Shown: positions 1-64,000 of the stretch, in pieces | How positions within the stretch are numbered: the first letter of the stretch is position 1 | How the letters are laid out: each line of letters begins with the position of its first letter | Sequence record: NC_023610.1 | Length of the DNA: 64,000 bases | Direction: 5' to 3' (one strand) | Program-made: the position numbers and the translations under genes | Notes under the pieces: generated by a model | The model's input: the letters and a program-made list of their open reading frames with translations, nothing else | Told to the model about the DNA's origin: nothing | Database searches by the model: none

Positions 1-370
1 CGTGAACGTCTTGGGTGTAGTTAAATTCCAGGGCGTACAAATCCCGCTGGACGGTACGGGTACCGCCTTCGTTCAATTCCCGTCCGTTCTTTTTAAACGA
101 GTAGCGCACGCCTTTACCTGCGGCTTCGGCGACTATTTCGTAGTCGGATTCATTTGCGTGTATTTTTGTACGCATGAATCCTTGTTTATGAAAGTCCCCT
201 GCCTCGGGGTTGTATGACGTCAGCATTTTGAGGAGTGTACTCTTACCTGAACCATTCTTTCCAACAATCACTTGATACGGAGATTGGGGACGGTAAAGGA
301 TGCGGCTGACAGCATTCAGCATCAGACGTTTGTTTTTCACTACCTCGGATTCGGTTATCCGGTAAGCCAT
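1..370 (-). CDS. sbcC: SbcC/Rad50-like ATPase, N-terminal part (runs off left edge; not in ORF track)
   Basis: Manual translation from ATG at 370 (SD GAGG upstream): MAYRITESEVVKNKRLMLNAVSRILYRPQSPYQVIVGKNGSGKSTLLKML..., open to position 1. Walker A GKNGSGKST in an SMC/Rad50 context; lies next to the spike gene, as recalled for phiKZ gp164/165. Confidence 0.85.
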   Translation of the reverse strand, partial: MAYRITESEVVKNKRLMLNAVSRILYRPQSPYQVIVGKNGSGKSTLLKMLTSYNPEAGDFHKQGFMRTKIHANESDYEIVAEAAGKGVRYSFKKNGRELNEGGTRTVQRDLYALEFNYTQDVH

Positions 371-422
371 TATTCTTATTCCTCGTGAGGCTAAAGTTAA
401 GCGGTCTAACAGATACGCTTGC

Positions 423-426
423 TATG
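423..426 (+). promoter_or_regulatory. putative late promoter (TATG)
   Basis: TATGTAAAAAAT 27-30 nt upstream of the spike ATG; phiKZ non-virion RNAP late promoters have a TATG core. Confidence 0.45.
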
Positions 427-452
427 TAAAAAATCATATTAGCGAGGACGTC

Positions 453-1433
453 ATGGCCAGCAAAGAAGATTCCTCTCCCTGGAGACTCTTTTGTATTGGG
501 GTGGTGGCTGAGAACAAACCCCTCAGTACGAATAACATTCTCTTTACGCCTTTAGAGAAAACCCCGCTGATGCAGGGTGACTTGATGGCGAATGCGCAGC
601 AGATAAAAGTAGAAGGGACGGATGCCTCAGGGAACAAGTTCCAGGCCCAGGCAAACACCGACGCTGCGATGGAAGCGACCTGGCTCCCGTCTGATGCAAA
701 CCGCGACACGGCCCCCGATGTGATGCGTGGGGAGAAAGTCTTCATCTATCGTTACGCCGACGGCAAGACGTACTTCTGGCGAGAGATGAACACCGACCGT
801 AAACTGCGCCGTGGGGAAACGATTCGTTGGTCTGCCTCTGCAACCCTTGACCCGAACGGTACCGGGGAAGTCACCGAAGACACTCACTACCTCTTTGAAC
901 TCTCTGGACACACCGGGGCGATTAACCTACTCACCAGTCAGGCAAATGGTGAGAAGAGTCGTTACCAGTTTACCATTGATGGGAAAGGGGGTTTGATTCT
1001 CTTGGGGGATGGTGAAGGGAACCGCTTCAGTCTGGACACGGTTAACACGGTGGTACAGTTAATGAACGCCATGGAAACGGTGCTTCAATTGAACCAACGT
1101 GACTTTCTTGTCGCGGCGGATGAAGATGGGGTGATGCAATTTGCCCGGATGTTAATCGACCTGAAACAGAACGGGACGATTCAAGCCAAAGACTTCATCA
1201 AGATTCTCGGTGGGAAACGTATCGAGTTAGAAGCTATCGACATCCTGTTAAACGGCATCCTGCACCTGAACGGTCCGATTGTTCAGGACGACGGTGTGGC
1301 AGGTGGTTACGTGGCGCAGATGAAGGGGCCGCTTACCGTGGAGAAAGAAGGCACGTTCAACAACGTTACCGTTTCTGGTCACGACCACGACGAGACTGGC
1401 AGCAGAACCAAAAAACCCAACCAGGGAACATAA
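453..1433 (+). CDS. baseplate central spike (gp5/gpV-like)
   Basis: 326 aa; OB-like N-terminus with PDVMRGEKV motif, beta-helix-like middle, C-terminal HDH (HxH) metal-binding tip. Confidence 0.75.
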   Translation: MASKEDSSPWRLFCIGVVAENKPLSTNNILFTPLEKTPLMQGDLMANAQQIKVEGTDASGNKFQAQANTDAAMEATWLPSDANRDTAPDVMRGEKVFIYRYADGKTYFWREMNTDRKLRRGETIRWSASATLDPNGTGEVTEDTHYLFELSGHTGAINLLTSQANGEKSRYQFTIDGKGGLILLGDGEGNRFSLDTVNTVVQLMNAMETVLQLNQRDFLVAADEDGVMQFARMLIDLKQNGTIQAKDFIKILGGKRIELEAIDILLNGILHLNGPIVQDDGVAGGYVAQMKGPLTVEKEGTFNNVTVSGHDHDETGSRTKKPNQGT

Positions 1434-1438
1434 GAGCA

Positions 1439-1478
1439 CTCCTCCTGCCCCGAAAGGCAGGAGGAGGCTTTATGCTGC
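1439..1478. terminator. bidirectional hairpin terminator followed by TTTATGCTGC
   Basis: ctcctcctgcc-ccgaaa-ggcaggaggag 11-bp stem between convergent genes. Confidence 0.8.
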
Positions 1479-3299
1479 TTACACGCGGGAGATTAGCGTA
1501 GAGCCTTGTTTGGTGATGGTGATTTCACCGCTCATGCTCCAGTTGGTTCCACGACCGGTATCGTTGTAGACCTTGATGTAGTTCCAGCGACCAACCCCAA
1601 CAGCTGGCAGGTTGAATGGACCCACGTTCACGGTACCGGAGTTACGTCCGTTGTTACCGGTATCTTTGTACATCACCTGCGCATCACCAATACCGTCACC
1701 GCCACTGTAGACGTAGAAGTATTGACGTTCACCGGAACCGCAGTACACGTTCAGACCAGAAAGCGTACGCGCGAAGTTTGCACCCGGAATACGGTAGATG
1801 GCCGTTGGTGTACGGATAGCTCCGCCCTGAGACCAACCAGGGAGCGTCTGGTTACCCGTCTGCCCCTCTGCTTCGTTCATCATGCGCGTCACCAGCAGTG
1901 AACCACCACGTGGTGTCAGGTAACGGTCAGAAGCCGTACCTGCTTGCGCTTCCGCATCGTTAGCCGTCAGGAAGTTATTGACGTTACCCAACCCAACCTG
2001 AGCTTTCGTCACGTTGTGTGGGTTGTCCTGACGGTTGGCGTGGGCGTTAATCAGTGGCACTGCCAGCACGTTAATCGCTTGTGCAGTACGCAGCGGTGTC
2101 ATGTACGTGGCATTGTCCGCCCCGACTTGTGCCTGCGACTGACTGGCAATCCCGTAGTTCTGCACTGCACCCAAACCAACTTGTGCCGCCGTCACGCCGT
2201 GTGGGTTAGAGCGGTTGTTGATGTGGGCGTTCAACGGAATCAACGCCTGTTTCGAAACAGCCTGGGCTGTACGAAGAGGCGTCATGTACAGGACGTTACT
2301 GGTTCCGTTCTCAGCATCAAGCTGGGTGGCAATCCCGTAGTTCTCAACGGAGCCTAACCCGACTTGCGCTTTGGTTGTCGCATGGGGGTTGTTCTTATCG
2401 TTGATGTGGGCTTGAATCACCGGGGTGATGTTGAGCGCGGTGTACTTGGCGATTTCCTGCCAGGTAGTCAGTGGCGTCATGTACAACGTAGACGAGGTGC
2501 CCGCTTCCGCTTCCGCCTGAGTAGCAGGACGGTAGTTTTCCACAATCCCTAAGCCAACCTGCGCCTTGGTGGTATTGTGGGGGTTGTTCTTGTCTGCGAT
2601 GTGGGCGTTGAGGTTCGCTTCCACTTGCGCCAGGTGTTGCTCAATAGCCAGGCAACGAGCATCCAGGCGATTGACGTTGGCGTACAGGTCAGCATCCACT
2701 GCATCGAGCCGTGCCACTTCATCCAACATCTGCTGACGAACACGGTTGATGTATTCGTAGATAACGTTGTGCGAAGCGACGTCACCCTGAATCACCGCCC
2801 GCGTCAACTCTTCCAGCGCCAGCACCACGTACTCCAGGGAGTACAGGTCAGTGGCAGCATGTAAGTGCTTGCTCGGGTTGAAGGTCAGCGGTTTACCCCA
2901 GATGTTACCCCAGGAGACCACACGGTCGTCCTGCATCAAATCGTTCATCATTTTCACGATGGCGTCGATGCTGTAGGAGTAAGGTCCGCCCACAACCTGA
3001 TACGTCAGCAACACGGTATCGTAGTCGCGGTTCACCAGGTTCAGGATGTTGTACACCGGTAAACCCAGGTTCTGGGTGGCTTCAACGTACGGGTAAATCA
3101 GGGTGTAGTCGGTACCGAGGTCGAGTTTCTTCCCACTGGCTTTGTCAGTAACGACCATGGAGTCGCCGTAGAACGGACCACCAAAGGGCTGAAACGCTCG
3201 GTTAAACTGTTTATCGACGGTGCGCTCTTCACCGATTACTCGGTTAGCCGCACTCTGCCCCGTTCTGTCCAACGGGTACTTGGGTTTGGTTAAGGCCAT
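1479..3299 (-). CDS. tail fibre / virion structural protein with four H..NPH..TKAQVGLG repeats
   Basis: 606 aa; jumbo-phage fibre N-terminus (YPLDRTGQSAANRV), coiled coil, four ~60-aa repeats, distinct beta-rich C-terminal domain. Confidence 0.8.
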   Translation of the reverse strand: MALTKPKYPLDRTGQSAANRVIGEERTVDKQFNRAFQPFGGPFYGDSMVVTDKASGKKLDLGTDYTLIYPYVEATQNLGLPVYNILNLVNRDYDTVLLTYQVVGGPYSYSIDAIVKMMNDLMQDDRVVSWGNIWGKPLTFNPSKHLHAATDLYSLEYVVLALEELTRAVIQGDVASHNVIYEYINRVRQQMLDEVARLDAVDADLYANVNRLDARCLAIEQHLAQVEANLNAHIADKNNPHNTTKAQVGLGIVENYRPATQAEAEAGTSSTLYMTPLTTWQEIAKYTALNITPVIQAHINDKNNPHATTKAQVGLGSVENYGIATQLDAENGTSNVLYMTPLRTAQAVSKQALIPLNAHINNRSNPHGVTAAQVGLGAVQNYGIASQSQAQVGADNATYMTPLRTAQAINVLAVPLINAHANRQDNPHNVTKAQVGLGNVNNFLTANDAEAQAGTASDRYLTPRGGSLLVTRMMNEAEGQTGNQTLPGWSQGGAIRTPTAIYRIPGANFARTLSGLNVYCGSGERQYFYVYSGGDGIGDAQVMYKDTGNNGRNSGTVNVGPFNLPAVGVGRWNYIKVYNDTGRGTNWSMSGEITITKQGSTLISRV

Positions 3300-3362
3300 C
3301 GTAAGGCTCCCTTTGGGGTTACTTCAAGCGAATATAAAGCGGGTCAGTCTATAAAATGAGAC

Positions 3363-4457
3363 TTACGGCGGAGTGATGTTCGACAAGACACCGTCTTCCT
3401 TGGTGAAGTAGAGTTGCTTGTCCACGGTGGAACTGAACAGGCGACCCTGCGGCATCTCCATGACGGCCTTTGGGTTACCCGCAGCATACTTGACCCAGGC
3501 ACGGTTTTCGTACTTCCAGGTGGAGTTGTCACGGGCGTCGATAATCGGTTTATTGCTACCCGGTGACTGGAACACCTTGAAGGTAGCCTGTGGCTGACTG
3601 AATGCAATGTAACCAATCTTTGCCGGTTGCTGGAAGCGTTTCAGGTCAGCGCTGGTCAATGGGATGACCAAGGAGTTGGCTTCGCTGTACACAGTCGGTG
3701 AACCCACGTCAGAGGCCCAGATTTTAATCTGCGTTGCCGTACGTTCCACCTTCAGTCGCACAGGTCCTGCTGTACCCCAACTTCCCTTCCCGCCGTTGGT
3801 GGTAATCCCTTCCGCAGGAATCACTGAACCATCCGCATGGTGCAGGGTACCGGTCACGCCACCGATGTACTTCATGGTACCGGTCGGACTCGCCGGGTTC
3901 ATTACCACGTACACCGGGTCAATACGGTAACTGGCGTCATGGGGGACAACCGTGGAGAAAGTGCGGTACACCATCAACGACATCGGGACACCGTTCTCTT
4001 CCAGATACGCCAGGCACAGACCGATAGCATCGTCATCCCCATCTGCACTGGACAATTCGACTTCAAAGATGTAGCTGTCGTATTTGTCAGGCGACAAGAA
4101 GCCGGTGGTGTACACGGAGTTCACGGTGCAGACAATCGCATCGTTCGCTGAGTCGTAGTTCCACGCAGCGGCTTCGGTCGGGTCCGTCATCTTGTTGGTC
4201 CCGTTCAGTGAGATGCGCTCCCACTGGTTGAACACGGTTCCAAAGCTGGCACTCTTTTGGTCGTTAAGTTGAGCATCCGTGTTGACGATAGGATAAAAGT
4301 TTACCAGTGGTCCGGAAACTACGCTCGGCGTACCGTCCTCAACTTTGCTGAACAACGCATCACCCTTACTCCAGTTAGGGCGGTCAAGGAGGTCGTAAAT
4401 ACCGGTATTCACCAACACCTTAAATTGCTGGTAAAATTCCCGCAAACTAATTTTCAT
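3363..4457 (-). CDS. virion structural protein (fibre-associated, lectin-like)
   Basis: 364 aa in the fibre operon; C-terminal module resembles that of ORF 7794..10370. Confidence 0.6.
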   Translation of the reverse strand: MKISLREFYQQFKVLVNTGIYDLLDRPNWSKGDALFSKVEDGTPSVVSGPLVNFYPIVNTDAQLNDQKSASFGTVFNQWERISLNGTNKMTDPTEAAAWNYDSANDAIVCTVNSVYTTGFLSPDKYDSYIFEVELSSADGDDDAIGLCLAYLEENGVPMSLMVYRTFSTVVPHDASYRIDPVYVVMNPASPTGTMKYIGGVTGTLHHADGSVIPAEGITTNGGKGSWGTAGPVRLKVERTATQIKIWASDVGSPTVYSEANSLVIPLTSADLKRFQQPAKIGYIAFSQPQATFKVFQSPGSNKPIIDARDNSTWKYENRAWVKYAAGNPKAVMEMPQGRLFSSTVDKQLYFTKEDGVLSNITPP

Positions 4458-4501
4458 CGCAACACCCTTCTAAATTGGTCTCCGTCCGTGGAGAAGAGTC
4501 C

Positions 4502-7183
4502 TTAAGGGAAGGTCCAGTTTAAAGCGCCGGTGGTTGTCGGGTTACCGCTCGAGGCCGGGATGGCGAACGGAGCCTTATCAAACGACAAGGAGAAGCCGTC
4601 AATCCCTACCACTTTAAAGACTGTTACACTGACGACGTGCGTCGTGTCCGTGGCGACAGTCCCTACGAGTAATCGGTTCCGGTCAGCGCTTTGTGGACCG
4701 TTGGTGACCAGGTAGTCAAACTGTCCATCGGTCAACTGAACGTAAATGTAAAAGGTTTTGTTACTGGGGTCAGCTATTACGCTGGTCAGGTTGACGGTTT
4801 TCTTCGGCGCACGACCTTTGATACCCGCAATCTGGCAATATACCTCTTCTGAGAAGTATACGTTCCAGCTCCCCTTCACTGCCTGCGTTGCAATTACCTT
4901 GGCTTTGGTGGTTGGCCCTGACAACACACTCGTCTTGGTTCGTCCGTACGACATCACCGTCAGGGTGGTTTGTACGAATAAACTGTCGACACTGGTGTTC
5001 ATCGCCACCACCCCTAACGAGGAGGGGAGAGCAAAGAGTTCGTCTTGGTTCGCGTACCCATGACCTTGGTAATCTCGAATGGCGAACATCGCACCATCGC
5101 TGTCATTGAATCCCACCGCCTGCGTCGGATGTCCAGAGTTACCCGGATAACTGGCGGAGAATGGAATCGACCCGCCCACAAAGGTGTAGTCGGTTTGTTC
5201 AGCAATGGTCATCCCGATACCACCGGCTCCCACGTTCACCACGGAGATAACACCCGTCGCGACTTGTGCAGACAATCGTTTTTGAGTAATCGACACCGCA
5301 GACAACGTCCCGCCCGACCATCCGGTTTTATCCCCCATTGTCAGGAAACTAAAACCTGCCCCATCGCCCATGATAATCAAAGTCAGTGATACGAACTTGT
5401 TGGCCAACTTCTTCGTCAGAATGCGCGGGATGGCGACCACCGTGTGCATACTGCGAATTGTCCCTACCCCGCCCAACTCAGCGCGTGCAGATGCTTCAAT
5501 TGCATCGAAGACCGCTGCCGTCACTGTAGTATCATTCGTCCCTATCCCGTATTGGTCAAGGTTAGAAGACCCACTGGGTGCGTCGCGGGTAAACGTATTG
5601 GACAACCGGACATTAAAGTTGACATCAATCTCTGTTAACATCCGGGAAGTTTCCATCCCCCCGGTCGCTTCCCTCCCCGTGTCCAATGCCCACGTCGAGG
5701 TGGTGCCGTCCGGGTAGTTGAACACCGTGGTATCGTTGTAGTTGATACCGGTGATGTTCGCCTGCCCGCCATCGAAAGAGACGCGGAGTTTATCCTTCGC
5801 TAGCACTTTCGGGATACGGATACTCACCGTCAGGGGCGTAGGGTAGTTACCTTTATACGCATACGGCGGTTTCCCACTGAAGTTACGTTGTTTCGGGTCC
5901 AACCACACCGCATCAGGAACCACCCCAAGGTACTGTTGTTGGGAAGTCCCGTAGACCACAGAGTTGGTTTGTGTCAACACTTCTTTCGTGCGCGGACAGC
6001 GGCCAAACGACGGTCTGACGTTACCCAGCCCCGAAAGACCGTACTTAACTGTATCCGGGTAAGAAGCCAAACCATTGATAACGATGCTGTTGGCGTTGGT
6101 GTCACCTACCGCTTGTGTCGGACCCAACGAGTTGGGTTGCCAGGTAAAGGTCTTCGTTATCAGGTTAACATCCACTTGACGGCTGACCTGAACACGGATG
6201 GAAGCACCGCTCGCCAAACTCACCCATTGTTCATGGACGAAGAAAAGACGATACGTATCACCCGACAAGAATGTGGCGTGGATACTCGGCGGCTGAATCA
6301 TCGGCGCGGTTGCTGGGAGGTTATCCGTCCATTCGAAATAGACCGAGTCATTCCCTAAACCAGGTACCCCAGTGGTGTAGTACTTTGACACCGCAATCGC
6401 ATCCCAGCTGTTGAACTGGTTGCCGTGAATGTCTTTACCCGTCCAACCTAAGAGTTGGGTTGCAGCACTTGCTGGGTTACCCGTGTACGTTTCCATTTTA
6501 TCCACCACGATAGACAAGGCTACACCTTGCGTGTCGTTGAGGTTGTAATGGAAATGGTAGAGACTACCCTTGTGCGCCAGTACGCAAGAAAGGCTCGGGG
6601 TCCAGGTGCTACCGATAATCCCTTTCAGTCCGGTCGCGTGGGCAGCCGGGTCCAGTGTCCCCGTACGCTCACTGACCGCAAAGAAAGAACGGTTGTTTAC
6701 ACTATCCCTGACCAGTAACGCCACCTGTGTCTCCAGACCGTTTATCACGGCGATAGGACGTTGGGTGTCTGGTAGGTACGACGGTTGCCAGATGTTCGCT
6801 AACGGACTGTATCCTTCGACATTCCCTAACGCATTGACATTGTACTTGCAGAGGTAAACCCCGTACTGCGAACCGTCACATCCTGCCCGGAGATAGTTAC
6901 GTGACCCGTCTGCTTCGACGTTGTACGCAATCCCCGGGTTGTAAGTCGCCGCCCCTTCGTACTTCACCGAGATATTTGGCGGGATGAACCCCAGGTCGCC
7001 GAACTGGGACAACGGAAGGTCACCAGAACCTGCTATCAGGGCGAGTTTCGCATCCACCTGGTCTTTGGTGTACGTCCCGACTTGTTCGGTGGTAACCTCG
7101 TTTGGGTTTGCCCCGTCATCAATGGCCTGCTGGTAATCGGTCACCGATTTGATGGTCTCACCAACACTCACCGATTTTACCAT
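4502..7183 (-). CDS. large virion/tail fibre-associated protein
   Basis: 893 aa, beta/T/G-rich; N-terminal NPNEVTTEQVGTYTKDQVD motif shared with the neighbouring 184-aa gene. Confidence 0.6.
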   Translation of the reverse strand: MVKSVSVGETIKSVTDYQQAIDDGANPNEVTTEQVGTYTKDQVDAKLALIAGSGDLPLSQFGDLGFIPPNISVKYEGAATYNPGIAYNVEADGSRNYLRAGCDGSQYGVYLCKYNVNALGNVEGYSPLANIWQPSYLPDTQRPIAVINGLETQVALLVRDSVNNRSFFAVSERTGTLDPAAHATGLKGIIGSTWTPSLSCVLAHKGSLYHFHYNLNDTQGVALSIVVDKMETYTGNPASAATQLLGWTGKDIHGNQFNSWDAIAVSKYYTTGVPGLGNDSVYFEWTDNLPATAPMIQPPSIHATFLSGDTYRLFFVHEQWVSLASGASIRVQVSRQVDVNLITKTFTWQPNSLGPTQAVGDTNANSIVINGLASYPDTVKYGLSGLGNVRPSFGRCPRTKEVLTQTNSVVYGTSQQQYLGVVPDAVWLDPKQRNFSGKPPYAYKGNYPTPLTVSIRIPKVLAKDKLRVSFDGGQANITGINYNDTTVFNYPDGTTSTWALDTGREATGGMETSRMLTEIDVNFNVRLSNTFTRDAPSGSSNLDQYGIGTNDTTVTAAVFDAIEASARAELGGVGTIRSMHTVVAIPRILTKKLANKFVSLTLIIMGDGAGFSFLTMGDKTGWSGGTLSAVSITQKRLSAQVATGVISVVNVGAGGIGMTIAEQTDYTFVGGSIPFSASYPGNSGHPTQAVGFNDSDGAMFAIRDYQGHGYANQDELFALPSSLGVVAMNTSVDSLFVQTTLTVMSYGRTKTSVLSGPTTKAKVIATQAVKGSWNVYFSEEVYCQIAGIKGRAPKKTVNLTSVIADPSNKTFYIYVQLTDGQFDYLVTNGPQSADRNRLLVGTVATDTTHVVSVTVFKVVGIDGFSLSFDKAPFAIPASSGNPTTTGALNWTFP

Positions 7184-7731
7184 GACGTATTCCCCGCACT
7201 GTTCGAAACAGGGATGGCGTTCCCGCGGCGGGTGTTAGACAGACGCTTACCGCCAATCTGGATGACTGGAGTAAAATCGGTCAACGTTGCACTGGTACCT
7301 GTCCCCACTGCTTTACCGAGATACATCAACGTATTCGACTCAGCCTGTTCAGTCGCACTGACCACGTAGGTCAACGCCCCCACATCTGCCTTCAGGTAAA
7401 TGAAGTTCGTTGCCCCGGAGGTTTTGGTGATAGTCAGGGTACTGACCGGAAGAACCACACGGATACCCGCCAACAAGGAAGGAACGGCAGTGTTAATCTT
7501 CAGCCCTGCGCTATCGACCGCCACGGAAATGGCGAAGGTGTCGGATTGTCCCCAGTAAGAAATGGGAACGTCACTCAACTGGAGTTTGGCGGCGAGCAGA
7601 GAATCAATTTCGGTTTTGGTGTACGCATTGATTTGAGCGGCAGTAACGTTGGTCGGGTTATTGGTGTTATTAACGAATTGAGTAACAAAATCTAATACGG
7701 GCTTGAGTACCGCTCTGAGAGATACTTTCAT
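7177..7731 (-). CDS. small virion/tail protein
   Basis: 184 aa; NPTNVTAAQINAYTKTEID motif; C-terminus (LSNTRRGNAIPVS) resembles the end of the 893-aa protein (LSFDKAPFAIPAS). Confidence 0.65.
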   Translation of the reverse strand: MKVSLRAVLKPVLDFVTQFVNNTNNPTNVTAAQINAYTKTEIDSLLAAKLQLSDVPISYWGQSDTFAISVAVDSAGLKINTAVPSLLAGIRVVLPVSTLTITKTSGATNFIYLKADVGALTYVVSATEQAESNTLMYLGKAVGTGTSATLTDFTPVIQIGGKRLSNTRRGNAIPVSNSAGNTSW

Positions 7732-7764
7732 GTTACACCCTTTATGGTTTAATCAGAATAAAGA

Positions 7765-7783
7765 GAGGGGACGAATCCCCTCT
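7765..7783 (-). terminator. intrinsic terminator
   Basis: Minus strand gaggggattcgtcccctc followed by tcttttatt. Confidence 0.7.
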
Positions 7784-7793
7784 TCTTAGATTA

Positions 7794-10370
7794 CTACGCG
7801 GTGGTACCATCGTCGTACTTGATATCACCGTTGACGGTCAGGTCGCGGTCGACTGTACCGGTCAGCGCCAGAGATACGCCGTAACCATTGCTGGTCGCTT
7901 TGATTTCCGTGCTGTCTGCGATACCGAAGGTCGGCGACGCCATCAGCATCACACGCTCAGTGCTCAGTGCCATGAAGACTTCGTTCGTGTACTCGTTAAA
8001 GTAGAAACGGGATTTACGAAGCGGGCCCTCGAAGCCTGCCACATTGGTCCAAGCACCTTTGGCGTAACTGTAGGTCTTCGCCCCAACAACGTCAGTGAAG
8101 ACGAAGTTCAGGCTCGGCCAGTTATCCGGTTTGAAGGTGACATCAGCCAGGTCAGTGGTTGGGGTCAGTAAGCCAGCACCGAAGACGTATGCCAGGTCAG
8201 TCAACGTCAGACCCGTTTCGGTCAGGATGTTGGTCAACGGATACGTTGCGGTGAAGATTTGCGTAGTCCCGTTCTTCAGGATAATCTGAAGGTTAACGCC
8301 ACGGGTGATTTTCGCGCTGTAGGTCAGGGTTGCTCCTGCGGCGGCACTTAACGCAGTTTCTGCTTTCGCATCCACCAACGTCCCTTGGCTGTCCAGGTAC
8401 ACTTCCGTCACGCCGGTGGTACGAATACGCGCCGCCATGAAGTTGTCTTCCATGTTACCGGACCCGGTATCCACCTGGTAGTACACTAACGGTAAGTACA
8501 CCGCAATGCCCGCACGCATGGTGAATGTCCCGGTAAAGGTCAGGACGGACGGTAAGACGTCGTACTCGTTGTCCGTGAACTGCCACGCCAGGGTTGGGGT
8601 ACCGGTGTTGTTCCCTTTGGTCACGAGACCCAAACGAGACGCAGTCCAGTCGCCTTCCACAGTGGAGTCAGCCAGCAGGCCTTCAAACGGGGCACGGGTG
8701 ATGATGTCGTTCACCCAACCGGTGTTCGCCGTCAAGTGATAACCATCAACCAACAGCGTATCCAGCAAAGCACCCGCCGTTGATGGAATCATGTACTTGT
8801 CTGGCGCACCATTCAGTACATCCGTTTCCGACGCTGCCGCGTAGTTCTGTACCTGACCCAACCCAATCGAGTCTTTGGTTACAGGTTCAGCACCCGCTGC
8901 AATCATGTCGTGCACGGGACCGTTCAGGAAGATACGCAGGTCAGCCGCAGAGACGTATTTGTCGTCTGCTGTCATCGCCAGAATATCAGCGTCTTCTGCC
9001 ATACCGTAGTTCTGAACATTGCCGAGGCCGACCTGTGCTTTGGTCGTGTTATGCGGGTTGTTGTAATCCGCGATGTGCGCAGCAATACCATCGCTACCGG
9101 TGGCTTTCAGAATCTGGTTCACCAGGTAAGCGGTCATCAGCTTATCGGTGGCCGTCCCTGCAATGGCTTCCTGTAGCGTTGCCACCCCGTAGTTTGGCAC
9201 GTTACCTAAACCTACCTGGTCTTTGGTGACCTGGTGCGGGTTACTGAAGTCCAACAAGTGTGCGGAGAGACCCTGACCCGAACCGTTGGAGATAGCTTGC
9301 GCTACCAGGTACGGAGACATAAAGGTGGTGGTACTGGTTCCCGAAATCGCTTCGGCCAATGTCGCCATCGCATAGTTCGGTACGCTACCCAGACCCACTT
9401 GCGCCTTCGTGACGTTATGCGGGTTGTTGGTGTTCCCGGTGTGCGACGCCAGCGCCAACGGAGCCAATACGTCAATGGCCGCTTTAGTCAGTGCAGGTGT
9501 CATGAAGCGGTTGGTTGCTACACCCGCTTGTGCCTCCACAACGGTCGCCGTCTGGTAGTTGTCAACTGACCCTAAACCAACCTGGGCTTTCGTTGTACCG
9601 TGCGGGTTGTCCGTCCGATTCGCGTGCGCATTAATCATCGGAACAATGAACTTGTTAGTGAAGTCCATCACACGCAATGACGTCATGTACTTGACGTTGT
9701 CAGTACCGGTCTCGGCTTCTTCTTTACTGGCCGGAACCAGGTTACCCAGGTCATCAATGCCCAAGTCAGCCAAGGTAATGTGGTGCGGGTTGGCGTGGTC
9801 AGCAATGTGCTCAAGGAGAGCCTGAAGCGCTTTGTTGTACCCGGCTTCCTGTGCGTCAATCAAGTCATACAGGCGAGCCACCACTTCATTCATCCCGACC
9901 ATGTCGTCCACATTGTGACGATGCGGTACCGGTGGTAACTCATCCGGGATGTCCACTACCGCAGCCCAGGTCACGGTGCGCGGGTCAAGCTGTTTGTTGG
10001 CCAGCAGCGTCGTAATCTGGTTGATATCCAGAACGAACTCGCCACCCAGCGTCTGATAATCAATTTCGACTATCAGGTTTGCCTGCGGGTCGTTCATGAC
10101 GATAGCACCGTAAATAGGTTGCATCGCCCCCGACAGAATCATCTGGTCAAAACGGAAACCGAAGTAATAGTCGTACCCTGGACGTAACGGCAACTGGGTT
10201 GCGGCATTCCGTAGCACGAAACCACGTCGGTGAAACGGTCCCTTGGTAGGGATAAAGAAGTTCGTCTGACCGTTGCCCACAGGCGTAATGGTATGACGCT
10301 CCTTAGTAATCTTGTTGTTCGTATTCGTCCCGTATGGGTCAAACTCGAACTCGTACGCTTTCGTTACCAT
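7794..10370 (-). CDS. tail fibre protein with five to six NPH..TKAQVGLG repeats
   Basis: Likely start MVTKAYEFEFDPYG (SD GAGG); paralogous to 1479..3299 in its N-terminus and repeats. Confidence 0.8.
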   Translation of the reverse strand: MVTKAYEFEFDPYGTNTNNKITKERHTITPVGNGQTNFFIPTKGPFHRRGFVLRNAATQLPLRPGYDYYFGFRFDQMILSGAMQPIYGAIVMNDPQANLIVEIDYQTLGGEFVLDINQITTLLANKQLDPRTVTWAAVVDIPDELPPVPHRHNVDDMVGMNEVVARLYDLIDAQEAGYNKALQALLEHIADHANPHHITLADLGIDDLGNLVPASKEEAETGTDNVKYMTSLRVMDFTNKFIVPMINAHANRTDNPHGTTKAQVGLGSVDNYQTATVVEAQAGVATNRFMTPALTKAAIDVLAPLALASHTGNTNNPHNVTKAQVGLGSVPNYAMATLAEAISGTSTTTFMSPYLVAQAISNGSGQGLSAHLLDFSNPHQVTKDQVGLGNVPNYGVATLQEAIAGTATDKLMTAYLVNQILKATGSDGIAAHIADYNNPHNTTKAQVGLGNVQNYGMAEDADILAMTADDKYVSAADLRIFLNGPVHDMIAAGAEPVTKDSIGLGQVQNYAAASETDVLNGAPDKYMIPSTAGALLDTLLVDGYHLTANTGWVNDIITRAPFEGLLADSTVEGDWTASRLGLVTKGNNTGTPTLAWQFTDNEYDVLPSVLTFTGTFTMRAGIAVYLPLVYYQVDTGSGNMEDNFMAARIRTTGVTEVYLDSQGTLVDAKAETALSAAAGATLTYSAKITRGVNLQIILKNGTTQIFTATYPLTNILTETGLTLTDLAYVFGAGLLTPTTDLADVTFKPDNWPSLNFVFTDVVGAKTYSYAKGAWTNVAGFEGPLRKSRFYFNEYTNEVFMALSTERVMLMASPTFGIADSTEIKATSNGYGVSLALTGTVDRDLTVNGDIKYDDGTTA

Positions 10371-10446
10371 GGAAAAAGTTCCTCGAGGTTTATTCACCCG
10401 GCCGGATGGGTAGACATAGAATTTAACCGTTTTCAGGAGTTAGCTC

Positions 10447-11700
10447 ATGCTACGTGTGATTTCCGCCCAAGTTATAGCCGCCGGGACATCTGGCGGGTGG
10501 CAAACCGCCAACTTGGCGGACGTGCCGATGTTTCAATCGTTTAAGCGCTACTCGGCCGCTATCGTACGGGTGTACGACACCGTAGCCGATACCAACGGCT
10601 ACCTCGACCTTTATTCTCTCCCGGTGGTGACCCGCAGTTCAGCCATGACCCTGAAGGCCTACCTGGAGATTGCGGTAGGGTTAATCGTCTTAACCGACAG
10701 TCCCGTTACCCGCTCAACGACTCCCCGTGTGGCGTCCTATTACGCCGGGGCATACGGCTACGCACTGAAAGGGTTCAACAACAACTTCCACCCGGATACC
10801 GAATTGCTTCCGGACCAGAAGATTGACTTGTTGGTCTACCATAATGATATCAGTGATTATCGACGCCTCCAGGCGAATGCGCTCTTTGCAGTCAACGGGT
10901 TGTTCCACAAGTCTGACTACACCGAAGACGGTATCGTGTTGTTTGACGGTGGCCGTACAGTCACCAAAGGGAACGACAACCGAGTAACGGTACTGGACTT
11001 CTCGTCATTGGGTGGGGTAACGCTGCTACCGATTACCAACGAGATGATTCGTTCCACCAAGGACACCATCGGTCTTGAAGACAGCCTGTACATTGACCTC
11101 CCGGAAACGCTGGAAGGGAAAACCCTGTTCGTGGTTATCGGCGGGATGCTGTATCCCCTGAACTCATCATTCGACATGGTGAGCTCCACTCGGGTCCGGT
11201 TGACTCTGAAACACTACGACCTGGTTGAGTGGTTCATCGACAACTATACCCTGATGGATTTATCGGCACTGCCAATGACCATGGACGTTAATGACCCGGC
11301 CAAGTTCGTGGAAGGGGAGTTCCACACCGATGCGTTTGTGCGTGCTGTACTGACCATGAGCCAAACGTTCTTTGTGGTTATCCCGACGACGGGTATCACC
11401 GTGGAGAAGGTTCGCCTTGGTGAGACTGACCAACCGGGTTTATACCGTGCACCTAACGACGCTGACCCCGACGTCCCGGTGATGATTGGCAACGGGTATG
11501 TGGTGGCGTACAACGTCAGTTACCAATGGGGGTTCAATGCCCTGGCGGTACCGAACAACCAGATGTTCAACCGCATCTGGAAAACAACAACCAAGGAAGA
11601 CAACCTCGGTACGAACTACCAACTGTTGCGTGACCAGAACGAGACTAACCGTCCGCTCAAACGTCCCGCAGCGCATTTGCTCTACATCAGCAAACCGTAA
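10447..11700 (+). CDS. conserved virion structural protein
   Basis: 417 aa, SD AGGAG; NALFAVNGLFH motif typical of jumbo-phage baseplate-region proteins (recall-based). Confidence 0.6.
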   Translation: MLRVISAQVIAAGTSGGWQTANLADVPMFQSFKRYSAAIVRVYDTVADTNGYLDLYSLPVVTRSSAMTLKAYLEIAVGLIVLTDSPVTRSTTPRVASYYAGAYGYALKGFNNNFHPDTELLPDQKIDLLVYHNDISDYRRLQANALFAVNGLFHKSDYTEDGIVLFDGGRTVTKGNDNRVTVLDFSSLGGVTLLPITNEMIRSTKDTIGLEDSLYIDLPETLEGKTLFVVIGGMLYPLNSSFDMVSSTRVRLTLKHYDLVEWFIDNYTLMDLSALPMTMDVNDPAKFVEGEFHTDAFVRAVLTMSQTFFVVIPTTGITVEKVRLGETDQPGLYRAPNDADPDVPVMIGNGYVVAYNVSYQWGFNALAVPNNQMFNRIWKTTTKEDNLGTNYQLLRDQNETNRPLKRPAAHLLYISKP

Positions 11701-11709
11701 GGTGTAACC

Positions 11710-12294
11710 ATGTTCGAAAAACTGGAAGCGGCTGTCGGCAGTAAAGTGTTGTACGGGGTCATCTGGATTGCGACCCTGACCTTCACGTACTGGTTCGGCG
11801 GACACATTGAAAAAGAGAAGACCACGGCGGTCGACTCGGCGGTCTCGAGTGTCTCCACGCAATTGGGGACTATCCTGACCAATCAAATTAACACGCAGGT
11901 CGGTGGGATAAACGCCAGACTGCTTGGAGATACCAATGCGATTAACCTCATTCTTCAAGGTGGCTTCAAAAACAATGACGATGCTGATGCTCGTCTGCAT
12001 AACCTCACTAATGCTGGGGTGTACGTCAAAGCCAGTCCTGGTACCCCAGGCGAAACCAAAGCCGCTGGTACTGCCGCCGCTGGACCCGGCAATAATGCAA
12101 CCTATCGAGCCCAACTTTCAGACCAGGCTCGAGACTTTTTTGCAGGCGAAGCTAAACGCGCCAACCAATGTGCCGTTCAACTCAAAGGCGCTCAAGATAC
12201 CCTCTTGAGTTGGCAGCGCGCTGTTGATGAGTACAACCGAACTGTTGCTGACCCCAATGGTTACGACCGCGTTCAACTACCCGATAAAAAATAA
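11710..12294 (+). CDS. rz: i-spanin (Rz-like)
   Basis: 194 aa; single N-terminal TM (VLYGVIWIATLTFTYWFGG), periplasmic helical region, C-terminal Cys; contains a nested lipoprotein ORF. Confidence 0.8.
   Translation: MFEKLEAAVGSKVLYGVIWIATLTFTYWFGGHIEKEKTTAVDSAVSSVSTQLGTILTNQINTQVGGINARLLGDTNAINLILQGGFKNNDDADARLHNLTNAGVYVKASPGTPGETKAAGTAAAGPGNNATYRAQLSDQARDFFAGEAKRANQCAVQLKGAQDTLLSWQRAVDEYNRTVADPNGYDRVQLPDKK
11975..12208 (+). CDS. rz1: o-spanin (Rz1-like lipoprotein) fully embedded in the +1 frame
   Basis: MTMLMLVCITSLMLG-C lipobox, Pro-rich mature part (PQAKPKPLVLPPLDP), SD-like AAGGTGG upstream, 77 aa. Confidence 0.8.
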   Translation: MTMLMLVCITSLMLGCTSKPVLVPQAKPKPLVLPPLDPAIMQPIEPNFQTRLETFLQAKLNAPTNVPFNSKALKIPS

Positions 12295-12305
12295 AAAAAG
12301 AACCT

Positions 12306-12342
12306 CCTGAGGACCCGAAGGTCCTCAGGGGTTTTATGCTGC
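12306..12342. terminator. bidirectional terminator followed by TTTATGCTGC
   Basis: cctgaggacc-cgaa-ggtcctcagg; UUCG loop and U-tract on the minus strand. Confidence 0.85.
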
Positions 12343-13041
12343 GATGGGAAAGGAAGGTGTGAAGTTGGCGCTATACCTTGCTTTGCGATAGCAGGCAAAT
12401 TCCGGGATATAAAGGTTGGAAGCAGTACCATCGCCAATCTGAAAGATGGTTGACGCCGCAATGTTGGTCAACGAGTCCCGTTCAGTCAGACTGTAATCGC
12501 TCCCCGTGAATACTGCTAACCCTTGCTTCACCCCATTCAGGTAGACGGAGATTTTCCCGTTACGTCGCTGCATGACGAAATGTATCCAGCGATTAGTTCC
12601 GGTTGCTCGCGTTGTACTGGTTGAGTAGTTCGAGTTACCTATATCAGGTTGGGTTGAAACCTGTAACCGGTTACCGTACCCGTTATCCCCAAAGCGCATG
12701 ATTAACCCGCCCCAACTGGATGTATTCGGGCGTTGGTACATCAAAGTCGTATAACCATTACTGGTCTGGGTACAATAGAAAGGAAATTCAATCGTGAAAT
12801 CCCCGGTCCCTACATCCATTGACGTCAATGGGATGATGGGGAACTGTTTGGTTCCCGTGAACAGTGCCTTGCTGTACCCCGAAAGGGCTACCGGTGGTGT
12901 GACCACATCACTAGCAACCAGGTTAGTGAGACTGATAACCTGTTTCCCGGTCGATAGTCCTTTCTCGAAATTATAACCGATATAGGGCTGCTCGCCCGGA
13001 ACAAATCCGTTCTTCTTACCGAGGAGTATGGCTTCTAACAT
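12334..13041 (-). CDS. LamG/concanavalin-A-like domain protein (putative adhesin)
   Basis: GTGDFTIEF...WIHFVMQRRNGKISVYLNGVK...ARYSANFTP LamG-like pattern; N-terminus MLEAILLGKK. Confidence 0.7.
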   Translation of the reverse strand: MLEAILLGKKNGFVPGEQPYIGYNFEKGLSTGKQVISLTNLVASDVVTPPVALSGYSKALFTGTKQFPIIPLTSMDVGTGDFTIEFPFYCTQTSNGYTTLMYQRPNTSSWGGLIMRFGDNGYGNRLQVSTQPDIGNSNYSTSTTRATGTNRWIHFVMQRRNGKISVYLNGVKQGLAVFTGSDYSLTERDSLTNIAASTIFQIGDGTASNLYIPEFACYRKARYSANFTPSFPIAA

Positions 13042-13051
13042 GGTCTACCCC

Positions 13052-13801
13052 TTAAGGAATGATTTCCAAAACAGGACGCCAACCTAAATAGGCCTGAACG
13101 TCAGTGATAACAGGTGCACCCACTGTCCAGATGCTACTCCAGACGGTTGCAGCACGGGCTAGGCTGTCGTTGGCATTGACCTGCTCACGACACAACTGTA
13201 ATCCGCCGGGTGTAGTGGTACCACCAATCAACATCAGGTCATTGACCGGGTCGTACGTTTCCCACTTCGGACCTTCCTGCGCAGAAACAGTAGTGGAGAC
13301 AATATTGGGAATCAACCGCATCCAATCCGACCCCAACATCTCCGTTCGGTTAGTGTAGTTCCCGTTATAAGGGAGTTTACCCAGACCGGGTTGCAGGACG
13401 TTCCACAACATGACCTTGTACGTAACCCCGTTCAATACGATGGTCCGTAACTGGTTACGCGGCGTTCCGTTGTTGAACAGCCCGTTGTCGTTTGACCCCC
13501 AGACTAAACCCGAAGAGTAAAGCGCACTCCACCCGTAAGCAGAGGTGATGGGTTTCTTCGGTGTATAGAGGAGGCGACCGTCAATCCCGAATTTCAACCA
13601 CGGGATGGTTGTGTTGATAGCCGACCCCACATTGCCCCCGAGTGCTCGCAATGCGGCTACTGAGGGCATAGCGCTGTTCGCCACCTCTCCGTAGAACTCC
13701 GTAAAACGCGCACTGTTGTTGGGGTCGACGTATCGCCCAATGGGCGTGGTCGCTCCGGGGTATCTACCGCTTTTCTTCCCAGCTAACAAAAGTTCTTGCA
13801 T
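13052..13801 (-). CDS. virion protein of the phiKZ gp131-like GWRPVLE family
   Basis: Likely start MQELLLAGKK (SD GAGG); FYGEV, WLKF.IDG, YKV.L and terminal GWRPVLEI motifs. Confidence 0.7.
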   Translation of the reverse strand: MQELLLAGKKSGRYPGATTPIGRYVDPNNSARFTEFYGEVANSAMPSVAALRALGGNVGSAINTTIPWLKFGIDGRLLYTPKKPITSAYGWSALYSSGLVWGSNDNGLFNNGTPRNQLRTIVLNGVTYKVMLWNVLQPGLGKLPYNGNYTNRTEMLGSDWMRLIPNIVSTTVSAQEGPKWETYDPVNDLMLIGGTTTPGGLQLCREQVNANDSLARAATVWSSIWTVGAPVITDVQAYLGWRPVLEIIP

Positions 13802-13814
13802 GGTTTCATCCTCG

Positions 13815-14585
13815 TTACGCGCTGGGGTAAAGGGTTGCCGTGTCCGCAGTGAACCCGGTGGTCGGGAACAGTGCCCCGGCACGCAGTCGGTAACGTTCTA
13901 CCATCCCCCTGACATCGGGACTGTTAGCCACAGACTGCGACATGATACCGACCTGTTGGTTACCCGTTGGAGTCAGAATCGTGTACGTCAACGTGTCAAT
14001 CAACACCCCGTTACAGAAGAAGTAAACCTTGCCGCCAGAGTACATGACTGCAATGTGTTTCCAGTCGGTGCCGTAGAATGCATCGTTCTGTTTCGTTCCG
14101 TTGATTCTGGGCGCAGCCTGATTGTTCCAAATCCCAACCAAGCGGGCGGTGTTGGCGTACCCCAAGGTACACTGCAACCGGTTGGTCCAGTAGCCGTTTA
14201 CCGTGAGGTCGGGATAAACAATCAGGGGGATTAACGGTTGGTGTTTGTTAACCGGGGAAAGGACGTCCAAGTCCCGTTTCCAATAATCCACTGTCCAGGC
14301 ACTGGTCACAAATCCTGGTGCAATAGTCCCGGGTGGAGTGGCGACAGAACCATGTCCCATTTCCACACCCTTTCCGTATTGAAAACTTTCGGCACCCAAT
14401 GAAGGTAATAGTGGGGGCACTGCTGCACCGGCGGTTGGGATAACACTGGTGACCTTCAAAGTTTTTCCGGTGTAATCGACAAAACCAGTGTCCCTGAAGA
14501 TACTCGAGTCCCACGCCAACATCTCAGTGCCCAATGCCCACGCTGCGGACGGTTTCCTTCTTCCCATCAAGAGCGCTTCAATCAT
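13815..14585 (-). CDS. LamG-like domain protein (putative adhesin)
   Basis: WTVDYW...WKHIAVMYSGGKVYFFCNGV pattern; N-terminus MIEALLMGRRK. Confidence 0.65.
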   Translation of the reverse strand: MIEALLMGRRKPSAAWALGTEMLAWDSSIFRDTGFVDYTGKTLKVTSVIPTAGAAVPPLLPSLGAESFQYGKGVEMGHGSVATPPGTIAPGFVTSAWTVDYWKRDLDVLSPVNKHQPLIPLIVYPDLTVNGYWTNRLQCTLGYANTARLVGIWNNQAAPRINGTKQNDAFYGTDWKHIAVMYSGGKVYFFCNGVLIDTLTYTILTPTGNQQVGIMSQSVANSPDVRGMVERYRLRAGALFPTTGFTADTATLYPSA

Positions 14586-14594
14586 ACCTCCCCC

Positions 14595-15374
14595 TTATAC
14601 GTCGTCTGCATTTTCAGGGAATGCGCGCGTGTCACCCCACATGATTCTTACGCCACCCACACCTGCCCCGGCATACGCACGGGCGTTGTCACTCGAACGA
14701 CGAGCCACTCCTGCGGATACACCACACCGAGTACCTTTGACCAATGTCCCATACAGCTGTGAGCCTATCCCGTTGTTCCCGCCACTGATGTTCACGCCGT
14801 TGACGGTGTTACTGGTCATGGTACCAGCCTTACCCGCGGTCGTGTCGGTCGGAGTTGCCCCTGCTGTAGTACCACCGCCGTCTCCGTAGTACCCGCCCGT
14901 ACCGGACCCCGGCGCACCTTGGGTACTACTGGTTGCAATCCTTACACCACCATCCCCGCCACCGGCTCCCAGAGAGTTGGCCACCATTGCATCTTTGGTT
15001 GCCCGCCCGCCAGACGCTTTCAAAAGCACGGTGGAACCGCGGAGGATACTGGTGTCCTTACCGTCTACCCAACCAATCCCACCGGTTGTATACCCAAGGT
15101 TACTGGTTCCCGCCCCGACAATGATGGTCAGTGTTTCACCGGGGGTAACTGAAATCGCATTGTTGTAACGCAGGGAGCCACCGACCCCACCAACGGTCGT
15201 GGTCACGCCGTCAAAGGTTCCGTACGCTCCATGCGCCCCTGCACCAATAGCCACTGCGCTGATACTCTTTACGCCGTCGGGTACAACCCAGTTAAAGGTT
15301 CCGGCGGCAACCCACATCGCCTGGCTAGGAAGAACCTCGACTTTCTTCTTCCCACCCATCACCATTTCTAACAT
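14595..15374 (-). CDS. glycine-rich virion/fibre-type protein
   Basis: Likely start MLEMVMGGKKK; GTFNWVVPDGVKSISAVAIGAG and G-rich repeats ending GGVRIMWG. Confidence 0.7.
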   Translation of the reverse strand: MLEMVMGGKKKVEVLPSQAMWVAAGTFNWVVPDGVKSISAVAIGAGAHGAYGTFDGVTTTVGGVGGSLRYNNAISVTPGETLTIIVGAGTSNLGYTTGGIGWVDGKDTSILRGSTVLLKASGGRATKDAMVANSLGAGGGDGGVRIATSSTQGAPGSGTGGYYGDGGGTTAGATPTDTTAGKAGTMTSNTVNGVNISGGNNGIGSQLYGTLVKGTRCGVSAGVARRSSDNARAYAGAGVGGVRIMWGDTRAFPENADDV

Positions 15375-15386
15375 ACGCGCCTCGAA

Positions 15387-15429
15387 GCATAAAAGAATGA
15401 CAGCGCTACCCGAAGGTAACGCCGCCATT
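15387..15429 (-). terminator. strand-specific hairpin followed by TTTTATGC
   Basis: Minus RNA aauggcggcguuacc-UUCG-gguagcgcugucauu is a 15-bp stem only if three G-U pairs are allowed. Confidence 0.8.
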
Positions 15430-15436
15430 GTTAGCG

Positions 15437-16006
15437 TTAGACTTTTCGTCGCGTGGCCAGGAAGTCAAAGAAGGCCCCAACAAATCCACCACCTGCCTGG
15501 CTGTCACCTAACACCACCGACATCAGGTCACGGCGCTCTTTGTTGATTAAGCCCATGAACAACCAACCAATCCCCATCACAGGGCCAACCACCACCAGAA
15601 CCAGGAACCAGTCCGGGAACTCTTTGCGGTCGATGGACACCCAACAGATAGTGGCCGCGAACATCAGCGCCATGAGGGCGAGAACCACACACATGGTCAC
15701 ACCAATCACGGCCCGGACTTTCGCTTCCCGTTGGTATTCAGGGGACACGGTTAACGGCGGCACCGCGTTGGGTGTTTTCTCCACCGTTTTATCATCTACG
15801 TCCAGACTCATGAATTCCTCCTGGTGCTCTGGGGTCAAAAGAGCGACAGAATCAATCACGTGTTGCAACATTAAGCAGTCGCTACACGCGACGGCAAGCT
15901 CTTCGTATCCCTGGAGGGTTTCTACTAAGCTCTTGCCGTTACTGAGCTGAATCCCCGAGACGCCCAGCGTCGTCGGTTTCACTTGTAACAGCTCGCTTAC
16001 TTTCAT
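15437..16006 (-). CDS. two-TM membrane protein (holin candidate)
   Basis: 189 aa; soluble N-terminus, two hydrophobic helices, basic C-terminus (TRRKV). Confidence 0.55.
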   Translation of the reverse strand: MKVSELLQVKPTTLGVSGIQLSNGKSLVETLQGYEELAVACSDCLMLQHVIDSVALLTPEHQEEFMSLDVDDKTVEKTPNAVPPLTVSPEYQREAKVRAVIGVTMCVVLALMALMFAATICWVSIDRKEFPDWFLVLVVVGPVMGIGWLFMGLINKERRDLMSVVLGDSQAGGGFVGAFFDFLATRRKV

Positions 16007-16688
16007 TTTCGTTCAGCCTCGCTTGCACCTTGCTAATCGCTTCCATTGCTTTAGCAAAGACTGTGCTCATCGGTTGACGTGCATCCAATGTCACAGCATT
16101 AGGAGCGTTAGCAGCAAGATTTTGGTAGACTAAGCGAGCGGATTCGTAGCGGGTATCGAGCTTGGCTTCGATGTCACACGGTTCATCCCGTCGCGGTACG
16201 CCGGGGAACAATTCTTCCCAGTGTGCATCTTCCTGCGCTTTACGCCGAGCCAGGGACGTTTTGTGGTCCAGGTCCAGATAAATAATCAGGTCCGGCTCCA
16301 GGTCATTCCCTAACAGCACGTGGAGCTGTTGTGCGAGCTCGTACGTCTCTGGGTCTGTGTAGGCCAAGGTTGACCAGAAGAAACGGTCACAGAGCACTAC
16401 AGAGCCTTTGGCGAGGTGTGGGCGAATAACGTGCTCCAGGTGTTGACTGCGACTGGCGTTCAGGAGACAGAGGCGAGTCTGTTCCGTCATCGGTTCATTG
16501 TACTTAGACTGCCCGTACTTGACCAGGTCACGGAACTGTTCCGCTAACGGCGTACCGCCGGGCTCACGAGCCAGAATGACATCGTAGCCCTGGTCTTGTA
16601 AAGCAACACTAATCAGATTGCGCAACGTTGTTTTTCCTGCACCATCAAGACCTTCAATGTCCAGGAAGAAAGGAATCAATTTATCCAC
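15939..16688 (-). CDS. tmk: thymidylate kinase
   Basis: IEGLDGAGKTT P-loop, REPGGT, DRF and PDLIIYLD motifs. Confidence 0.95.
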   Translation of the reverse strand: MDKLIPFFLDIEGLDGAGKTTLRNLISVALQDQGYDVILAREPGGTPLAEQFRDLVKYGQSKYNEPMTEQTRLCLLNASRSQHLEHVIRPHLAKGSVVLCDRFFWSTLAYTDPETYELAQQLHVLLGNDLEPDLIIYLDLDHKTSLARRKAQEDAHWEELFPGVPRRDEPCDIEAKLDTRYESARLVYQNLAANAPNAVTLDARQPMSTVFAKAMEAISKVQARLNENESKRAVTSETDDAGRLGDSAQ

Positions 16689-16691
16689 GGG

Positions 16692-17252
16692 TTACTCCGG
16701 TTGGTTTTCTTCTATCCAGCGCTTGAGTCCCCACCACCCGATGGCAACGGAGTCAACGCTGTGTTCGTCTAACAAGTCCACTTCTACCTCAAAGGCGAAG
16801 TCCTTGTTCTTCAAGAGGGCATCCCGTACCGCATCTTTACCGCCGCCGCGTCCCGGTGCACCGACAGCAATCTTCGCCGTCGGCGGGTCCACTAACCACA
16901 AACGGGTCTCTTCATTCCAGGCGTACACGGCGTTCTGAATACAGACCACCCCTTCGACCAGTGAACGAAACGCCGCAGGGAAGCGCCCCAGGTACGCATC
17001 TTCACAACAGACGATGTGGGGATTCAGTTCGGTCAATTGGCGCGTGATGAACTCACCGCACAACCGCAACCTTTTCCCACGCACGCCAAAGATATCAAAC
17101 CGGGGATTCGACTTCATCACCGATTCCGCATGGAAGGTACGGGCAAACTTTAACCGGGGGTCGTTGGTTTCGATGTTGTGCTCAAAGTACGAGAACCCCA
17201 GTGACTGGCTACCGGGGTCAATCCCGACAACACGTAAAATATTCCCGTCCAC
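16692..17252 (-). CDS. ruvC: RuvC-like Holliday junction resolvase
   Basis: GTG start after AGGAGG; VGIDPG, CCED, K..V.G.G.GGK and DEHSVDSVAIG catalytic motifs. Confidence 0.9.
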   Translation of the reverse strand: MDGNILRVVGIDPGSQSLGFSYFEHNIETNDPRLKFARTFHAESVMKSNPRFDIFGVRGKRLRLCGEFITRQLTELNPHIVCCEDAYLGRFPAAFRSLVEGVVCIQNAVYAWNEETRLWLVDPPTAKIAVGAPGRGGGKDAVRDALLKNKDFAFEVEVDLLDEHSVDSVAIGWWGLKRWIEENQPE

Positions 17253-17279
17253 GGGCAACCTCCTGAACAAAAAATAAAA

Positions 17280-17305
17280 GCGGGGGACTGTCCCCCCGTC
17301 TTTTT
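17280..17305. terminator. hairpin terminator
   Basis: cggggga-ctg-tccccccg (one extra C) flanked by A- and T-tracts. Confidence 0.65.
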
Positions 17306-17654
17306 AGTAGAACGGTTTACATACCGCAATGAAAAGGATGTCTTTTACCTTTTCGGTTTCAGGCAGCTGGTCGTACGGCACGAGGTTAGGGTGTTTCTTC
17401 CCTTCTCTGTCGTAGTCACCGTGCTCCCACCCTTGTTCCATCATCCAGGTCGACCACTGTTTGTGGGCATCCGCTGGACTGGAGAGTTTGGAATCAATGG
17501 CGTTGGCTACCGCGTGGATGTAATGCTCTTTATCGTCCTGTGACAGGGTGTTCCATTCCGGGCGGGTTTCGTTACCGACTTCTTTGGTCCAGACGTTGTT
17601 CACGGCATGGGCCTGCTCAGCAATTTTTGCCAAGATTTGAATTGGTGGCTTCAT
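17304..17654 (-). CDS. RyR-domain protein
   Basis: H..W...MMEQGWEHG...KKHPNLVPYDQLPETEKVKD is the RyR repeat signature. Confidence 0.8.
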   Translation of the reverse strand: MKPPIQILAKIAEQAHAVNNVWTKEVGNETRPEWNTLSQDDKEHYIHAVANAIDSKLSSPADAHKQWSTWMMEQGWEHGDYDREGKKHPNLVPYDQLPETEKVKDILFIAVCKPFY

Positions 17655-18253
17655 TCGGGTTGCTCATCGTCTGGGAGGCTGGGGTAACGGTAGCCAGCGA
17701 GCGTAGGGTAGATAATCGCTTCACTGAGGTCGTTGTTCGGCGGCGTAAAGCCATCGAGGTCGGTGGTCTTAATCGCTGTGTTCAGGTGCGGAACGCCGTC
17801 CCAGAGACCGATGTCAAGAATCCCGTGCCAACCGAGCGAGTCATCGGCGAATATCGCCGTGAGGTTCCCTCTTCCATCAATAAGATGGACGGTTTGCGTA
17901 AAAAGCGAGGAGTCTTCAAAGTCGGTAGCCAGGTACTGCGGTAACCCGTATTGGATACAGAAACGCTTGAGGACGGCCGCAACCGTTTCCCCTTCACGAA
18001 CCTGCACCATGGGAGTAATCCCTTTGAACAAAAGCGAGAATTCCACCCGGTGGTATTCGAAATCGCGGTAGCTGAAGAACCGGTTGGTCAAGTCACGGAC
18101 CCAGATGGTGTTGTTGTCCGTCTGGGAATCGTAAGACTTGTACTCGATAGACAACTCAGAGGGAGCCCAGTTAGGTCCCTCAGGATTTGCCGCCTTAATC
18201 AACCGGACCAGCTCGTCACGAATAACCCCCGTTTGCGTCAGGTTATCCATCAC
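17651..18253 (-). CDS. virion structural protein, paralog of 19271..20119
   Basis: Shared core with 19271..20119; two C-terminal L..AI....L.G[FY]..P motifs. Confidence 0.65.
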   Translation of the reverse strand: MMDNLTQTGVIRDELVRLIKAANPEGPNWAPSELSIEYKSYDSQTDNNTIWVRDLTNRFFSYRDFEYHRVEFSLLFKGITPMVQVREGETVAAVLKRFCIQYGLPQYLATDFEDSSLFTQTVHLIDGRGNLTAIFADDSLGWHGILDIGLWDGVPHLNTAIKTTDLDGFTPPNNDLSEAIIYPTLAGYRYPSLPDDEQPE

Positions 18254-18262
18254 GCCCCCTTA

Positions 18263-19192
18263 TTAGCTGACGGTGATGTTAGAGAGCAGGGAAGAACGTG
18301 CCATCGCTAACAGGTCGTTGTTGGCTCCAGCAGACAGCGCAGAACCCGTCAACATCGGTTCGGTCGCACCGACTTCCATGTTGATGTTGAAGCCTTCGTT
18401 GTCGATGGACAGCTGTTTGTAGGTGGTCACGTGCGTAATCACCTGGCAACCGATGACTTCTTTAAAGTTGATGGCAGCACCACCGGCCCCAACGCTTTGG
18501 ATGTTACGGTCAACACCGGAGCAGAACGCCAGCTCAGAGATGATAGCGCGCTTCTCATTGTTCCACAGCACCGCCGCCACGTTGAACAGTTCGTTCACGT
18601 CGAACAGGTCGAAGGCGATGGTCACTGGCATGGTAGTGGACAGGAAGTCGTTAGCCGTCGTCGTGGCTTCATCCGGTAACACCACCGGGCGCACCGGGTT
18701 CAGGTTCGCATTACTGAACACGTACTCTTCGGTGTTGCTCACGCCGTTGACTACCGTGGTGTGCATGACTTTGGCGGATGTACCGGAAAGGTCAATACGC
18801 TTCAGGTAATACGCAAAGTAGTTCTTGCCGTTGTGCTGCTCGCTGCGGCGCAGGCCGTAGTTCAGACGCAGGTCAGCCGACAGGTCGTTGGCTTCTTCGC
18901 GCAGCACAAACGGGATATGATTCCAGCACGCACAATCTTCGGGCGCATGTTTGTACAGGTCGATGATGGTATCGGTCCCGTCGACAATGCTCGAGGTGTG
19001 ACCTTTGTTACCAATCGCGTAGTAACCAAAACGAGGATTTTCACCCTGGCCCAGAATCGCGTTCTGCTGAATCTGGAGCAATTCGTTGAGGGTCGTACCG
19101 GCCAACAGGGGTTGTTGTTTCCCAGCCAGCAAGTTATCTTGCAGCAAGCTGCCAATCGCCGTCCGGGTTACCGGACTAATCTTAACGGCCAT
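18263..19192 (-). CDS. conserved baseplate/virion protein
   Basis: Likely start MAVKISP; YYAIGNKGH, HIPFVLR and YFAYYLKRI motifs recalled from phiKZ-like virion proteins. Confidence 0.65.
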   Translation of the reverse strand: MAVKISPVTRTAIGSLLQDNLLAGKQQPLLAGTTLNELLQIQQNAILGQGENPRFGYYAIGNKGHTSSIVDGTDTIIDLYKHAPEDCACWNHIPFVLREEANDLSADLRLNYGLRRSEQHNGKNYFAYYLKRIDLSGTSAKVMHTTVVNGVSNTEEYVFSNANLNPVRPVVLPDEATTTANDFLSTTMPVTIAFDLFDVNELFNVAAVLWNNEKRAIISELAFCSGVDRNIQSVGAGGAAINFKEVIGCQVITHVTTYKQLSIDNEGFNINMEVGATEPMLTGSALSAGANNDLLAMARSSLLSNITVS

Positions 19193-19270
19193 CAGAGTAT
19201 TCTCCGGGTTGCTTATTAAAGGGTAGACACATAAGAAACCGGTGGGATGCTCTCCCACCGGCTCTTAGGG

Positions 19271-20119
19271 CTATGACGGCAAGTTGTAATGCAACACCAG
19301 ATACCCGGCAACGTTGTCGCACATGTTCTCGTCAAGACTGATAACTACACAGTGCGTGTACCAGGTACTGTTCGCTGGAACCGGGGCTCCGCTAATCAGA
19401 CCGTTCCACGTTACCAGTGAACCACGCAGGTTCCAGTCCTGTGGTGTTACCTCATTAACCCATGGCGTTTCCACCTTGCGGTTAAAGGAGTCCAGCGTTT
19501 CCCCGATGATTTCCTGTCCTTGTGGGAACAAGGCTTGCAGTTCATCGTAGGCGTACGAGAAGTCGAACCCGTACAGGAACAACGGACCTTGAATCTTCAC
19601 CGTCTGCATGGTTGGGTAGTTAATCCCGGCCAACTGATGGTTTGTCATCACGGTTTCCAACTGGAGCTTACGGCGACCGATATGTACGGTGAGCTTCCCG
19701 GTAAACGCCGGGTTGTTCTCACGCACCACGAGGTCAACGGCGTATGGCACCAGCTGCGGATTCAGGTAACCGTCGTAGATGTCAGCGGCCGTTAACTGGA
19801 ACCCAAAGCGTGCATTGATGTCCGATAACAGTTCAGACTTCTGGGTTTGTCCTTGCGGTGCCACCCAGACCTCAACGTCGGCAAAGATGACCCCGATGTC
19901 AGGACGGTTGTGGGTCAGTTCCCAGGTACCTTCGCGCCCGTACTCCGGAACACCAATCAGAGTGGACTTGGTATTCACTTCCGTATCGGAGGTAATGAAC
20001 GGTGTGATATCAATCAGCTTCACTTCTTCAGCGGTGAAGTTAATGTTGGGGTTATCCAACTTCAACTGGCGGAAAAAGAGTTGCCACGTGGGTAGATTGT
20101 AGTAGCCATCGGCAGTCAT
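19271..20119 (-). CDS. virion structural protein
   Basis: 282 aa; contains LETVMTNHQLAGINYP; C-terminal NVAGYLVLHYN. Confidence 0.65.
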   Translation of the reverse strand: MTADGYYNLPTWQLFFRQLKLDNPNINFTAEEVKLIDITPFITSDTEVNTKSTLIGVPEYGREGTWELTHNRPDIGVIFADVEVWVAPQGQTQKSELLSDINARFGFQLTAADIYDGYLNPQLVPYAVDLVVRENNPAFTGKLTVHIGRRKLQLETVMTNHQLAGINYPTMQTVKIQGPLFLYGFDFSYAYDELQALFPQGQEIIGETLDSFNRKVETPWVNEVTPQDWNLRGSLVTWNGLISGAPVPANSTWYTHCVVISLDENMCDNVAGYLVLHYNLPS

Positions 20120-20136
20120 CGTTTGACTCCATTTAG

Positions 20137-22380
20137 TTAGTCGTCATCACCGGTGTCGGTGACTTTAATTAGTTTGAGGCCAGTTAAACGGGTGTTGTCT
20201 ACCACGAAGTTCGGCTCTTCGCCGGTAGCCGGGTAAACCTTTAACCCGTTTAGACGATGGCGGTCCATGACGTCCGGGATGGTTGGGTCGAGCACCAGAT
20301 TAAACCGTACTCCCGGCATGTACATCCGGTGACGAGTTTCCGAGATAGGCGACACCTTAATACCGGTACCCCCACCAATCCGCACATTGAGGTGCGACTT
20401 CATCCCGATGTTGCTCAGCAGTGGACTGTTGGCAATGGGGAGTTCAATGCGCATCGACGTGTGCTCGTTGGTCTCTTCAAAGAACCGAACGGAGTTGTCA
20501 AGGTACAGGTGCTGCCAGCTTTCTTCGCTCTTCACATTGAAGCGCATCGCTAACCGGTCAGGAACCATGTACGGGCCGTCGTTGATTTCTTTCAGGAACT
20601 GGATACTGTACGAGGACAACTGACTGACAATCCCGAGCATCGCCGCTTGAATCTCTTTCAAGGACGCCACGTGTTTCAGACTCATCCCGGTAACCAGAGC
20701 AAACAACGTCTCCTCAATCGCCGCAAAGTCTGCGGTTTTGAAATTGGAGAAGTCCAGTTGGTTTTCTGCCAGCCACTGGTCGTACGTTTTGGTTGGGTCA
20801 TCCACAATCGCCACACGGGTGTCGAAGTAGAACTGTTGCGTCAACCGTTCCAGGTAACCACGACGAACCGGGTCTTCCTGCGTCGAGTACAACACCCGAT
20901 GCGCTAACCGGTTTCCGTGAATCTGTACCATCGTCTTGTAGAACTCTTCCGTCGAGATAATCTTCCCAACCGGGGTGTGTTCTGTTAACGCCAACATTAC
21001 CATCGTCGGGGTCAAGACCGTCATGTCGGTATCAGCAACCAGCTCAGTGTACTTCGGAGCCATCACCCGCATGACACCCTGACAGAGAACCGTTGGAATC
21101 ACGTCCGTAGGCAGCTCGTACTCCTTCAACAGGAAGTAAGTCCACAACACCAACGCCTGCTTAGCCGTTAACGTGATAGACGTCTGCGTTAAGGGGTTCT
21201 CCAGCGCCACAGTGGCGATGTAGCGGTCTTGGGTAACCAACCACACCCATTCGTTGTAGATGGTCTCTACGAGCTTCACAGGCGTGGAATCCGTGTTGTC
21301 AATCATCTCGGACTTCACGACCTTGGTCGGCAGCGTTGACACGTAGGTGGAGCTGGCACGGACCGGGACATCAGACAGCTGAGCTTCCAGGTAATCACTG
21401 TTGTCACGCGCCATGGGGACCTGGGCACGGAGTACAGCCGCAATGGTGGTTTTCTCGACCCCGGTTGCAGACGCAGCCAAACTGTTCAGTGGAATCTTCG
21501 CCACTTCCATTTCCGGGAGAATCTCCGACGGAATGTTTGCCGCGTTCTGCCAAAGTTCGTAAGCCGCCAGCGGGATATTGCGTTCCGTCAGGATGTTGGT
21601 AATCAACTCCTTGAACGTTTCCGACTTCCCGGCGTTGTTCTCGTACCACGCAATGTTACGGTATAAATGTAACGCTTGCTTGGTGGTCAGGTAGTCCTTA
21701 TAAAGGTGCAACCTGCCGTGGGAGCCGAGGTACGCCCAGATGTGGTAACTGTGCACGAAACGGGTCCCGCAGTTGGCCAACCGGATGTTGAGAATTGCGG
21801 GGCCCATCTGCATGAACAACGTTATCCAGAAGGACGCCGGGTACATGCTTTGGTTGAAACCAATGCGCGACATCCACCACCGGGTCGCGAACCCCTTTAC
21901 CCACTTCTGGAGTTCGAACATCAGGTTAGATTCTTGTGACTCCACCAAACTGGTGTCCCAGGCAAGGATGGAGAAGTCATCGGCTGCTACCGCCACATTG
22001 ATATCCACCGGATTGATAATCCCGCGAATCAAATCTTTCTGGTCCGGGTAGCGCTCCATCAAGGCACGGTGGTAGTCGGAATCAATGCTGTAGGCCTTCG
22101 CCGTGGCGCGGTGTACCTGAAGGCTATCATATGTGAACGGGATTTCCTCCAGCGTATCGAGGGAGACGACAGTCATCACCTCGTCTATACCGTCAACGTA
22201 TTGTCCCGCCAAATGTTTATAGTAGGGCTGTTGATTGAGCGGAAGTTCCGAAAAGTCAACACCTTTGAGTTCTAAGTACGATTTGTTCTGCGCGTCGGAG
22301 TTGGCCGCGAACTTGAGCGTTATCGAACGCGCTAACTGGAGAACATTACTCCGATATAGCACTTGAGTGGTGTCTGCCAT
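20137..22380 (-). CDS. baseplate wedge-like virion protein
   Basis: Likely start MADTTQV (SD CAGGAG); YYKHLAGQY, YPDQ..LIRGII and YLYRNI-like motifs; two C-terminal L.GL motifs. Confidence 0.65.
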   Translation of the reverse strand: MADTTQVLYRSNVLQLARSITLKFAANSDAQNKSYLELKGVDFSELPLNQQPYYKHLAGQYVDGIDEVMTVVSLDTLEEIPFTYDSLQVHRATAKAYSIDSDYHRALMERYPDQKDLIRGIINPVDINVAVAADDFSILAWDTSLVESQESNLMFELQKWVKGFATRWWMSRIGFNQSMYPASFWITLFMQMGPAILNIRLANCGTRFVHSYHIWAYLGSHGRLHLYKDYLTTKQALHLYRNIAWYENNAGKSETFKELITNILTERNIPLAAYELWQNAANIPSEILPEMEVAKIPLNSLAASATGVEKTTIAAVLRAQVPMARDNSDYLEAQLSDVPVRASSTYVSTLPTKVVKSEMIDNTDSTPVKLVETIYNEWVWLVTQDRYIATVALENPLTQTSITLTAKQALVLWTYFLLKEYELPTDVIPTVLCQGVMRVMAPKYTELVADTDMTVLTPTMVMLALTEHTPVGKIISTEEFYKTMVQIHGNRLAHRVLYSTQEDPVRRGYLERLTQQFYFDTRVAIVDDPTKTYDQWLAENQLDFSNFKTADFAAIEETLFALVTGMSLKHVASLKEIQAAMLGIVSQLSSYSIQFLKEINDGPYMVPDRLAMRFNVKSEESWQHLYLDNSVRFFEETNEHTSMRIELPIANSPLLSNIGMKSHLNVRIGGGTGIKVSPISETRHRMYMPGVRFNLVLDPTIPDVMDRHRLNGLKVYPATGEEPNFVVDNTRLTGLKLIKVTDTGDDD

Positions 22381-22421
22381 GGCCGACTCCTGAAAAGCGG
22401 TTAAAGAGAAAGAGGACCAGT

Positions 22422-25199
22422 ATGGGCTACAAGAAAAATAAAGTTGCGCCAACGTCGGTACGGGTAAAAAGTCAGAACACCGACTTCTTCCACCGTAACC
22501 CGCGCGCAGCTGTCGTCGCCTCCAAAATGATTGCTGACCGCTACAGCGGACAGAACAAACCTGGCCACGGTGTCGACGTACCGAACGAAAGCATCTTTGA
22601 CGTCATCATCAACCGCCGTGGGCGGAAGAACCTTGACGCCGAAACTATCATGAACTTGCAGCCGGACATCAAGCTGATTAAAAGCCTGATTACCTCCATC
22701 GTCATGTCACCGATTGACATGGACTCCGGCGGCGTAACCTTTAAAATGACGGAATCCACGGAACTCCCAGGGGTGGTCTATAACCCGTTGCTGGAAGTCA
22801 TCCGTTCGCACTTCACCAGTTACTACGACCTCAACGAAGTGTTACCGTTGGCCGTCGGCGAAGCGCTCTTCGACCAAGGTGCCTCCATCCGCGTGGTGGT
22901 TCCCGAAGCCGCGGTCGACGACATGATTAACGGAACCACTCAGCGCGTCAGCACCGAAGACTATATTAACTCCCGTCTGGACGCTGACCGCCTGACGTTC
23001 CGTCCCCAAGGTTTCCTGGGTCCGGTAATGTCTGGCTGGAAAGACAATAAACGTATTCCGTTTGATGCCCACGCCGCGCAGAAGAAAGTGTCACTGGAGT
23101 CTGCCTTTACTATCCAGGCGTCCGCCACGAACACGCGCTTCAACAGCATGGCTACCATCACCGACAATATCGAAATCCTGACGGTTCCCATACTAAAAGA
23201 GCGCACACGTGCCCGCATGTTGCGTAATGCTCAGATGGCGCGGTTGTATCAGGCGAACCGGTCGGTCGCTACGGAAAGTAACCAGGCACAAATCCGTACG
23301 TTAGCAGGAACGTTGTACAAACAAACGAACGGGCGCAGTCAGGTAAAGAACGTGGAAATCATGTCCGCGGCACATTCTGCTTCCCGCTCCTCAATCGGTC
23401 ACCCAATGGTCATGAAGTGGTCCTCCGACTCCCTGGTTCCGGCGTATGTCCCGGGGGAAGAAGAGAAACACCTGGGTTACATCGGGGCGATTGATGAGAA
23501 CGGTCACCCAATTGATGTCATGGAAGAGATGAAACAAAACATCTCGAAAGGCATGGGAAACCTGGATAACCAACAGGCGATGAACCTGACCTCGACGTTG
23601 ATTCAGCAAACGCAGATTCTTCAGTCGGGTTACAACGTCGACATGGACAAGCAGTCCGCTGCGGAACGTTTGCGTCTCTTCACTCAGGTGTACGAAGAGA
23701 ACATCCTGAACCGTATCAAGTCGGGTATCTACGGGCACAACGTGAAGCTCGGTGACAACGAATCCTTCTACAAGGTGATGTTGGCTCGCCACTTCGCAAA
23801 CAACCACATCCACCTGGTGTTCATCCCAGCCGAACAGGTCGCGTACTTCGCGTACGACTACGACAAGAACGGTATGGGTAAATCCCTGCTGGATGACGTG
23901 AAGCAGGTCAGTACCCTGCGTGTCATGACCACGTTTGCGAACTTCATGTCGGCGATTGCCAACGCCGTGGGCCGTACCAAAGTTACACTCAACATCGACC
24001 CGCGTTCTCCGGACCCGGAAAAGGATTACCATATCCTGATGGACGAGTATCTCCGTGGCCAGTCTAACGCCAGTCCAACTGACGTGACCTCGGCAGCTGA
24101 GATGTTCCGTACCATTCGTCAGATGGGCGTGAACTTTGAAGTGACCGGTAACGACCGTATCCCGAACACCACGGTACAGGTTGACTCTTACCAGTCGCAG
24201 AAACAAATGATTGACCCGGAGTTTACCAACGAACTGAAAACCCAGCAGTACATGGGCCTGTTCGTTACCCCTGACATGGTGGACATGACGCAGCAAGGTG
24301 ATTTCGCGATTACCCGCTGGACATCAAACCAACTGTTCGCTAAGCGTATCAAAACTATCCAACAGGCGACGTGTCGCCATGGGAAGAAACTGGTCACGGC
24401 ATATACCCTGTCGTCCGGCGAATTGATTAAGCGCTTGCAGCAGGAAATCGACGGGATTAAAGATAAGCTTCCGGAGAAGTACAAGATAACGGAATCACAG
24501 GGTAACGTTATCCGGCACCAAGAGCTGATTGAAGACTTCATGGAAGACCTCATGCTCGAATTGCCAACGCCGTCCAGTACCAAGTACCAGACGCAGCTGG
24601 AAGAAATGAACAAGTACTCCGGCCTCCTTGACGAAGGTATCCGTCATTACGTGACCAACGAACTGTTGGGCGGCGCAATGGCAGATGAAGACAGTTCTCA
24701 CGTTGACCTGATGGTGAACTCCATTAAGTCGTACATGATGCGCGAGTACATGGCGCGTGAGGATATCTTGCCTGAGTTGCAGGAACTGGTGCGTAAAGGT
24801 ACCGAGGACAATCCGTCACTCGACCTCTCCAAAGAGTACATGGTGCACATGACGAACATCATGAACAACCTGGGGGATTGGGGTTCAGCGGTGAAACTGC
24901 GTCGTGAGAAGTATCTGGAAATGCTGCAATCCAAGAACCCGGATTACGCCGAGGCGATTGGTAGCGCAGGAGCCAGTGCGGACTCTTCATCTTCGGCTGA
25001 CAGCAGTGACGACAGCGGGGATGACGAGTTCGACTTCGACAGCGAGCCACCAGGAATGGATGAGTTCGATGACGGTGGGGATACCGATGCGGAAGAGTCT
25101 CCGGATGAGACAGACACCGATACCACCGGGGAAGCGGACATGGCGGCAGAAGAAGAACCTGCACAGGAACCAGCAGGGGACACGGAACCAACGCCATAA
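22422..25199 (+). CDS. portal protein (phiKZ gp129-like)
   Basis: 925 aa; G.SLLDD, FANFMSAIANAVGRT and conserved position; S/A-x-E sites in the N-terminal part; long acidic tail. Confidence 0.75.
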   Translation: MGYKKNKVAPTSVRVKSQNTDFFHRNPRAAVVASKMIADRYSGQNKPGHGVDVPNESIFDVIINRRGRKNLDAETIMNLQPDIKLIKSLITSIVMSPIDMDSGGVTFKMTESTELPGVVYNPLLEVIRSHFTSYYDLNEVLPLAVGEALFDQGASIRVVVPEAAVDDMINGTTQRVSTEDYINSRLDADRLTFRPQGFLGPVMSGWKDNKRIPFDAHAAQKKVSLESAFTIQASATNTRFNSMATITDNIEILTVPILKERTRARMLRNAQMARLYQANRSVATESNQAQIRTLAGTLYKQTNGRSQVKNVEIMSAAHSASRSSIGHPMVMKWSSDSLVPAYVPGEEEKHLGYIGAIDENGHPIDVMEEMKQNISKGMGNLDNQQAMNLTSTLIQQTQILQSGYNVDMDKQSAAERLRLFTQVYEENILNRIKSGIYGHNVKLGDNESFYKVMLARHFANNHIHLVFIPAEQVAYFAYDYDKNGMGKSLLDDVKQVSTLRVMTTFANFMSAIANAVGRTKVTLNIDPRSPDPEKDYHILMDEYLRGQSNASPTDVTSAAEMFRTIRQMGVNFEVTGNDRIPNTTVQVDSYQSQKQMIDPEFTNELKTQQYMGLFVTPDMVDMTQQGDFAITRWTSNQLFAKRIKTIQQATCRHGKKLVTAYTLSSGELIKRLQQEIDGIKDKLPEKYKITESQGNVIRHQELIEDFMEDLMLELPTPSSTKYQTQLEEMNKYSGLLDEGIRHYVTNELLGGAMADEDSSHVDLMVNSIKSYMMREYMAREDILPELQELVRKGTEDNPSLDLSKEYMVHMTNIMNNLGDWGSAVKLRREKYLEMLQSKNPDYAEAIGSAGASADSSSSADSSDDSGDDEFDFDSEPPGMDEFDDGGDTDAEESPDETDTDTTGEADMAAEEEPAQEPAGDTEPTP

Positions 25200-25217
25200 C
25201 GAAAAAAAAAGAAAGGC

Positions 25218-25253
25218 AACGCCACCGGGTTTCCCCGGTGGCGTTTATGCCGC
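25218..25253. terminator. bidirectional terminator followed by TTTATGCCGC
   Basis: aacgccaccggg-tttc-cccggtggcgtt; long U-tract on the minus strand. Confidence 0.85.
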
Positions 25254-25433
25254 TTAGTGATAACGGAAGATGCGATGCGCAATCAACGTTACAACCAAGG
25301 GCACAACCGTAATAAGGACAAACAGCCACAGGACGTTTGCCCGCTCAGGAGGAATGGAAACCATAATCAACGCACAGATAATCCATGCACCGAACCCACT
25401 CCCCATAACGTAGCTAAACGCGCGCGGGGACAT
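25254..25433 (-). CDS. 59-aa two-TM membrane protein (not in ORF track)
   Basis: MSPRAFSYVMGSGFGAWIICALIMVSIPPERANVLWLFVLITVVPLVVTLIAHRIFRYH*; TGATG overlap with the upstream stop; ends right at a terminator. Confidence 0.75.
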   Translation of the reverse strand: MSPRAFSYVMGSGFGAWIICALIMVSIPPERANVLWLFVLITVVPLVVTLIAHRIFRYH

Positions 25434-26059
25434 CAGCTGTACGCCACGTCACGCCAGAAGCGAGAGAACTGAAGGTTCTCCAGCACATCCACGTTCTGCT
25501 CGCGCAGTGCGGTTTCAGCGATTTCCAGAATCCCACGACCGTCATCGGGTTCATCCGTTAACAGTTCGGTGAGTTCTTTTTCGTTACGGGCGAAGAGCGT
25601 GTACGCAACCTGGGTCAGTAGCGAGGAGTGGTCGTCCTCACGTGACGGAGATTTGTACTGGTTAGCGTCTTTGACGTACAGGTTATCCTGTTCCAGGACG
25701 GCGACTTCAATCCCGAAAGAGCTGTCACGCCAGGCATCGAAACACTGACGAACTACGCCCAGTACCGCTTGGGGATTCTGTTGATAGAAACGTTTGAAGG
25801 CCAGGTAACGCGGGGAGTCAAAGAAACTGTTAGCGCGGGCCTGTGCCATCAAATCGGGAACGGACGTGTTACCGAAGATAGTGGCAACGATTGGGTTCAC
25901 TTCAGACATAGCGGGTTCCTTCTCAGGTTTAGGTAAGAATGCGGGTTCAGGACGAGGTGCGGTAACTTCCTCAGCCGTGGCGATGCGATAGGGTACGACG
26001 TTACTGATTTTTGACGTGTCGATTTTACCCTGAGAAGATTTGTTATTTTTTCTACTCAT
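25433..26059 (-). CDS. hypothetical protein
   Basis: Likely start MSRKNNK (SD AAGGGG); about 208 aa. Confidence 0.75.
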   Translation of the reverse strand: MSRKNNKSSQGKIDTSKISNVVPYRIATAEEVTAPRPEPAFLPKPEKEPAMSEVNPIVATIFGNTSVPDLMAQARANSFFDSPRYLAFKRFYQQNPQAVLGVVRQCFDAWRDSSFGIEVAVLEQDNLYVKDANQYKSPSREDDHSSLLTQVAYTLFARNEKELTELLTDEPDDGRGILEIAETALREQNVDVLENLQFSRFWRDVAYS

Positions 26060-26072
26060 GGTGGACAACCCC

Positions 26073-26462
26073 TTATTTAAAATCAAACGTGATGATGTAA
26101 CTTGGGATAAAGACATCACTCCCAGGCTTCAATCGTTTTTGCTCAGAGAAGGCAAAGCCGTAGCCCGCTTCTTTAAGCTTTTCCATCAGGTAGTACAAGC
26201 AGCAGGTGTTGATGTTCCTGTTGCGCAGCACTATCCCGTCGAAACGTTGACCCTGATTGAATTTACGTTCGTGCTCTACAATACCGTTGAAGATGGCAGG
26301 ATATTCATTCATCAGTTTGTAGGCTGTGCGTCCCTTAAGTACGTACTCATTAACGCGGTTGACAAACTCCTGTTCAGCTTGCACGATACGCAGGTTAGTC
26401 ACCCCTGGCAATTTACCCATAGGGTCATCAATCAGGGAGAGTAATACCGGCTGTTTTGACAT
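26073..26462 (-). CDS. hypothetical protein
   Basis: Likely start MSKQPVLL (SD GGAG). Confidence 0.65.
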   Translation of the reverse strand: MSKQPVLLSLIDDPMGKLPGVTNLRIVQAEQEFVNRVNEYVLKGRTAYKLMNEYPAIFNGIVEHERKFNQGQRFDGIVLRNRNINTCCLYYLMEKLKEAGYGFAFSEQKRLKPGSDVFIPSYIITFDFK

Positions 26463-26512
26463 ATGCTCTCCAGATGGCATAACGCTGGGAGGTTACCCTC
26501 CCAGCTATGGGT

Positions 26513-28675
26513 TTAGTTGCTCAGGCGAACCAGGTATTCGCTCAGGCTTGGGTCGTACCAGCTAACGAAGATTTCCATGTCCACACCGTCAGCCAGCAAG
26601 ATACGGCGGCGGATAGCGAACAGTTCTTCTGCGATACCTTCGTGTTGACGCATCCCGTTGATGGCTTTATACAGCAACGGAGAGGCTTCTTTGGTTACAC
26701 GAGCGACACGCGTTGGTTTCCCGTTAGCACGTGGAGCCATCAGACCTAGTTCCATGGTAGAGAAGCTGGTCAGGATGGTGTCGAAACGTTCACGGTGATA
26801 CACGCCACGATTAACTGCAACGTTGTCTTCACCGGCCGCAAACTCGATGCAGTGGAACTGGCGCATCAATTCACGGGCGAACTTGTTCAGACGTTCCACA
26901 GTTTGCACACCGAAGTCTTCTTTCAGACGACCGAGGAATTCCACACCGTCCACGCCGAAGTCGTCAATCCAGCATGGCAGACCCAGGTTACCTTGCAGTG
27001 CACGGTTAACCGCAGCTGTGAACAAACGGTTGATGCCCACCCACAACGCCGGAGCAATGGTCCCTTTCAGGTCCATCAGACGTTTGTGGTATTCCTGGTA
27101 GCTGTGGCCGTCGTGCCATTTGCTGGAGGTGAAGTCAATCAGCTGAAGCTTCAGGTCTTCGAACTCCGCATCGGTACGCGCAACGTACAGCAGTTCCATT
27201 TCGTTGGTGATACCCTGAATGGTAATTGGGTCAGAGTCTTCCGCCATAACGGTGTTCTCTGTTGCCAGCTGCCACATTTTCACCGTGAGGTCTTTCTTGC
27301 CCATGCCATAGACCGTACCGTTTAACAGGACGGTATCCCCATTACGGGACGGCAGTTCCGGAGCGAAGGTCGGCATTGGTTCGCGTTCTTCTTCCGGCAG
27401 TTGCCCGTTGGCCTCTTCCCATTCCTTCATTTCGCGCTCGTGTTCCTTGCGCTGATGTTCTTCGTCTGCTTCGATATCGTTCAGACGGAAACGGGAAGTA
27501 GAAGCTACTTTGGTCAGCTGTGCACGAATCTGCGCAACTTCGTTCTCGTAGCTCTGTGGGCGACCTAAGTCAGGAATCACCGCATCATCGTAGTTCATGT
27601 CGACCTCAGTATACACGACATCCTGATAGCCATCTTCCGTCACCACTAAGCGCATACGCACTACAGTCGGGTCGTACAGGACTGGCAGGTTTGGTTTGTT
27701 CGGGTCCAAAGGCTTACGCGGAAGCGTAGCAATGAATTCCGGGTTTTCGATGTCTGCACCCAGCTCAATCAACTGTGCACGGGTCGGGCGGTCAGTCTTC
27801 GCCAACACTTTAGCTGGGTCCAGCGTTGCAGCATCACGAACAGGTTGTCCCATACGACTTGGACCGTTGTGGACAAACTTCACGGCTTCCGGTTCGCGGG
27901 CTGCGACAGGTGCTAGATTAACAACAGCCGGGTCTGGGAAATCCGGCACCGGTTGAGAGGCAGCCGGTTTTTCCTGAGTGATGCCACCACCTGCCAACTT
28001 CGCACGCATCTGTGCCAGTGCATCCTGGTTTTTATCCAGAACAGTGTTACCGGTAGAGCGTGGACGCTCTTCAGCGCGGCTGTAACGGTCAGAGACACGA
28101 GAAGGTTGTGCAGGTGCACGGTCTTCTGGTAATGGGCGGTCACGTAAGCGAGAACGCAATTCTTCACGTTCTTCGCCACCACGGGAAGAGCGACGTGCGC
28201 TGCGGTCGTAATCACGGCCACTGCTACGGTCACGTTCCTGACCACCACCAAAGCGGTCGCTTGGACGACCACGTTCGTCACGGTCATCGCGGTCACGACC
28301 GCGTCCACGGCCACCTCGACCACCACGGGCGTCTGAGAGCACGTCTTGCAGGTCTTCGGCTTTCTTGACGAACTTACGTGCGTCATCGTAGTCGCGGTCG
28401 TTCAGGTCGTCAGACATACGTTTGTCTTTCAACACGAAGTCGGCGGCTTTCATGAAGACCAGACCGGCGAGATGACGACTGTAGTCAAACTGACGGTCGT
28501 CGGACAGGTATTCCAGCGCATCAATCACCCACTTCATCAGCGAGTCAAATTCACGGTTAGTGAACTTGTCGATGCTCACTTCTTCGAAATACATTTCGAT
28601 AACCATTGAACGGTCTTTCTTCAGAACATCAATCACGTCCAATTCGATATCACGGTCACTTGGCAAACGGCTCAT
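26513..28675 (-). CDS. conserved jumbo-phage protein with RGG/RD-rich disordered region
   Basis: 720 aa directly downstream of the RNAP subunit gene; SD AAGGGG. Confidence 0.8.
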   Translation of the reverse strand: MSRLPSDRDIELDVIDVLKKDRSMVIEMYFEEVSIDKFTNREFDSLMKWVIDALEYLSDDRQFDYSRHLAGLVFMKAADFVLKDKRMSDDLNDRDYDDARKFVKKAEDLQDVLSDARGGRGGRGRGRDRDDRDERGRPSDRFGGGQERDRSSGRDYDRSARRSSRGGEEREELRSRLRDRPLPEDRAPAQPSRVSDRYSRAEERPRSTGNTVLDKNQDALAQMRAKLAGGGITQEKPAASQPVPDFPDPAVVNLAPVAAREPEAVKFVHNGPSRMGQPVRDAATLDPAKVLAKTDRPTRAQLIELGADIENPEFIATLPRKPLDPNKPNLPVLYDPTVVRMRLVVTEDGYQDVVYTEVDMNYDDAVIPDLGRPQSYENEVAQIRAQLTKVASTSRFRLNDIEADEEHQRKEHEREMKEWEEANGQLPEEEREPMPTFAPELPSRNGDTVLLNGTVYGMGKKDLTVKMWQLATENTVMAEDSDPITIQGITNEMELLYVARTDAEFEDLKLQLIDFTSSKWHDGHSYQEYHKRLMDLKGTIAPALWVGINRLFTAAVNRALQGNLGLPCWIDDFGVDGVEFLGRLKEDFGVQTVERLNKFARELMRQFHCIEFAAGEDNVAVNRGVYHRERFDTILTSFSTMELGLMAPRANGKPTRVARVTKEASPLLYKAINGMRQHEGIAEELFAIRRRILLADGVDMEIFVSWYDPSLSEYLVRLSN

Positions 28676-28705
28676 TTAGACAACCCCTTATTTAAAGATA
28701 CAAAG

Positions 28706-30370
28706 TTAGAAAGTTGAGATTTCATCTTTCATCATGTTCAGCAGGTTCACGTACTTCGGATTACGGATAAACATCCCGTCATCGTCAATCCACGCAAACG
28801 GATTCAGTTTGGTGCGGCCATCCGGAGACGGTTTCGGGAAGTTGCAGTAGCTGCCACATTCCACCACCGACGGGTGAAGATGGTAACTCACGTCGTTGAC
28901 GTTGATTACTTTCTTCTTCTTCCCTTTCTGGATGACTGCGTTGGTCTGGCGGATGATGTTACAGGTGTACTTAAACAAGTAACAGTCACCAGGGAACTGC
29001 ACGCTGGTAATCTCACCGTGGCTGCGGCGGCCCATGGGGAAGGAAAGAATGTTAATCTTCTTACCGAGTAACAGCTTGATTTTCTGTAACGAAATCGGAT
29101 GCCGTTCGCGGTTTAAAGACCAACCCAGGTTAAAGATGGCGTCGGTAATGCTCGAATACACGTAACGGTTTACCATCAGGTACTTGCCCCACATGTTACC
29201 CGGGTCAGCGTTGTTCATGCGTTGCTGAATCGTGTCGTTCATGTGGATAAAGAACTCGTAGATATCCCGCACATCTATACCGATGTTACGTAAATCTCGC
29301 CGTGCTTTCACGTCCACGTAGCGGTCCAGAGAATCCAGGTGGTTGTCGATTTTGTTCAACAGTTTCCCTTCGCTCTCGTTACTGCGGTGAATCGTGTAGC
29401 CCATCACTACTTTCCAGGAATCCGGATGGTCAATGTTCTGGGCGTTGAAGTACAGCGGGAAGTGGTCAACCACGTAGAAGAAGTGTGCCGCTGCCGTGTG
29501 GAAGTCGGTGTTCTTCATGGTCAACTGGTCGGTACGGAACACCAGGTTTAACTGGGTCGGCATCCCATATTTCTTCGGCGAGTGCACCGGACGTCCGATA
29601 CCGCAAGCGTACTTGGAACTGAGCACGGTCCATTGCTCACCCTGATACATCTCACGCACATCGTTGACGTCGCAGACGATTACGTCCAGGCCGTAGAAAC
29701 GACGGAAGACATCAGTAACACCGTACTTACAGAACAGGTAGTGACCGGTTGTGGAAATGGTCTTGGGTAAATGACGCACTTCACTGGCTTTGGTTTTAGG
29801 GCGGGCATTATGCGCCGTTACCTTCACCACGTAGCTGTTAACCGTTTCCCCATCCTGCAAGAGCTGGTACTGCTGCGTCTCCATAGTAAACTTCGCACGG
29901 GCGAAGATGACAAACACGTCACGGTCAGTTACCGTAAACACCGGGTCGCCTAACACGGATGCAATCGTGTTGGTAGTACCCGAGAGCATAAGGTTACCGG
30001 CCTCCCCAGCGAAAGGTAAGAAGATGGGCTTGGGAATCAGCGTCTCTTGTTTCGTTTTGGGGTCAGTATACTTGAACAGCATTTCTGCCAAGTACAGGTC
30101 AGATTCAGCAATGTCAAACTCACGCTTGCCGCTGTCGGATTTCATTAGGGTTTCTTTGACGGTTTCTAACGGCGATAACCGGCGTATACCCATGTAACGG
30201 AATTCCGGAGGAAAACCCTCATCAGCGCAGCGTGCCACCGAGTCAAGATACTCGAGGTCGCTTTCCATCGCCTCGCCCACAAAGCCTTCGCAGATGCGCG
30301 GGTTGAACTGCGGCAGGTCATCATGGATAAAATCAAATAGTTCGAGGTCGAAGCTCACCTTATCCTCCAT
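28706..30370 (-). CDS. rpoB: non-virion RNA polymerase beta subunit, N-terminal part (phiKZ gp123-like)
   Basis: IFLPFAGEAGNLMLSGTTNTIASVL resembles RpoB GxxPxMTxxGxFxxNGxxRVxVxQL; ends with PDGRTKLNPF; 554 aa, near the MCP gene. Confidence 0.75.
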   Translation of the reverse strand: MEDKVSFDLELFDFIHDDLPQFNPRICEGFVGEAMESDLEYLDSVARCADEGFPPEFRYMGIRRLSPLETVKETLMKSDSGKREFDIAESDLYLAEMLFKYTDPKTKQETLIPKPIFLPFAGEAGNLMLSGTTNTIASVLGDPVFTVTDRDVFVIFARAKFTMETQQYQLLQDGETVNSYVVKVTAHNARPKTKASEVRHLPKTISTTGHYLFCKYGVTDVFRRFYGLDVIVCDVNDVREMYQGEQWTVLSSKYACGIGRPVHSPKKYGMPTQLNLVFRTDQLTMKNTDFHTAAAHFFYVVDHFPLYFNAQNIDHPDSWKVVMGYTIHRSNESEGKLLNKIDNHLDSLDRYVDVKARRDLRNIGIDVRDIYEFFIHMNDTIQQRMNNADPGNMWGKYLMVNRYVYSSITDAIFNLGWSLNRERHPISLQKIKLLLGKKINILSFPMGRRSHGEITSVQFPGDCYLFKYTCNIIRQTNAVIQKGKKKKVINVNDVSYHLHPSVVECGSYCNFPKPSPDGRTKLNPFAWIDDDGMFIRNPKYVNLLNMMKDEISTF

Positions 30371-30376
30371 TGGTTG

Positions 30377-31417
30377 TCAAGAACGGAACCAATCCGCCAG
30401 CTTACTGATTACGGTAATTGCCCCGCCGATAATACCGGCACTGGCAACAAACATCTTCAGGTGTTCACTGTCGTCTTTACGGTCGAGGCTACGGTATTCG
30501 AAATAGTCTTTGCGCTCGAGCGATTTCAGTTCGTTCTCATTCTTCAGGGTTAATATCTGTTTCTCGAAGTCTTGCTTCTCCCGCTCCCAGGCTTTCTCAG
30601 CTTCGGCGAAAATGTCACCGTGTGCTGCTGCTTCCGCCTGCGTCGGATAAAACTTTATCGGACATTGTTCATCAGATGAGTGGAGCTCGTAAAAAACGAT
30701 TTCCGTCCGCTTATCCACGTTTCCCGGAACGTAGACATAAATACCTGATGGCTGTAACGGGTCAGTAACGGGCGACACCTTACAGACAAAGCCGTTGACG
30801 TTAATGTAGCGCGTTCCGAAAATGCCCTCGTTATCTACCACGCCCATCATCAGTCCAGAGGTGGCCGATGACATGGTAGCAATACGCTCTTCAAACGCCA
30901 GTTGGAAATCCACGTTCTCTGACGGATGTTGAGGCAGGTGCTCGAGGCCATGCATGGAGACGACAACATCGAGTTCTTGCAGATATAACACCCCACCTTT
31001 ATCCATTACATCTTTAGCGTCCAAGAAGTAATGATGCGTTAGCTTCGTGACCTGGACAGAGGCCCCGTAGCGAGAAGGTTCAATTACTTGCGATACACGG
31101 GTACGGTCTAAAGTCATTCCGTTACCGGTGCGTCGCGTCACGTCATAATCCACTCCTTCTGTTGAGAAATACCCACAGGTATAGAACAGCCCTTTGCGTA
31201 GTTCCAGGACCACCTCTTTACTCGGGATGCGATGGACAATCCCGTCTCGTTCTCTCACGTATAAGTCGATGCCCGTGTTGTTGACAATGCTCTTGGCACT
31301 CACATACCGCGGCAGAGTCTTTGGAATCTCCTCTTCTATAATGGTGCCTAAGACGGCTTTAAATGATGTGGCCTCCCGTCTGAAGCGGGGAGGTTTCCCG
31401 TGGTAGTGTGATTCCAT
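30377..31417 (-). CDS. conserved hypothetical protein with C-terminal coiled coil and TM
   Basis: 346 aa; ends MFVASAGIIGGAITVISKLADWFRS. Confidence 0.75.
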   Translation of the reverse strand: MESHYHGKPPRFRREATSFKAVLGTIIEEEIPKTLPRYVSAKSIVNNTGIDLYVRERDGIVHRIPSKEVVLELRKGLFYTCGYFSTEGVDYDVTRRTGNGMTLDRTRVSQVIEPSRYGASVQVTKLTHHYFLDAKDVMDKGGVLYLQELDVVVSMHGLEHLPQHPSENVDFQLAFEERIATMSSATSGLMMGVVDNEGIFGTRYINVNGFVCKVSPVTDPLQPSGIYVYVPGNVDKRTEIVFYELHSSDEQCPIKFYPTQAEAAAHGDIFAEAEKAWEREKQDFEKQILTLKNENELKSLERKDYFEYRSLDRKDDSEHLKMFVASAGIIGGAITVISKLADWFRS

Positions 31418-31526
31418 AATTTATCGCCCTGCGGGATAAACGCCGTTTGTTCCAAATCGCTGATGAGCAGAAGTTCCTAAAGTTCTGTCTAACATCCCCG
31501 TTCCATTAACGGAATCGTTCAAGTAG

Positions 31527-31536
31527 GTAATATATT
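31527..31536 (-). promoter_or_regulatory. putative early promoter (TATTAC)
   Basis: AATATATTAC in an AT-rich gap between the MCP terminator and the operon containing the nvRNAP subunit; matches the phiKZ early consensus TATTAC. Confidence 0.55.
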
Positions 31537-31565
31537 CTTGAAAGTTCTTTACATCGACCGAAAAC

Positions 31566-31608
31566 AAAAAAAGAAAATAAAGCCCGGGAGCCCCGAAGGG
31601 CTCCCGGT
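31566..31608 (-). terminator. MCP transcript terminator
   Basis: ccgggagccc-ttcg-gggctcccgg followed by tttattttcttttttt. Confidence 0.9.
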
Positions 31609-31673
31609 GCTTCAACTACGGCACTCTACACTGTCGCCGGAGGGTCTCGCCAACCAACCCTCGATGGGGCGTA

Positions 31674-31730
31674 TCACGGTTTAGTGAAACCGTTCAACTG
31701 TGGGTTGACGATAGCCTGGCTGAGTGGAGT
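31674..31730 (-). other. putative readthrough extension of MCP (18 aa)
   Basis: In frame after the TGA at 31733-31731: TPLSQAIVNPQLNGFTKP then TGA at 31676-31674. Confidence 0.5.
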
Positions 31731-34031
31731 TCAAGGAGCTGGAGTAGCATCAGTGGTGGTGATGTCGCCAGATACCTTAGCAATAGTGCTGTAGGTAGTA
31801 CGTTCTGCGATTGCAGCTTCCAGGTTCAGCACGTCGATGACAATCATCAGCGGCAGGAAGTGGAAGTGACGGTAGCGAGGCGTCAGACGGATTTCGTTCG
31901 CGATACGCTGTTCACGAATCATCGCGAAGTTAACGATGTACTCTGGAATCATGCCCAGGATGCCGTGGTCCAGCGGATGAATTTCGCTTTCACGTGGCAG
32001 GGTGAAGGTCATGATGACTTTGTCTTTCATACGCAGGTCAGAGATTGACGCTACGGTGAAGTCGAAGCCAATACCAGTGGTACGGTCGTCGCCCTGAATC
32101 ATCAGGTAGTTCGGCAGACGTTTGTCAGTACCGATTGCAACGTGCGGTTTCGGGTTAGAGCCCGGGAACGCAGTTTCCAGCGCCGCAGAGTAACCGGTTT
32201 TCAGGTCAGCACGGTAGATAGCTTCCTGAATCACGGATACGAACAGACCCTGGATGTCTTCCACGCGGCCAGCAGAGTTGGTGCTGTTCAGTTCTGCCTG
32301 AACGTCCAGCTTGATGCGGCGGAAGTACGGACGAACGTAGTACTGACCCAGACCTTCCAGACCCGGCTGAGATTCCAGCGGATGTGCAGTGTCCTGGCCC
32401 AGGTAACGTTCCAGGGTGTCAACGCGGTTCAGCAGGGTGGTAACACCCGCGTTACGCAGTTGCAGACGGTATGCGTTTTGCAGCGCTTCCATACGCGGAT
32501 AGACTTTTTCGTCGTCAGTCAGCGCAGGTTTCATGATGCACAGCGGGCTCAGAGTTGGAATCATGAAGCCGTGTTTCATCACGTCGGAGTCAATCAGCAG
32601 ACCACGTTCCAGCTGGTTGATGTTGGTCAGGCGGCTTTCCAGGCTGTAACCAGCCGGAGAGAACGTGATACCAGCAATCAGCGGAGCCAGAGTTGCGTCG
32701 GACAGAGCCACTTCCTGACCCTGGGCGTTGAACGCTTTCGCGATACGCAGTTCAGGTGCACGAGTGTCACCGTTACCGCTTTCAACGTTCATCTCACCGT
32801 CAACCTTGATGCTCAGGTGGATGGTGTAGCCAGCATCTTGCAGCGGCTTCAGGATAGCAGAAGCAGCTTTAGAGTGCAGCTTGGTGTCCGGGGTAATCGG
32901 CAGGCTGTCGTTGTGGAACTTAACAGTGGTCTGACGGAAGTTCATTTCGCGGGTAGCCAGGTACTGTGCGAAGTTAGAACGGTTCACGTCGAAGTCAACT
33001 GCTTCGTTCACGCCACCTTTGCTGACTTTAACAATCAGCTCACCCAGCGCGATACGGCTGTCCAGTGAATCGGTGTGGTTCGGCGTACCCTTCTGCATAC
33101 GAGAAGGAGTCTGCGCCAGGTTGATGAGACTGAAGCTACCAACGTTGAACGCCAGGTAGTTAGTCTGGAACTCTTCACCAGACTGCTCAACAGTGGTCGG
33201 AGCAACCAGAGTTGGGTCGATGAAGTATTTTTCGTTTTTGCCGGATTGCAGGCACGGAATCAGGTCGGTAGTATCCGTTTCCAGGATTTCGTGGTTCAGC
33301 AGACCTTCCAGGATGTTACGCTTCTGGAAGTCGCCAGCATCACCAGACTGGTCAGGAGCTTTCCAACCGTCCCAGACTACGTTACGACGCACGGTCATGA
33401 TGAAGCCCGCGTTGTCCGGAGTCAGGATTTGGGTTTTGTAGAACAGCTCGTTGAACTCGTGCTGTTTCGCCGCAGTCATCGCGATGGAGTAAGAGTGCTG
33501 ACGCCATTCGTCAGTTACTTTCTCATCGAATGATTCCATTGCTGGAAGTGCGCGCGAAGGAACAACAGGAATCGCACCGGCCGGGCCAGAAGTAATCTGC
33601 TCGTGGCGGATTACGTCGTCAGCTTTAAAGCCAGCACCGGTTTCACCGATATTGCTGTAGTAGCCGCCAACGTTGTTGTGGCCTTGCAGCAGCACAGCGG
33701 CCGCTTCAGTGGCAACACGCTTCTGGGCAGCACGGATGTGCGGTACGGCGAAACCGTACGCTGCGCCGCCCTGGGTGTCAGCTTCAGAAGCCAGCGCGAA
33801 CGCAGACTCGGTTGCTACACGCTGAACTTCACCGAAAGTGGTGTCGTAGCTGTGTTGGAATGCATCGCGGTCGATACCGAAATCGCTGAAGGATTCAACG
33901 GCCACGGCCACCGCACCCGCCTGCTGCTTGTTCGGCAGGACGTTCAAGGTGTCATTTACCACTGAACCCAGTTTTTCGAAAAGGTCGCGGTAACCAGAGT
34001 TGCCCGCGGCTTTGGATTTGACAATAGCCAT
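31731..34031 (-). CDS. major capsid protein (phiKZ gp120-like)
   Basis: Likely start MAIVKSK; strong codon bias; propeptide with AVES/ATES/AMESF sites; FNELFYKT, GTDKRLPNYL and PRYRHFHFLP motifs. Confidence 0.9.
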   Translation of the reverse strand: MAIVKSKAAGNSGYRDLFEKLGSVVNDTLNVLPNKQQAGAVAVAVESFSDFGIDRDAFQHSYDTTFGEVQRVATESAFALASEADTQGGAAYGFAVPHIRAAQKRVATEAAAVLLQGHNNVGGYYSNIGETGAGFKADDVIRHEQITSGPAGAIPVVPSRALPAMESFDEKVTDEWRQHSYSIAMTAAKQHEFNELFYKTQILTPDNAGFIMTVRRNVVWDGWKAPDQSGDAGDFQKRNILEGLLNHEILETDTTDLIPCLQSGKNEKYFIDPTLVAPTTVEQSGEEFQTNYLAFNVGSFSLINLAQTPSRMQKGTPNHTDSLDSRIALGELIVKVSKGGVNEAVDFDVNRSNFAQYLATREMNFRQTTVKFHNDSLPITPDTKLHSKAASAILKPLQDAGYTIHLSIKVDGEMNVESGNGDTRAPELRIAKAFNAQGQEVALSDATLAPLIAGITFSPAGYSLESRLTNINQLERGLLIDSDVMKHGFMIPTLSPLCIMKPALTDDEKVYPRMEALQNAYRLQLRNAGVTTLLNRVDTLERYLGQDTAHPLESQPGLEGLGQYYVRPYFRRIKLDVQAELNSTNSAGRVEDIQGLFVSVIQEAIYRADLKTGYSAALETAFPGSNPKPHVAIGTDKRLPNYLMIQGDDRTTGIGFDFTVASISDLRMKDKVIMTFTLPRESEIHPLDHGILGMIPEYIVNFAMIREQRIANEIRLTPRYRHFHFLPLMIVIDVLNLEAAIAERTTYSTIAKVSGDITTTDATPAP

Positions 34032-34093
34032 TCTTCTCTTTCCTTCAACGTTGAAAGGTTTTGGTGTCAAGTACTTGACGAGTGATATTATCA

Positions 34094-34102
34094 CATACCA
34101 TA
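34094..34102 (-). promoter_or_regulatory. putative late promoter of MCP (tandem TATG)
   Basis: TATGGTATGTGATAAT about 65 nt upstream of the MCP start. Confidence 0.5.
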
Positions 34103-34115
34103 ATAGGCGCTAGTA

Positions 34116-34691
34116 CTAGCGCCCGCTCACGGCGTGACGGAGATAGCGTCTGAAAACCTCAAGTTCTTTGAACTCGGGGAATTCCGCAATCCCACTTAAC
34201 GATTCGATAACGGCATTGTAAAATGCACGGTCATCTTGGTACACCGGTGTAGTGCTCCCTATAAGAAGCAGGGTATTCGCGTCGACACGCACCGGTGTGT
34301 AAAACTCGGCATCGAGCGGATTGGTTTCTAACACACCAATAGCAGAATCTCCACCGGTCACTTCTTTCAGCTTCGCGTCGCGGTACAATTTCTCCTTCAA
34401 CGCTTCAATTGCTTTCTCGTGCTCGAGGTAGAACGCTGCGTTTTCATCGCAGTCTGCTATGGTATGGAAGTCGGAAAAAACTTTATCTGTCAGACGATGG
34501 AGGTCGCGTTGGACGAGCGTGTAAATAAATACTTCGTCCAGTGTTACTATAGACGCTTGACCTTCACACGCCACCAATTTGGGAAAAGACAGCACGTCGA
34601 GGTACGTACAGTTTTTGGTTTCGCTAATTGCTGATGCGAGCCAAGACGGCACAATACCTACGCGGAGCTGCTTGAGCAACTTGTTTCGCAT
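34116..34691 (-). CDS. virion/head protein (positional phiKZ gp119 equivalent)
   Basis: Likely start MRNKLLKQ (SD GGAG); lies between dnaB and MCP. Confidence 0.7.
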   Translation of the reverse strand: MRNKLLKQLRVGIVPSWLASAISETKNCTYLDVLSFPKLVACEGQASIVTLDEVFIYTLVQRDLHRLTDKVFSDFHTIADCDENAAFYLEHEKAIEALKEKLYRDAKLKEVTGGDSAIGVLETNPLDAEFYTPVRVDANTLLLIGSTTPVYQDDRAFYNAVIESLSGIAEFPEFKELEVFRRYLRHAVSGR

Positions 34692-34717
34692 ACGGGTCTC
34701 CAGATGGGATTTCTGCA

Positions 34718-34726
34718 CATATCATA
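34718..34726 (-). promoter_or_regulatory. putative late promoter (P119L-like, TATG)
   Basis: TATGATATG ending 27 nt upstream of the likely ATG at 34691. Confidence 0.5.
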
Positions 34727-34739
34727 AAACTGTCGGGGT

Positions 34740-36308
34740 ATGGGGATGAATTACAAACTCGTCATCATTAACACACTATTATTGCTTTATTGGGAACAAC
34801 AGCTGGACAATGGTGCAGACAACGCTACTCTGGTCAAGAACATTCTCAAAGAAATACGCCCAGAACGCGGGATGGCTGACACCGACCCAAGTTACCCTTC
34901 TTTACAAGGCCTGCAAGTCATCATCGCTAAACAGGTCCTGAATTACGGTAACAAGATTTCAAGGGAGTTCTTGGTATCACAAGTCAGAATGGTTTGCGCG
35001 GACGATACGAGCACCCGTGACCTGGTTCTTGATTCCATCGAACAGGAATTGGACCAGACGGGCGTTCGTAACTATTGCCTATCTCTCGTTCGTGAGCTGA
35101 AAACGTACCAACGTAAACAAGCCTTCCAGAAACAACTGAACGAATTGGGCGGGAAAATCCTGTACGGTCAGGAAGAATACGACCTGACCACCAAAGCTCG
35201 TGAGTTGGTTTCTGCCTTTGAACGCTTTACTGAACAGGAAGGTGAAGACCTCCGTTCTATTCACGGGGTGAGCGAGTTCCTCGACTTCAATGACGAAGAG
35301 CTGCTGCGTAAATACTTCAAGGACAGTAAAGAGTCCGTCAGTCCCGATGAAATCATCAAGTTCCCGATTCAGGCTGTTAACCGTCTGTTTGGGGCACAAG
35401 GCGGCGGCCGCCGTAAAGAGATGATTATGATTGGCGGTTTGCAGCACCACTTTAAATCCGGTCTGGCAATGCTGATGACCCGTGGTGCGGCAATGTACAA
35501 CAAACCGAAACTGCGCGACCCGGCGAAGAAACCGGCAATCGTCATGCTGTCCACTGAGAACCAGCTGATGATTAACCTGCGCACCATGTACAAGCAAATC
35601 ATGGAACCGCTGGTTGGTAAGAAGATTCGTTTCAACGAAATCGACCCTGCCGAAGCCGCAAGCTTCATGAAAGAGAAGTTCATGGAAAACGGTTGGTACT
35701 TCCTGATGGCGCAAGTCGACCCCGAGTACTTCGGTTACGACGAGCTGCAACAGACGGTGCTGAAACTGGAAGCGATGGGTTACGAGATTATCGTACTGAC
35801 CGTCGACTACCTGGGTATGTGTTCAACTAAGGGTCTGACACACAGTGGCATCACCGGCCGTGACAAACAAGCTTTGTACAACCGCAGCCGTAACCTGATG
35901 CTTCGTCACGACTATCTTATGATAACGCCTCACCAGTTATCAACCGAAGCCCTGGCGATTCACCGTGACCGACCGAAGAACTTCTTAAACGAGGTTCTAA
36001 ACTGTGCGTACTACCACGACTGTAAGACGCTTGCGCAGGAAGTGGACATGGAAATCAACTTGCAGAAGTTGGTTCTCGAAGGAAAGACGTATTTGAACAT
36101 CGGGCGCGGTAAACACCGTGGTGTGGATGACACGCCATTGGATGACCAGCGTGCAACCTTGCTGTTTGGTGACTTCGGTATTCCGGATGACATCAATGGC
36201 CAAGACCAGAGCATGAAACGCCCTGGTGACGGCATGGCAAGTGAAGGTGGTGCAGTCGCCTGGCATAACGGCGCACTGGACGACATGGGTGGGTACTCCA
36301 TCAACTAA
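34740..36308 (+). CDS. dnaB: DnaB-like replicative helicase
   Basis: IGGLQHHFKSG variant Walker A, STENQ, VLTVDYLGM Walker B, TPHQLS and RGKHRG arginine finger. Confidence 0.9.
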   Translation: MGMNYKLVIINTLLLLYWEQQLDNGADNATLVKNILKEIRPERGMADTDPSYPSLQGLQVIIAKQVLNYGNKISREFLVSQVRMVCADDTSTRDLVLDSIEQELDQTGVRNYCLSLVRELKTYQRKQAFQKQLNELGGKILYGQEEYDLTTKARELVSAFERFTEQEGEDLRSIHGVSEFLDFNDEELLRKYFKDSKESVSPDEIIKFPIQAVNRLFGAQGGGRRKEMIMIGGLQHHFKSGLAMLMTRGAAMYNKPKLRDPAKKPAIVMLSTENQLMINLRTMYKQIMEPLVGKKIRFNEIDPAEAASFMKEKFMENGWYFLMAQVDPEYFGYDELQQTVLKLEAMGYEIIVLTVDYLGMCSTKGLTHSGITGRDKQALYNRSRNLMLRHDYLMITPHQLSTEALAIHRDRPKNFLNEVLNCAYYHDCKTLAQEVDMEINLQKLVLEGKTYLNIGRGKHRGVDDTPLDDQRATLLFGDFGIPDDINGQDQSMKRPGDGMASEGGAVAWHNGALDDMGGYSIN

Positions 36309-36382
36309 CCGGTACCGTAAAGCAAAAGCTTACGACCAGCCAACCTCAACCAACCGACAACTGACTTCTTAGACTCGCGGTG

Positions 36383-36439
36383 GCATAAATGCCAGACTGG
36401 ACTGGGTATCGTCCCAGTCCAGTCCCGCGGGCTTTATGC
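36383..36439. terminator. symmetric bidirectional element GCATAAA-hairpin-TTTATGC
   Basis: 12-bp perfect stem gactggactggg/cccagtccagtc between convergent genes. Confidence 0.85.
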
Positions 36440-36443
36440 TCTT

Positions 36444-37268
36444 TTACGCTTTCCCGGTGACGGCTATCCGCTGACACCAGTAGTAGTTACTGAAGTACAC
36501 ACCGTACAACAACCGTTCAATCCTTTCGTACCAACCGTCGTTCTTGAACTGGGTTTGTTGCGCAGTGGTCAGACTTACGTTCAACCACCCTTTCAGGGAA
36601 CGCAGGTGGGCATCCATCATCCCTTGCGCCTTCCAGGTTTCCGGTTTAGGGTAAACGCTGGCCGGTGCAGTGGCGTTCAGATTAAGGCTTTCCCCACTGG
36701 CGGTGACGAAGACATTTCCCGGTTTACCCACGTGACGGGCTAGAGCCGCCACAAACGCACTCAGGACGTACTTTGACCCCGCAGCAATATAATCCCTGTC
36801 TGGATAGAGTGGACCGGCTCCTGAGGCCGCCCAGGTCGTGAGAGGGGCGGTGAACAACAGGTTATTAAAGATATCCTCGCTCCGGTAGCGGGGAACCAGC
36901 AACGGAACGTTCCCGTTATGGTAAGCCCGGTCCCAGAACCGTTCACTGACCCCCTCCTGCATCACCCCGTCAACGATAACCTCAATCTTCCGATGAGGGA
37001 GCGCCAACTTCACTTCATGGGCTGCTTCCACCGCCGCAAAGTGAATCTCGTTATCCCGGATACCACCCTGAACCAGAGCCGTCCCGATGTACGCATCGTT
37101 CAAGAGCAACACTTCGGCCTCATTGAACTCAACCCCGGTACGACCAAAGAACGGTTGACGAACCAACAGGTTTTTGATGTACGCCGCATTTTCAGGGGCG
37201 CGGCTGATGACGCCGTCAACCATGGTCAGGAAGGAGGCGACGTTAGCGACGTTGTATGGATAAATCAT
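36444..37268 (-). CDS. hypothetical/virion protein
   Basis: Likely start MIYPYNV just after the upstream stop; about 274 aa. Confidence 0.7.
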   Translation of the reverse strand: MIYPYNVANVASFLTMVDGVISRAPENAAYIKNLLVRQPFFGRTGVEFNEAEVLLLNDAYIGTALVQGGIRDNEIHFAAVEAAHEVKLALPHRKIEVIVDGVMQEGVSERFWDRAYHNGNVPLLVPRYRSEDIFNNLLFTAPLTTWAASGAGPLYPDRDYIAAGSKYVLSAFVAALARHVGKPGNVFVTASGESLNLNATAPASVYPKPETWKAQGMMDAHLRSLKGWLNVSLTTAQQTQFKNDGWYERIERLLYGVYFSNYYWCQRIAVTGKA

Positions 37269-37270
37269 GG

Positions 37271-38614
37271 TTACTCCGAATTCTTCGACAGGTACATTAC
37301 CATCCCCGCCACTGACGTCTGGGTTTGGTCGGAAAGACCGGGACGTTCGAGAGCCCACTGTTCATCAATCTGGAACATGGTCCCACCGTACTTCTTAATC
37401 TTTCCGCCGATATCGTGGTAGACCTGCACCGGCATCCCCGGGAACACCAGGTCCGCATTCGAGTTCTGCCAGGTGGTGGTGAACAACTGACCGTCATTCG
37501 CTGCCAGCTTCGACATTTCAAACGGCACGTTGTTGGTTGCCTTCACACTGGACATGCCCGCAATGGCAAACCCATCCTCACGCGTGGAGTCCTGAAACTC
37601 CGCCATGTACTTACTGCGGTTCAGCAGTGCGGTGTTTTCCGTTTGGGCAGTAGGTGCAGCCATCAGCTCGTCGGCCCGAATGAAACGTACCCCGTTACCG
37701 TATTCAAAATTCCCCGAGACCGAGATATCCTGAATAGAGGGGGAGCCCGTACAAACCACGTACAGTGTATCCCCATCCTGGTACGACGTGTTGTCCAGTA
37801 ACGGTACCACGTTGGTCGGCACCTGGAACACCACAAGCTTCTTCACTGCGGTCTTCAGGTGGTTCGTCCGGTACAGCGGATAGATGTACCAAATCCCGTC
37901 CTGGATAAACGACCCCAACCCTTTATCGTAAAGCCCGTTCTCATTCTCCTGAATCCACCCAGGGACGTCAATGAGCGGGACACTGTGCGGCACCACAAAG
38001 TCCGGGGTAATCTCGCCTTTGTTCACCGACGGAACCATCTCGAATCCCTTCAAGTAAACCGACTGTTCCCCTTTCTCTGATTTCGCCGCCGTTAAGACCA
38101 ACGCCTTCAGGAAATCCTCGTTGCTGTTATAGCGGGAGATACCCCCGCCGGAACGCACGGACATGAACTCCGCCACCGGGTCAACCAACTGCACATGGAA
38201 GTAGCGCATGTCGTCCTTCCCGTCCAGGTAAGTCCCCGACGTCATCGGGTTACCGTGTGGTAAGGTAGCATCGGCGTTGTCCACCAGGAAGGCACGGTAC
38301 GTGTACGACGTGGTAATACCCCCAATCACGTCCACCCCGGATACCGGGTCGACCTGAATCTTCTGGAGCACGCACTTCAGGTTATCACGCCGTGCGTACA
38401 GTACATCTCGGTAATCCTTCACTGAGGTGGCCACCTGAATGGTCATGTCCCTACAGAAGCTGCTGACGTAATCGGCCGAGCTCCATTTCTCAATCACCGC
38501 TATCGCCGTGGCACTCCCGTTAGCACTCACAAAGGTGGCTTTGTGGCGAAAGCGCGGACCCCGCGCTTTAAGGAGGATGGCGTGAATGGTGTCGTACAGC
38601 AAGTTTGGGTTCAT
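37271..38614 (-). CDS. virion tail/baseplate hub-like protein
   Basis: 447 aa; YRAFL, GLYDKGLGSFIQ, WYIYPLY and FPGMPV motifs. Confidence 0.65.
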   Translation of the reverse strand: MNPNLLYDTIHAILLKARGPRFRHKATFVSANGSATAIAVIEKWSSADYVSSFCRDMTIQVATSVKDYRDVLYARRDNLKCVLQKIQVDPVSGVDVIGGITTSYTYRAFLVDNADATLPHGNPMTSGTYLDGKDDMRYFHVQLVDPVAEFMSVRSGGGISRYNSNEDFLKALVLTAAKSEKGEQSVYLKGFEMVPSVNKGEITPDFVVPHSVPLIDVPGWIQENENGLYDKGLGSFIQDGIWYIYPLYRTNHLKTAVKKLVVFQVPTNVVPLLDNTSYQDGDTLYVVCTGSPSIQDISVSGNFEYGNGVRFIRADELMAAPTAQTENTALLNRSKYMAEFQDSTREDGFAIAGMSSVKATNNVPFEMSKLAANDGQLFTTTWQNSNADLVFPGMPVQVYHDIGGKIKKYGGTMFQIDEQWALERPGLSDQTQTSVAGMVMYLSKNSE

Positions 38615-38623
38615 GGGTTACTC

Positions 38624-39241
38624 CTACGACGCCCCGTACCGTTTCCGTTTGCTCAACCCGCTGTAGTTGACACGCTCCTGCAACGGTTTGTAATCGCCCG
38701 GACTTTCTTGTTTCTCGGACGTACCCTGGAGCAAATCGACCATCGAGGTTTTGAGCAGGTCTTTGAGGTCTTCCACCACCACGTCTTTGCGGGCTTTGAA
38801 GTCCACCGCCTTGTTGAACACCTGGCGGGCAAACTCATCCAGACGCATGGCGTACTTGAACGTCCTCTCGTACTTCTCTTTGTCCTTGAGTCGAATCCCA
38901 CCCTTATGGTAGTTCTCGCTATACGCCTGGAACTCCATCAGGTAGTCCTGGATGATTTGGTGAATCAACGGTAAGTCAATCTTGGCGTTCGCCAGACGGA
39001 AGTTTCCGCCCCGGTGCCAGATTTCCATCATCTCGTTGATAGACCGTCCAGCCCGACGTTCCTGGTACGGTAGACGCTGGTCCACATCACGCATCCCGGT
39101 AACGAAGGACCCGTAGGTGCGAATCTCACCGGTACTGGTTAACTCGTAATCCGCCGCGATGATGTAGAAGAGCGTCTTGAACAGTTTGTAATGGGGGCGT
39201 TGGGATTCATGGACGGTTTTAAGAGTGTTCTCTCTGCCCAT
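38624..39241 (-). CDS. conserved hypothetical protein
   Basis: 205 aa in the structural operon. Confidence 0.75.
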   Translation of the reverse strand: MGRENTLKTVHESQRPHYKLFKTLFYIIAADYELTSTGEIRTYGSFVTGMRDVDQRLPYQERRAGRSINEMMEIWHRGGNFRLANAKIDLPLIHQIIQDYLMEFQAYSENYHKGGIRLKDKEKYERTFKYAMRLDEFARQVFNKAVDFKARKDVVVEDLKDLLKTSMVDLLQGTSEKQESPGDYKPLQERVNYSGLSKRKRYGAS

Positions 39242-39253
39242 CGGGTGCTCCTG

Positions 39254-40564
39254 TTACGGTAAGCCACGCATCGCCGATGGAATCAGCGCGTAGAGTACCG
39301 GTAAAAGGTAGAACTGGCTCAGCGGTTCCCAGTCGTAGGACTTGTCCCACAACTTGATGACCGAGGCCGGGTCTACGGTATTGTTATCAAACATCTGCCA
39401 GACCATGGCTTCCAACAAAGACAGGTTCGTGGTGTCACGGTCGTAGAAGGCCTTACTGAGGATGTAGTAACCATCCGCCATCACCGCTGGGATATCCCGT
39501 GAACCGTCAGTGTTAGGTTCTGGTGGTGGCGGTAAGCCACGTTCCGCCCAACTCTGTCCTTCCGTAATGTCACCAGCACGCGCATTCGGTGGGTAGACCA
39601 CATCGTACAGACCGGAATAACGAATCCCGCCGTAATACGGGTTACGGTGGAACAGCCGGGTTGACAGCAACTTGATTTGTTTGTCCGCACGTTTCAAGGT
39701 ACGGGGACGCAAATCCACGATGGCGTCAAACAGGGTTACCGGTAAGCGTTGACGGTCATCCATCACCGTAGGTTTGTTCAACCCTCGGGTAAAGACTTCC
39801 GTTACCTTATCCCCAAAGCAGGTATCAACGAAGGTGGTCAGGAACGGGTCGTATACCCGGTCAAAGCCCGGGACCAACAACGTACTGAATTCCCGGTCGA
39901 TATACTGGTTCAGGTATTCCTGCGGCAGCGCCTCACGCATCTCGAGTAACTGAACGTACTGTTCGTGGGCTTCGGTGGTAATCAGCGGGTTAATGCCGGT
40001 ATCCAGGAAGTCACGGACAAAGTAGTATTCACGCACCGTCTTTTCAATCAGGTCCTGATGGTCCTCAGGGGTCAGGTACTGTTTGAGGGTGTACTCGATA
40101 GAGTAGGTGGTCTGGGTGAAGATGGTTTTCTGTTCCACCGGGGAAATCACGATGAACAGACCAGGACGTCCGTCACCTAGGTCAGCGATAAACATGTCAC
40201 CTGGGTTCGGAATCACCCCTGGGTACATGTTCGCTCGACCCCGGGCTTCAAACTCCGTTGCCTCGACGTTATAGGTCGGGTTAACCGGAATCGGGTCAGT
40301 AACCTTCAGTTCCAAATCGTTGATACGTTTGTACTGTTGGTTGATGGCTAAACGGCTGTCTTGCTGCGCCGCTGTCTCGCCGTCACCCCCTAATACCTGG
40401 GAGAACCAAGTAACCACCCAACGACGGCCCTCAATGGCCGTCAGCAGCGTTTTCAGCGGAATAACCTGCGTATCTACCGGGACACCTTTATAGGGCGTAG
40501 GATTGAGCACAGGCTGTTCTGGCTTAGGGATGGGCACGGACTCATCAACATCGAATAAGGACAT
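39254..40564 (-). CDS. virion structural protein (neck/tail)
   Basis: 436 aa; IEGRRW.VTWFSQ, YPGVIPN.GDMFIAD motifs recalled from phiKZ-like proteins. Confidence 0.7.
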   Translation of the reverse strand: MSLFDVDESVPIPKPEQPVLNPTPYKGVPVDTQVIPLKTLLTAIEGRRWVVTWFSQVLGGDGETAAQQDSRLAINQQYKRINDLELKVTDPIPVNPTYNVEATEFEARGRANMYPGVIPNPGDMFIADLGDGRPGLFIVISPVEQKTIFTQTTYSIEYTLKQYLTPEDHQDLIEKTVREYYFVRDFLDTGINPLITTEAHEQYVQLLEMREALPQEYLNQYIDREFSTLLVPGFDRVYDPFLTTFVDTCFGDKVTEVFTRGLNKPTVMDDRQRLPVTLFDAIVDLRPRTLKRADKQIKLLSTRLFHRNPYYGGIRYSGLYDVVYPPNARAGDITEGQSWAERGLPPPPEPNTDGSRDIPAVMADGYYILSKAFYDRDTTNLSLLEAMVWQMFDNNTVDPASVIKLWDKSYDWEPLSQFYLLPVLYALIPSAMRGLP

Positions 40565-40576
40565 GGTAAAACCCCA

Positions 40577-42109
40577 TTAAGTAAGATTGGCAACGATAAC
40601 CATGTTCATCACCGTAGGCCACACGACCCGGGGACCGAACAGTTTCGCATCCGTTTGTTTCAGGTACTGAATACAGCGCCACCATTCATCGTCAGGAATC
40701 CAGATGTTCTTGAGCGACTTCGGTAACAACCCCTGATTGTACATCTCGGGTTCCAGTACCGTGAAGATAAGGTTCGCCCACTCCGGGTTAGACCGTAAGG
40801 TATCGGTCGCCTCTTTGGTGAGGAACGCCAACTGGGTGTACAGGTTAATGCGCAGGTGATGGACGTCCGTGAGTTTCAACGGTACCGTGGTACGGACCAC
40901 CAGGTTCTCATCGACGTACAACCGACTGGAGTCCAGTGGACGGTCGCCAATATAGAGGACGATGTTGACCACGGACTGGGTACGCTTGGTGAGTCCCTTA
41001 TGGTCTTTGGTCATAATCCCCAACAGTTTCTCATTCCAGGTGAACCCCGGGATGTTCTTCAAGTCGAGGACCATCGTCGGGTCGTCTTTCACCTGAATCA
41101 TGAACTGCACCAGGTTCGTCAAGTCGTGTCCAATTTGGGTTGGCCAGAACTCATCGAAGAACGGGATAATCATCCCACCGCGGGAGTTGTGGTTCTTAAA
41201 CCCGGCGGCTTCCATCAGCTGATGGTAACGGGACATGGACTTGCTCGCCGCTCCCCAAATCTCACCCGGGTCGTAGATGACGTTGTCGGGACGAAACTTC
41301 TTCGGTACCAACTGGTTGTGAATCACCAACGGGTAACCGAGCACCAGTTCAATCGGGCGCTCCCACTGAAACTTAAAGGTAAAGGAAACCTCGTAAGTGT
41401 GGGTGTCTTGTTTCTTCTCTTCCACCGGCACCTGGGAGAAATCGAAATAGCCCAGGATATCGAGTTCGTTCTCTTTGAACGCCCACTCCGGTTGGGTCCC
41501 TGCCTGCGTGGTCAGGACGGTGTTCGGTTGAATGGCGTGAGCCTGTAACCAGTCCGGGAGCGTTGTTCCCTCGGGAGCCACCGCCTCTTTCATTTTGTGG
41601 AACTGCTCCAGGAACAACAGAATCAGTTTCGGTACCACAAACTTGTAACTGGACTGGAATGACCCGTCTTTCCAGGCGAGCCCCAACTTACGGCGCATTC
41701 CGGTCTGCCAGTCTTTTGCCTTGTTGAGGTCCACCACACGGTAGCGGAATGACAACGTGGTTTCGACGTGCTCATACACCGGTTGCAACCAGACAGGGAG
41801 CTTGGGGTCTTTCCAGATGGTTTTCTTGTCGTCGTACACAAAGGGGATATTGAACAAGTACTCGTCCTTTATCTCCTCTTCTACCGTTACCTGCACTTTG
41901 TCGTAGATGGACATCTTGGCAGGTTCGGTATTACGATTGTTGGTCAGGAGGGTTCGATAGGTAGGAATCCCATCGTTCTGTCCGGCGTATTCAATGAAGG
42001 TGTCTTCCGGGATACCGGTCGAATTGATAATACTCCGGATAATGTTCATGTTCGTCGGACGCGTCACCGACTCGTACACATCCGGAATTCCATAGTTCAG
42101 CTGTGGCAT
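40577..42109 (-). CDS. virion structural protein
   Basis: 510 aa; YP..IHNQLVP and IPFFDEFWP motifs. Confidence 0.7.
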   Translation of the reverse strand: MPQLNYGIPDVYESVTRPTNMNIIRSIINSTGIPEDTFIEYAGQNDGIPTYRTLLTNNRNTEPAKMSIYDKVQVTVEEEIKDEYLFNIPFVYDDKKTIWKDPKLPVWLQPVYEHVETTLSFRYRVVDLNKAKDWQTGMRRKLGLAWKDGSFQSSYKFVVPKLILLFLEQFHKMKEAVAPEGTTLPDWLQAHAIQPNTVLTTQAGTQPEWAFKENELDILGYFDFSQVPVEEKKQDTHTYEVSFTFKFQWERPIELVLGYPLVIHNQLVPKKFRPDNVIYDPGEIWGAASKSMSRYHQLMEAAGFKNHNSRGGMIIPFFDEFWPTQIGHDLTNLVQFMIQVKDDPTMVLDLKNIPGFTWNEKLLGIMTKDHKGLTKRTQSVVNIVLYIGDRPLDSSRLYVDENLVVRTTVPLKLTDVHHLRINLYTQLAFLTKEATDTLRSNPEWANLIFTVLEPEMYNQGLLPKSLKNIWIPDDEWWRCIQYLKQTDAKLFGPRVVWPTVMNMVIVANLT

Positions 42110-42143
42110 GGTGCACGCGCTCCTCTAAGCAGTCTCATAGAAA

Positions 42144-42184
42144 GCAGCATAAAGCCCTCTCCTGCCAAAAAGCAGGAGAGGGGC
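42144..42184 (-). terminator. hairpin followed by TTTATGCTGC
   Basis: Minus strand ccctctcctgc-tttttg-gcaggagaggg, then ctttatgctgc. Confidence 0.75.
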
Positions 42185-42188
42185 AGTA

Positions 42189-43631
42189 TTACTCGGCTAA
42201 GCCAACGTAGTCGCCGTTAAGCGGCAGGAAGGTCGGTTCTACATCAATCGTCACGTCGTTCAGGCCCAGCATCTGGAGCGCCGTACGCACCGCGACAGTT
42301 ACGCTTTCGCCCACCACTTCACCGGCCACGTTAAAGGTGTTGCTCATGGCGTGGAAGCTTGGGGATTTCAGTTCACGTTGAATGAACGTCACCAGACCTT
42401 GTTCTACTGCTGCGACACGGTTGGTGCCACGCAGCACAACGCGCAGTGCACTGGTACCTTTCACATTGAAGTAGAAGGCATCACTTGCGCTTGCGACGGC
42501 TGTGGTGTTTGATTTTTCTGCGAGTGGCGCGGTTTGGGCCAGCTTTGCGAGCTCGGAGCGAATCGACAAAGGCTTTCCCGCTGGAGGAATCTCCACCTCC
42601 GGGGCATTCGGACCACCCACCGCACGTTTACCCGCTACCGACGCCAACCAGATACGCCATGAACCACCGTTACCGGCCAGAGGGAATTTGACCCATTCCA
42701 GTTTACCGTTCAGGTAATGGAGTGCGCCTTCCATGTGGACCACGTCTTTTGGCAGGTAGGTACCTTCGAACGGGTCGCGTTTCGGGTCGATGATGATACC
42801 ACGGAAACGAACGTCGTACGCGCGGGCTACTTCTTCGCGGTCACGGTCGTAGTTGAAGTCTTCCGGTTTGATAGCGGCGGGGCTCAGTGCTACCGGGGCA
42901 GGTGTTCCCTGTGGGTCACCCAGTTGGGTTTCACGGGTCAGCGCATTAGACGCGCTGTCTGCTTCACCGTAGGCTGCCAGGATTTCAGCAATCTTCGGAG
43001 CCGGGTGTTCAACGACCTGGTCGAGCTGAGGAATCTGGAAGCCTGGGAAGGTCAGACTGAACATGGTCTGAATATCCGCGGCGGTTAACATGCGCACACC
43101 TGGGTTCTGACCTTTGGCGTCCTGGGCCGGAGCAGCCTGAAGCATTTCCCACTTCTCAGCCGCAGCATTGATGCGGGCAATCGCGTTGTACACGTTAGTG
43201 GCACGAGCAATCTGACCACGTTCCAGCGGCAGGCTGAAAATCAGACCATCCGCAGCATCACGCAGTTGGAACACCGCCGCCTGGGAATCACCCACGGCCA
43301 CGAACTTCAGTTGCGCGTCACCTTCACCTACTACGGTGTCGTTCAGTTCAGCCAACAGGAGAGCGTGCGGGTCAGTGACCTCCTCCAGCTGTACGTCGCT
43401 TAACAGTGCAGCTTCGTTCAGTGCATCGGTCAGCATCTCAAGGATAGCTGCATCAGGCGTTGACTTCAGGAAATCTTTAGCGCGGACAGTAATGCCATGT
43501 CCGGCGTCACCCAGACGGAAAGACGGAAGAGCGGTAACCAGTTGCTCACGTGTCACTTCGTCAAAGAGTTGGAGCTCTGGGCTGTCAATCAACTCGCCCT
43601 GACTGTTAAATACCGTAAAGATAATTTTCAT
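42189..43631 (-). CDS. hypothetical (likely head) protein
   Basis: Likely start MKIIFTVF; about 480 aa, acidic and Ala-rich. Confidence 0.75.
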   Translation of the reverse strand: MKIIFTVFNSQGELIDSPELQLFDEVTREQLVTALPSFRLGDAGHGITVRAKDFLKSTPDAAILEMLTDALNEAALLSDVQLEEVTDPHALLLAELNDTVVGEGDAQLKFVAVGDSQAAVFQLRDAADGLIFSLPLERGQIARATNVYNAIARINAAAEKWEMLQAAPAQDAKGQNPGVRMLTAADIQTMFSLTFPGFQIPQLDQVVEHPAPKIAEILAAYGEADSASNALTRETQLGDPQGTPAPVALSPAAIKPEDFNYDRDREEVARAYDVRFRGIIIDPKRDPFEGTYLPKDVVHMEGALHYLNGKLEWVKFPLAGNGGSWRIWLASVAGKRAVGGPNAPEVEIPPAGKPLSIRSELAKLAQTAPLAEKSNTTAVASASDAFYFNVKGTSALRVVLRGTNRVAAVEQGLVTFIQRELKSPSFHAMSNTFNVAGEVVGESVTVAVRTALQMLGLNDVTIDVEPTFLPLNGDYVGLAE

Positions 43632-43694
43632 TCTTAATGTTCCATTTAGAAAGGAAAGGAATGGTAGGTTGTTCAAACCATTCCCTGGTGGTGT

Positions 43695-43737
43695 AAAAAA
43701 AGAAAATAAAACAAGGGGGCCGAAGCCCCCTTGTTCA
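43695..43737 (-). terminator. intrinsic terminator
   Basis: acaaggggg-cttcgg-cccccttgt followed by a U-tract. Confidence 0.85.
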
Positions 43738-43756
43738 AGCACTTACCGCAGACGAA

Positions 43757-45121
43757 TTAAGCTTCGTACTGAGACAGCGCTTTAGAGCCAGCGGCCATTG
43801 CAGCACGGAACACAGCGCAGCTGTGAGCAGTGAATGCAGTGTACGGCTCTTTGGTCCAGGTGACGTAGGAAGAACCGTACTGAACGGCCAGACGGGTGCA
43901 AGACTGGTTTTCCTGGTTGACTTTATCTTCGTCAACCTTACGGCTACCAATTTTGTCCGCTGCTTTGCGCACGTTCTCGCCAGCTTTTTCCATGTCCTTC
44001 AGGCCTTTGCCTTCGGTGTAACGCTTCATGGTTTCGCAACCACGGATAACTTCTTCCGCGATGTCGACAACCTGTGCAGGCGTCAGCACGTCCAGGCTGG
44101 CTTCTTCTGGGTCTTTCTGGTCTTTCTTCGTGTCCGCCATGAACACGGTAGAAGATTGCAGACGACGCGCGAAGTCACGGCTGTCACCGTCAACGCTACC
44201 AGACCAGGTAGAGCAGAAGATGGTTTTACCGCCCAGGATTGGGTCAGATTCAGTCAGCTTGGTGTCTTTGCTGCTGAAACGGCTGTCAGAAGAAGACTTG
44301 TCAGCGTCAGCATCTTTAGACATGTTCTTAAACATGGTGTGGATGTGACCGTTCAGTTTCTTCAGACCGTCTTTCGCGTCTTCCGGGTCAAAGCTGTTCA
44401 GGCTGTCCGCCAGCTTCTCACCGATTTTCGCTACTTCCGGGCAATACTTGGTTGCCAGGGCGTTCAACGCGCCGTTGATGTCGCGCAGACCAGAGACCAG
44501 CTCAGCGCCGTTCTTAACCGGTTTGTCAGCGTAAGAAATCAGACGAGCAACAGAGCCGCTCACTTCGAATTTCTTCTCTTTAGAGTGCTTACCGGTCATG
44601 CCGCCAGCACGCTTCTTCAGGTCTTCGGCAGAACGCTTCAGCGCAGACAGACGAGAAGTCATTTTACGCCAGAAGGATTTCAGACGCTCGATGATTTTCT
44701 TAATCATGCGCTTGATGGTTTCGATGATGTTGCGAACAACTTCACGGAAGCCTTCAGTTGACACTTTAGAACCGATGTAGCTCTCAACCGCAGGCATCAC
44801 GGTTTCAGCGCTTTCATCAGAACCGGCAGTCGCCAGGTCAGCAACCTGTTCAGCCAGAGCAACTTCACCTTCAGTTGCGCCGTCTTCTTTCTGGTTGATA
44901 CCCTGCTCGATGTAATCGGCAGTTTCTTCGGTTTTGTCAGCCACGTCTTGCAGACGGTAGACTTCGTCGAGCTCAGCGTCGGCCGCAGCCAAATCATTCG
45001 CTTGCTCTTCGACAATCAGTTCTGCTTCTTCGTTGCTGACTTCCGGCCAGCCCTCATTAGAAACCTGAGAACCATAACCACGCAGACCACTTGAAATACG
45101 ACCCATTTGGGTAATCTCCAT
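43757..45121 (-). CDS. inner-head (inner body/ejection) protein, paralog 1
   Basis: Acidic propeptide with SNE/AVE/STE sites, then amphipathic helix EGFREVVRNIIETIKRMIKKII; strong codon bias. Confidence 0.8.
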   Translation of the reverse strand: MEITQMGRISSGLRGYGSQVSNEGWPEVSNEEAELIVEEQANDLAAADAELDEVYRLQDVADKTEETADYIEQGINQKEDGATEGEVALAEQVADLATAGSDESAETVMPAVESYIGSKVSTEGFREVVRNIIETIKRMIKKIIERLKSFWRKMTSRLSALKRSAEDLKKRAGGMTGKHSKEKKFEVSGSVARLISYADKPVKNGAELVSGLRDINGALNALATKYCPEVAKIGEKLADSLNSFDPEDAKDGLKKLNGHIHTMFKNMSKDADADKSSSDSRFSSKDTKLTESDPILGGKTIFCSTWSGSVDGDSRDFARRLQSSTVFMADTKKDQKDPEEASLDVLTPAQVVDIAEEVIRGCETMKRYTEGKGLKDMEKAGENVRKAADKIGSRKVDEDKVNQENQSCTRLAVQYGSSYVTWTKEPYTAFTAHSCAVFRAAMAAGSKALSQYEA

Positions 45122-45197
45122 TACAAATTGAGAAAGGTAGGGAAAACGTTTTCCCTACCATTTAACCAGAATCCTCGAACGCATGAGCGCTATAGGA

Positions 45198-46574
45198 TTA
45201 GTACGCGCTCAGAGAACGGTTGCAGTAGTTCAGCGTGTTTTTACCAACGCTCATGAACACACCGCTCAGTTTCGCAGACGGCTCGTCAATCAGCAGACGC
45301 GCAGCTGGGATGATGCGACGGATGTCGGACAGAATCGCAGACATGCCTTCTTTTGCATCACCGTCGTTGGCTTCACGCTCAACGTGGTCGCCAGCCTGGT
45401 CAAGGTTCTTGTGCGCTTCTTCGCTCTTAGCGAATTTACGCTTGTAACCTTCGATGATGTCAGCCATCTTGATGACTGCATCGCAGATGCTGATAATCTG
45501 CTGGGTGGTCGCGGTATCAACGCTGACAGAAGAATCATCAACGTCTTTCGCCAGTACGCCGGTCACAGTCGTTTTACGACGGGCCAGGGCATCAGCAGCG
45601 CCTTTGATTTTGTCTGCTGCGCCAGTAGCGCCAGCGCCTGCCGGTGCGAAGCACACGAAGATAGCCTGGTTACCCGGCATCTGCTCGGTACGACGCAGAG
45701 TCAGACCTTCGCCGATTTCGCCGAAGCCAGTGGCTTTCGCATCCGGAACGTCTTTGCTGAACAGCTGAGTATCAGGGTTCAGGTCAGCCGCCGCTCTCAC
45801 CAGGTTGTCACCCAGAGAAGACAGGGACGCTTCGTCGCTGAACTTAGCAGCTTCGATAGCTTTCAGGATGTTGTCCGCAACTTCGATGGACTTAGGCTGT
45901 ACGGTTTCGAACAGCTTACCAGCGGTGTCAGCAGCAGTGCTCAGCGCAGTGGCCAGACCCTGTGCACCCGGGAACTTACCGTCGATGCCCAGCACTTTGT
46001 TCGCTGCAACAACTTCGATTTTCTTCTCTTTGGCCACAGACGTGGTTTTCTGAGCGCGTTCACGGATAGACTGTGCGTTGGATTTCAGACGCGGAGCCGC
46101 AGCCCAGGTCTTTTCCCACCAGGTTTTCAACTTGGCGCGCATTTTCTTGAACCAGGCTTTCAGCTTCTGCCACCAGTTTTTGATGGTAGCTTTCAGGCCT
46201 TCAACCGCTACGCGAGTAGACTGCGCAGAACGGCCAGAGTCAGAGAACGATTCAACCGATACAGACATCGCATCTTCGATACCGTGTACGCGGTTCAGGA
46301 TGTTAAGCAGACGAGCAGACTCAACGGAGATACCACCGTTTTCCTGGGCTTCTTCCAGGATTTCGATGACTTCCGGATAAGTCTCAGTCATTGCTTCAGT
46401 CAGCATTTCGCCTTCCGGCTCAACTTCGTTCAGCTGTGCTTCGACTTCATCCATTTCTTCCAGGGCAGTACGGGTGTCCAGTTCAATCTGGGCAGCCTGT
46501 GCCTGTTCCTGGTCGATGGAGCCACCGTAGTTTTCAACAGACGGTGCGCCAAGTGTGCGAGCTAATCTTCCCAT
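45198..46574 (-). CDS. inner-head protein, paralog 2
   Basis: SVE/AVE sites, then EGLKATIKNWWQKLKAWFKK; same architecture as paralog 1. Confidence 0.8.
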   Translation of the reverse strand: MGRLARTLGAPSVENYGGSIDQEQAQAAQIELDTRTALEEMDEVEAQLNEVEPEGEMLTEAMTETYPEVIEILEEAQENGGISVESARLLNILNRVHGIEDAMSVSVESFSDSGRSAQSTRVAVEGLKATIKNWWQKLKAWFKKMRAKLKTWWEKTWAAAPRLKSNAQSIRERAQKTTSVAKEKKIEVVAANKVLGIDGKFPGAQGLATALSTAADTAGKLFETVQPKSIEVADNILKAIEAAKFSDEASLSSLGDNLVRAAADLNPDTQLFSKDVPDAKATGFGEIGEGLTLRRTEQMPGNQAIFVCFAPAGAGATGAADKIKGAADALARRKTTVTGVLAKDVDDSSVSVDTATTQQIISICDAVIKMADIIEGYKRKFAKSEEAHKNLDQAGDHVEREANDGDAKEGMSAILSDIRRIIPAARLLIDEPSAKLSGVFMSVGKNTLNYCNRSLSAY

Positions 46575-46601
46575 TTTTCAAATAACCTCTTGCAAGAGTG
46601 T

Positions 46602-47129
46602 TTAGTTTACGGCTTTTGCATCACCGTCGAATTGGCCGAAGATGATATTCAAAGTACATACCATGTCGGTAAAGCCATCCGGGTGCTTCAGCCAGTGCCA
46701 CATATAATCCTCTACGGGTACGTGTAACAGACTGATAAGCTTCGGGGTGTGTCGACCGGGACGGAACTTACTCGCGCCATCAGAACGCTCATAACGAATA
46801 CATTCCCAGCGACTGGTAAGCGCCATCGGGCGACGACCGGTACTGATGTACTGCAAGGTATCTTCGAGCAGAGCCCGCATATGGATAGTCATGCGCGGGT
46901 TCTTCTCATTGGCTTCCAGCCAGTCACGCAAATAACCGAACAGGTCTAGCGCACGATTGATAATCTTGCGGCGGAACTGCCAGGTGTTGCACTCGCTGGA
47001 AATGGACAGGCGCACTTTGTGGTACGCCTCCATGACAAGGGCGTCCGCTTCGATACCAGATTTAATCCCGTCGTACAACGGGGACTGGAAACCGCAGGGG
47101 GACACCTGGTACGAAACTAACATGGCCAT
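46602..47129 (-). CDS. virion/head protein
   Basis: 175 aa in the head operon. Confidence 0.7.
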   Translation of the reverse strand: MAMLVSYQVSPCGFQSPLYDGIKSGIEADALVMEAYHKVRLSISSECNTWQFRRKIINRALDLFGYLRDWLEANEKNPRMTIHMRALLEDTLQYISTGRRPMALTSRWECIRYERSDGASKFRPGRHTPKLISLLHVPVEDYMWHWLKHPDGFTDMVCTLNIIFGQFDGDAKAVN

Positions 47130-47139
47130 CGTTTACTCC

Positions 47140-48048
47140 TTAACTGGCGACGCCGTATTCTTTCTCCAGACGCACAACCTCGTAGTTAAGGTTACGCAGG
47201 CGCTCTTCGGTGACCTTAATCACCTTATCACTGGCCGCATCGCTGTTCCCTTCACGGGCAGCACGCAGCTGGGCCAAACGCAGTTCCAGGCACGCACGCT
47301 CATCACGCGCTTCCTGAAGGACTGCCGCCTGGTGTTCTACCCAACGGGAGCCGAAGAACCAGATGATGTCAGAAATCACCGGAACGAAGCCCAGACCCAG
47401 TGGGTCGAGTTTGCGTGCGCCGGTCACTGACTCCACTGCGTCTACTTTACTCTCGTCGAACACGATGTCCGGAACACTGTCAATCTTCGCCAGAATCTTT
47501 GGCATCGGTTCAGCGAACAGCTTAATCAGACGCGCAAAGGACACGGCGTTTTCTTCCAGCCACTTAACTTCACCCGCTTTGAACGCCGGAGTCGAGTCAA
47601 TACCTTTGAACGCCGCCGGGGTTTCTTTGCTGTAAGTATAGTGGAGCACGCGACGGGAATAACGGGAGACGAAACCAATCAGGGAAATCACACGCAGCAA
47701 GGTCGCCTTCTGATAGGTCAGACCCAACTTCGCGGCAGAGCCCTTGAAGTGGTTCTCAATCGCTTTCTCGAGGTACGGGAAACCTTCCGTCAGAGAGGAC
47801 AGCACCAGCGTGGTCGTTTCCACGTAGTTGGTACGTGAGCCGGTTTCCTGGCGGAAGCGGTCGTTGAAACGTTTCACCTCGGTGGTGTGGAACGCAGACG
47901 GCCCCTGGTAACCTGCGAACTGTACGGCATCTTTGTACGGTTGCAGGGCGTCGTTGATTAACGACTCCTTGGTGTTCTCCAAGGTTTCCATGATGCGCCC
48001 TTTGTCCAACGTCGGGGTGAGGAACGCAAAGAAGTTCTTGATACTCAT
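47140..48048 (-). CDS. head/ejection protein (phiKZ gp90-like)
   Basis: 302 aa; C-terminal coiled coil LELRLAQLR...NYEVVRLE. Confidence 0.7.
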   Translation of the reverse strand: MSIKNFFAFLTPTLDKGRIMETLENTKESLINDALQPYKDAVQFAGYQGPSAFHTTEVKRFNDRFRQETGSRTNYVETTTLVLSSLTEGFPYLEKAIENHFKGSAAKLGLTYQKATLLRVISLIGFVSRYSRRVLHYTYSKETPAAFKGIDSTPAFKAGEVKWLEENAVSFARLIKLFAEPMPKILAKIDSVPDIVFDESKVDAVESVTGARKLDPLGLGFVPVISDIIWFFGSRWVEHQAAVLQEARDERACLELRLAQLRAAREGNSDAASDKVIKVTEERLRNLNYEVVRLEKEYGVAS

Positions 48049-48060
48049 CGGGGGTCTCCG

Positions 48061-49167
48061 TTAGAAAGTCGGGGCGGAGCGCTGTTGCAGCATTTCCGCG
48101 AATTTCAGCAATTCCTGACCGTTGCCGCCCTTGTTCGCATTCTTCATCTGAGATACGGACAGCTTGGTCGAGTGCTCGATGCCGCGGTAGAAGATTTCCA
48201 CCTGCTCGTACGCCTGGTCCACCACGTACAGGACCAACATCCCTGAGTTGTCAAAGATACGCTGACGGTCTTTGAACTTGCTCAGCTTGATGGTCAGAGA
48301 GCGTTCGATTTCGAGCTGCGTCTCATCGGAGATAATCACGATGTTGGACGCGGAGGCCACAGACGGTTTACCGGTCAGCCAACCTGTCAGCGCATTACGA
48401 CGTTGGTCGCGAATCGCTTTCATGTACAACCCGGTTGGGTCGTTCAGTTGAGCCTTACGGTGCTGGTCGAGCAAGTCCGCACAACCCAGAAGGTCCTGGA
48501 AGAAGCGCAGCTTATCCGCCTTAACAGCATAATAACGGTCTTTCAGGTCGCGGTTCTGCGCACCGGCGGTCAGAATGTCCGCGATGGAAGAGCCCACGGC
48601 TGGGATGGTGTTCAGACGCACGGAGACTTGCGTAGAGACGCTTTCACCGTTAGCGGTCAGTTCCACATCCAGAATTTTACCTACAGCGAGGTTGGTGTTC
48701 TCACGCAGCTGCGCCAGGTTCTCACGAGAGAACTTCGCACCCACGGTGTTGGTTTCCGGCGCATCGTTACCTTTGCGACGATACCCTTCAACGGCCACCT
48801 GACGCACGGTTGGTAAACCGAACTTCATTTGCTCGTTGGAGACCATGCGGGCCACGGTGTCAGCCAGTCCGTTAACGGGGTCGCGTTTCGGGTTGAACTG
48901 CTCCAGACGAGAACCCACGGTCACGTTGTTCAGGGTGGCAGACAAACCCACAGCAGACAGATACAGGCTGGCAAACATGCTCAGTGCCGACTGCATGATG
49001 TCAGGAGTGTAAGGCTGATTCCACAGAGCAGTTTCAACCAGAGTAATCGGTTCCACACGCGTAGTGGCCGTGTACCCAATGAGGTTATCGGTTTTCGCTG
49101 CGCGCACAAAGTTTGGAAGGCCGTTGGCCAATTCCAATAGTGTGAGTGGGTTAAATGTTAATGACAT
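48061..49167 (-). CDS. head protein (phiKZ gp89-like)
   Basis: 368 aa; TRVEPITLV and NLAVGKILDV motifs; SNE/AVE sites. Confidence 0.7.
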   Translation of the reverse strand: MSLTFNPLTLLELANGLPNFVRAAKTDNLIGYTATTRVEPITLVETALWNQPYTPDIMQSALSMFASLYLSAVGLSATLNNVTVGSRLEQFNPKRDPVNGLADTVARMVSNEQMKFGLPTVRQVAVEGYRRKGNDAPETNTVGAKFSRENLAQLRENTNLAVGKILDVELTANGESVSTQVSVRLNTIPAVGSSIADILTAGAQNRDLKDRYYAVKADKLRFFQDLLGCADLLDQHRKAQLNDPTGLYMKAIRDQRRNALTGWLTGKPSVASASNIVIISDETQLEIERSLTIKLSKFKDRQRIFDNSGMLVLYVVDQAYEQVEIFYRGIEHSTKLSVSQMKNANKGGNGQELLKFAEMLQQRSAPTF

Positions 49168-49195
49168 GGCTTTACCCTTATCAAGAGGTTACAAT

Positions 49196-50362
49196 ATGGC
49201 ATCGAGAAATGACCAGATTCGCGAGAGTCTGGAAATCTTGCATCGGTCCAACGGCTTAGGGGGATTGAGCGCACAAGCGTTCGAGATGCTGTATGGCATC
49301 AACTACCGTGCCACGGGGGTTATCCTCCCCGCGAACACCGACCAGGTCGGGTTGACGTTCTTTACGAAAACCGACATGAACTTGCAGGAAGAGAACATTA
49401 CACAAGATAGAAGCTTAAGCCCCATGATTTCACGGGAAGCGTTGACGTACCCCCGTGCTATCCGAGCGTATCTTGACCCTTGGGGTGCCGCAAACAGCGG
49501 CTACGATACCCCGTTAGTTAACCCACGTCAGGCTTTCATTGCACCGTTAACCAACCTGCTGACCTCCGTTTCCGGTTGGCCAGACCCGGTGATGGGTACG
49601 CACGTTTCCCGAGAAGGTATCCTCGGTGAGCAGTGGGGGATGGCAGATGGCATCTACGAGTTCAATGGACAATGGGACATGTCCGCCACCTTCAACAACG
49701 TCGAAGGGAACTTGTTGGTGTCCATGTTCAACAACTGGGTACGTTACGAGGATGGCGTGTACACGGGACGACTGATGCCGTATCCGTGGAACAACTTCAT
49801 GTCCCGTATCGACTACGTTACCCGGTGCTACCGTCTGATACTCGACCCCGGTCGTCAGTTCGTTCAGAACATCATGGCCTGTGGTTACGGTTTCCCGACA
49901 ACGGTACCTTGGGGCGGGATTGCCGACTTCGATTCCTCGGACAACTTCGCGACGGCCAACAATAAGATAACGATTCAGTTCCGTTGTTTTGGCGCGATGT
50001 ACGACGACCCGATTCTGTATTTCGAGTTCAACCAGACGGTGGCGAAGTTCAACCCGGACTTGCAGATTGCCAACGCCGGACGGTTGTACCAGGAAGACAT
50101 CAAATTGAAAAGCGCGGACTATTATCGTGTCACCGCTGAACAACGCGATTACCTGGTCGGCTATTGCTACCCACTGATTCACCCGTTCACCCAGGAACTG
50201 TGCTGGTTCATCGAGAAAGCGGTGTACAACCAAATCATGAACTATTACGGTGCTGGCCGTGTGGCAGCGCAGGACTTTAATGCGATTCAGCAGGATACCG
50301 CAGATGTGGCCGGTGGCTACATGGCGAACACGCTGGAATCCGCCGATGACACCGGCTTATAA
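49196..50362 (+). CDS. baseplate/tail-tube-initiator-like virion protein
   Basis: Likely start MASRNDQ (SD GAGG); FFTK..MNL, FI..LTN.L.SVSGWPD and DY.TR.YRL.LD motifs. Confidence 0.7.
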   Translation: MASRNDQIRESLEILHRSNGLGGLSAQAFEMLYGINYRATGVILPANTDQVGLTFFTKTDMNLQEENITQDRSLSPMISREALTYPRAIRAYLDPWGAANSGYDTPLVNPRQAFIAPLTNLLTSVSGWPDPVMGTHVSREGILGEQWGMADGIYEFNGQWDMSATFNNVEGNLLVSMFNNWVRYEDGVYTGRLMPYPWNNFMSRIDYVTRCYRLILDPGRQFVQNIMACGYGFPTTVPWGGIADFDSSDNFATANNKITIQFRCFGAMYDDPILYFEFNQTVAKFNPDLQIANAGRLYQEDIKLKSADYYRVTAEQRDYLVGYCYPLIHPFTQELCWFIEKAVYNQIMNYYGAGRVAAQDFNAIQQDTADVAGGYMANTLESADDTGL

Positions 50363-50379
50363 TTGAAAAGGTAACCAAG

Positions 50380-53325
50380 ATGTCAGACTTCGATTTAACC
50401 ACATTGATGGAGCAAGCCGTGCGTAACCCGGCGGGTCTCCAGACCGTGGCCATCGACTACGTCCAATGGCGACTCGACGGACTCACGGTACCGGACCCGT
50501 TGTCCCCCATGGTGCAAATCATGGAGGTCGGTTCAACCCAAACCGCCATCGCCATCAACCAGGCCCTGGCCCTGGACCGTCGTCGTTATGGGTTACTGGC
50601 CACCACCTGGGAAGACCTGTACGCGGTCATGACTGACCGTGACTTCCTTAACCGTTTCTCCAAACCGGCGGGGATGCCGCTCTCTATCTGGGTAGAACGC
50701 GACACGGTTCTTTCCTTGATGGCGTCAGTGGGGAACGGGTCGAAGAAGTTGACCATTCCACGCTACACGGAGTTCACGGTCTCCAACCAGTACACCTTTA
50801 CCTTACTTTACCCGATTGAGATTCGCCAACTGCAACACGGCGCTATCCAGATTGGGTACAACTCGGATAAGCTGACGCCACTGCAAACGCTGACCGACAA
50901 CGTGATTCCGTGGTGGAGTTCCAGGGACGATGAAGGGGTGAACCGTATTCGCCTTGACGTTAACCTGCTCCAGTTAAAACGGGTGTACCAGTTGTTCTCC
51001 CCGATGGGCGGTTCAGCCAACTCCTTCGTCATGACGTTTGAGGACAGCTACTTCTCTGCCCGCGTGTTCCGTAAAATCAACAACGCTTGGGTGGAGATGA
51101 AGACCACCCACAGTGAGCAGATTCACGACCCGCAGACCGCCACGGCGTTCCTGGAAGTAGATGAAGGCGCGTTGCGTGTCACCATCCCGCCTATCTACCT
51201 GACTAACGGGCTGATTCCGGGTGACATTCGTGTGGACGTCTACACCACCAAAGGAACCCTGGAAGTGCCGTTGAGTCAGTTGGACTCGGCTGCGTACAGC
51301 TGGGAATTCGGCGAAGACCTTGACGACCCGTCACAGGCGGCGTTCTGGAAAGGCTTACCTGACCTCAGCATGGCCGTGTTCTCCGAGGGTATCATTTCAG
51401 GCGGTACACCGGGTCTTACCTTTGAAGAAGCGCGTGACCTGGTGATTTCTCGTGGTAGCAGCATTGATACGCCTATCACCCCACCGCAGGTACGGGCGAA
51501 CCTGGAACTTCAGGGCTTCAACGTCTTACTGGGTCGGGACGACTTGACGGACCGTGTGTACTACGCGACGCGGGGTGTGCCAAACAACCCGAACAGCGAA
51601 TTCACCACGTCTATCTCGTCAGGGATTGTCCCCATCAGTATTTCGATGGAGAACCTGGCGCGGTTACCGGGTTGTTACGACAACGGCGACCGGGTGACCA
51701 TGACGCCGAAGACGTTGATGCGTATTGAGAGTGGCCGGTTACAGGTTGTGAAAGCAGCTGAGTACCCGAACAGCGGTACAGCGACCACGGAAACGTTGGT
51801 GGCGGCCGTGAATAACACGGAGTACGTGTATTCGCCGTTCCATTACGTGCTGGATGCCAGCAACAGCAACTTCGCGTTACGGGCGTATTACCTCGAGAAC
51901 CCGAAGATGACGTTGCGTGAGTTTCTGGCCGAAAACCAGTCAACGCTTCTCAGCGTCTCTACCCAGACCTTCGCCATTGAACGCACCACGTACGGTTACC
52001 GGATTGTGATTAACTGCAAACCGTCAACCGGTTATGATGCTATCAAGCAAGATGACGTTCACCTGCACCTCGGGTATTACCCGCGCGGGGAAACGGAACT
52101 GGCGTATCTGACCGGGACCGTGTTGGGGATTATCGACGGCGTCTGGACCTGGGAGTTCCAACTCCACACCAACTACGATGTGGACGCAAACGACGACCTG
52201 GTATTGACCAACTTCCTGCAATACGACACCACACCACGTAACCTGACCATTGGGTTAGAGACCCGTTTCTTCCTGGTGAACTCGGTGACCAATTACCGGG
52301 TACTGAACCTGGAAGGCTCGGATGTGGATGCGTACGTTCCAGCGTTCCTGTTACCGAGTGGGGTCGACTGGGTGGGTGTGCAGTTAGAAGCCATGACCTT
52401 CCAGTTGGGTACGGCACTGACGGATTTCTGGCGGGGTTGTCGTCCGGTTGCCGGGAGTCAGCAGTACCAACTCTACACCCAAAACGTGCTGAAGTACTAC
52501 GCGTCGGATGTGTACGAGATGGACCCGAGCACCAAACGGCCGAAGTATACCATCGTCAATGGTGAGATGGTGTACACCAAGTTGCACTCGAAAGGGGACC
52601 CAGTACTGGATGCCGTGGGTAACCAGGAGATTGAGTACTACGCCGGACAGGTGAAGGTGGATGACAACGGGGAACCGATAGTCGTCTCAGAGCGTCCTAC
52701 GCTGCGTCTGATGGACCTGTTCGTTATGGACGGGGCTTACTACTTCACAGACCAGAAAGAGGCGCTGGCTGACGCACAGTACCTTCCAGCGCGTATTGCC
52801 GATACGTACGTGGCAACCATCGAGCAAATCGCAGGACGTGGCCTGGAAAGTACCTGGTATTACTACTATCCGAAGACCACCATCGGGCAGATTAACGTGT
52901 TGACAGATTCTTCACGCTCTCTGATGATGAACTCTCGGGTGAACGGTGTTTGTACGCTGAAGCTTTCAGAGTTAGGCTACAACAACGAGGAATACCAGAA
53001 GTCAGTGAGCAGGGTGATTACGGACATCATCAATGCGCACCTGAAACTGGAAACGGTGTCGAAGATGGATATCATGGCCGACATCAAGGAGAAGACCGAC
53101 AGCGACCTGATTGGGTGCGAGTTGTACTTGTACTCGAACGGGGTCGAAGTTGAAACCATCTCCGCCGGTGATGAAGCCGTCCGCTTCTCGCTGAACCGGG
53201 TTCTGTACCTGCGTGATGACGGTAAACTTGGCGTGAAGGAAGACATGACCTTTACACCGAAACCGCACATCACCAAGTCGGACTCGTTGTACAGCACCAG
53301 TATCAACAAACTGACGCAAGTCTAA
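50380..53325 (+). CDS. baseplate wedge-like virion protein
   Basis: 981 aa; YPIEIR, GDIRVDVYTTKG and YVYSPFHYVLD motifs. Confidence 0.7.
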   Translation: MSDFDLTTLMEQAVRNPAGLQTVAIDYVQWRLDGLTVPDPLSPMVQIMEVGSTQTAIAINQALALDRRRYGLLATTWEDLYAVMTDRDFLNRFSKPAGMPLSIWVERDTVLSLMASVGNGSKKLTIPRYTEFTVSNQYTFTLLYPIEIRQLQHGAIQIGYNSDKLTPLQTLTDNVIPWWSSRDDEGVNRIRLDVNLLQLKRVYQLFSPMGGSANSFVMTFEDSYFSARVFRKINNAWVEMKTTHSEQIHDPQTATAFLEVDEGALRVTIPPIYLTNGLIPGDIRVDVYTTKGTLEVPLSQLDSAAYSWEFGEDLDDPSQAAFWKGLPDLSMAVFSEGIISGGTPGLTFEEARDLVISRGSSIDTPITPPQVRANLELQGFNVLLGRDDLTDRVYYATRGVPNNPNSEFTTSISSGIVPISISMENLARLPGCYDNGDRVTMTPKTLMRIESGRLQVVKAAEYPNSGTATTETLVAAVNNTEYVYSPFHYVLDASNSNFALRAYYLENPKMTLREFLAENQSTLLSVSTQTFAIERTTYGYRIVINCKPSTGYDAIKQDDVHLHLGYYPRGETELAYLTGTVLGIIDGVWTWEFQLHTNYDVDANDDLVLTNFLQYDTTPRNLTIGLETRFFLVNSVTNYRVLNLEGSDVDAYVPAFLLPSGVDWVGVQLEAMTFQLGTALTDFWRGCRPVAGSQQYQLYTQNVLKYYASDVYEMDPSTKRPKYTIVNGEMVYTKLHSKGDPVLDAVGNQEIEYYAGQVKVDDNGEPIVVSERPTLRLMDLFVMDGAYYFTDQKEALADAQYLPARIADTYVATIEQIAGRGLESTWYYYYPKTTIGQINVLTDSSRSLMMNSRVNGVCTLKLSELGYNNEEYQKSVSRVITDIINAHLKLETVSKMDIMADIKEKTDSDLIGCELYLYSNGVEVETISAGDEAVRFSLNRVLYLRDDGKLGVKEDMTFTPKPHITKSDSLYSTSINKLTQV

Positions 53326-53372
53326 GCAGCATAAAGGCCCTGGTACCCTTCGGGGTACCAGGGTTCCTTTTA
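53326..53372. terminator. GCAGCATAAA followed by a bidirectional hairpin
   Basis: ccctggtacc-cttcgg-ggtaccaggg followed by a U-rich tract on the plus strand. Confidence 0.85.
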
Positions 53373-54740
53373 TTTCTTCATTCTGCTTTCGAGGTACTTC
53401 TTCTCTTCCGCAGTGACGTTCTTCAGGATATCAGACGCATCCATGTTCGCTTTCGCCGCTTCGCGTTGCGCCACATCGAATTCAAACGCCAGGCACGCTG
53501 ACACCTTATCCGCGAACTGACGCATCAGATGCAGTAACCAGCCCGACAGCAACACACAGGTGTTGAAGATTTGCTGGAACTCGCCCAGGGTACGGATGAT
53601 GTCCTGGAGCAGAGTGAAGTCTGACATGCGACTTTCGTGGAAGGTGTTGCGAATCTGTTCGGTGTCCTTCAGCATCTTCTCCGCATACTTCGAAATCTCT
53701 TCCTGCGTTTTGATGATGCCTTCTGGAATCGACAGCATGTTGCGGCTGTGACCTGGACCACCCACGATACGGGCAATACCTTCTTGCAGTTTACGGATAG
53801 ACTTCGAATCAGTCGCGATACTTTGCTTCTGGTCGTTCTTCTCCGCCAACTTGGCGCGGAAGTCCTTCAGACCGTTCACGATGTCCGCCGGTTCACTTCC
53901 CGCCACCTTAACCTGGTTCTTCGCCAACATGCGCTTGAGGCCCGGGAAAGAACGGTCAATCGCCGTGTCTTCCTGAATACGCTCCAGACGCAGTTTCACC
54001 TGGCCCGCACCCACGGTACCTTTCTCACGCAGATAACCTGAACAGGTTTCTTCGCCCACCTTGTAGCTTTCGCTCAAGACTTTCGCGTAGTTGTTCAGGT
54101 CACCCAGCATCCCAAAGATATCCGCAGACAGCCCGTTCGGATTCAGCAGGTCACGCGTTAACCCGGTGTAGTGTTCGAGTAACCCATCGGTTAAGCGCTT
54201 GTACTGTTCCGCACTGGTCAGGACCTTTTCCACTTCCTGGTCCCCGACTTTGCTGCGGATGTTATCCGACCCTTTGGCAGAAGCAGACCCGCCCGTGGAA
54301 CTGCCCATCAAGGCACCCGCGTCGTCCTTCCCTTTCCCAAAGAAGCCCAGTACCCATTTAATCAACTTGTACAGGAACGCTGCGCCAGCCACCAGGACTG
54401 CTGCAATGATACCTGCACGTTTACCGTCGATGTCTTCAATAGCAACCTGCATGTTGGTGCGAGACCGACGCTGCGTGTAGCTTTGAACCGGGTACAGTTC
54501 ATTCAGGGGACCGGCGAACGATTCAACGGCCGCCATGGTATCGCGGTTCACCCCGCGCGCTTTGACATCGGCACTCATGCGCTCAAGTTCGCTAATCAGC
54601 GGCTCGGCGTTGTTGCGCTGGACTTCATACTCAGAATAAATCTGGTTGATTTCCATCACCATGGTGCGTAGGTCTTTACCGTCAGCGGCGATGAAGTTGA
54701 AAATCTCCTTCACCGGCTTGACGACTTGTTCGTTATCCAT
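53370..54740 (-). CDS. head protein with propeptide and hydrophobic helix
   Basis: AVES/AIED sites followed by AGIIAAVLVAGAAFLYKLIKWVLGFF. Confidence 0.7.
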   Translation of the reverse strand: MDNEQVVKPVKEIFNFIAADGKDLRTMVMEINQIYSEYEVQRNNAEPLISELERMSADVKARGVNRDTMAAVESFAGPLNELYPVQSYTQRRSRTNMQVAIEDIDGKRAGIIAAVLVAGAAFLYKLIKWVLGFFGKGKDDAGALMGSSTGGSASAKGSDNIRSKVGDQEVEKVLTSAEQYKRLTDGLLEHYTGLTRDLLNPNGLSADIFGMLGDLNNYAKVLSESYKVGEETCSGYLREKGTVGAGQVKLRLERIQEDTAIDRSFPGLKRMLAKNQVKVAGSEPADIVNGLKDFRAKLAEKNDQKQSIATDSKSIRKLQEGIARIVGGPGHSRNMLSIPEGIIKTQEEISKYAEKMLKDTEQIRNTFHESRMSDFTLLQDIIRTLGEFQQIFNTCVLLSGWLLHLMRQFADKVSACLAFEFDVAQREAAKANMDASDILKNVTAEEKKYLESRMKK

Positions 54741-55775
54741 CTATTCCTCCAGCGTGGAATCCAACAGATTAACCACCTCGTCCACGGCACCCTGATGGGT
54801 GTCATCAACCTGTCCCAGATGGAAGAACAGGTATTCCCACTGGACGGTCAGGGTGGTGGTTAACAGATTGAGGAGTGTGCGCACGGCGTTCAACAGTAAG
54901 TAACTGTGGCTGTGCAGTGCAATCATCGGGTTGTACAGTTCGTGGAGCAGACCGTCGATACGGTTCCGACGAGACCCGCTGACTTCCCGCAGACTGTAGA
55001 TGCAACGCAGGCGGTTGTCCGCCTCAAGGATACGGGCACGTAACGTGTACGGCAGTAGCTTACGCAGTTGCTCTAACAGCTGAAAGTTCCCTTGTGCCAG
55101 GGTCCAGGTTAAGGTCTCACGAGGAGTTTCCATTATCCGGTCCGTGACCTTCGGGGTAGCCAGGTCTAACAGTTTCGCCAACCGCACTGGGAGGTCCGTC
55201 TCTTTACAGTTCAAGGCGCGGATGAGGTCAGTGCTGACCCCAATGGCTTCGTACTGACGGTAGACGTCATCCAGTCGGGCGTTCAGGTCACCGGGCGGTT
55301 CCCACAGGGGGAAAGTGCTGGCGTCCAACAACAGTTGGATTTTATCCAGCAACCCGCTCAGGTCACTCGGGAACGCCGGGAACGACGCGACCACGTCGCG
55401 CACGCTCAAGGTTTGCGCGCAAAGCCCTTCGGCATAAGGGGTGCGGAGACCATTCAACCGTTTAATCGCCTCACTCAGGGAATGAGGGTAGATATGGTTG
55501 ACCGGATATTCAATTCGCAAGTAACTGATAATCCGGCTTAACGTGGATGTCAGGTTCAAATGGTCGGTGGCAACGCTCGCTACCTGGTAGAACGCTTCGA
55601 CTACTTCCGTAACCCCGGTCAGATGGTTAAGAAGGGTATCGTCCTCCTTTTCCGTGACCGACAGCGCAGGTAAAGGGTGGTAGGCACTCAACGTTGCCAG
55701 TTTGTTGCGTAGCGCCGGAGCAATTTCCGGCTTACGGGCGTATAACGCCGCGAGACTCTGCTCCATGGTGTTCAA
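54741..55775 (-). CDS. virion protein, Leu-rich helical
   Basis: 344 aa, abuts its neighbours. Confidence 0.7.
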   Translation of the reverse strand: MNTMEQSLAALYARKPEIAPALRNKLATLSAYHPLPALSVTEKEDDTLLNHLTGVTEVVEAFYQVASVATDHLNLTSTLSRIISYLRIEYPVNHIYPHSLSEAIKRLNGLRTPYAEGLCAQTLSVRDVVASFPAFPSDLSGLLDKIQLLLDASTFPLWEPPGDLNARLDDVYRQYEAIGVSTDLIRALNCKETDLPVRLAKLLDLATPKVTDRIMETPRETLTWTLAQGNFQLLEQLRKLLPYTLRARILEADNRLRCIYSLREVSGSRRNRIDGLLHELYNPMIALHSHSYLLLNAVRTLLNLLTTTLTVQWEYLFFHLGQVDDTHQGAVDEVVNLLDSTLEE

Positions 55776-55786
55776 CTCCCGAGAGC

Positions 55787-56233
55787 TTAGGTATGGCTCT
55801 CTTGCACTTTAAAGGCCTCTTCCACCTTCTCTCCCAGCGCGCAGGCCGCAGACAGAATGGTTTCACGGGTCTGGTCATCCACTGCATAGCCGCTTAACAG
55901 GTCAGCAATCGGACACGCTTTAGAAACGTGCGCCGCCAAGCCGCCGTAATCGGTGAAGAAGACGTTCTTGTAACGCAGCTCCCACAGGCCACGGGTAATG
56001 TCCGTCACCGTGGTAGTTTCCAGCAGGAAGCGTTCGTTAAACTCCGACACGAACTGCGCCACGTCAGCAAAGTAATGTTTGACGTAGTACAGCTCGGGGT
56101 TCTCCTGACGACTGGAAGGCAGCGGCAGGCTGTACGCCAATGCAACACCGAGGGCCAGGGAGATTTTCTTTTTGTCATTGCCGAGAGACATGACCAGGGG
56201 TTCCACCATCCCCGCAACAAGCGCACGATTCAT
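55787..56233 (-). CDS. hypothetical protein
   Basis: 148 aa, SD GGAG. Confidence 0.7.
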   Translation of the reverse strand: MNRALVAGMVEPLVMSLGNDKKKISLALGVALAYSLPLPSSRQENPELYYVKHYFADVAQFVSEFNERFLLETTTVTDITRGLWELRYKNVFFTDYGGLAAHVSKACPIADLLSGYAVDDQTRETILSAACALGEKVEEAFKVQESHT

Positions 56234-56247
56234 CGTTCTACTCCGAA

Positions 56248-57543
56248 TTAACTGAGAACACGCAGCTGAGCAGCCGCAGTGAAGAGGTCATTGTTCATCA
56301 ACGCCTCGAGGTTCTGTAGCTCCTCACGCTTTGCCTTCTGGCCGCGTGTTGCAGGAGACACTAACAGGTAAATCTTTTCCAGCACCGTTTCCCGGTCCTT
56401 CAGGTCAGCAATCAGACCGTCAATGACTTTGACGTCTGTGGTCAGCTGAATGGCGCGTGGTTTCGGTAACGCCGGGTGCTTCATCTGCGAGATTAAATCC
56501 CGTTTGATGCGCGTCAGGCGTTCACGCGGTTTGTCGTACTCACGCTCATGCGGGGAGACCAACAGCACCATGATGGACATGTACATCAACAGGAAGTTGA
56601 AGCTCATGACTGCCACGGTAGCCATCAGGATGTACCCCACCACCTTCACCAACTCCATCACGAAGTAGGTCAAAGTGTTGCGATAGGAGTTCGGGTCAAC
56701 CTGGTTCATGATTTTGAACAGGCCGCTGGCCAATGCACGACCGGCACCCATACGGGAGGCGAATTGGTCGGACAAAGATTCCCAGCTACGGTTGTCATAA
56801 AGACTGGTACCGAACTCAGAGCGGGATTGGTTCACCACTTCGGTCAAGAGCACCAGTTGCATGGTTTTCTCGTCGGTGGTGTTCAGCAGCTCTTCGTTCT
56901 TGGTCACGTCAACGCCAGTTTTCTCTTTGAGTTCACTGAACAGTTTCACCCGGTGCTGTTTCTCAGTCACGCCCAGGGCGGAGCGAGCGAAATGGGTCAG
57001 GACGAAGCATGTCGTGTCTACCTGGCCAAGGTAGGTGAAGTACGACATCAGGTGCCCGATTTCATGCAGCACAACAGCGGCAATCTCTTCCGCTTCAAAC
57101 GTGCCGGAAGAAATACAACCCGTGGTGATGTAAACTTTGTTCACCAGTTTAGAGAAAAAGCCCGAGACCTTGGCGTTTTCCAAATCAACCGTACCTTCAA
57201 CCCCTTCACCACCCCAACGGATTTGCGCCATCCCGTCTGTGCGTTCTGCAAAGTACTGACGCCAACGGTTGACCAGGGGATGGTTGACATCAATCTGTGG
57301 TGCCACCACGTAAGCATTAGGTTTGGGGTAGTTCTCTAACTCGAACTCCACAAACAGGTTCATGTGAACTTTAAAGATATCCTGAAGACGTTTCTTCTGA
57401 AGGAAAACCTTCTTCGTTTTTTTGAATTCGTTAATCATGTCTTCAAACGCGAGTGTCAGTTCTCGGAAGACTTTGGGGTTCTCCTGAGGATTCACCGCTT
57501 CGACACTGACAATCGGGAGCGGCGCAATAGGGGCGATTAACAT
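56248..57543 (-). CDS. zinc metallopeptidase-like virion protein (M48-like)
   Basis: AVVLHEIGHLM (HExxH), downstream ESLSDQFASRMG, and a hydrophobic TM stretch. Confidence 0.7.
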   Translation of the reverse strand: MLIAPIAPLPIVSVEAVNPQENPKVFRELTLAFEDMINEFKKTKKVFLQKKRLQDIFKVHMNLFVEFELENYPKPNAYVVAPQIDVNHPLVNRWRQYFAERTDGMAQIRWGGEGVEGTVDLENAKVSGFFSKLVNKVYITTGCISSGTFEAEEIAAVVLHEIGHLMSYFTYLGQVDTTCFVLTHFARSALGVTEKQHRVKLFSELKEKTGVDVTKNEELLNTTDEKTMQLVLLTEVVNQSRSEFGTSLYDNRSWESLSDQFASRMGAGRALASGLFKIMNQVDPNSYRNTLTYFVMELVKVVGYILMATVAVMSFNFLLMYMSIMVLLVSPHEREYDKPRERLTRIKRDLISQMKHPALPKPRAIQLTTDVKVIDGLIADLKDRETVLEKIYLLVSPATRGQKAKREELQNLEALMNNDLFTAAAQLRVLS

Positions 57544-57681
57544 GGTTCCGTGGCCTCGTCAATAAGAGATATACAGGGTTGAGTACACAGAATAGGCTCT
57601 GTCGTATAGAGGTGGTAATAAAAAACGTCAGGGCACCTTGTTATAGAGACTTAGAAAATACGTTGGAAAGGAATAACCTCC

Positions 57682-59439
57682 ATGACCGAAGTAGCGAAAC
57701 CTAAATTATTAGGGCGTGAGTTTAAGCACGCCACGAAGGTGAATTCCAAATTCAATGACCACGATGAGGCCATCTTCGTAAAAGAAATCGAACACTGGGA
57801 CAACGGTGTGCGTATCCCGAAAATTCGAATGATTAAAAACTTCGAGCGCACCTTCTACGTCACCCGTGATAAGTTCCGGACCCACAAAGAGAAACGGAGT
57901 TGGGAAGACAAAGACAAGCTGCGCGAATACCGCTGTACCGAACGCGAGATGCCACTGGCCATCGTTAAAGCGTTAGGGTACGGCAGACCTTCCAGTATTA
58001 AGCAATTGAACCGCAGTCCCTATCTGTACGGTACGGACATCAACTCCACCACCATTATCAAACGGGAATATGACCGTAAGTGGGGCGAGTACAAATCGGA
58101 CTATCTGACCGCGCACCTCGATATCGAACGTGACGTGACCTTCGGTACCGAAGCGATTCAGATGATTTCCATCTCGTGTGGCAACGAAGTGTTCCAGGTT
58201 ATTACTGAACACTACATGGCGGGTGACACTGAATTCCTGGACAAGGTACGCAAGTGTTACGATGCTGAAATCCCACCTATCTTCGAAGAACTGGCCGCTG
58301 CCCGTGACGAAGACGGGAAACCGAAGTTCTTTAAAGGGAAAGTCCACGAACCGTTCAACATTATCCTGAAGACGGCGAAGACAGAAGCGGAAGCGGTTAT
58401 CCTGGCGTTCGACTATCTGCACGAGAAGAAACCGGATATCTTGTCCATCTGGAACTTACCGTACGACTTAGAGAAGATGTGCATTGCGCTTAAGCGTGAG
58501 AACATCGAACCTGAGGATGTGTTCTGTGACCCGAAGATTCCAAAAGAATACCGTTACTTCCGTTTCCAGGAAGGGTCCGCACGTATCCTCGATGCGAACG
58601 GCGAAGGGGCTAACAAAGAACCGCAAGACCGTTGGCACCGTGTAAACTGTCCGTCCCACTTCTTCTGGGCAGACCAGATGTGTGTCCGCCGTGCTATCCG
58701 TAAGCACTTGCCGAAAGAAGGTGGTTACGGGTTGGGTGCCGTGCTGATGCGTGTGTTCGGTTTCGGTAAGCTCAAAGGTGACGCCGGTAAGAACCGTTCA
58801 ACCGGTATCGACTGGCACCGTCAAATGCAACGTAACGAAAAGGTCTTCTACTGCGTCTACAACATGTTCGATAACATCGGTGCACAGTTGTTGGATGAGT
58901 ATACCCTGGACTTACGTAACACCTTCCCCGCGCAGTGCGGTTGGTCAGACATGTCCAACTACGGCTCGCAGGGTAAGAAGTTGTATGACGACCAGTACTT
59001 CAAACTGCTGGAAAGAGAAAACACCGTTATCTGCGGTATCTCTGACCAGATGCAGAATGAAATGGACGACTTGCTGGTTACACTTGAAGGTTGGATTTGT
59101 ACCCTGTCTTCTCACCTCATTGACCGCGGGATGGGTAACAAGGTCATCAAGGAATTCCCGGATATCCTGACCAAGGTTATTAAATGGGTGCTGGACATTG
59201 ACGTGAAGTCTTCCTACCCGTCCACCGGTGTGTGGATGAACCTGGAACAGCAGACTATCATCCGTCAGATGTGCAAAATCCTGGGGATTACGATGGAAGA
59301 GCAACGTCGCCTTGGTATTAACTTACCGGCAGGGGCTGTAAACGCCGTAAACATTATGACAACTATCTGCAACGCGCCGAGCCAGGAAACCATGCTGCAT
59401 CGCTTTGCTAAAGCTCGGGGTATCACACTGGAATACTAA
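57682..59439 (+). CDS. family-B DNA polymerase, exonuclease/N-terminal half of a split enzyme
   Basis: ExoI DIERD, ExoII WNLPYD, ExoIII YNMFD and palm motif A DIDVKSSYPS; no YGDTDS motif C in this ORF. Confidence 0.85.
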   Translation: MTEVAKPKLLGREFKHATKVNSKFNDHDEAIFVKEIEHWDNGVRIPKIRMIKNFERTFYVTRDKFRTHKEKRSWEDKDKLREYRCTEREMPLAIVKALGYGRPSSIKQLNRSPYLYGTDINSTTIIKREYDRKWGEYKSDYLTAHLDIERDVTFGTEAIQMISISCGNEVFQVITEHYMAGDTEFLDKVRKCYDAEIPPIFEELAAARDEDGKPKFFKGKVHEPFNIILKTAKTEAEAVILAFDYLHEKKPDILSIWNLPYDLEKMCIALKRENIEPEDVFCDPKIPKEYRYFRFQEGSARILDANGEGANKEPQDRWHRVNCPSHFFWADQMCVRRAIRKHLPKEGGYGLGAVLMRVFGFGKLKGDAGKNRSTGIDWHRQMQRNEKVFYCVYNMFDNIGAQLLDEYTLDLRNTFPAQCGWSDMSNYGSQGKKLYDDQYFKLLERENTVICGISDQMQNEMDDLLVTLEGWICTLSSHLIDRGMGNKVIKEFPDILTKVIKWVLDIDVKSSYPSTGVWMNLEQQTIIRQMCKILGITMEEQRRLGINLPAGAVNAVNIMTTICNAPSQETMLHRFAKARGITLEY

Positions 59440-59445
59440 GGAGTC

Positions 59446-59973
59446 GTGATGGGGTCGTTAATCCAACGCGCTTTACAGCAGAGTAACGGGGACGTGGTGA
59501 TTCAGACCATTCGTGAACGCTCGGACCCGGTACTGCGCCACTACCTCCAACCCATTATGAAACTGTACCAACAGCTGGACTACGAGATGTCAGCGTTCCA
59601 CGAGCAGGCCTTTGGCGTGTCCGGTGAAAGCTACCAGTTCAGTGAAGGAGAGCTCTTCGATGAGTTAGACCAGGGGAACATTCTGCTGGTCATTCATGAT
59701 TTGTCGGGTGCTCTTGGGTTGGCACAGGTGAAGGTGGAAGAGGAAGGGACACGGACGAAAGAGTTGGTCATCCGTTACCTGGTGGTTGGTGAAGAGCAAC
59801 GCGGGAAAGGTTACGGTACTCACCTGTTAAACAAGGTGATGGCCATTGCCGAAGAAGAAAAGGTAGACCACATCACACTCGGGGTCTACGTGCAGAACGA
59901 AGGAGCCATGCGTTTGTACAGCAAATTCGGGATGCGTCCGTACTACCAGGCGTTGGTACGCAAAAATAAATAA
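59446..59973 (+). CDS. GNAT-family acetyltransferase
   Basis: LVVGEEQRGKGYGTHLL acetyl-CoA motif; N..A.RLYSKFG. Confidence 0.9.
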   Translation: MMGSLIQRALQQSNGDVVIQTIRERSDPVLRHYLQPIMKLYQQLDYEMSAFHEQAFGVSGESYQFSEGELFDELDQGNILLVIHDLSGALGLAQVKVEEEGTRTKELVIRYLVVGEEQRGKGYGTHLLNKVMAIAEEEKVDHITLGVYVQNEGAMRLYSKFGMRPYYQALVRKNK

Positions 59974-59979
59974 CAGGTA

Positions 59980-60015
59980 CCCTGCTTCCCTTTTGGGGAA
60001 GCAGGGCCTGTATGC
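59980..60015. terminator. bidirectional hairpin followed by (G)TATGC
   Basis: ccctgcttccc-ttttg-gggaagcaggg between convergent genes. Confidence 0.8.
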
Positions 60016-60017
60016 AC

Positions 60018-60680
60018 TTACTCGCTGATGCGGGTAATGTAACCAATCAGACGCTCACGGGCCGCAGTGGTGCGGCAGACGCTGGCAGACTGTTGCAGGT
60101 TGTAGTACTGCAATGCGTTCTTGCGCCCTTTCGGGTCAGCGAAGGTCAGCACGCAGTCGATGGCGAAACGAATCGCATTGATACGTTTGTCGGACAGGTT
60201 CAGGTGAGAGAAACCACGGAAGATGGCCTCGGCACCAAACACGCGATTCGGGTTCTCACGGACCAGACCCATCAGACGACCCATTACCACCACGAAGTCT
60301 TCGTCGCTTTCCAGGTTAAAGGTGGTGAGCACCAGATTAACCAGGGATTCTTGCAACGATTTCAGTGAGCTCACGGTTTGGCGGTTCGCAGGGTTGGCGT
60401 CTTTGACGTACTTATCCCACTGAAGAACCAGAGACTTCGCCAGACCAGAGACTTCGTCGTACTGGGTGAACGCAGAGTTTGCATCGGCAACCGGACGCTG
60501 AGTTTCAACCGCTGCGCCAACAGACGCCTCTGTGGTTTCAACCGCCACTTCGGCTGCTACCTGAGTGTCATGGACGGTTTGTTCGCCGTCTTGCTGCTGT
60601 TGGGTTTCCGCCACCTGGTTAGACAGGTCGCTGGAGGTGCGCAGGAGGTCCTGCACCTTATCGGCATTGTTCTTTGACAT
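60018..60680 (-). CDS. hypothetical/virion protein
   Basis: Likely start MSKNNAD (SD AAGGA); low-complexity N-terminus with ATE/AVE sites. Confidence 0.7.
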   Translation of the reverse strand: MSKNNADKVQDLLRTSSDLSNQVAETQQQQDGEQTVHDTQVAAEVAVETTEASVGAAVETQRPVADANSAFTQYDEVSGLAKSLVLQWDKYVKDANPANRQTVSSLKSLQESLVNLVLTTFNLESDEDFVVVMGRLMGLVRENPNRVFGAEAIFRGFSHLNLSDKRINAIRFAIDCVLTFADPKGRKNALQYYNLQQSASVCRTTAARERLIGYITRISE

Positions 60681-60729
60681 GGAAACTATCCTTTCAAATG
60701 AATGGGAGTGGTACATAACAAGGTTGGGG

Positions 60730-62130
60730 TCAGCGCATGGCTTTCCAGTCCATCTTCTCGACCTTCAGTGCCACACCGTGCATACGTGACATCATGATGT
60801 ACATCAGACGGTTACCGATTTCCGTGGCGACCGCAGGGAGAGATTGTTCACGGTTACGGAAGTTCTCGCCCATGCAGTGGATGCAGAAGTTACCTTCAGT
60901 CGCTGCGCAGTACATTGGGCTACGCAACAACACACGTTTACCAATGAACTCTTTCTCGTTGTCCACGGTAATGAGTACGTCTTTCGACGGACCCTGAGCG
61001 TACGTGCCGTGATACGACTGGATGTTGTCGTTGTCCAGCGTACGGAAGCGTCCCAGTTTGGTCTTACAGTCTTCCATGGAGATAACGGTTGACATGAAGA
61101 AGCGCTGGAACACTTTTGCCAGTTCACCACCGAGGGCGGTCATGGCACCACGGTTGTACGAGCCGTCAATCAGGCTGTTAGCCATCTGTGGGAGTTTAGT
61201 GATATCCCACTGCTCAGAAAGCGAGCGTTCAATGACGGTGATTTTAGAGCGGTCTGTGAAGTCGTACTCGATACCGTGCATCAGGAACTGCTTGGCACGC
61301 ACGACGTCAAAGGTCTTACCTGGTTGCAAGAACCCTTTGTCGGGGTCGTTCGCCTGGAACTCTTTGTCCGCGTCAATCAACGTCTTCATGATTTTCGCAA
61401 TGGTCGCCGGGTTTTGTAAGTCGTCGATGTATTTCTCGAGCAACTCTTTACGCAGCTTACGAATCTCAGGGGACACGGTGATGGTGAACGGGGTTGCTGC
61501 CGGAACGCCTAATGGGAGCCAGCCCGTGGTGGAATATGCCGCATGGTAATAGCGCTCATCCAGTTCGTCCACGTAAATGGCTTTCGGGTCACGCGGCTTC
61601 CCTTCTTCCGGTAAGGATTGGGTCAGCTCCGCGATAATCATCTCAACCTTTTTCAGGCTGAACTTCCCTTCCTGATACGGGATACGGTCACCGAACGAAT
61701 ACACCAGGACCACCATGTTCAGCAAGAGGTTACCGTAACAGGTGTGTTTTATCGGTTCCAGAACGTTCGGGATGGCACGCTTCGGTAAGAAGATGTGTTC
61801 CAGGAAGCGGAAGAAACTCTCACGCTTCTGCATCCGTGGTGTAAGCTCTTCCAGCTCTACCCAGACGTTCTCTTCCGGGTCTGCGTACACAACCTTCCCG
61901 TTATCGTTAAAGAGCTGGTACGGGTACTTCTCGAACGCATAGCGGTCGGGTTCATCGGTGAAGCGGTAAGGGAGCATCTCCTTCTCTTCCACCGGTAAGG
62001 CACTGTAACGAACCAGCTCCCCTTCCGGCTTCGGTAGCAGACGCACAATCCCGAAACACTCAATAATCCATTCCTTGTAAAGGTACGCACCCCCGTTAAG
62101 GGCGCGCAGGAAGTATTCCAACTTATTCAT
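60730..62130 (-). CDS. rpoC: RNA polymerase beta' subunit, C-terminal part (virion RNAP, phiKZ gp80-like)
   Basis: Bridge-helix-like GAMTALGGELAKVFQR, then DCKT and the Zn site LRSPMYC...FCIHCMG (compare RpoC RSxxTC...CxxCYG). Confidence 0.8.
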   Translation of the reverse strand: MNKLEYFLRALNGGAYLYKEWIIECFGIVRLLPKPEGELVRYSALPVEEKEMLPYRFTDEPDRYAFEKYPYQLFNDNGKVVYADPEENVWVELEELTPRMQKRESFFRFLEHIFLPKRAIPNVLEPIKHTCYGNLLLNMVVLVYSFGDRIPYQEGKFSLKKVEMIIAELTQSLPEEGKPRDPKAIYVDELDERYYHAAYSTTGWLPLGVPAATPFTITVSPEIRKLRKELLEKYIDDLQNPATIAKIMKTLIDADKEFQANDPDKGFLQPGKTFDVVRAKQFLMHGIEYDFTDRSKITVIERSLSEQWDITKLPQMANSLIDGSYNRGAMTALGGELAKVFQRFFMSTVISMEDCKTKLGRFRTLDNDNIQSYHGTYAQGPSKDVLITVDNEKEFIGKRVLLRSPMYCAATEGNFCIHCMGENFRNREQSLPAVATEIGNRLMYIMMSRMHGVALKVEKMDWKAMR

Positions 62131-62965
62131 GGTTATCCCCTACTTCCGGTAAGGCCCGCAGCGCACGACCTACCTGAATGGCTTTGTTCGGGTCACCAAA
62201 GATAACGTTCAGGGTTTCCCCGGCTTTGGTCTCAAACGCTTCCCCGGTCAGGTTGGCAAATAACCCGATGGTCTTCAACATCTTGGCGGCTTTCTGCGCA
62301 TCCAGGGTGGTGATTTCACGGTAGAAGTAATCGACGTAATGGTCAAACGTCAACCCCAGTTGTCCGCCGTGCTGGAAGTACCGGACCATCCCGGTGGTTT
62401 CGTACAGTGCCATACCGGCTTTCACACGGGCACGGTGTGCCGGGTCATCGGTACTGTCTTCTTCCATCAGGTAGTCTCGTCGGTCGGCGACAAGTTCTCG
62501 GATTCGCTTAATGAGTGACGTGGAGACTTCCTGCACCAGTTCACAAAAGCTCTCTGTGGCAACGTCGGATGAGATGGAGTTGACGATTTCGCCCATAGCG
62601 AGCTTAGGTCCCATGGCATCGTTAAGAATGGTGCGAAACTCTTCCAGGTTATCGTGATGCTCGAGTTTGTACAATGCATCGCAGATGGCATACAGCAGTG
62701 GTAAGGCTCCGTAGTATTCAAAGTCATCATTCAGGTACACTCCGAACTCTTCGATACGTTCACACAGGTTGTTAACCAACCAGCTGTAGAACCCGTTCAC
62801 GTTGTCCGCGGTAGTATTATTTTCTACCGTTGACGCTAATGTATTGAGTAACATATCCGTGGTAACGGGGTCAATCTCACGAATCAACTTAGCGGCGTCT
62901 TTATATAGGGTCGCCTGTTCCGGACCGAGTGCCCGGAAAATATAATCGAGATAGTCGTCAATCAT
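62123..62965 (-). CDS. conserved virion-associated hypothetical protein
   Basis: 280 aa, SD GGGAG; its end overlaps the RNAP gene start. Confidence 0.75.
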   Translation of the reverse strand: MIDDYLDYIFRALGPEQATLYKDAAKLIREIDPVTTDMLLNTLASTVENNTTADNVNGFYSWLVNNLCERIEEFGVYLNDDFEYYGALPLLYAICDALYKLEHHDNLEEFRTILNDAMGPKLAMGEIVNSISSDVATESFCELVQEVSTSLIKRIRELVADRRDYLMEEDSTDDPAHRARVKAGMALYETTGMVRYFQHGGQLGLTFDHYVDYFYREITTLDAQKAAKMLKTIGLFANLTGEAFETKAGETLNVIFGDPNKAIQVGRALRALPEVGDNHE

Positions 62966-62996
62966 TGGTATCTCCCGCTTGGCGGTTATTTTTTCA

Positions 62997-63000
62997 CATA
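62997..63000 (-). promoter_or_regulatory. putative late promoter (TATG)
   Basis: TATGTGAAAAAAT, nearly identical to the element at 423. Confidence 0.45.
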
Positions 63001-63062
63001 TATCAGACTTAAGATGTTAAATTCTACGTCACCCATCCACTTATCCAAAAAGGAAGTGCGCC

Positions 63063-63593
63063 ATGCCTGTTTCAAAGAACAACCGTAAAACCAAAAAGGT
63101 CAAAAAACAAAAAGGTTACCGTCCGGTTCGTACACTTCCGGGGTACAAGCTGGTTAAAGAAACCTGCCAGAAGATTGATGACATCTTGTTCGAGACTGCA
63201 AAGCTCGCCAAGATTGTGGGTGTGATGGAAGACCAGTTCTCTCCGGAACACAAGATTGAATCGCAAGCGCACCTGCGGGCGATTATTGAAGTGCTGGCCC
63301 CGGGTAAAGCCATTGACGCACAGGGTGTGGAAGTGGAATACGCCGCCTTCCCACTGCGTGTCTCTGCGCTGGAAAAAGAAGCGGACAAGGTTGCTGCGCG
63401 TGCACACGCAGACGACCTGGAGTTCGTCCCGATTCTGAACATGGCAGAAAATTACCTGTCCACTCTGATTACGGGTACTGGTGAAGCCATTTCCCAACTG
63501 GCCATTCTCGTTGACACTTACGCACCACGTGAAGACGGCGTGAGCGAAGTGCTGGAAAAGCAAAAGGAAGAAACTGATGTCCAACCTGCCTGA
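63063..63593 (+). CDS. hypothetical protein with basic N-terminus
   Basis: 176 aa; begins MPVSKNNRKTKKVKKQK; SD AAGGA. Confidence 0.8.
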   Translation: MPVSKNNRKTKKVKKQKGYRPVRTLPGYKLVKETCQKIDDILFETAKLAKIVGVMEDQFSPEHKIESQAHLRAIIEVLAPGKAIDAQGVEVEYAAFPLRVSALEKEADKVAARAHADDLEFVPILNMAENYLSTLITGTGEAISQLAILVDTYAPREDGVSEVLEKQKEETDVQPA

Positions 63594-64000
63594 AGATACC
63601 CCGCCACTCCCGGCGGGTCTGCGTCCGTTACCCGATACCGCATTTCAAGACGATGATGCGGTTGTCGAAGTCGTCAGTCAGCAGCCGGAGATTGCCCCGG
63701 TGGTTGCCGAACCTGCTCCCCAGCAAGTTGAACCTGCTGCTGATATTCAACCCGTTCCTGGGGCGACGGCGGAAGCAGCGGTAACTGCCACTGACCTACC
63801 GAACGACAGCACCGAGGCTGACGATGACGCCCCGGTAGAACAGGCCCAGGAAGTGAGCGAAGTAGGGTTCTTCTTTGATGACGACAAAGTGGAAGGGAAA
63901 GTTGACCTTTCTCGTTCGCCATTAAAGGATGCGTCGAATAAGGCCAACTTCTCGGCGAACTTGTCTCTGCTGCGCACCACCCTGGAGGATTACTACCTCC
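63577..64000 (+). CDS. hypothetical protein, acidic Pro-rich N-terminus (runs off right edge; not in ORF track)
   Basis: MSNLPEDTPPLPAGLRPLPDTAFQDDDAVVEVV... open to the window end; AAGGA upstream; overlaps the previous gene's end. Confidence 0.75.
   Translation, partial: MSNLPEDTPPLPAGLRPLPDTAFQDDDAVVEVVSQQPEIAPVVAEPAPQQVEPAADIQPVPGATAEAAVTATDLPNDSTEADDDAPVEQAQEVSEVGFFFDDDKVEGKVDLSRSPLKDASNKANFSANLSLLRTTLEDYYL

Follow-up and report, generated by a model that had tools for sequence, protein, structure and literature searches.

Hairpins with a conserved TTAT-K-YY tail as probable intrinsic terminators in Erwinia phage PhiEaH1 and other phiKZ-like jumbo phages

Genes of Erwinia phage PhiEaH1 are followed by a recurring hairpin with a conserved tail, and we consider it probable (about 0.82) that these elements are factor-independent, intrinsic-type terminators of a class conserved in the phiKZ-like nucleus-forming jumbo phages. 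They are the same kind of element as the experimentally mapped terminators of phiKZ, and are mostly ordinary. The DNA analysed, here called the window, is the final 64 kb of the PhiEaH1 genome (NC_023610.1). PhiEaH1 is a phiKZ-like nucleus-forming jumbo phage that encodes its own multisubunit RNA polymerases, and its record annotates the chimallivirus traits of a nuclear shell protein, PhuZ, and split beta/beta' genes. In the mechanism that we propose, the stop signal would consist of a GC-rich RNA stem-loop and, directly after it, a short U-rich tail that has TTAT-K-YY as its core. Once the nascent RNA has folded into the hairpin, the weakness of the U-A-U hybrid and pausing at the U-G step would release the transcript approximately 1-2 nt past the G; where two genes converge, a single hairpin would stop transcription on both strands. 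Both the ending of PhiEaH1 transcripts at these elements and the identity of the polymerase that recognises the tail are inferences.

The original prediction described a hairpin flanked by TTTATGC at gene junctions, and hairpin and motif are present at all of the sites it named, and on the strand whose gene ends there the motif lies 3' of the hairpin: 1439 (+), 12306 (+), 15396 (-), 25218 (+), 36395 (both strands), 42154 (-) and 53338 (-), and, as variants, GTATGC at 59980 (+) and TTATGTG at 19240 (-). The RNA folds at these sites range from -21 to -37 kcal/mol, with z from -3.9 to -7.0 against dinucleotide shuffles. On the plus strand, the baseplate assembly gene gp188 (453-1433) is followed by an element at 1439-1476 (hairpin 1439-1466, tail TTTATGCT at 1469-1476) that folds at -29.5 kcal/mol (z -6.5), and the opposite side of the same hairpin (1427-1466, minus strand, tail TTATGTT at 1427-1433) would serve gp189 (1479-3299). 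The element after gp195 (11710-12294) occupies 12300-12340, with the hairpin at 12300-12335 and the tail TTTTATGCT at 12332-12340; on the minus strand a T-run lies next to this hairpin, which would there terminate gp196. Downstream of gp208 (22422-25199) the element at 25218-25251 carries the tail TTTATGCC (25244-25251) and has a T-run tail on its minus-strand side, and gp237 (59446-59973) precedes an element at 59980-60015 with the tail TATGC (60011-60015).

Several minus-strand elements stand at tandem junctions. These follow the gene at 15437-15982 (element 15386-15429, tail TTTTATGCT at 15386-15394), gp206 (19271-20119; element 19229-19264, tail TTATGT at 19229-19234), gp212 (26513-28675; element 26476-26505, tail TTATGCC at 26476-26482), and gp223 (42189-43742; element 42146-42182, tail TTTATGCT at 42146-42153), where a second TATG stands at 42136-42139, 12 nt beyond the tail. 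The stem at 15396, which contains G-U pairs, had been thought to form on one strand only; it is strand-asymmetric, the minus-strand fold having -24.3 kcal/mol and its plus-strand counterpart -12.0, but the latter is weaker rather than absent. After gp232 (53370-54740), also on the minus strand, the element spans 53328-53363 with the tail TTTATGCT at 53328-53335. The helicase gene (34740-36308, plus) and gp218 (36444-37358, minus) converge on a bidirectional element at 36382-36438, the hairpin of which (36394-36425) folds at -36 to -37 kcal/mol and has TTTATGCC (36382-36389) as its minus-strand tail and TTTATG (36433-36438) as its plus-strand tail. Two hairpins, 1439 and 36395, thus have TATG tails on both sides, and those at 12306, 25218, 53338 and 59980 have a T-run or TTATT on the other strand.

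Sites beyond those originally listed are the minus-strand element at 26476-26505, the minus side of 1439, a weak hairpin at 34099-34124 (-) discussed below, and six sisters with a TTATT-type tail. Four of the sisters lie on the minus strand after gp193 (7759-7788), after gp203 (17276-17303), 124 nt past the major head protein gene (31584-31607), and after gp224 (43709-43736). The other two are the plus-strand side of the 53338 hairpin (53336-53365) and the minus-strand side of the 59980 hairpin (from 59979), which would terminate gp231 and gp238, respectively.

The association of hairpin and tail is far above expectation. All eight copies of TTTATGC in the window, counting both strands, lie on the 3' side of a strong hairpin at a distance of 0-9 nt, whereas 60 dinucleotide-shuffled windows contained 4.2 ± 2.1 copies with 0.03 ± 0.18 adjoining a hairpin. 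Strong hairpins number 40 in the window and 18.8 in shuffles, and TATG-tailed hairpins (dG ≤ -14) number 13 and 0.43 ± 0.59, respectively. Across the genome, no 4-mer is more enriched than TATG in the 16 nt taken as the tail of a strong hairpin (27 copies against 2.3 expected), and TATGC occurs 20 times where 0.58 are expected. The tail TATG begins between -1 and +7 nt relative to the end of the stem, and when TATG starts are counted in 10-nt bins there are 21 in the first and 2-5 in each later one. Every sense-strand TATG tail in the window comes after a same-strand stop codon, at a stop-to-tail distance of -8 to 19 nt, with one exception of 87 nt at the helicase gene.

Among the 66 tails at terminator positions in PhiEaH1, TTATKYY is found in 31 (0.2 expected) and TATG in 21; TATT stands in for TATG in half of the tails. 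Of approximately 22 tails in the window, 13 are of the TATG type and 6 of the TTATT type. The tail with G at the K position (TTTATGC[T/C]) accounts for about one third of terminators genome-wide and for 12-13 of about 22 in the structural-gene arm, and TATG tails are commoner in the structural arm (12/19 versus 9/47, p=0.001). A division into TATG tails for late genes and T-run tails for early genes is only partly true, since several structural genes have TTATT or T-run ends. A mobile repeat of the REP or MITE kind was rejected because the stems are unrelated in sequence, recurrence being limited to the structure and the tail, and an Rfam scan of the 64-kb window matched no family.

The closest comparison is with phiKZ, in which 61 terminators were mapped by ONT-cappable-seq and a conserved motif of a stem-loop plus YTTATKYYGT was described (Putzeys et al. 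2024, PMC10914365). Both phages encode two multisubunit polymerases, virion and non-virion, and in both a GC-rich stem-loop is followed directly by TTAT-K-YY, stands after stop codons, and is two-sided at convergent junctions. They differ in the stem, which is 10-15 bp and varied in sequence in PhiEaH1 and 8 bp and mostly near-identical (CCCTCCC-type) in phiKZ, and in tail preference, TTTATGC-Y as opposed to TTATGT/C-YGT. In phiKZ the 3' ends have been mapped, whereas the PhiEaH1 elements are known from sequence alone. The phiKZ sequence used here covers 80-180 kb. According to published end-mapping tables (bioRxiv 10.1101/2023.10.13.562163), a 3' end maps between -3 and +3 nt of the G in 14 of 39 phiKZ hairpin-plus-TATG elements; many of the other 25 face antisense, where little transcription arrives. 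A covariance model trained solely on phiKZ elements, themselves picked for TATG, was given an 8-bp structure by hand, the automatic consensus having captured only 5 base pairs. Five of its best six matches in the window (128 kb search space) are PhiEaH1 elements, among them those at 1439 (+), 25218 (+), and 53328-53363 (-), with 42146-42182 (-) as the top match (18.9 bits), although, taken singly, their E-values are weak (0.045 to 6.5). The proposal of a sequence-specific terminator tail therefore stands insofar as it means a terminator with a conserved tail, on the strength of the phiKZ motif match and the available phiKZ 3' ends. The tail need not be read specifically by a phage enzyme: terminators of phage 201phi2-1, the motif A of which strongly resembles the phiKZ terminator motif according to its authors, are functional in vivo, stop a downstream reporter in uninfected host cells, and match or beat a lambda terminator in that test (PMC11512511). 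Phage 201phi2-1 belongs to another genus and infects another host.

The tail syntax extends to other relatives. It follows 42-45 of about 100 hairpins in phiKZ, 15/31 in Special G, 9/33 in Moabite, 4/16 in L010, and 5/32 in PCH45. Orthologues of the helicase/gp218 junction in L010, Moabite and PCH45 also combine a hairpin with TATG, the stems being for the most part unrelated, and the Moabite GenBank record labels the homologous hairpins as terminators. The head-gene terminator has a TTATT-type tail in PhiEaH1 and TATGC in the L010 orthologue, a TATG/TATT swap. Phage L009 is 98.6% identical to PhiEaH1, which leaves too few differences for a test of compensatory change.

Could these simply be generic Rho-independent terminators of the host type, in which TTTAT is a mere U-tract and ATGC is a coincidence or derives from neighbouring stop and start codons? 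Some tail ATGs are indeed annotated start codons, others adjoin the stop codon of a convergent gene, and a lax terminator scan (≥5 T in 8) accepts the elements at 1439, 12304, 15429 and 19264. Like bacterial bidirectional terminators, the PhiEaH1 elements place one palindromic hairpin between convergent genes to serve both strands, flanked by A-rich sequence on the upstream side and U-rich sequence on the downstream side. Unlike bacterial Rho-independent terminators, they have a U-tract of only 3-4 U, followed by a conserved A-U-G/U-Y-Y (A-U-G-C in the elements accepted by the scan). Tail TATGC is 34-fold enriched, above any pure T-word, an Ackermannviridae phage of Erwinia that lacks phiKZ-type polymerases has the syntax at fewer than 3 of 23 hairpins, and the tail is kept from Erwinia and Serratia to Pseudomonas phages across 37% to 55% GC; we give this explanation almost no credence. 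It is very unlikely, too, that the elements serve RNA processing or stability, with the hairpin shielding the 3' end and the single-stranded UUAUGC acting as a ribonuclease site, so that ends would arise from cutting. A single-stranded, A/U-rich conserved tail does adjoin the stem, and 3'-end mapping by itself cannot separate termination from cleavage, but the 201phi2-1 reporter results speak against cutting, and intrinsic termination predicts just such a hairpin with a U-rich stretch and ends lying 6-9 nt beyond the stem. Moreover, avoidance of TATG on the antisense strand as well fits a signal at the DNA level.

A further alternative was part of the original prediction: that the elements are dual terminator-promoter modules, in which the tail TATG is an active start for the non-virion polymerase that re-initiates transcription at tandem junctions and drives antisense RNA at convergent ones. 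Its premise is correct, as the phiKZ late promoter requires 5'-TATG-3' at -3 to +1 for its core (PMC4666361, PMC12809450), and the non-template TATG is bound in a pocket of GP123, the beta-like subunit of the phiKZ non-virion RNA polymerase. PhiEaH1 encodes a GP123 orthologue, gp213 (28706-30370, minus; PDB 7ogp_E 'PHIKZ123', E=3.5e-58), which is 27% identical overall and retains 9 of 16 pocket residues. TATG is avoided twofold in PhiEaH1 genes on both strands and is 3.5-fold denser in intergenic DNA, a pattern that an autonomous signal should show. At three tandem junctions (15396, 19236 and 26484) nothing promoter-like other than the tail TATG precedes the next gene, so that either the terminators there are leaky or transcription restarts from the tail TATG. 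In phiKZ, one start site, P075, lies 10 nt beyond a mapped terminator end.

As a general rule, however, coupled promoters are unsupported, and we regard the dual-module explanation as improbable. A co-directional gene comes next after 8 of 21 TATG tails versus 25 of 45 other tails (tandem versus end or convergent positions, 8 to 13 and 25 to 20; p=0.29), so there is no tandem enrichment, and 13 of the 21 have no co-directional gene within 150 nt. Half of the tails have TATT, which lacks the obligatory G. The flanks also differ: tail copies have TT before and C after, whereas promoter-like copies read TATGTA, and C at +2 is present in 20/30 tails versus 7/35 promoter-like TATGs (p=0.0002). Hairpin-free TATG, often TATGTA, is found 18-90 nt upstream of many PhiEaH1 genes; the exact pattern TTTTAC-N15-TATG has 5 sites, none of them in the window. 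In the published phiKZ tables, a mapped 5' end or start site falls on only 1 of 28 TATGs next to a hairpin, such TATGs coinciding with mapped 3' ends instead, and the tail-sheath promoter P078 lies 43 nt past the tail TATG. As for antisense RNA, 27 tails point antisense in 100 kb, yet reports for the entire phiKZ genome list only 4 antisense RNAs whose start is defined. The position after stop codons, the lack of preference for a downstream gene, and the TATT in half of the tails thus favour a terminator tail over a coupled promoter.

The terminator reading leaves room for a second role of the tail. Conservation of G-C-Y goes beyond what a canonical intrinsic terminator needs, which suggests that something else may read it. 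That the tail shares its tetranucleotide with the start signal of the non-virion polymerase may be functionally meaningful, but this is unneeded to explain the data. Speculatively, and with a small chance of being right, TATG could be both start and stop signal for that enzyme, context deciding between them. Capture of TATG would pause the polymerase 1-2 nt past the G as the hairpin forms, doing the work of the long U-tract in ordinary terminators. A TATG preceded by a hairpin and followed by pyrimidines would mean stop, and one that lacks a hairpin and is followed by T-A would mean start. Such a dual use would account for the twofold purge of TATG from both gene strands. TATG is unmentioned in the phiKZ and 201phi2-1 terminator papers, and a link between stop tail and start signal appears undiscussed there. 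If functional, the link bears on the specificity puzzle of a four-base promoter.

The elements offer a reliable means of marking the ends of transcription units from sequence alone in PhiEaH1 and its relatives, including candidate phages for fire-blight control, and help to fix gene starts that were mis-annotated on a tail ATG. They extend a terminator syntax of two Pseudomonas phages to Erwinia, Serratia, and metagenomic chimalliviruses (37-55% GC). A protein search with gp223, the gene upstream of the top covariance-model match, returned matches limited to PhiEaH1-type phages. Finally, the weak hairpin with TATTATGGTATG at 34099-34124 (-) lies upstream of the major head protein gene and has a fold z of -1.35, which is not significant; it is more likely to belong to the head-gene promoter region than to be a terminator, and its block TATGGTATGTGATAAT is kept in the relative L010.

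Why should the same short word recur at the foot of so many hairpins in Erwinia phage PhiEaH1? The original prediction placed a hairpin with a TTTATGC-type tail at gene junctions at window positions 1439(+), 12306(+), 15396(-), 25218(+), 36395 (both strands), 42154(-), 53338(-), 59980(+, as GTATGC) and 19240(-, as TTATGTG), and all of these sites were found; each time the motif stands 3' of the hairpin, on the same strand as the gene that finishes at that junction. Folding energies of the hairpins run from -21 to -37 kcal/mol (z-scores between -3.9 and -7.0). Counting both strands, the window has eight copies of TTTATGC, every one of them immediately 3' of a hairpin, whereas 60 dinucleotide-preserving shuffles gave 4.2 copies per shuffled window, 0.03 of them adjoining a hairpin, and 13 strong hairpins carry a TATG tail against 0.43 in the shuffles. 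By megablast the window is, at 100% identity, the final 64,000 nt of the PhiEaH1 record (NC_023610.1; 218,339 bp, genus Iapetusvirus; record position = window position + 154,339), and the rest of that record was included for genome-wide tests, where 14 of 21 TTTATGC copies are 3' of a strong hairpin. When every hairpin with dG <= -14 was taken and k-mers were counted in 16 nt about its 3' end, an approach that presupposes no motif, TATG came out as the top 4-mer (27 observed, 2.3 expected) and TATGC and TTATG as the top 5-mers (~34-fold enriched); the first base of TATG lies between -1 and +7 nt relative to the end of the stem, and farther out TATG is at background level. The association of hairpin and TATG is confirmed and statistically overwhelming. 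The stem at 15396 had been thought to form only on the strand bearing TTTATGC; the asymmetry is real (-24.3 kcal/mol on the minus strand, -12.0 on the plus), but the plus-strand fold is weaker rather than absent. Further sites, missing from the prediction, are 26476-26505(-), the minus side of the 1439 hairpin, six TTATT-tailed sister terminators, and a weak hairpin with TATTATGGTATG ahead of the head gene.

The PhiEaH1 elements are members of a class of terminators that is already known and has experimental support. In phiKZ, 61 intrinsic terminators have been defined from mapped transcript ends, each a stem-loop followed by a "TTAT region", with the motif BCCYCCCCHWWDGGGRRGGBYTTATKYYGT (Putzeys et al., PMC10914365), and the terminator motif of 201phi2-1 is described as "strongly resembling" it (PMC11512511). 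The PhiEaH1 tails match this description, a stem-loop with a TTATKYY core. When the same hairpin-tail test was applied to the fetched sequence of each related phage, TATG ranked first among tail 4-mers in phiKZ (80-180 kb; 42-45 of about 100 hairpins), Erwinia phage Special G (15/31), Serratia phage Moabite (9/33) and the metagenomic relative L010 (4/16), and third in Serratia phage PCH45 (5/32); in the control Ackermannviridae phage Bue1, which infects the same host, fewer than 3 of 23 hairpins had a TATG tail and TATG enrichment was absent. A covariance model trained on 28 phiKZ elements only placed five PhiEaH1 elements among its six best matches in the window, with individually weak E-values (0.045 to 6.5). 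The junction 3' of the helicase gene has a hairpin with TATG in PhiEaH1, L010, Moabite and PCH45, the stems being mostly unrelated, and the GenBank record of Moabite already labels its own copies as terminators. The head-gene terminator ends in TTATT in PhiEaH1 but in TATGC in L010, so TATT and TATG tails interchange, like the K of the published motif.

Intrinsic termination is the best-supported reading of hairpin and tail in our analysis. The nascent RNA would fold into the hairpin, the polymerase would pause at the U-G step, and the RNA, with its short U-A-U hybrid, would be released ~1-2 nt past the G; a single hairpin could act for both strands at convergent gene pairs. The 201phi2-1 terminators stop reporter expression in uninfected host cells (PMC11512511), and so elements of this kind would have no strict need for a phage enzyme; we infer which polymerase would read the tail in infection, and any added role that G-C-Y might have. 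Of the PhiEaH1 hairpins, 66 closely follow a stop codon on their own strand; their tails are TATG in 21, TATT in 20, otherwise T-rich in 13 and other in 12, and 31 of the 66 contain the published core TTATKYY (0.2 expected; 141 copies in the whole genome). TATG tails are commoner in the structural arm (12/19 versus 9/47 elsewhere, p=0.001), which hints at a link with late transcription, although several structural genes have TTATT or T-run tails. The annotated start codons of gp211 (window 26480) and gp002 (record 1781, outside the window) are the ATG of a terminator-tail TATG; the real start of gp211 looks to be an in-frame ATG located 18 nt further on, which has the ribosome-binding site GGAGAG.

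TATG has a second role in this group of phages. As the prediction correctly stated, it is the core of the phiKZ late promoter, where it spans -3 to +1 and its four bases are all needed in vitro, yet insufficient (PMC7598289, PMC4666361), and a 2026 structure has TATG of the non-template strand bound by GP123, the beta-like subunit of the non-virion RNA polymerase, in a pocket beneath its lobe (PMC12809450). Among the annotated genes of PhiEaH1 are those for a nuclear shell protein and the tubulin PhuZ, along with several split RNA polymerase beta/beta' genes; it is therefore a nucleus-forming jumbo phage of the phiKZ type, transcribing with virion and non-virion multisubunit polymerases of its own. 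Its GP123 orthologue, gp213 (28706-30370(-)), matches PDB 7ogp_E with E=3.5e-58 and is identical at 9 of 16 listed pocket residues, against 27% identity overall; TATG is thus very probably a start signal in PhiEaH1 too. Genome composition agrees with that role. TATG/CATA is the second most avoided tetranucleotide of the genome (0.49 of second-order Markov expectation), and inside genes, with protein sequence and codon usage controlled, TATG stands at 0.50 of expectation in sense (z -15.9) and 0.53 in antisense (z -8.8). It is 3.5-fold denser in intergenic DNA than inside genes, and many genes have a hairpin-free copy 18-90 nt upstream of them, several divergent junctions included. Moabite, PCH45 and phiKZ likewise have little TATG/CATA; in the control Ackermannviridae phage the depletion is much milder (0.85, rank 32).

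Could the tail TATG then be a promoter that restarts transcription into the next operon, or makes antisense RNA? The prediction had left this open beside termination, and it is largely wrong. At 15396, 19236 and 26484 there is no other promoter-like motif ahead of the next gene and re-initiation at the tail is conceivable, but leaky termination accounts for these junctions equally well. A co-directional gene follows 8 of 21 TATG tails versus 25 of 45 other tails (p=0.29), so there is no tandem enrichment, and half of the tails have TATT rather than TATG. The flanks differ as well: tail TATG is preceded by TT in 16/30 and followed by C in 20/30, whereas C follows only 7 of 35 hairpin-free TATGs upstream of genes (p=0.0002), where T-A is the commonest next pair (8/35). 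The phiKZ P119L region likewise reads TATGTA, a word 8-fold enriched in PhiEaH1 intergenic DNA (14 of 22 copies genome-wide). The strongest evidence against promoter-like behaviour of the tail, in our analysis, comes from the published phiKZ end tables (preprint 10.1101/2023.10.13.562163), parts of which were compared with our list of hairpin and TATG elements. In the portion spanning 80.3-168 kb, a transcript 3' end has been mapped on the same strand, between -3 and +3 nt relative to the G and for the most part at +1 or +2, for 14 of 39 elements; in that spanning 118-180 kb, a mapped start lies within 3 nt of the G at only 1 of 28. The exception is P075: there TATG starts 11 nt after the stem, and the 3' end mapped for the terminator itself precedes the start site by 10 nt. 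From the tail TATG of terminator T065 it is a further 43 nt to the tail-sheath promoter P078. At 80-180 kb, 27 tails face antisense, yet no more than four antisense RNAs with a defined start are reported genome-wide. The terminator option was the right one.

A hybrid of the two roles, in which the GP123-type pocket also captures TATG in the bubble of the elongating enzyme, so that the same four bases say "start" or "stop" by context, seems unlikely. It would fit the avoidance of TATG on both strands and the phiKZ ends mapped 1-2 nt beyond the G, but the transcribing complex has an incomplete pocket (PMC12809450) and TATT tails work as well.

At some tandem junctions a second TATG lies 3-12 nt past the terminator-tail TATG, as at window 42136-42139(-) and at phiKZ 94320-94335 (L014), where the tail TTATGC is directly followed by TATGTAA; it resembles a promoter in its own right, placed directly against the terminator. 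Hairpin-free TATGs at divergent junctions, at window 423(+), 10418(-), 34721/34726(-) and 63000(-), lie 0-32 nt upstream of annotated gene starts and are candidate non-virion polymerase promoters. At record 3775(-), 24177(-), 81654(-) and 136589(-), outside the window, ATTTTTTAC and, 15-16 nt after it, TATG stand ahead of genes, an arrangement resembling the published phiKZ middle promoters (AAanTTACc motif at ~-24). Around the start of the major head protein gene (34031-34103(-)), the annotated GTG (34094) is within TATGGTATG, and the block TATGGTATGTGATAAT is conserved in L010; the true start is likely the ATG at 34031, preceded by a GAAGGA ribosome-binding site, and the TATGs here are probably the head-gene promoter.

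Unlike gp213, the genes at 60730-62130(-) and 62123-62965(-) match no solved structure; they carry the annotation RNA polymerase beta subunit and may be part of the virion polymerase set. gp225 (45183-46565, +) lies wholly within gp226 (45198-46574, -) on the opposite strand; the codon-usage caller did not pick it, and it is therefore probably a spurious annotation. L010 (IMG/VR contig IMGVR_UViG_3300042923_001207), a relative with 68% head-protein identity, has GATC at 0.05 of expectation, far lower than any other word, which suggests strong avoidance of a GATC-targeting host system.

Follow-up and report, generated by a model that had tools for sequence, protein, structure and literature searches.

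The second receptor-binding protein (RBP2) of Klebsiella podophages possesses an N-terminal docking peptide, which binds to the branching domain of RBP1 (PMC6872550; PMC13352976). Here we describe a tag of ten residues at the start of the products of four adjacent genes, gp196 to gp199, of the fire-blight jumbo phage PhiEaH1 of Erwinia; no description of this tag was found in the literature. As in RBP2, a short N-terminal peptide was found to be conserved among otherwise unrelated binding proteins, while the receptor-binding body varies, an arrangement that would in both cases allow several binders per anchor and an exchange of heads. The sequences of the two peptides are unrelated and the phage groups differ. 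Moreover, a Klebsiella phage docks a single trimeric depolymerase spike, whereas the tag is found on as many as eight small, non-fibrous proteins of lectin type in a genome, and the docking partner of RBP2 is known and has been tested, whereas we infer that of the tag.

Another related arrangement is the gp38 adhesin of T2/T6/S16-type phages, a separate, glycine-motif-rich protein of approximately 250-260 aa located at the tip of the trimeric long tail fibre gp37, whose distal end is conserved. The product of gp199 is likewise glycine-rich and comprises 259 aa. Attachment of gp38, however, is mediated by a folded N-terminal domain and not by a peptide of ten residues, and there is one adhesin per fibre type, whereas many types of heads occur under the one tag.

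With its length of about ten residues and its N-terminal position the tag also resembles the capsid-targeting sequence of T4, which alone suffices to send various proteins to the particle. The T4 sequence leads into the prohead interior and is cleaved off by the prohead protease (PMC5694885). As read from the sequence, a prohead-protease-type motif (L/I-x-E or S/A/G-x-E) following the tag is absent from gp196-199. The gp197 product is, in addition, a sequence relative of the virion-associated proteins phiKZ gp83, 201phi2-1 gp452 and SPN3US paralog family B (PMC5694885). The phiKZ and 201phi2-1 proteins start with the same kind of tag as gp197, whereas the SPN3US members possess DUF7941 or FN3-like N-termini instead. 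For the DUF7941 filament proteins of Goslar (gp22/gp23), head-to-tail docking and carbohydrate-binding domains have been reported; a short unstructured segment is proposed to dock on the globular domain of another protein, and a flexible array displays the carbohydrate-binding heads (PMC13742148). Unlike these proteins, gp196-199 did not match DUF7941 (PF25613) in Pfam.

Organization of the gp196-199 block

The DNA analysed (the window) comprises 64,000 nucleotides of the 218,339-bp PhiEaH1 genome (NC_023610.1). Four tandem genes with a common 10-aa N-terminal tag had been predicted on it, and this was confirmed. All of them reside on the minus strand and are separated by intergenic gaps of only 9-13 nt: gp199 (14595..15374, 259 aa, tag MLEMVMGGKK), gp198 (13815..14585, 256 aa, MIEALLMGRR), gp197 (13052..13801, 249 aa, MQELLLAGKK) and gp196 (12334..13041, 235 aa, MLEAILLGKK). 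The further claim that two of the starts become visible only after correction of the open reading frame track was also right. Shine-Dalgarno-like sequences lie 5-7 nt upstream of the corrected starts at 13801 (gp197) and 15374 (gp199), the annotation of phage vB_Ea277G uses the same starts, and database relatives begin with the tag. The additional 5′ part of gp199 in the annotation corresponds to a terminator-like hairpin.

This hairpin, situated between gp200 and gp199 (15396..15429, minus strand), consists of 15 pairs with a TTCG loop, followed by CTTTTATGCT, and forms the upstream boundary of the unit; a TATG occurs after it. A second terminator-like hairpin after gp196 (12306..12329, minus strand) is shared with the convergent gene gp195 and has the form of a terminator on both strands. 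Thus, the idea of a single unit bounded by hairpin/TATG elements held for the block itself, which resembles one transcription unit with hairpins at both ends, but not for the system as a whole, since PhiEaH1 contains four more tagged genes elsewhere. Like many other tagged genes, the block is surrounded by genes for nucleotide metabolism and replication (tmk, tk, DNA polymerase) and does not belong to a structural module, which speaks against a docking role.

A conserved peptide on unrelated heads

The tags of gp196-199 share the consensus M-x-E-h-h-h-x-G-[KR]-[KR]. A six-frame search of the window gave four matches to this peptide motif, exclusively at the starts of the four genes. On the level of DNA, the pattern ATGNNNGARNNNNTNNTNNNNGGNARRARR gave four matches in the entire PhiEaH1 genome, all of them at the same starts (15345..15374, 14556..14585, 13772..13801 and 13012..13041, minus strand), while the reversed control gave none. 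A similar DNA pattern was searched in IMG/VR, where none of the at least 117 matches listed lay at the start of an open reading frame of at least 100 aa; these matches were regarded as chance and used as background only. A chance origin of the tag is excluded. The codons differ between the four tags, freely so at synonymous sites, indicating that conservation acts on the protein and not on the DNA and ruling out a recent gene conversion.

Beyond the tag the four proteins exhibit only 18-26% identity in gappy alignments and fall into three Pfam/PHROG groups. The predicted fusion to LamG, GWRPVLE-type, LamG and Gly-rich heads agreed with the Pfam searches and the sequence relatives. Laminin_G_3, a family of the ConA-like lectin/glucanase superfamily, was found in gp196 (38.0 bits, residues 75-222) and in gp198 (29.0 bits, residues 149-239), in each case above the gathering cut-off of 27.6. 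Gly_rich_2 (PF21722) covered residues 24-241 of gp199 (38.4 bits, cut-off 24.3), which also matched PHROG 4474 (1.3e-60); a sequence search of gp199 against solved chains gave no match at E values up to 1. For gp197, which ends with GWRPVLEIIP, there was no Pfam match, and a sequence search against solved structures yielded chance-level matches only. However, the protein belongs to the phiKZ gp83/SPN3US paralog family B. A BLASTP comparison with a 470-aa SPN3US member gave 1e-19, ending W-F-P-V-L-E-L, so that the similarity extends to the C-terminal W-x-P-V-L-E motif; the head clusters with phiKZ gp83 and 201phi2-1 gp452, and tblastn found matches in 119 phage records.

Structure prediction with AF2 produced one usable model, that of gp197 (pLDDT 68.7, pTM 0.75); gp196 was modelled without alignment, reached a pLDDT of 28 and was not used for any conclusion. 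Residues 1-10 of the gp197 model have a pLDDT of 39 and no secondary structure, whereas residues 11-100 reach 81-91. Foldseek did not retrieve any structure at E ≤ 0.001 with this model. In VIA-align searches CTLD-type folds dominated (PvdO, TvpA, the C-terminal domain of Legionella Lcl, EgtB, Mtd and NK receptors), with Z scores of only 3-5.1. According to the model, the gp197 head probably adopts a C-type-lectin-like (CTLD/FGE-like) fold. The view of the tag as a discrete module was corroborated by its conservation at the protein level, by the unrelated lectin-type heads and by its position outside the fold of the gp197 model.

To follow the tag beyond the window, a profile was run on 12 whole phage genomes of two lineages, a small and phylogenetically dependent sample. 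Out of 33,118 candidate starts, 39 tagged open reading frames emerged, eight of them in PhiEaH1. Among the 22 hits that had not been used to train the profile, 20 had an upstream stop no more than 35 codons away, compared to 25% of all candidates. Ten of the 12 genomes contained tags, including five of Vequintavirinae with one to six each, while the scan revealed no tagged open reading frame in Goslar and SPN3US. Thus, the tag is not specific for jumbo phages but equally common in the Vequintavirinae with their genomes of 140-155 kb; all tagged phages are myoviruses of 140-320 kb. The eight PhiEaH1 proteins follow the same plan, in which a peptide of approximately ten residues, M-[L/F/I/N]-E-[L/M]-[L/M]-[L/M/T]-x-[G/S]-[G/K]-[K/G], is connected by a short linker, usually containing proline, to a small globular head of a carbohydrate-binding type. 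After removal of the first 25 residues, the heads of the census formed at least ten clusters unrelated by BLAST, comprising LamG, CTLD-like, Gly-rich and propeller-like families and others of no named type; Pfam identified LamG and Gly_rich_2 and gave weak RCC1-like and Kelch-like matches. The peptide is therefore a separate module, conserved as protein, which occurs in two distant phage lineages and precedes about ten head families unrelated to each other. It is often missed by annotation, as four published records examined contain errors: the starts of PhiEaH1 gp197 and gp199 and of 201phi2-1 gp452 are placed too early, that of Ea357_314 in Ea35-70 too late, and in the record of F1M1E a tagged gene is omitted.

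Candidate docking site and alternative explanations

The assumption that the tagged proteins are part of the virion was supported by the records of two relatives of gp197. 201phi2-1 gp452 (tag MIDLLMTTGG) is noted in its record as "identified as virion protein by mass spectrometry", and the annotation of phiKZ gp83 (tag MFELLLSSGL) describes it as a structural component of the virion. Neither gp83 nor the phiKZ fibre protein gp146 is mentioned in the main text of the phiKZ structural atlas, and a PhiEaH1 virion proteome was not found in the literature.

The same peptide on about ten unrelated heads, always accompanied by a conserved collagen-like fibre, is probably an address label for host-recognition heads. 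A collagen/foldon fibre of the gp080 family is encoded by all ten tag-bearing genomes, whereas Goslar and SPN3US have neither the tag nor this fibre. In PhiEaH1 a second array of tagged genes (gp082-087) directly follows the fibre gene gp080 and the DUF4376 gene gp081, and in PCH45 tagged genes are likewise located directly 3′ of fibre and DUF4376 genes. Between PhiEaH1 and Vequintavirinae the C-terminal 152 aa of the fibre share 48-56% identity, more than the middle part with its 34-42%. Support by the fibre is weakest in the phiKZ group: the fibre of 201phi2-1 lacks the conserved tip, the tip of phiKZ gp146 shows only 34% identity over 105 aa, and a gp081-like match was not found in either genome.

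Based on these sequence comparisons, the tag of gp196-199 may well be a virion-docking peptide for interchangeable lectin heads, a reading that we hold with about as much belief as doubt. It would serve as an attachment address for one common site on the particle, on which alternative heads would be mounted side by side and could be swapped by gene shuffling with the site unchanged. The likeliest site would be either the conserved distal end of gp080, a collagen-like trimeric fibre (foldon and approximately 120 aa), or the product of the adjacent gene, the DUF4376 protein gp081. Such docking would resemble that of gp38 on the gp37 tip of T2/S16 phages and that of the RBP2 peptide of Klebsiella podophages.

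Alternatively, the proteins might not be virion components at all but lectin-like proteins that act inside the cell or are released, for instance in host takeover, superinfection exclusion or the binding of debris, with an N-terminus made for another partner such as a DUF4376-like chaperone. Many tagged genes indeed adjoin tmk, tk, DNA polymerase or tRNA genes, and no case of a tagged LamG or Gly-rich protein detected in virions by mass spectrometry was found in published data, the proteomes of RAY and Deimos-Minion being those of crude lysates. The tagged gp83-family proteins recorded in the virions of 201phi2-1 and phiKZ, together with the strict co-occurrence of tag and structural fibre, make this explanation unlikely.

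Nor do we favor the idea that the tag acts during assembly like the 10-residue capsid-targeting sequence of the T4 internal proteins, the destination of the tagged proteins being the interior or surface of the head and not a fibre. Members of SPN3US paralog family B, including the gp197-type domain, were detected in tailless particles, and two of them are flagged "Head ejection?" (PMC5694885). The SPN3US relatives of the gp197 head, however, are devoid of the tag. The record of phiKZ gp83 bears the note "structural head protein", a label that sheath and fibre genes carry as well and that therefore says little about location. As to gene order, the major capsid gene of Ea35-70 is followed by a tagged gene of the gp197 type, and in the Vequintavirinae phiTE and PVP-SE1 the fibre gene comes after that for the major head protein. 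Against this, lectin-type folds suit an exposed site and not the capsid interior, and the missing cleavage motif also speaks against a T4-like signal, which leaves this explanation improbable.

We also considered DUF7941 filaments, which form the baseplate-anchored "filament cloud" of chimalliviruses, as the docking site of the heads. PhiEaH1 has three DUF7941 genes (gp204, gp206 and gp079), two of which, gp204 and gp206, share the strand of the block and are situated at a distance of 2-5 kb. The DUF7941 linkers LSEAIIYPTLAGYRYP and LETVMTNHQLAGINYP loosely resemble MLEAILLGKKNGFVP, and in SPN3US a gp197-type head is fused directly to a DUF7941 N-terminal domain, which together with the docking reported for Goslar gave this partner some appeal. 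Yet the conserved G-K-K of the tag is missing from the linkers, as is the conserved L-x-G-L-x-Y-P of the linkers from most tags, and proteins of Ea35-70 and SA002 that consist of the DUF7941 C-terminal domain only do not start with the tag. The genome census demoted DUF7941, because the tag does not track its distribution: tags are present and DUF7941 is absent in all five Vequintavirinae genomes, while Goslar and SPN3US, with 10 and 17 DUF7941 matches, respectively, have no tagged open reading frame. We regard this partner as very unlikely.

That the shared N-terminus is a functionless remnant of duplication, as the tandem arrangement, the similar sizes and the two LamG heads of gp196 and gp198 might suggest, or a translation signal at the nucleotide level, is close to refuted by the divergence of the proteins beyond the tag, by the free variation at synonymous sites and by the retention of the tag in both Vequintavirinae and phiKZ-like phages, where about ten head families possess it.

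Possible significance for host recognition

If the tag is a docking address, many small proteins of jumbo phages and Vequintavirinae that are annotated without a function, contain domains of a carbohydrate-binding type and are scattered through the genomes would be exchangeable host-recognition heads on a common fibre, and the tag would be a simple sequence marker for finding them. A wider proposal can be offered only tentatively, as we consider it rather doubtful: the "MLE" peptide might be a portable display address that Vequintavirinae and phiKZ-like jumbo phages exchange together with the collagen/foldon fibre, up to eight lectin, propeller or glycine-rich heads forming a combinatorial host-recognition array on one fibre tip. 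If true, any protein of choice could be displayed on these virions by means of the tag. As a docking address it would also make the fibre and its heads a module linking two very different phage groups, and it would provide a handle on the host range of phages employed for the biocontrol of Erwinia, Pectobacterium, Salmonella and Cronobacter.

Four tagged genes in one presumptive transcription unit

In Erwinia phage PhiEaH1 (218,339 bp, genus Iapetusvirus), whose DNA at window 12000-16000 is 100% identical to NC_023610 and 97.9% identical to vB_Ea277G, the minus-strand genes gp196 to gp199 (CF95_gp196 to CF95_gp199; window 12334-15374) start with a similar peptide of about ten residues, here called the tag, followed by differing domains, the heads. 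The tag reads MLEAILLGKK in gp196 (235 aa), MQELLLAGKK in gp197 (249 aa from its corrected start), MIEALLMGRR in gp198 (256 aa) and MLEMVMGGKK in gp199 (259 aa, likewise with a corrected start). Pfam assigned Laminin_G_3 to gp196 and gp198 and Gly_rich_2 to gp199; the Pfam search with gp197 gave no domain match. The four proteins fall into three PHROG groups. In a MAFFT alignment, gp197-gp199 showed 18-26% overall identity to gp196, and only M1, E3, G8 and P15 were invariant near the N-terminus. Both the peptide motif in six frames of the whole window and the tag DNA pattern in the complete genome occurred four times, exclusively at the starts of gp196-gp199, and a reversed control pattern gave no hit. 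Since the same residues are encoded by differing codons across the four 30-base stretches, the tag is conserved at the protein level. Reading frames, motif counts and Pfam/PHROG assignments thus bore out the original prediction of four tandem genes with a common N-terminal tag and unlike C-terminal domains.

RefSeq places the starts of gp197 and gp199 too far upstream, by 27 and 18 codons respectively. A GAGG-type Shine-Dalgarno sequence lies ahead of each shorter start, the counterparts in vB_Ea277G are annotated from the shorter starts, and four database relatives of gp197 begin with the tag. The long form of gp197 (extension at window 13802-13882) overlaps gp198 by 68 nt, while the extension of gp199 (window 15375-15428) is encoded by a 15-pair terminator-like hairpin. 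These data affirmed the predicted start corrections. On the strand of the genes (minus), one terminator-like hairpin occupies 15429-15396 and precedes CTTTTATGCT, and another occupies 12329-12306. Because of these flanking hairpins and the short intergenic gaps of 9-13 nt, the block looks like one transcription unit, in agreement with the hairpin-bounded unit initially proposed. TATG is the core of late promoters in phiKZ-type phages. The block is flanked by gp195 (window 11710-12294, plus strand) with weak Rz-like spanin matches (E about 0.01-0.06) and by gp200 (window 15437-16006, minus strand) with weak holin-like matches (E 0.0055) and hydrophobic segments.

Occurrence of the tag and diversity of its heads

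A profile search was run on 12 complete phage genomes using a position matrix from 24 tags. Scores were computed for each ATG, GTG or TTG with at least 100 open codons after it (33,118 sites; mean -18, sd 6.8), and 39 sites reached a score of at least 9. Thirty-six of them lay at most 35 codons from the upstream stop; for matches outside the seed this held for 20 of 22, compared to 25% of all candidate sites. A possible false positive among the Ea35-70 matches is that at 235276, which begins with GTG 72 codons after the preceding stop. Tagged ORFs were found in PhiEaH1 and Ea35-70 (eight each), POP17 (six), F1M1E and PCH45 (five each), SSBI34 (three), PVP-SE1 (two), and phiTE, phiKZ and 201phi2-1 (one each), while the scan of the complete Goslar and SPN3US genomes yielded none. 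The consensus of the 39 tags is M, L/F/N/I, E (38/39), L/M, L/M, L/M/T, x, G/S/T, G/K, K/G, and the first proline resides at positions 9-20 in 32 of the proteins.

The additional PhiEaH1 genes are gp082 (record 71286) and gp085 (record 74082), both with a gp197-type head, and those of a LamG protein (record 95223, 63 bits) and a 213-aa protein (record 2479); an SD-like sequence precedes all eight tagged genes. The tag is therefore not confined to gp196-gp199: it recurs in four more PhiEaH1 genes and in nine other genomes of the scan. PCH45 contains two tandem genes with the same tag on the same head types. Homologues with the same tag and heads were also found in SA002 and in the Vequintavirinae F1M1E, SSBI34 and POP17, and Ea35-70 possesses the tagged homologues gp113 and Ea357_314. 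The annotated start of Ea357_314 (L007:8282-8995) misses the tag, and a 273-aa Gly-rich tagged ORF of F1M1E (L012:5001-5822) is absent from the annotation. phiTE_203 (L302:2215-2968), the sole tagged gene of phiTE, gave a weak LamG match and lies directly 3′ of the pseudo-ToxI RNA, an element with a role in escaping ToxIN abortive infection.

After removal of the first 25 residues, BLAST sorted the 39 proteins into 15 clusters, including the gp83 type, named after phiKZ gp83 (n=7), a Gly-rich type (n=7) and one LamG group (n=6). Others were a 165-aa type, a 385-aa type with weak RCC1-like matches, several 215-aa LamG-like groups and singletons, one with a weak Kelch-like match. Of the predicted docking of interchangeable heads by the tag, the modularity is supported by the occurrence of one tag on about ten unrelated head families. 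An AF2 model of gp197 (12 sequences; pLDDT 68.7, pTM 0.75) left tag residues 1-10 unstructured (pLDDT <50) and gave pLDDT 81-91 for residues 11-100. Foldseek found no match to this model; an exhaustive VIA-align comparison listed mostly C-type-lectin-like folds with Z values of only 3-5, and the modelled head probably adopts such a fold. Near the N-terminus of gp205 (DUF7208, window 18263-19195), the internal stretch SLLQDNLLAGKQQP resembles the gp197 tag.

Several relatives are recorded as virion proteins. The record of 201phi2-1 gp452 states 'identified as virion protein by mass spectrometry'; its annotated start (L011:4857-5609) is probably 13 codons too early, the true start likely being MIDLLMTTGG. 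The annotation of phiKZ gp83 (tag MFELLLSSGL) calls it a virion structural protein. In SPN3US, untagged proteins related to the gp197 head make up 'paralog family B', 20 virion proteins detected in tailless particles (PMC5694885). Proteomic evidence for tagged LamG and Gly-rich proteins in virions was sought and not found.

Candidate partners of the tag

The tag distribution follows that of the fibre gp080: homologues exist in 10/10 tag-bearing and 0/2 tag-free genomes (Goslar, SPN3US), a small sample of 12 genomes from two lineages. gp080 (1292 aa) combines collagen repeats with a true fibritin-type foldon and has a C-terminal domain of approximately 120 aa. Between PhiEaH1 and Vequintavirinae, identity is 48-56% over the last 152 residues of gp080, compared to 34-42% in its middle part; conservation of the tip is weak in phiKZ and 201phi2-1. 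Judged by its sequence, the conserved distal end would be more in keeping with a platform than with a protein that binds the receptor directly. In 8/10 tag-bearing genomes a DUF4376 protein (gp081 type) is encoded directly downstream of the fibre, and in PCH45 and a second PhiEaH1 array tagged genes directly follow both. The second array (L009, record 66573-77232) consists of gp080, gp081 and six gp197-type paralogues, two of them tagged and four with an N-terminal FN3-like domain and then G-P-G-P. The metagenomic relative P0011 (354 aa) has the order tag, FN3-like domain, gp197-type head; thus, tag and FN3 module are not strictly alternatives. The major head protein gene of phiTE and PVP-SE1 is closely followed by that of the fibre, and the phiKZ fibre homologue is gp146. 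The main text of the phiKZ atlas mentions neither gp146 nor gp83. Instead of a baseplate fibre, the gp080 type could represent a neck or head fibre.

A rival candidate is the DUF7941 proteins, which form baseplate-anchored filaments bearing carbohydrate-binding domains and whose linker region was proposed to mediate head-to-tail filament assembly in Goslar (PMC13742148). Of the three DUF7941 genes in PhiEaH1, gp204 (window 17651-18253) and gp206 (window 19271-20119) lie near the tagged block; their linkers and that of gp079 (record 66016-66564) carry the motif L-x-x-V-V-x4-L-x-G-L-x-Y-P and loosely resemble the tag, and in SPN3US a gp197-type head is fused to a DUF7941 domain. However, tag and DUF7941 are distributed differently among the 12 genomes, which speaks against this partner: all five Vequintavirinae possess tags without DUF7941, whereas Goslar and SPN3US harbor many DUF7941 genes and no tag.

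Relation to known docking peptides

In T2 and S16, gp38 is a separate adhesin on the fibre tip. The principle of peptide docking is established in Klebsiella podophages, where a variable binding protein is attached to a primary fibre through its short, conserved N-terminal peptide (PMC6872550; PMC13352976). gp196-gp199 are similar in that a short conserved N-terminal peptide precedes variable bodies, their docking being putative. The accessible literature disclosed no account of this tag, of its distribution across some ten head families or of its occurrence in two distantly related groups of myoviruses.
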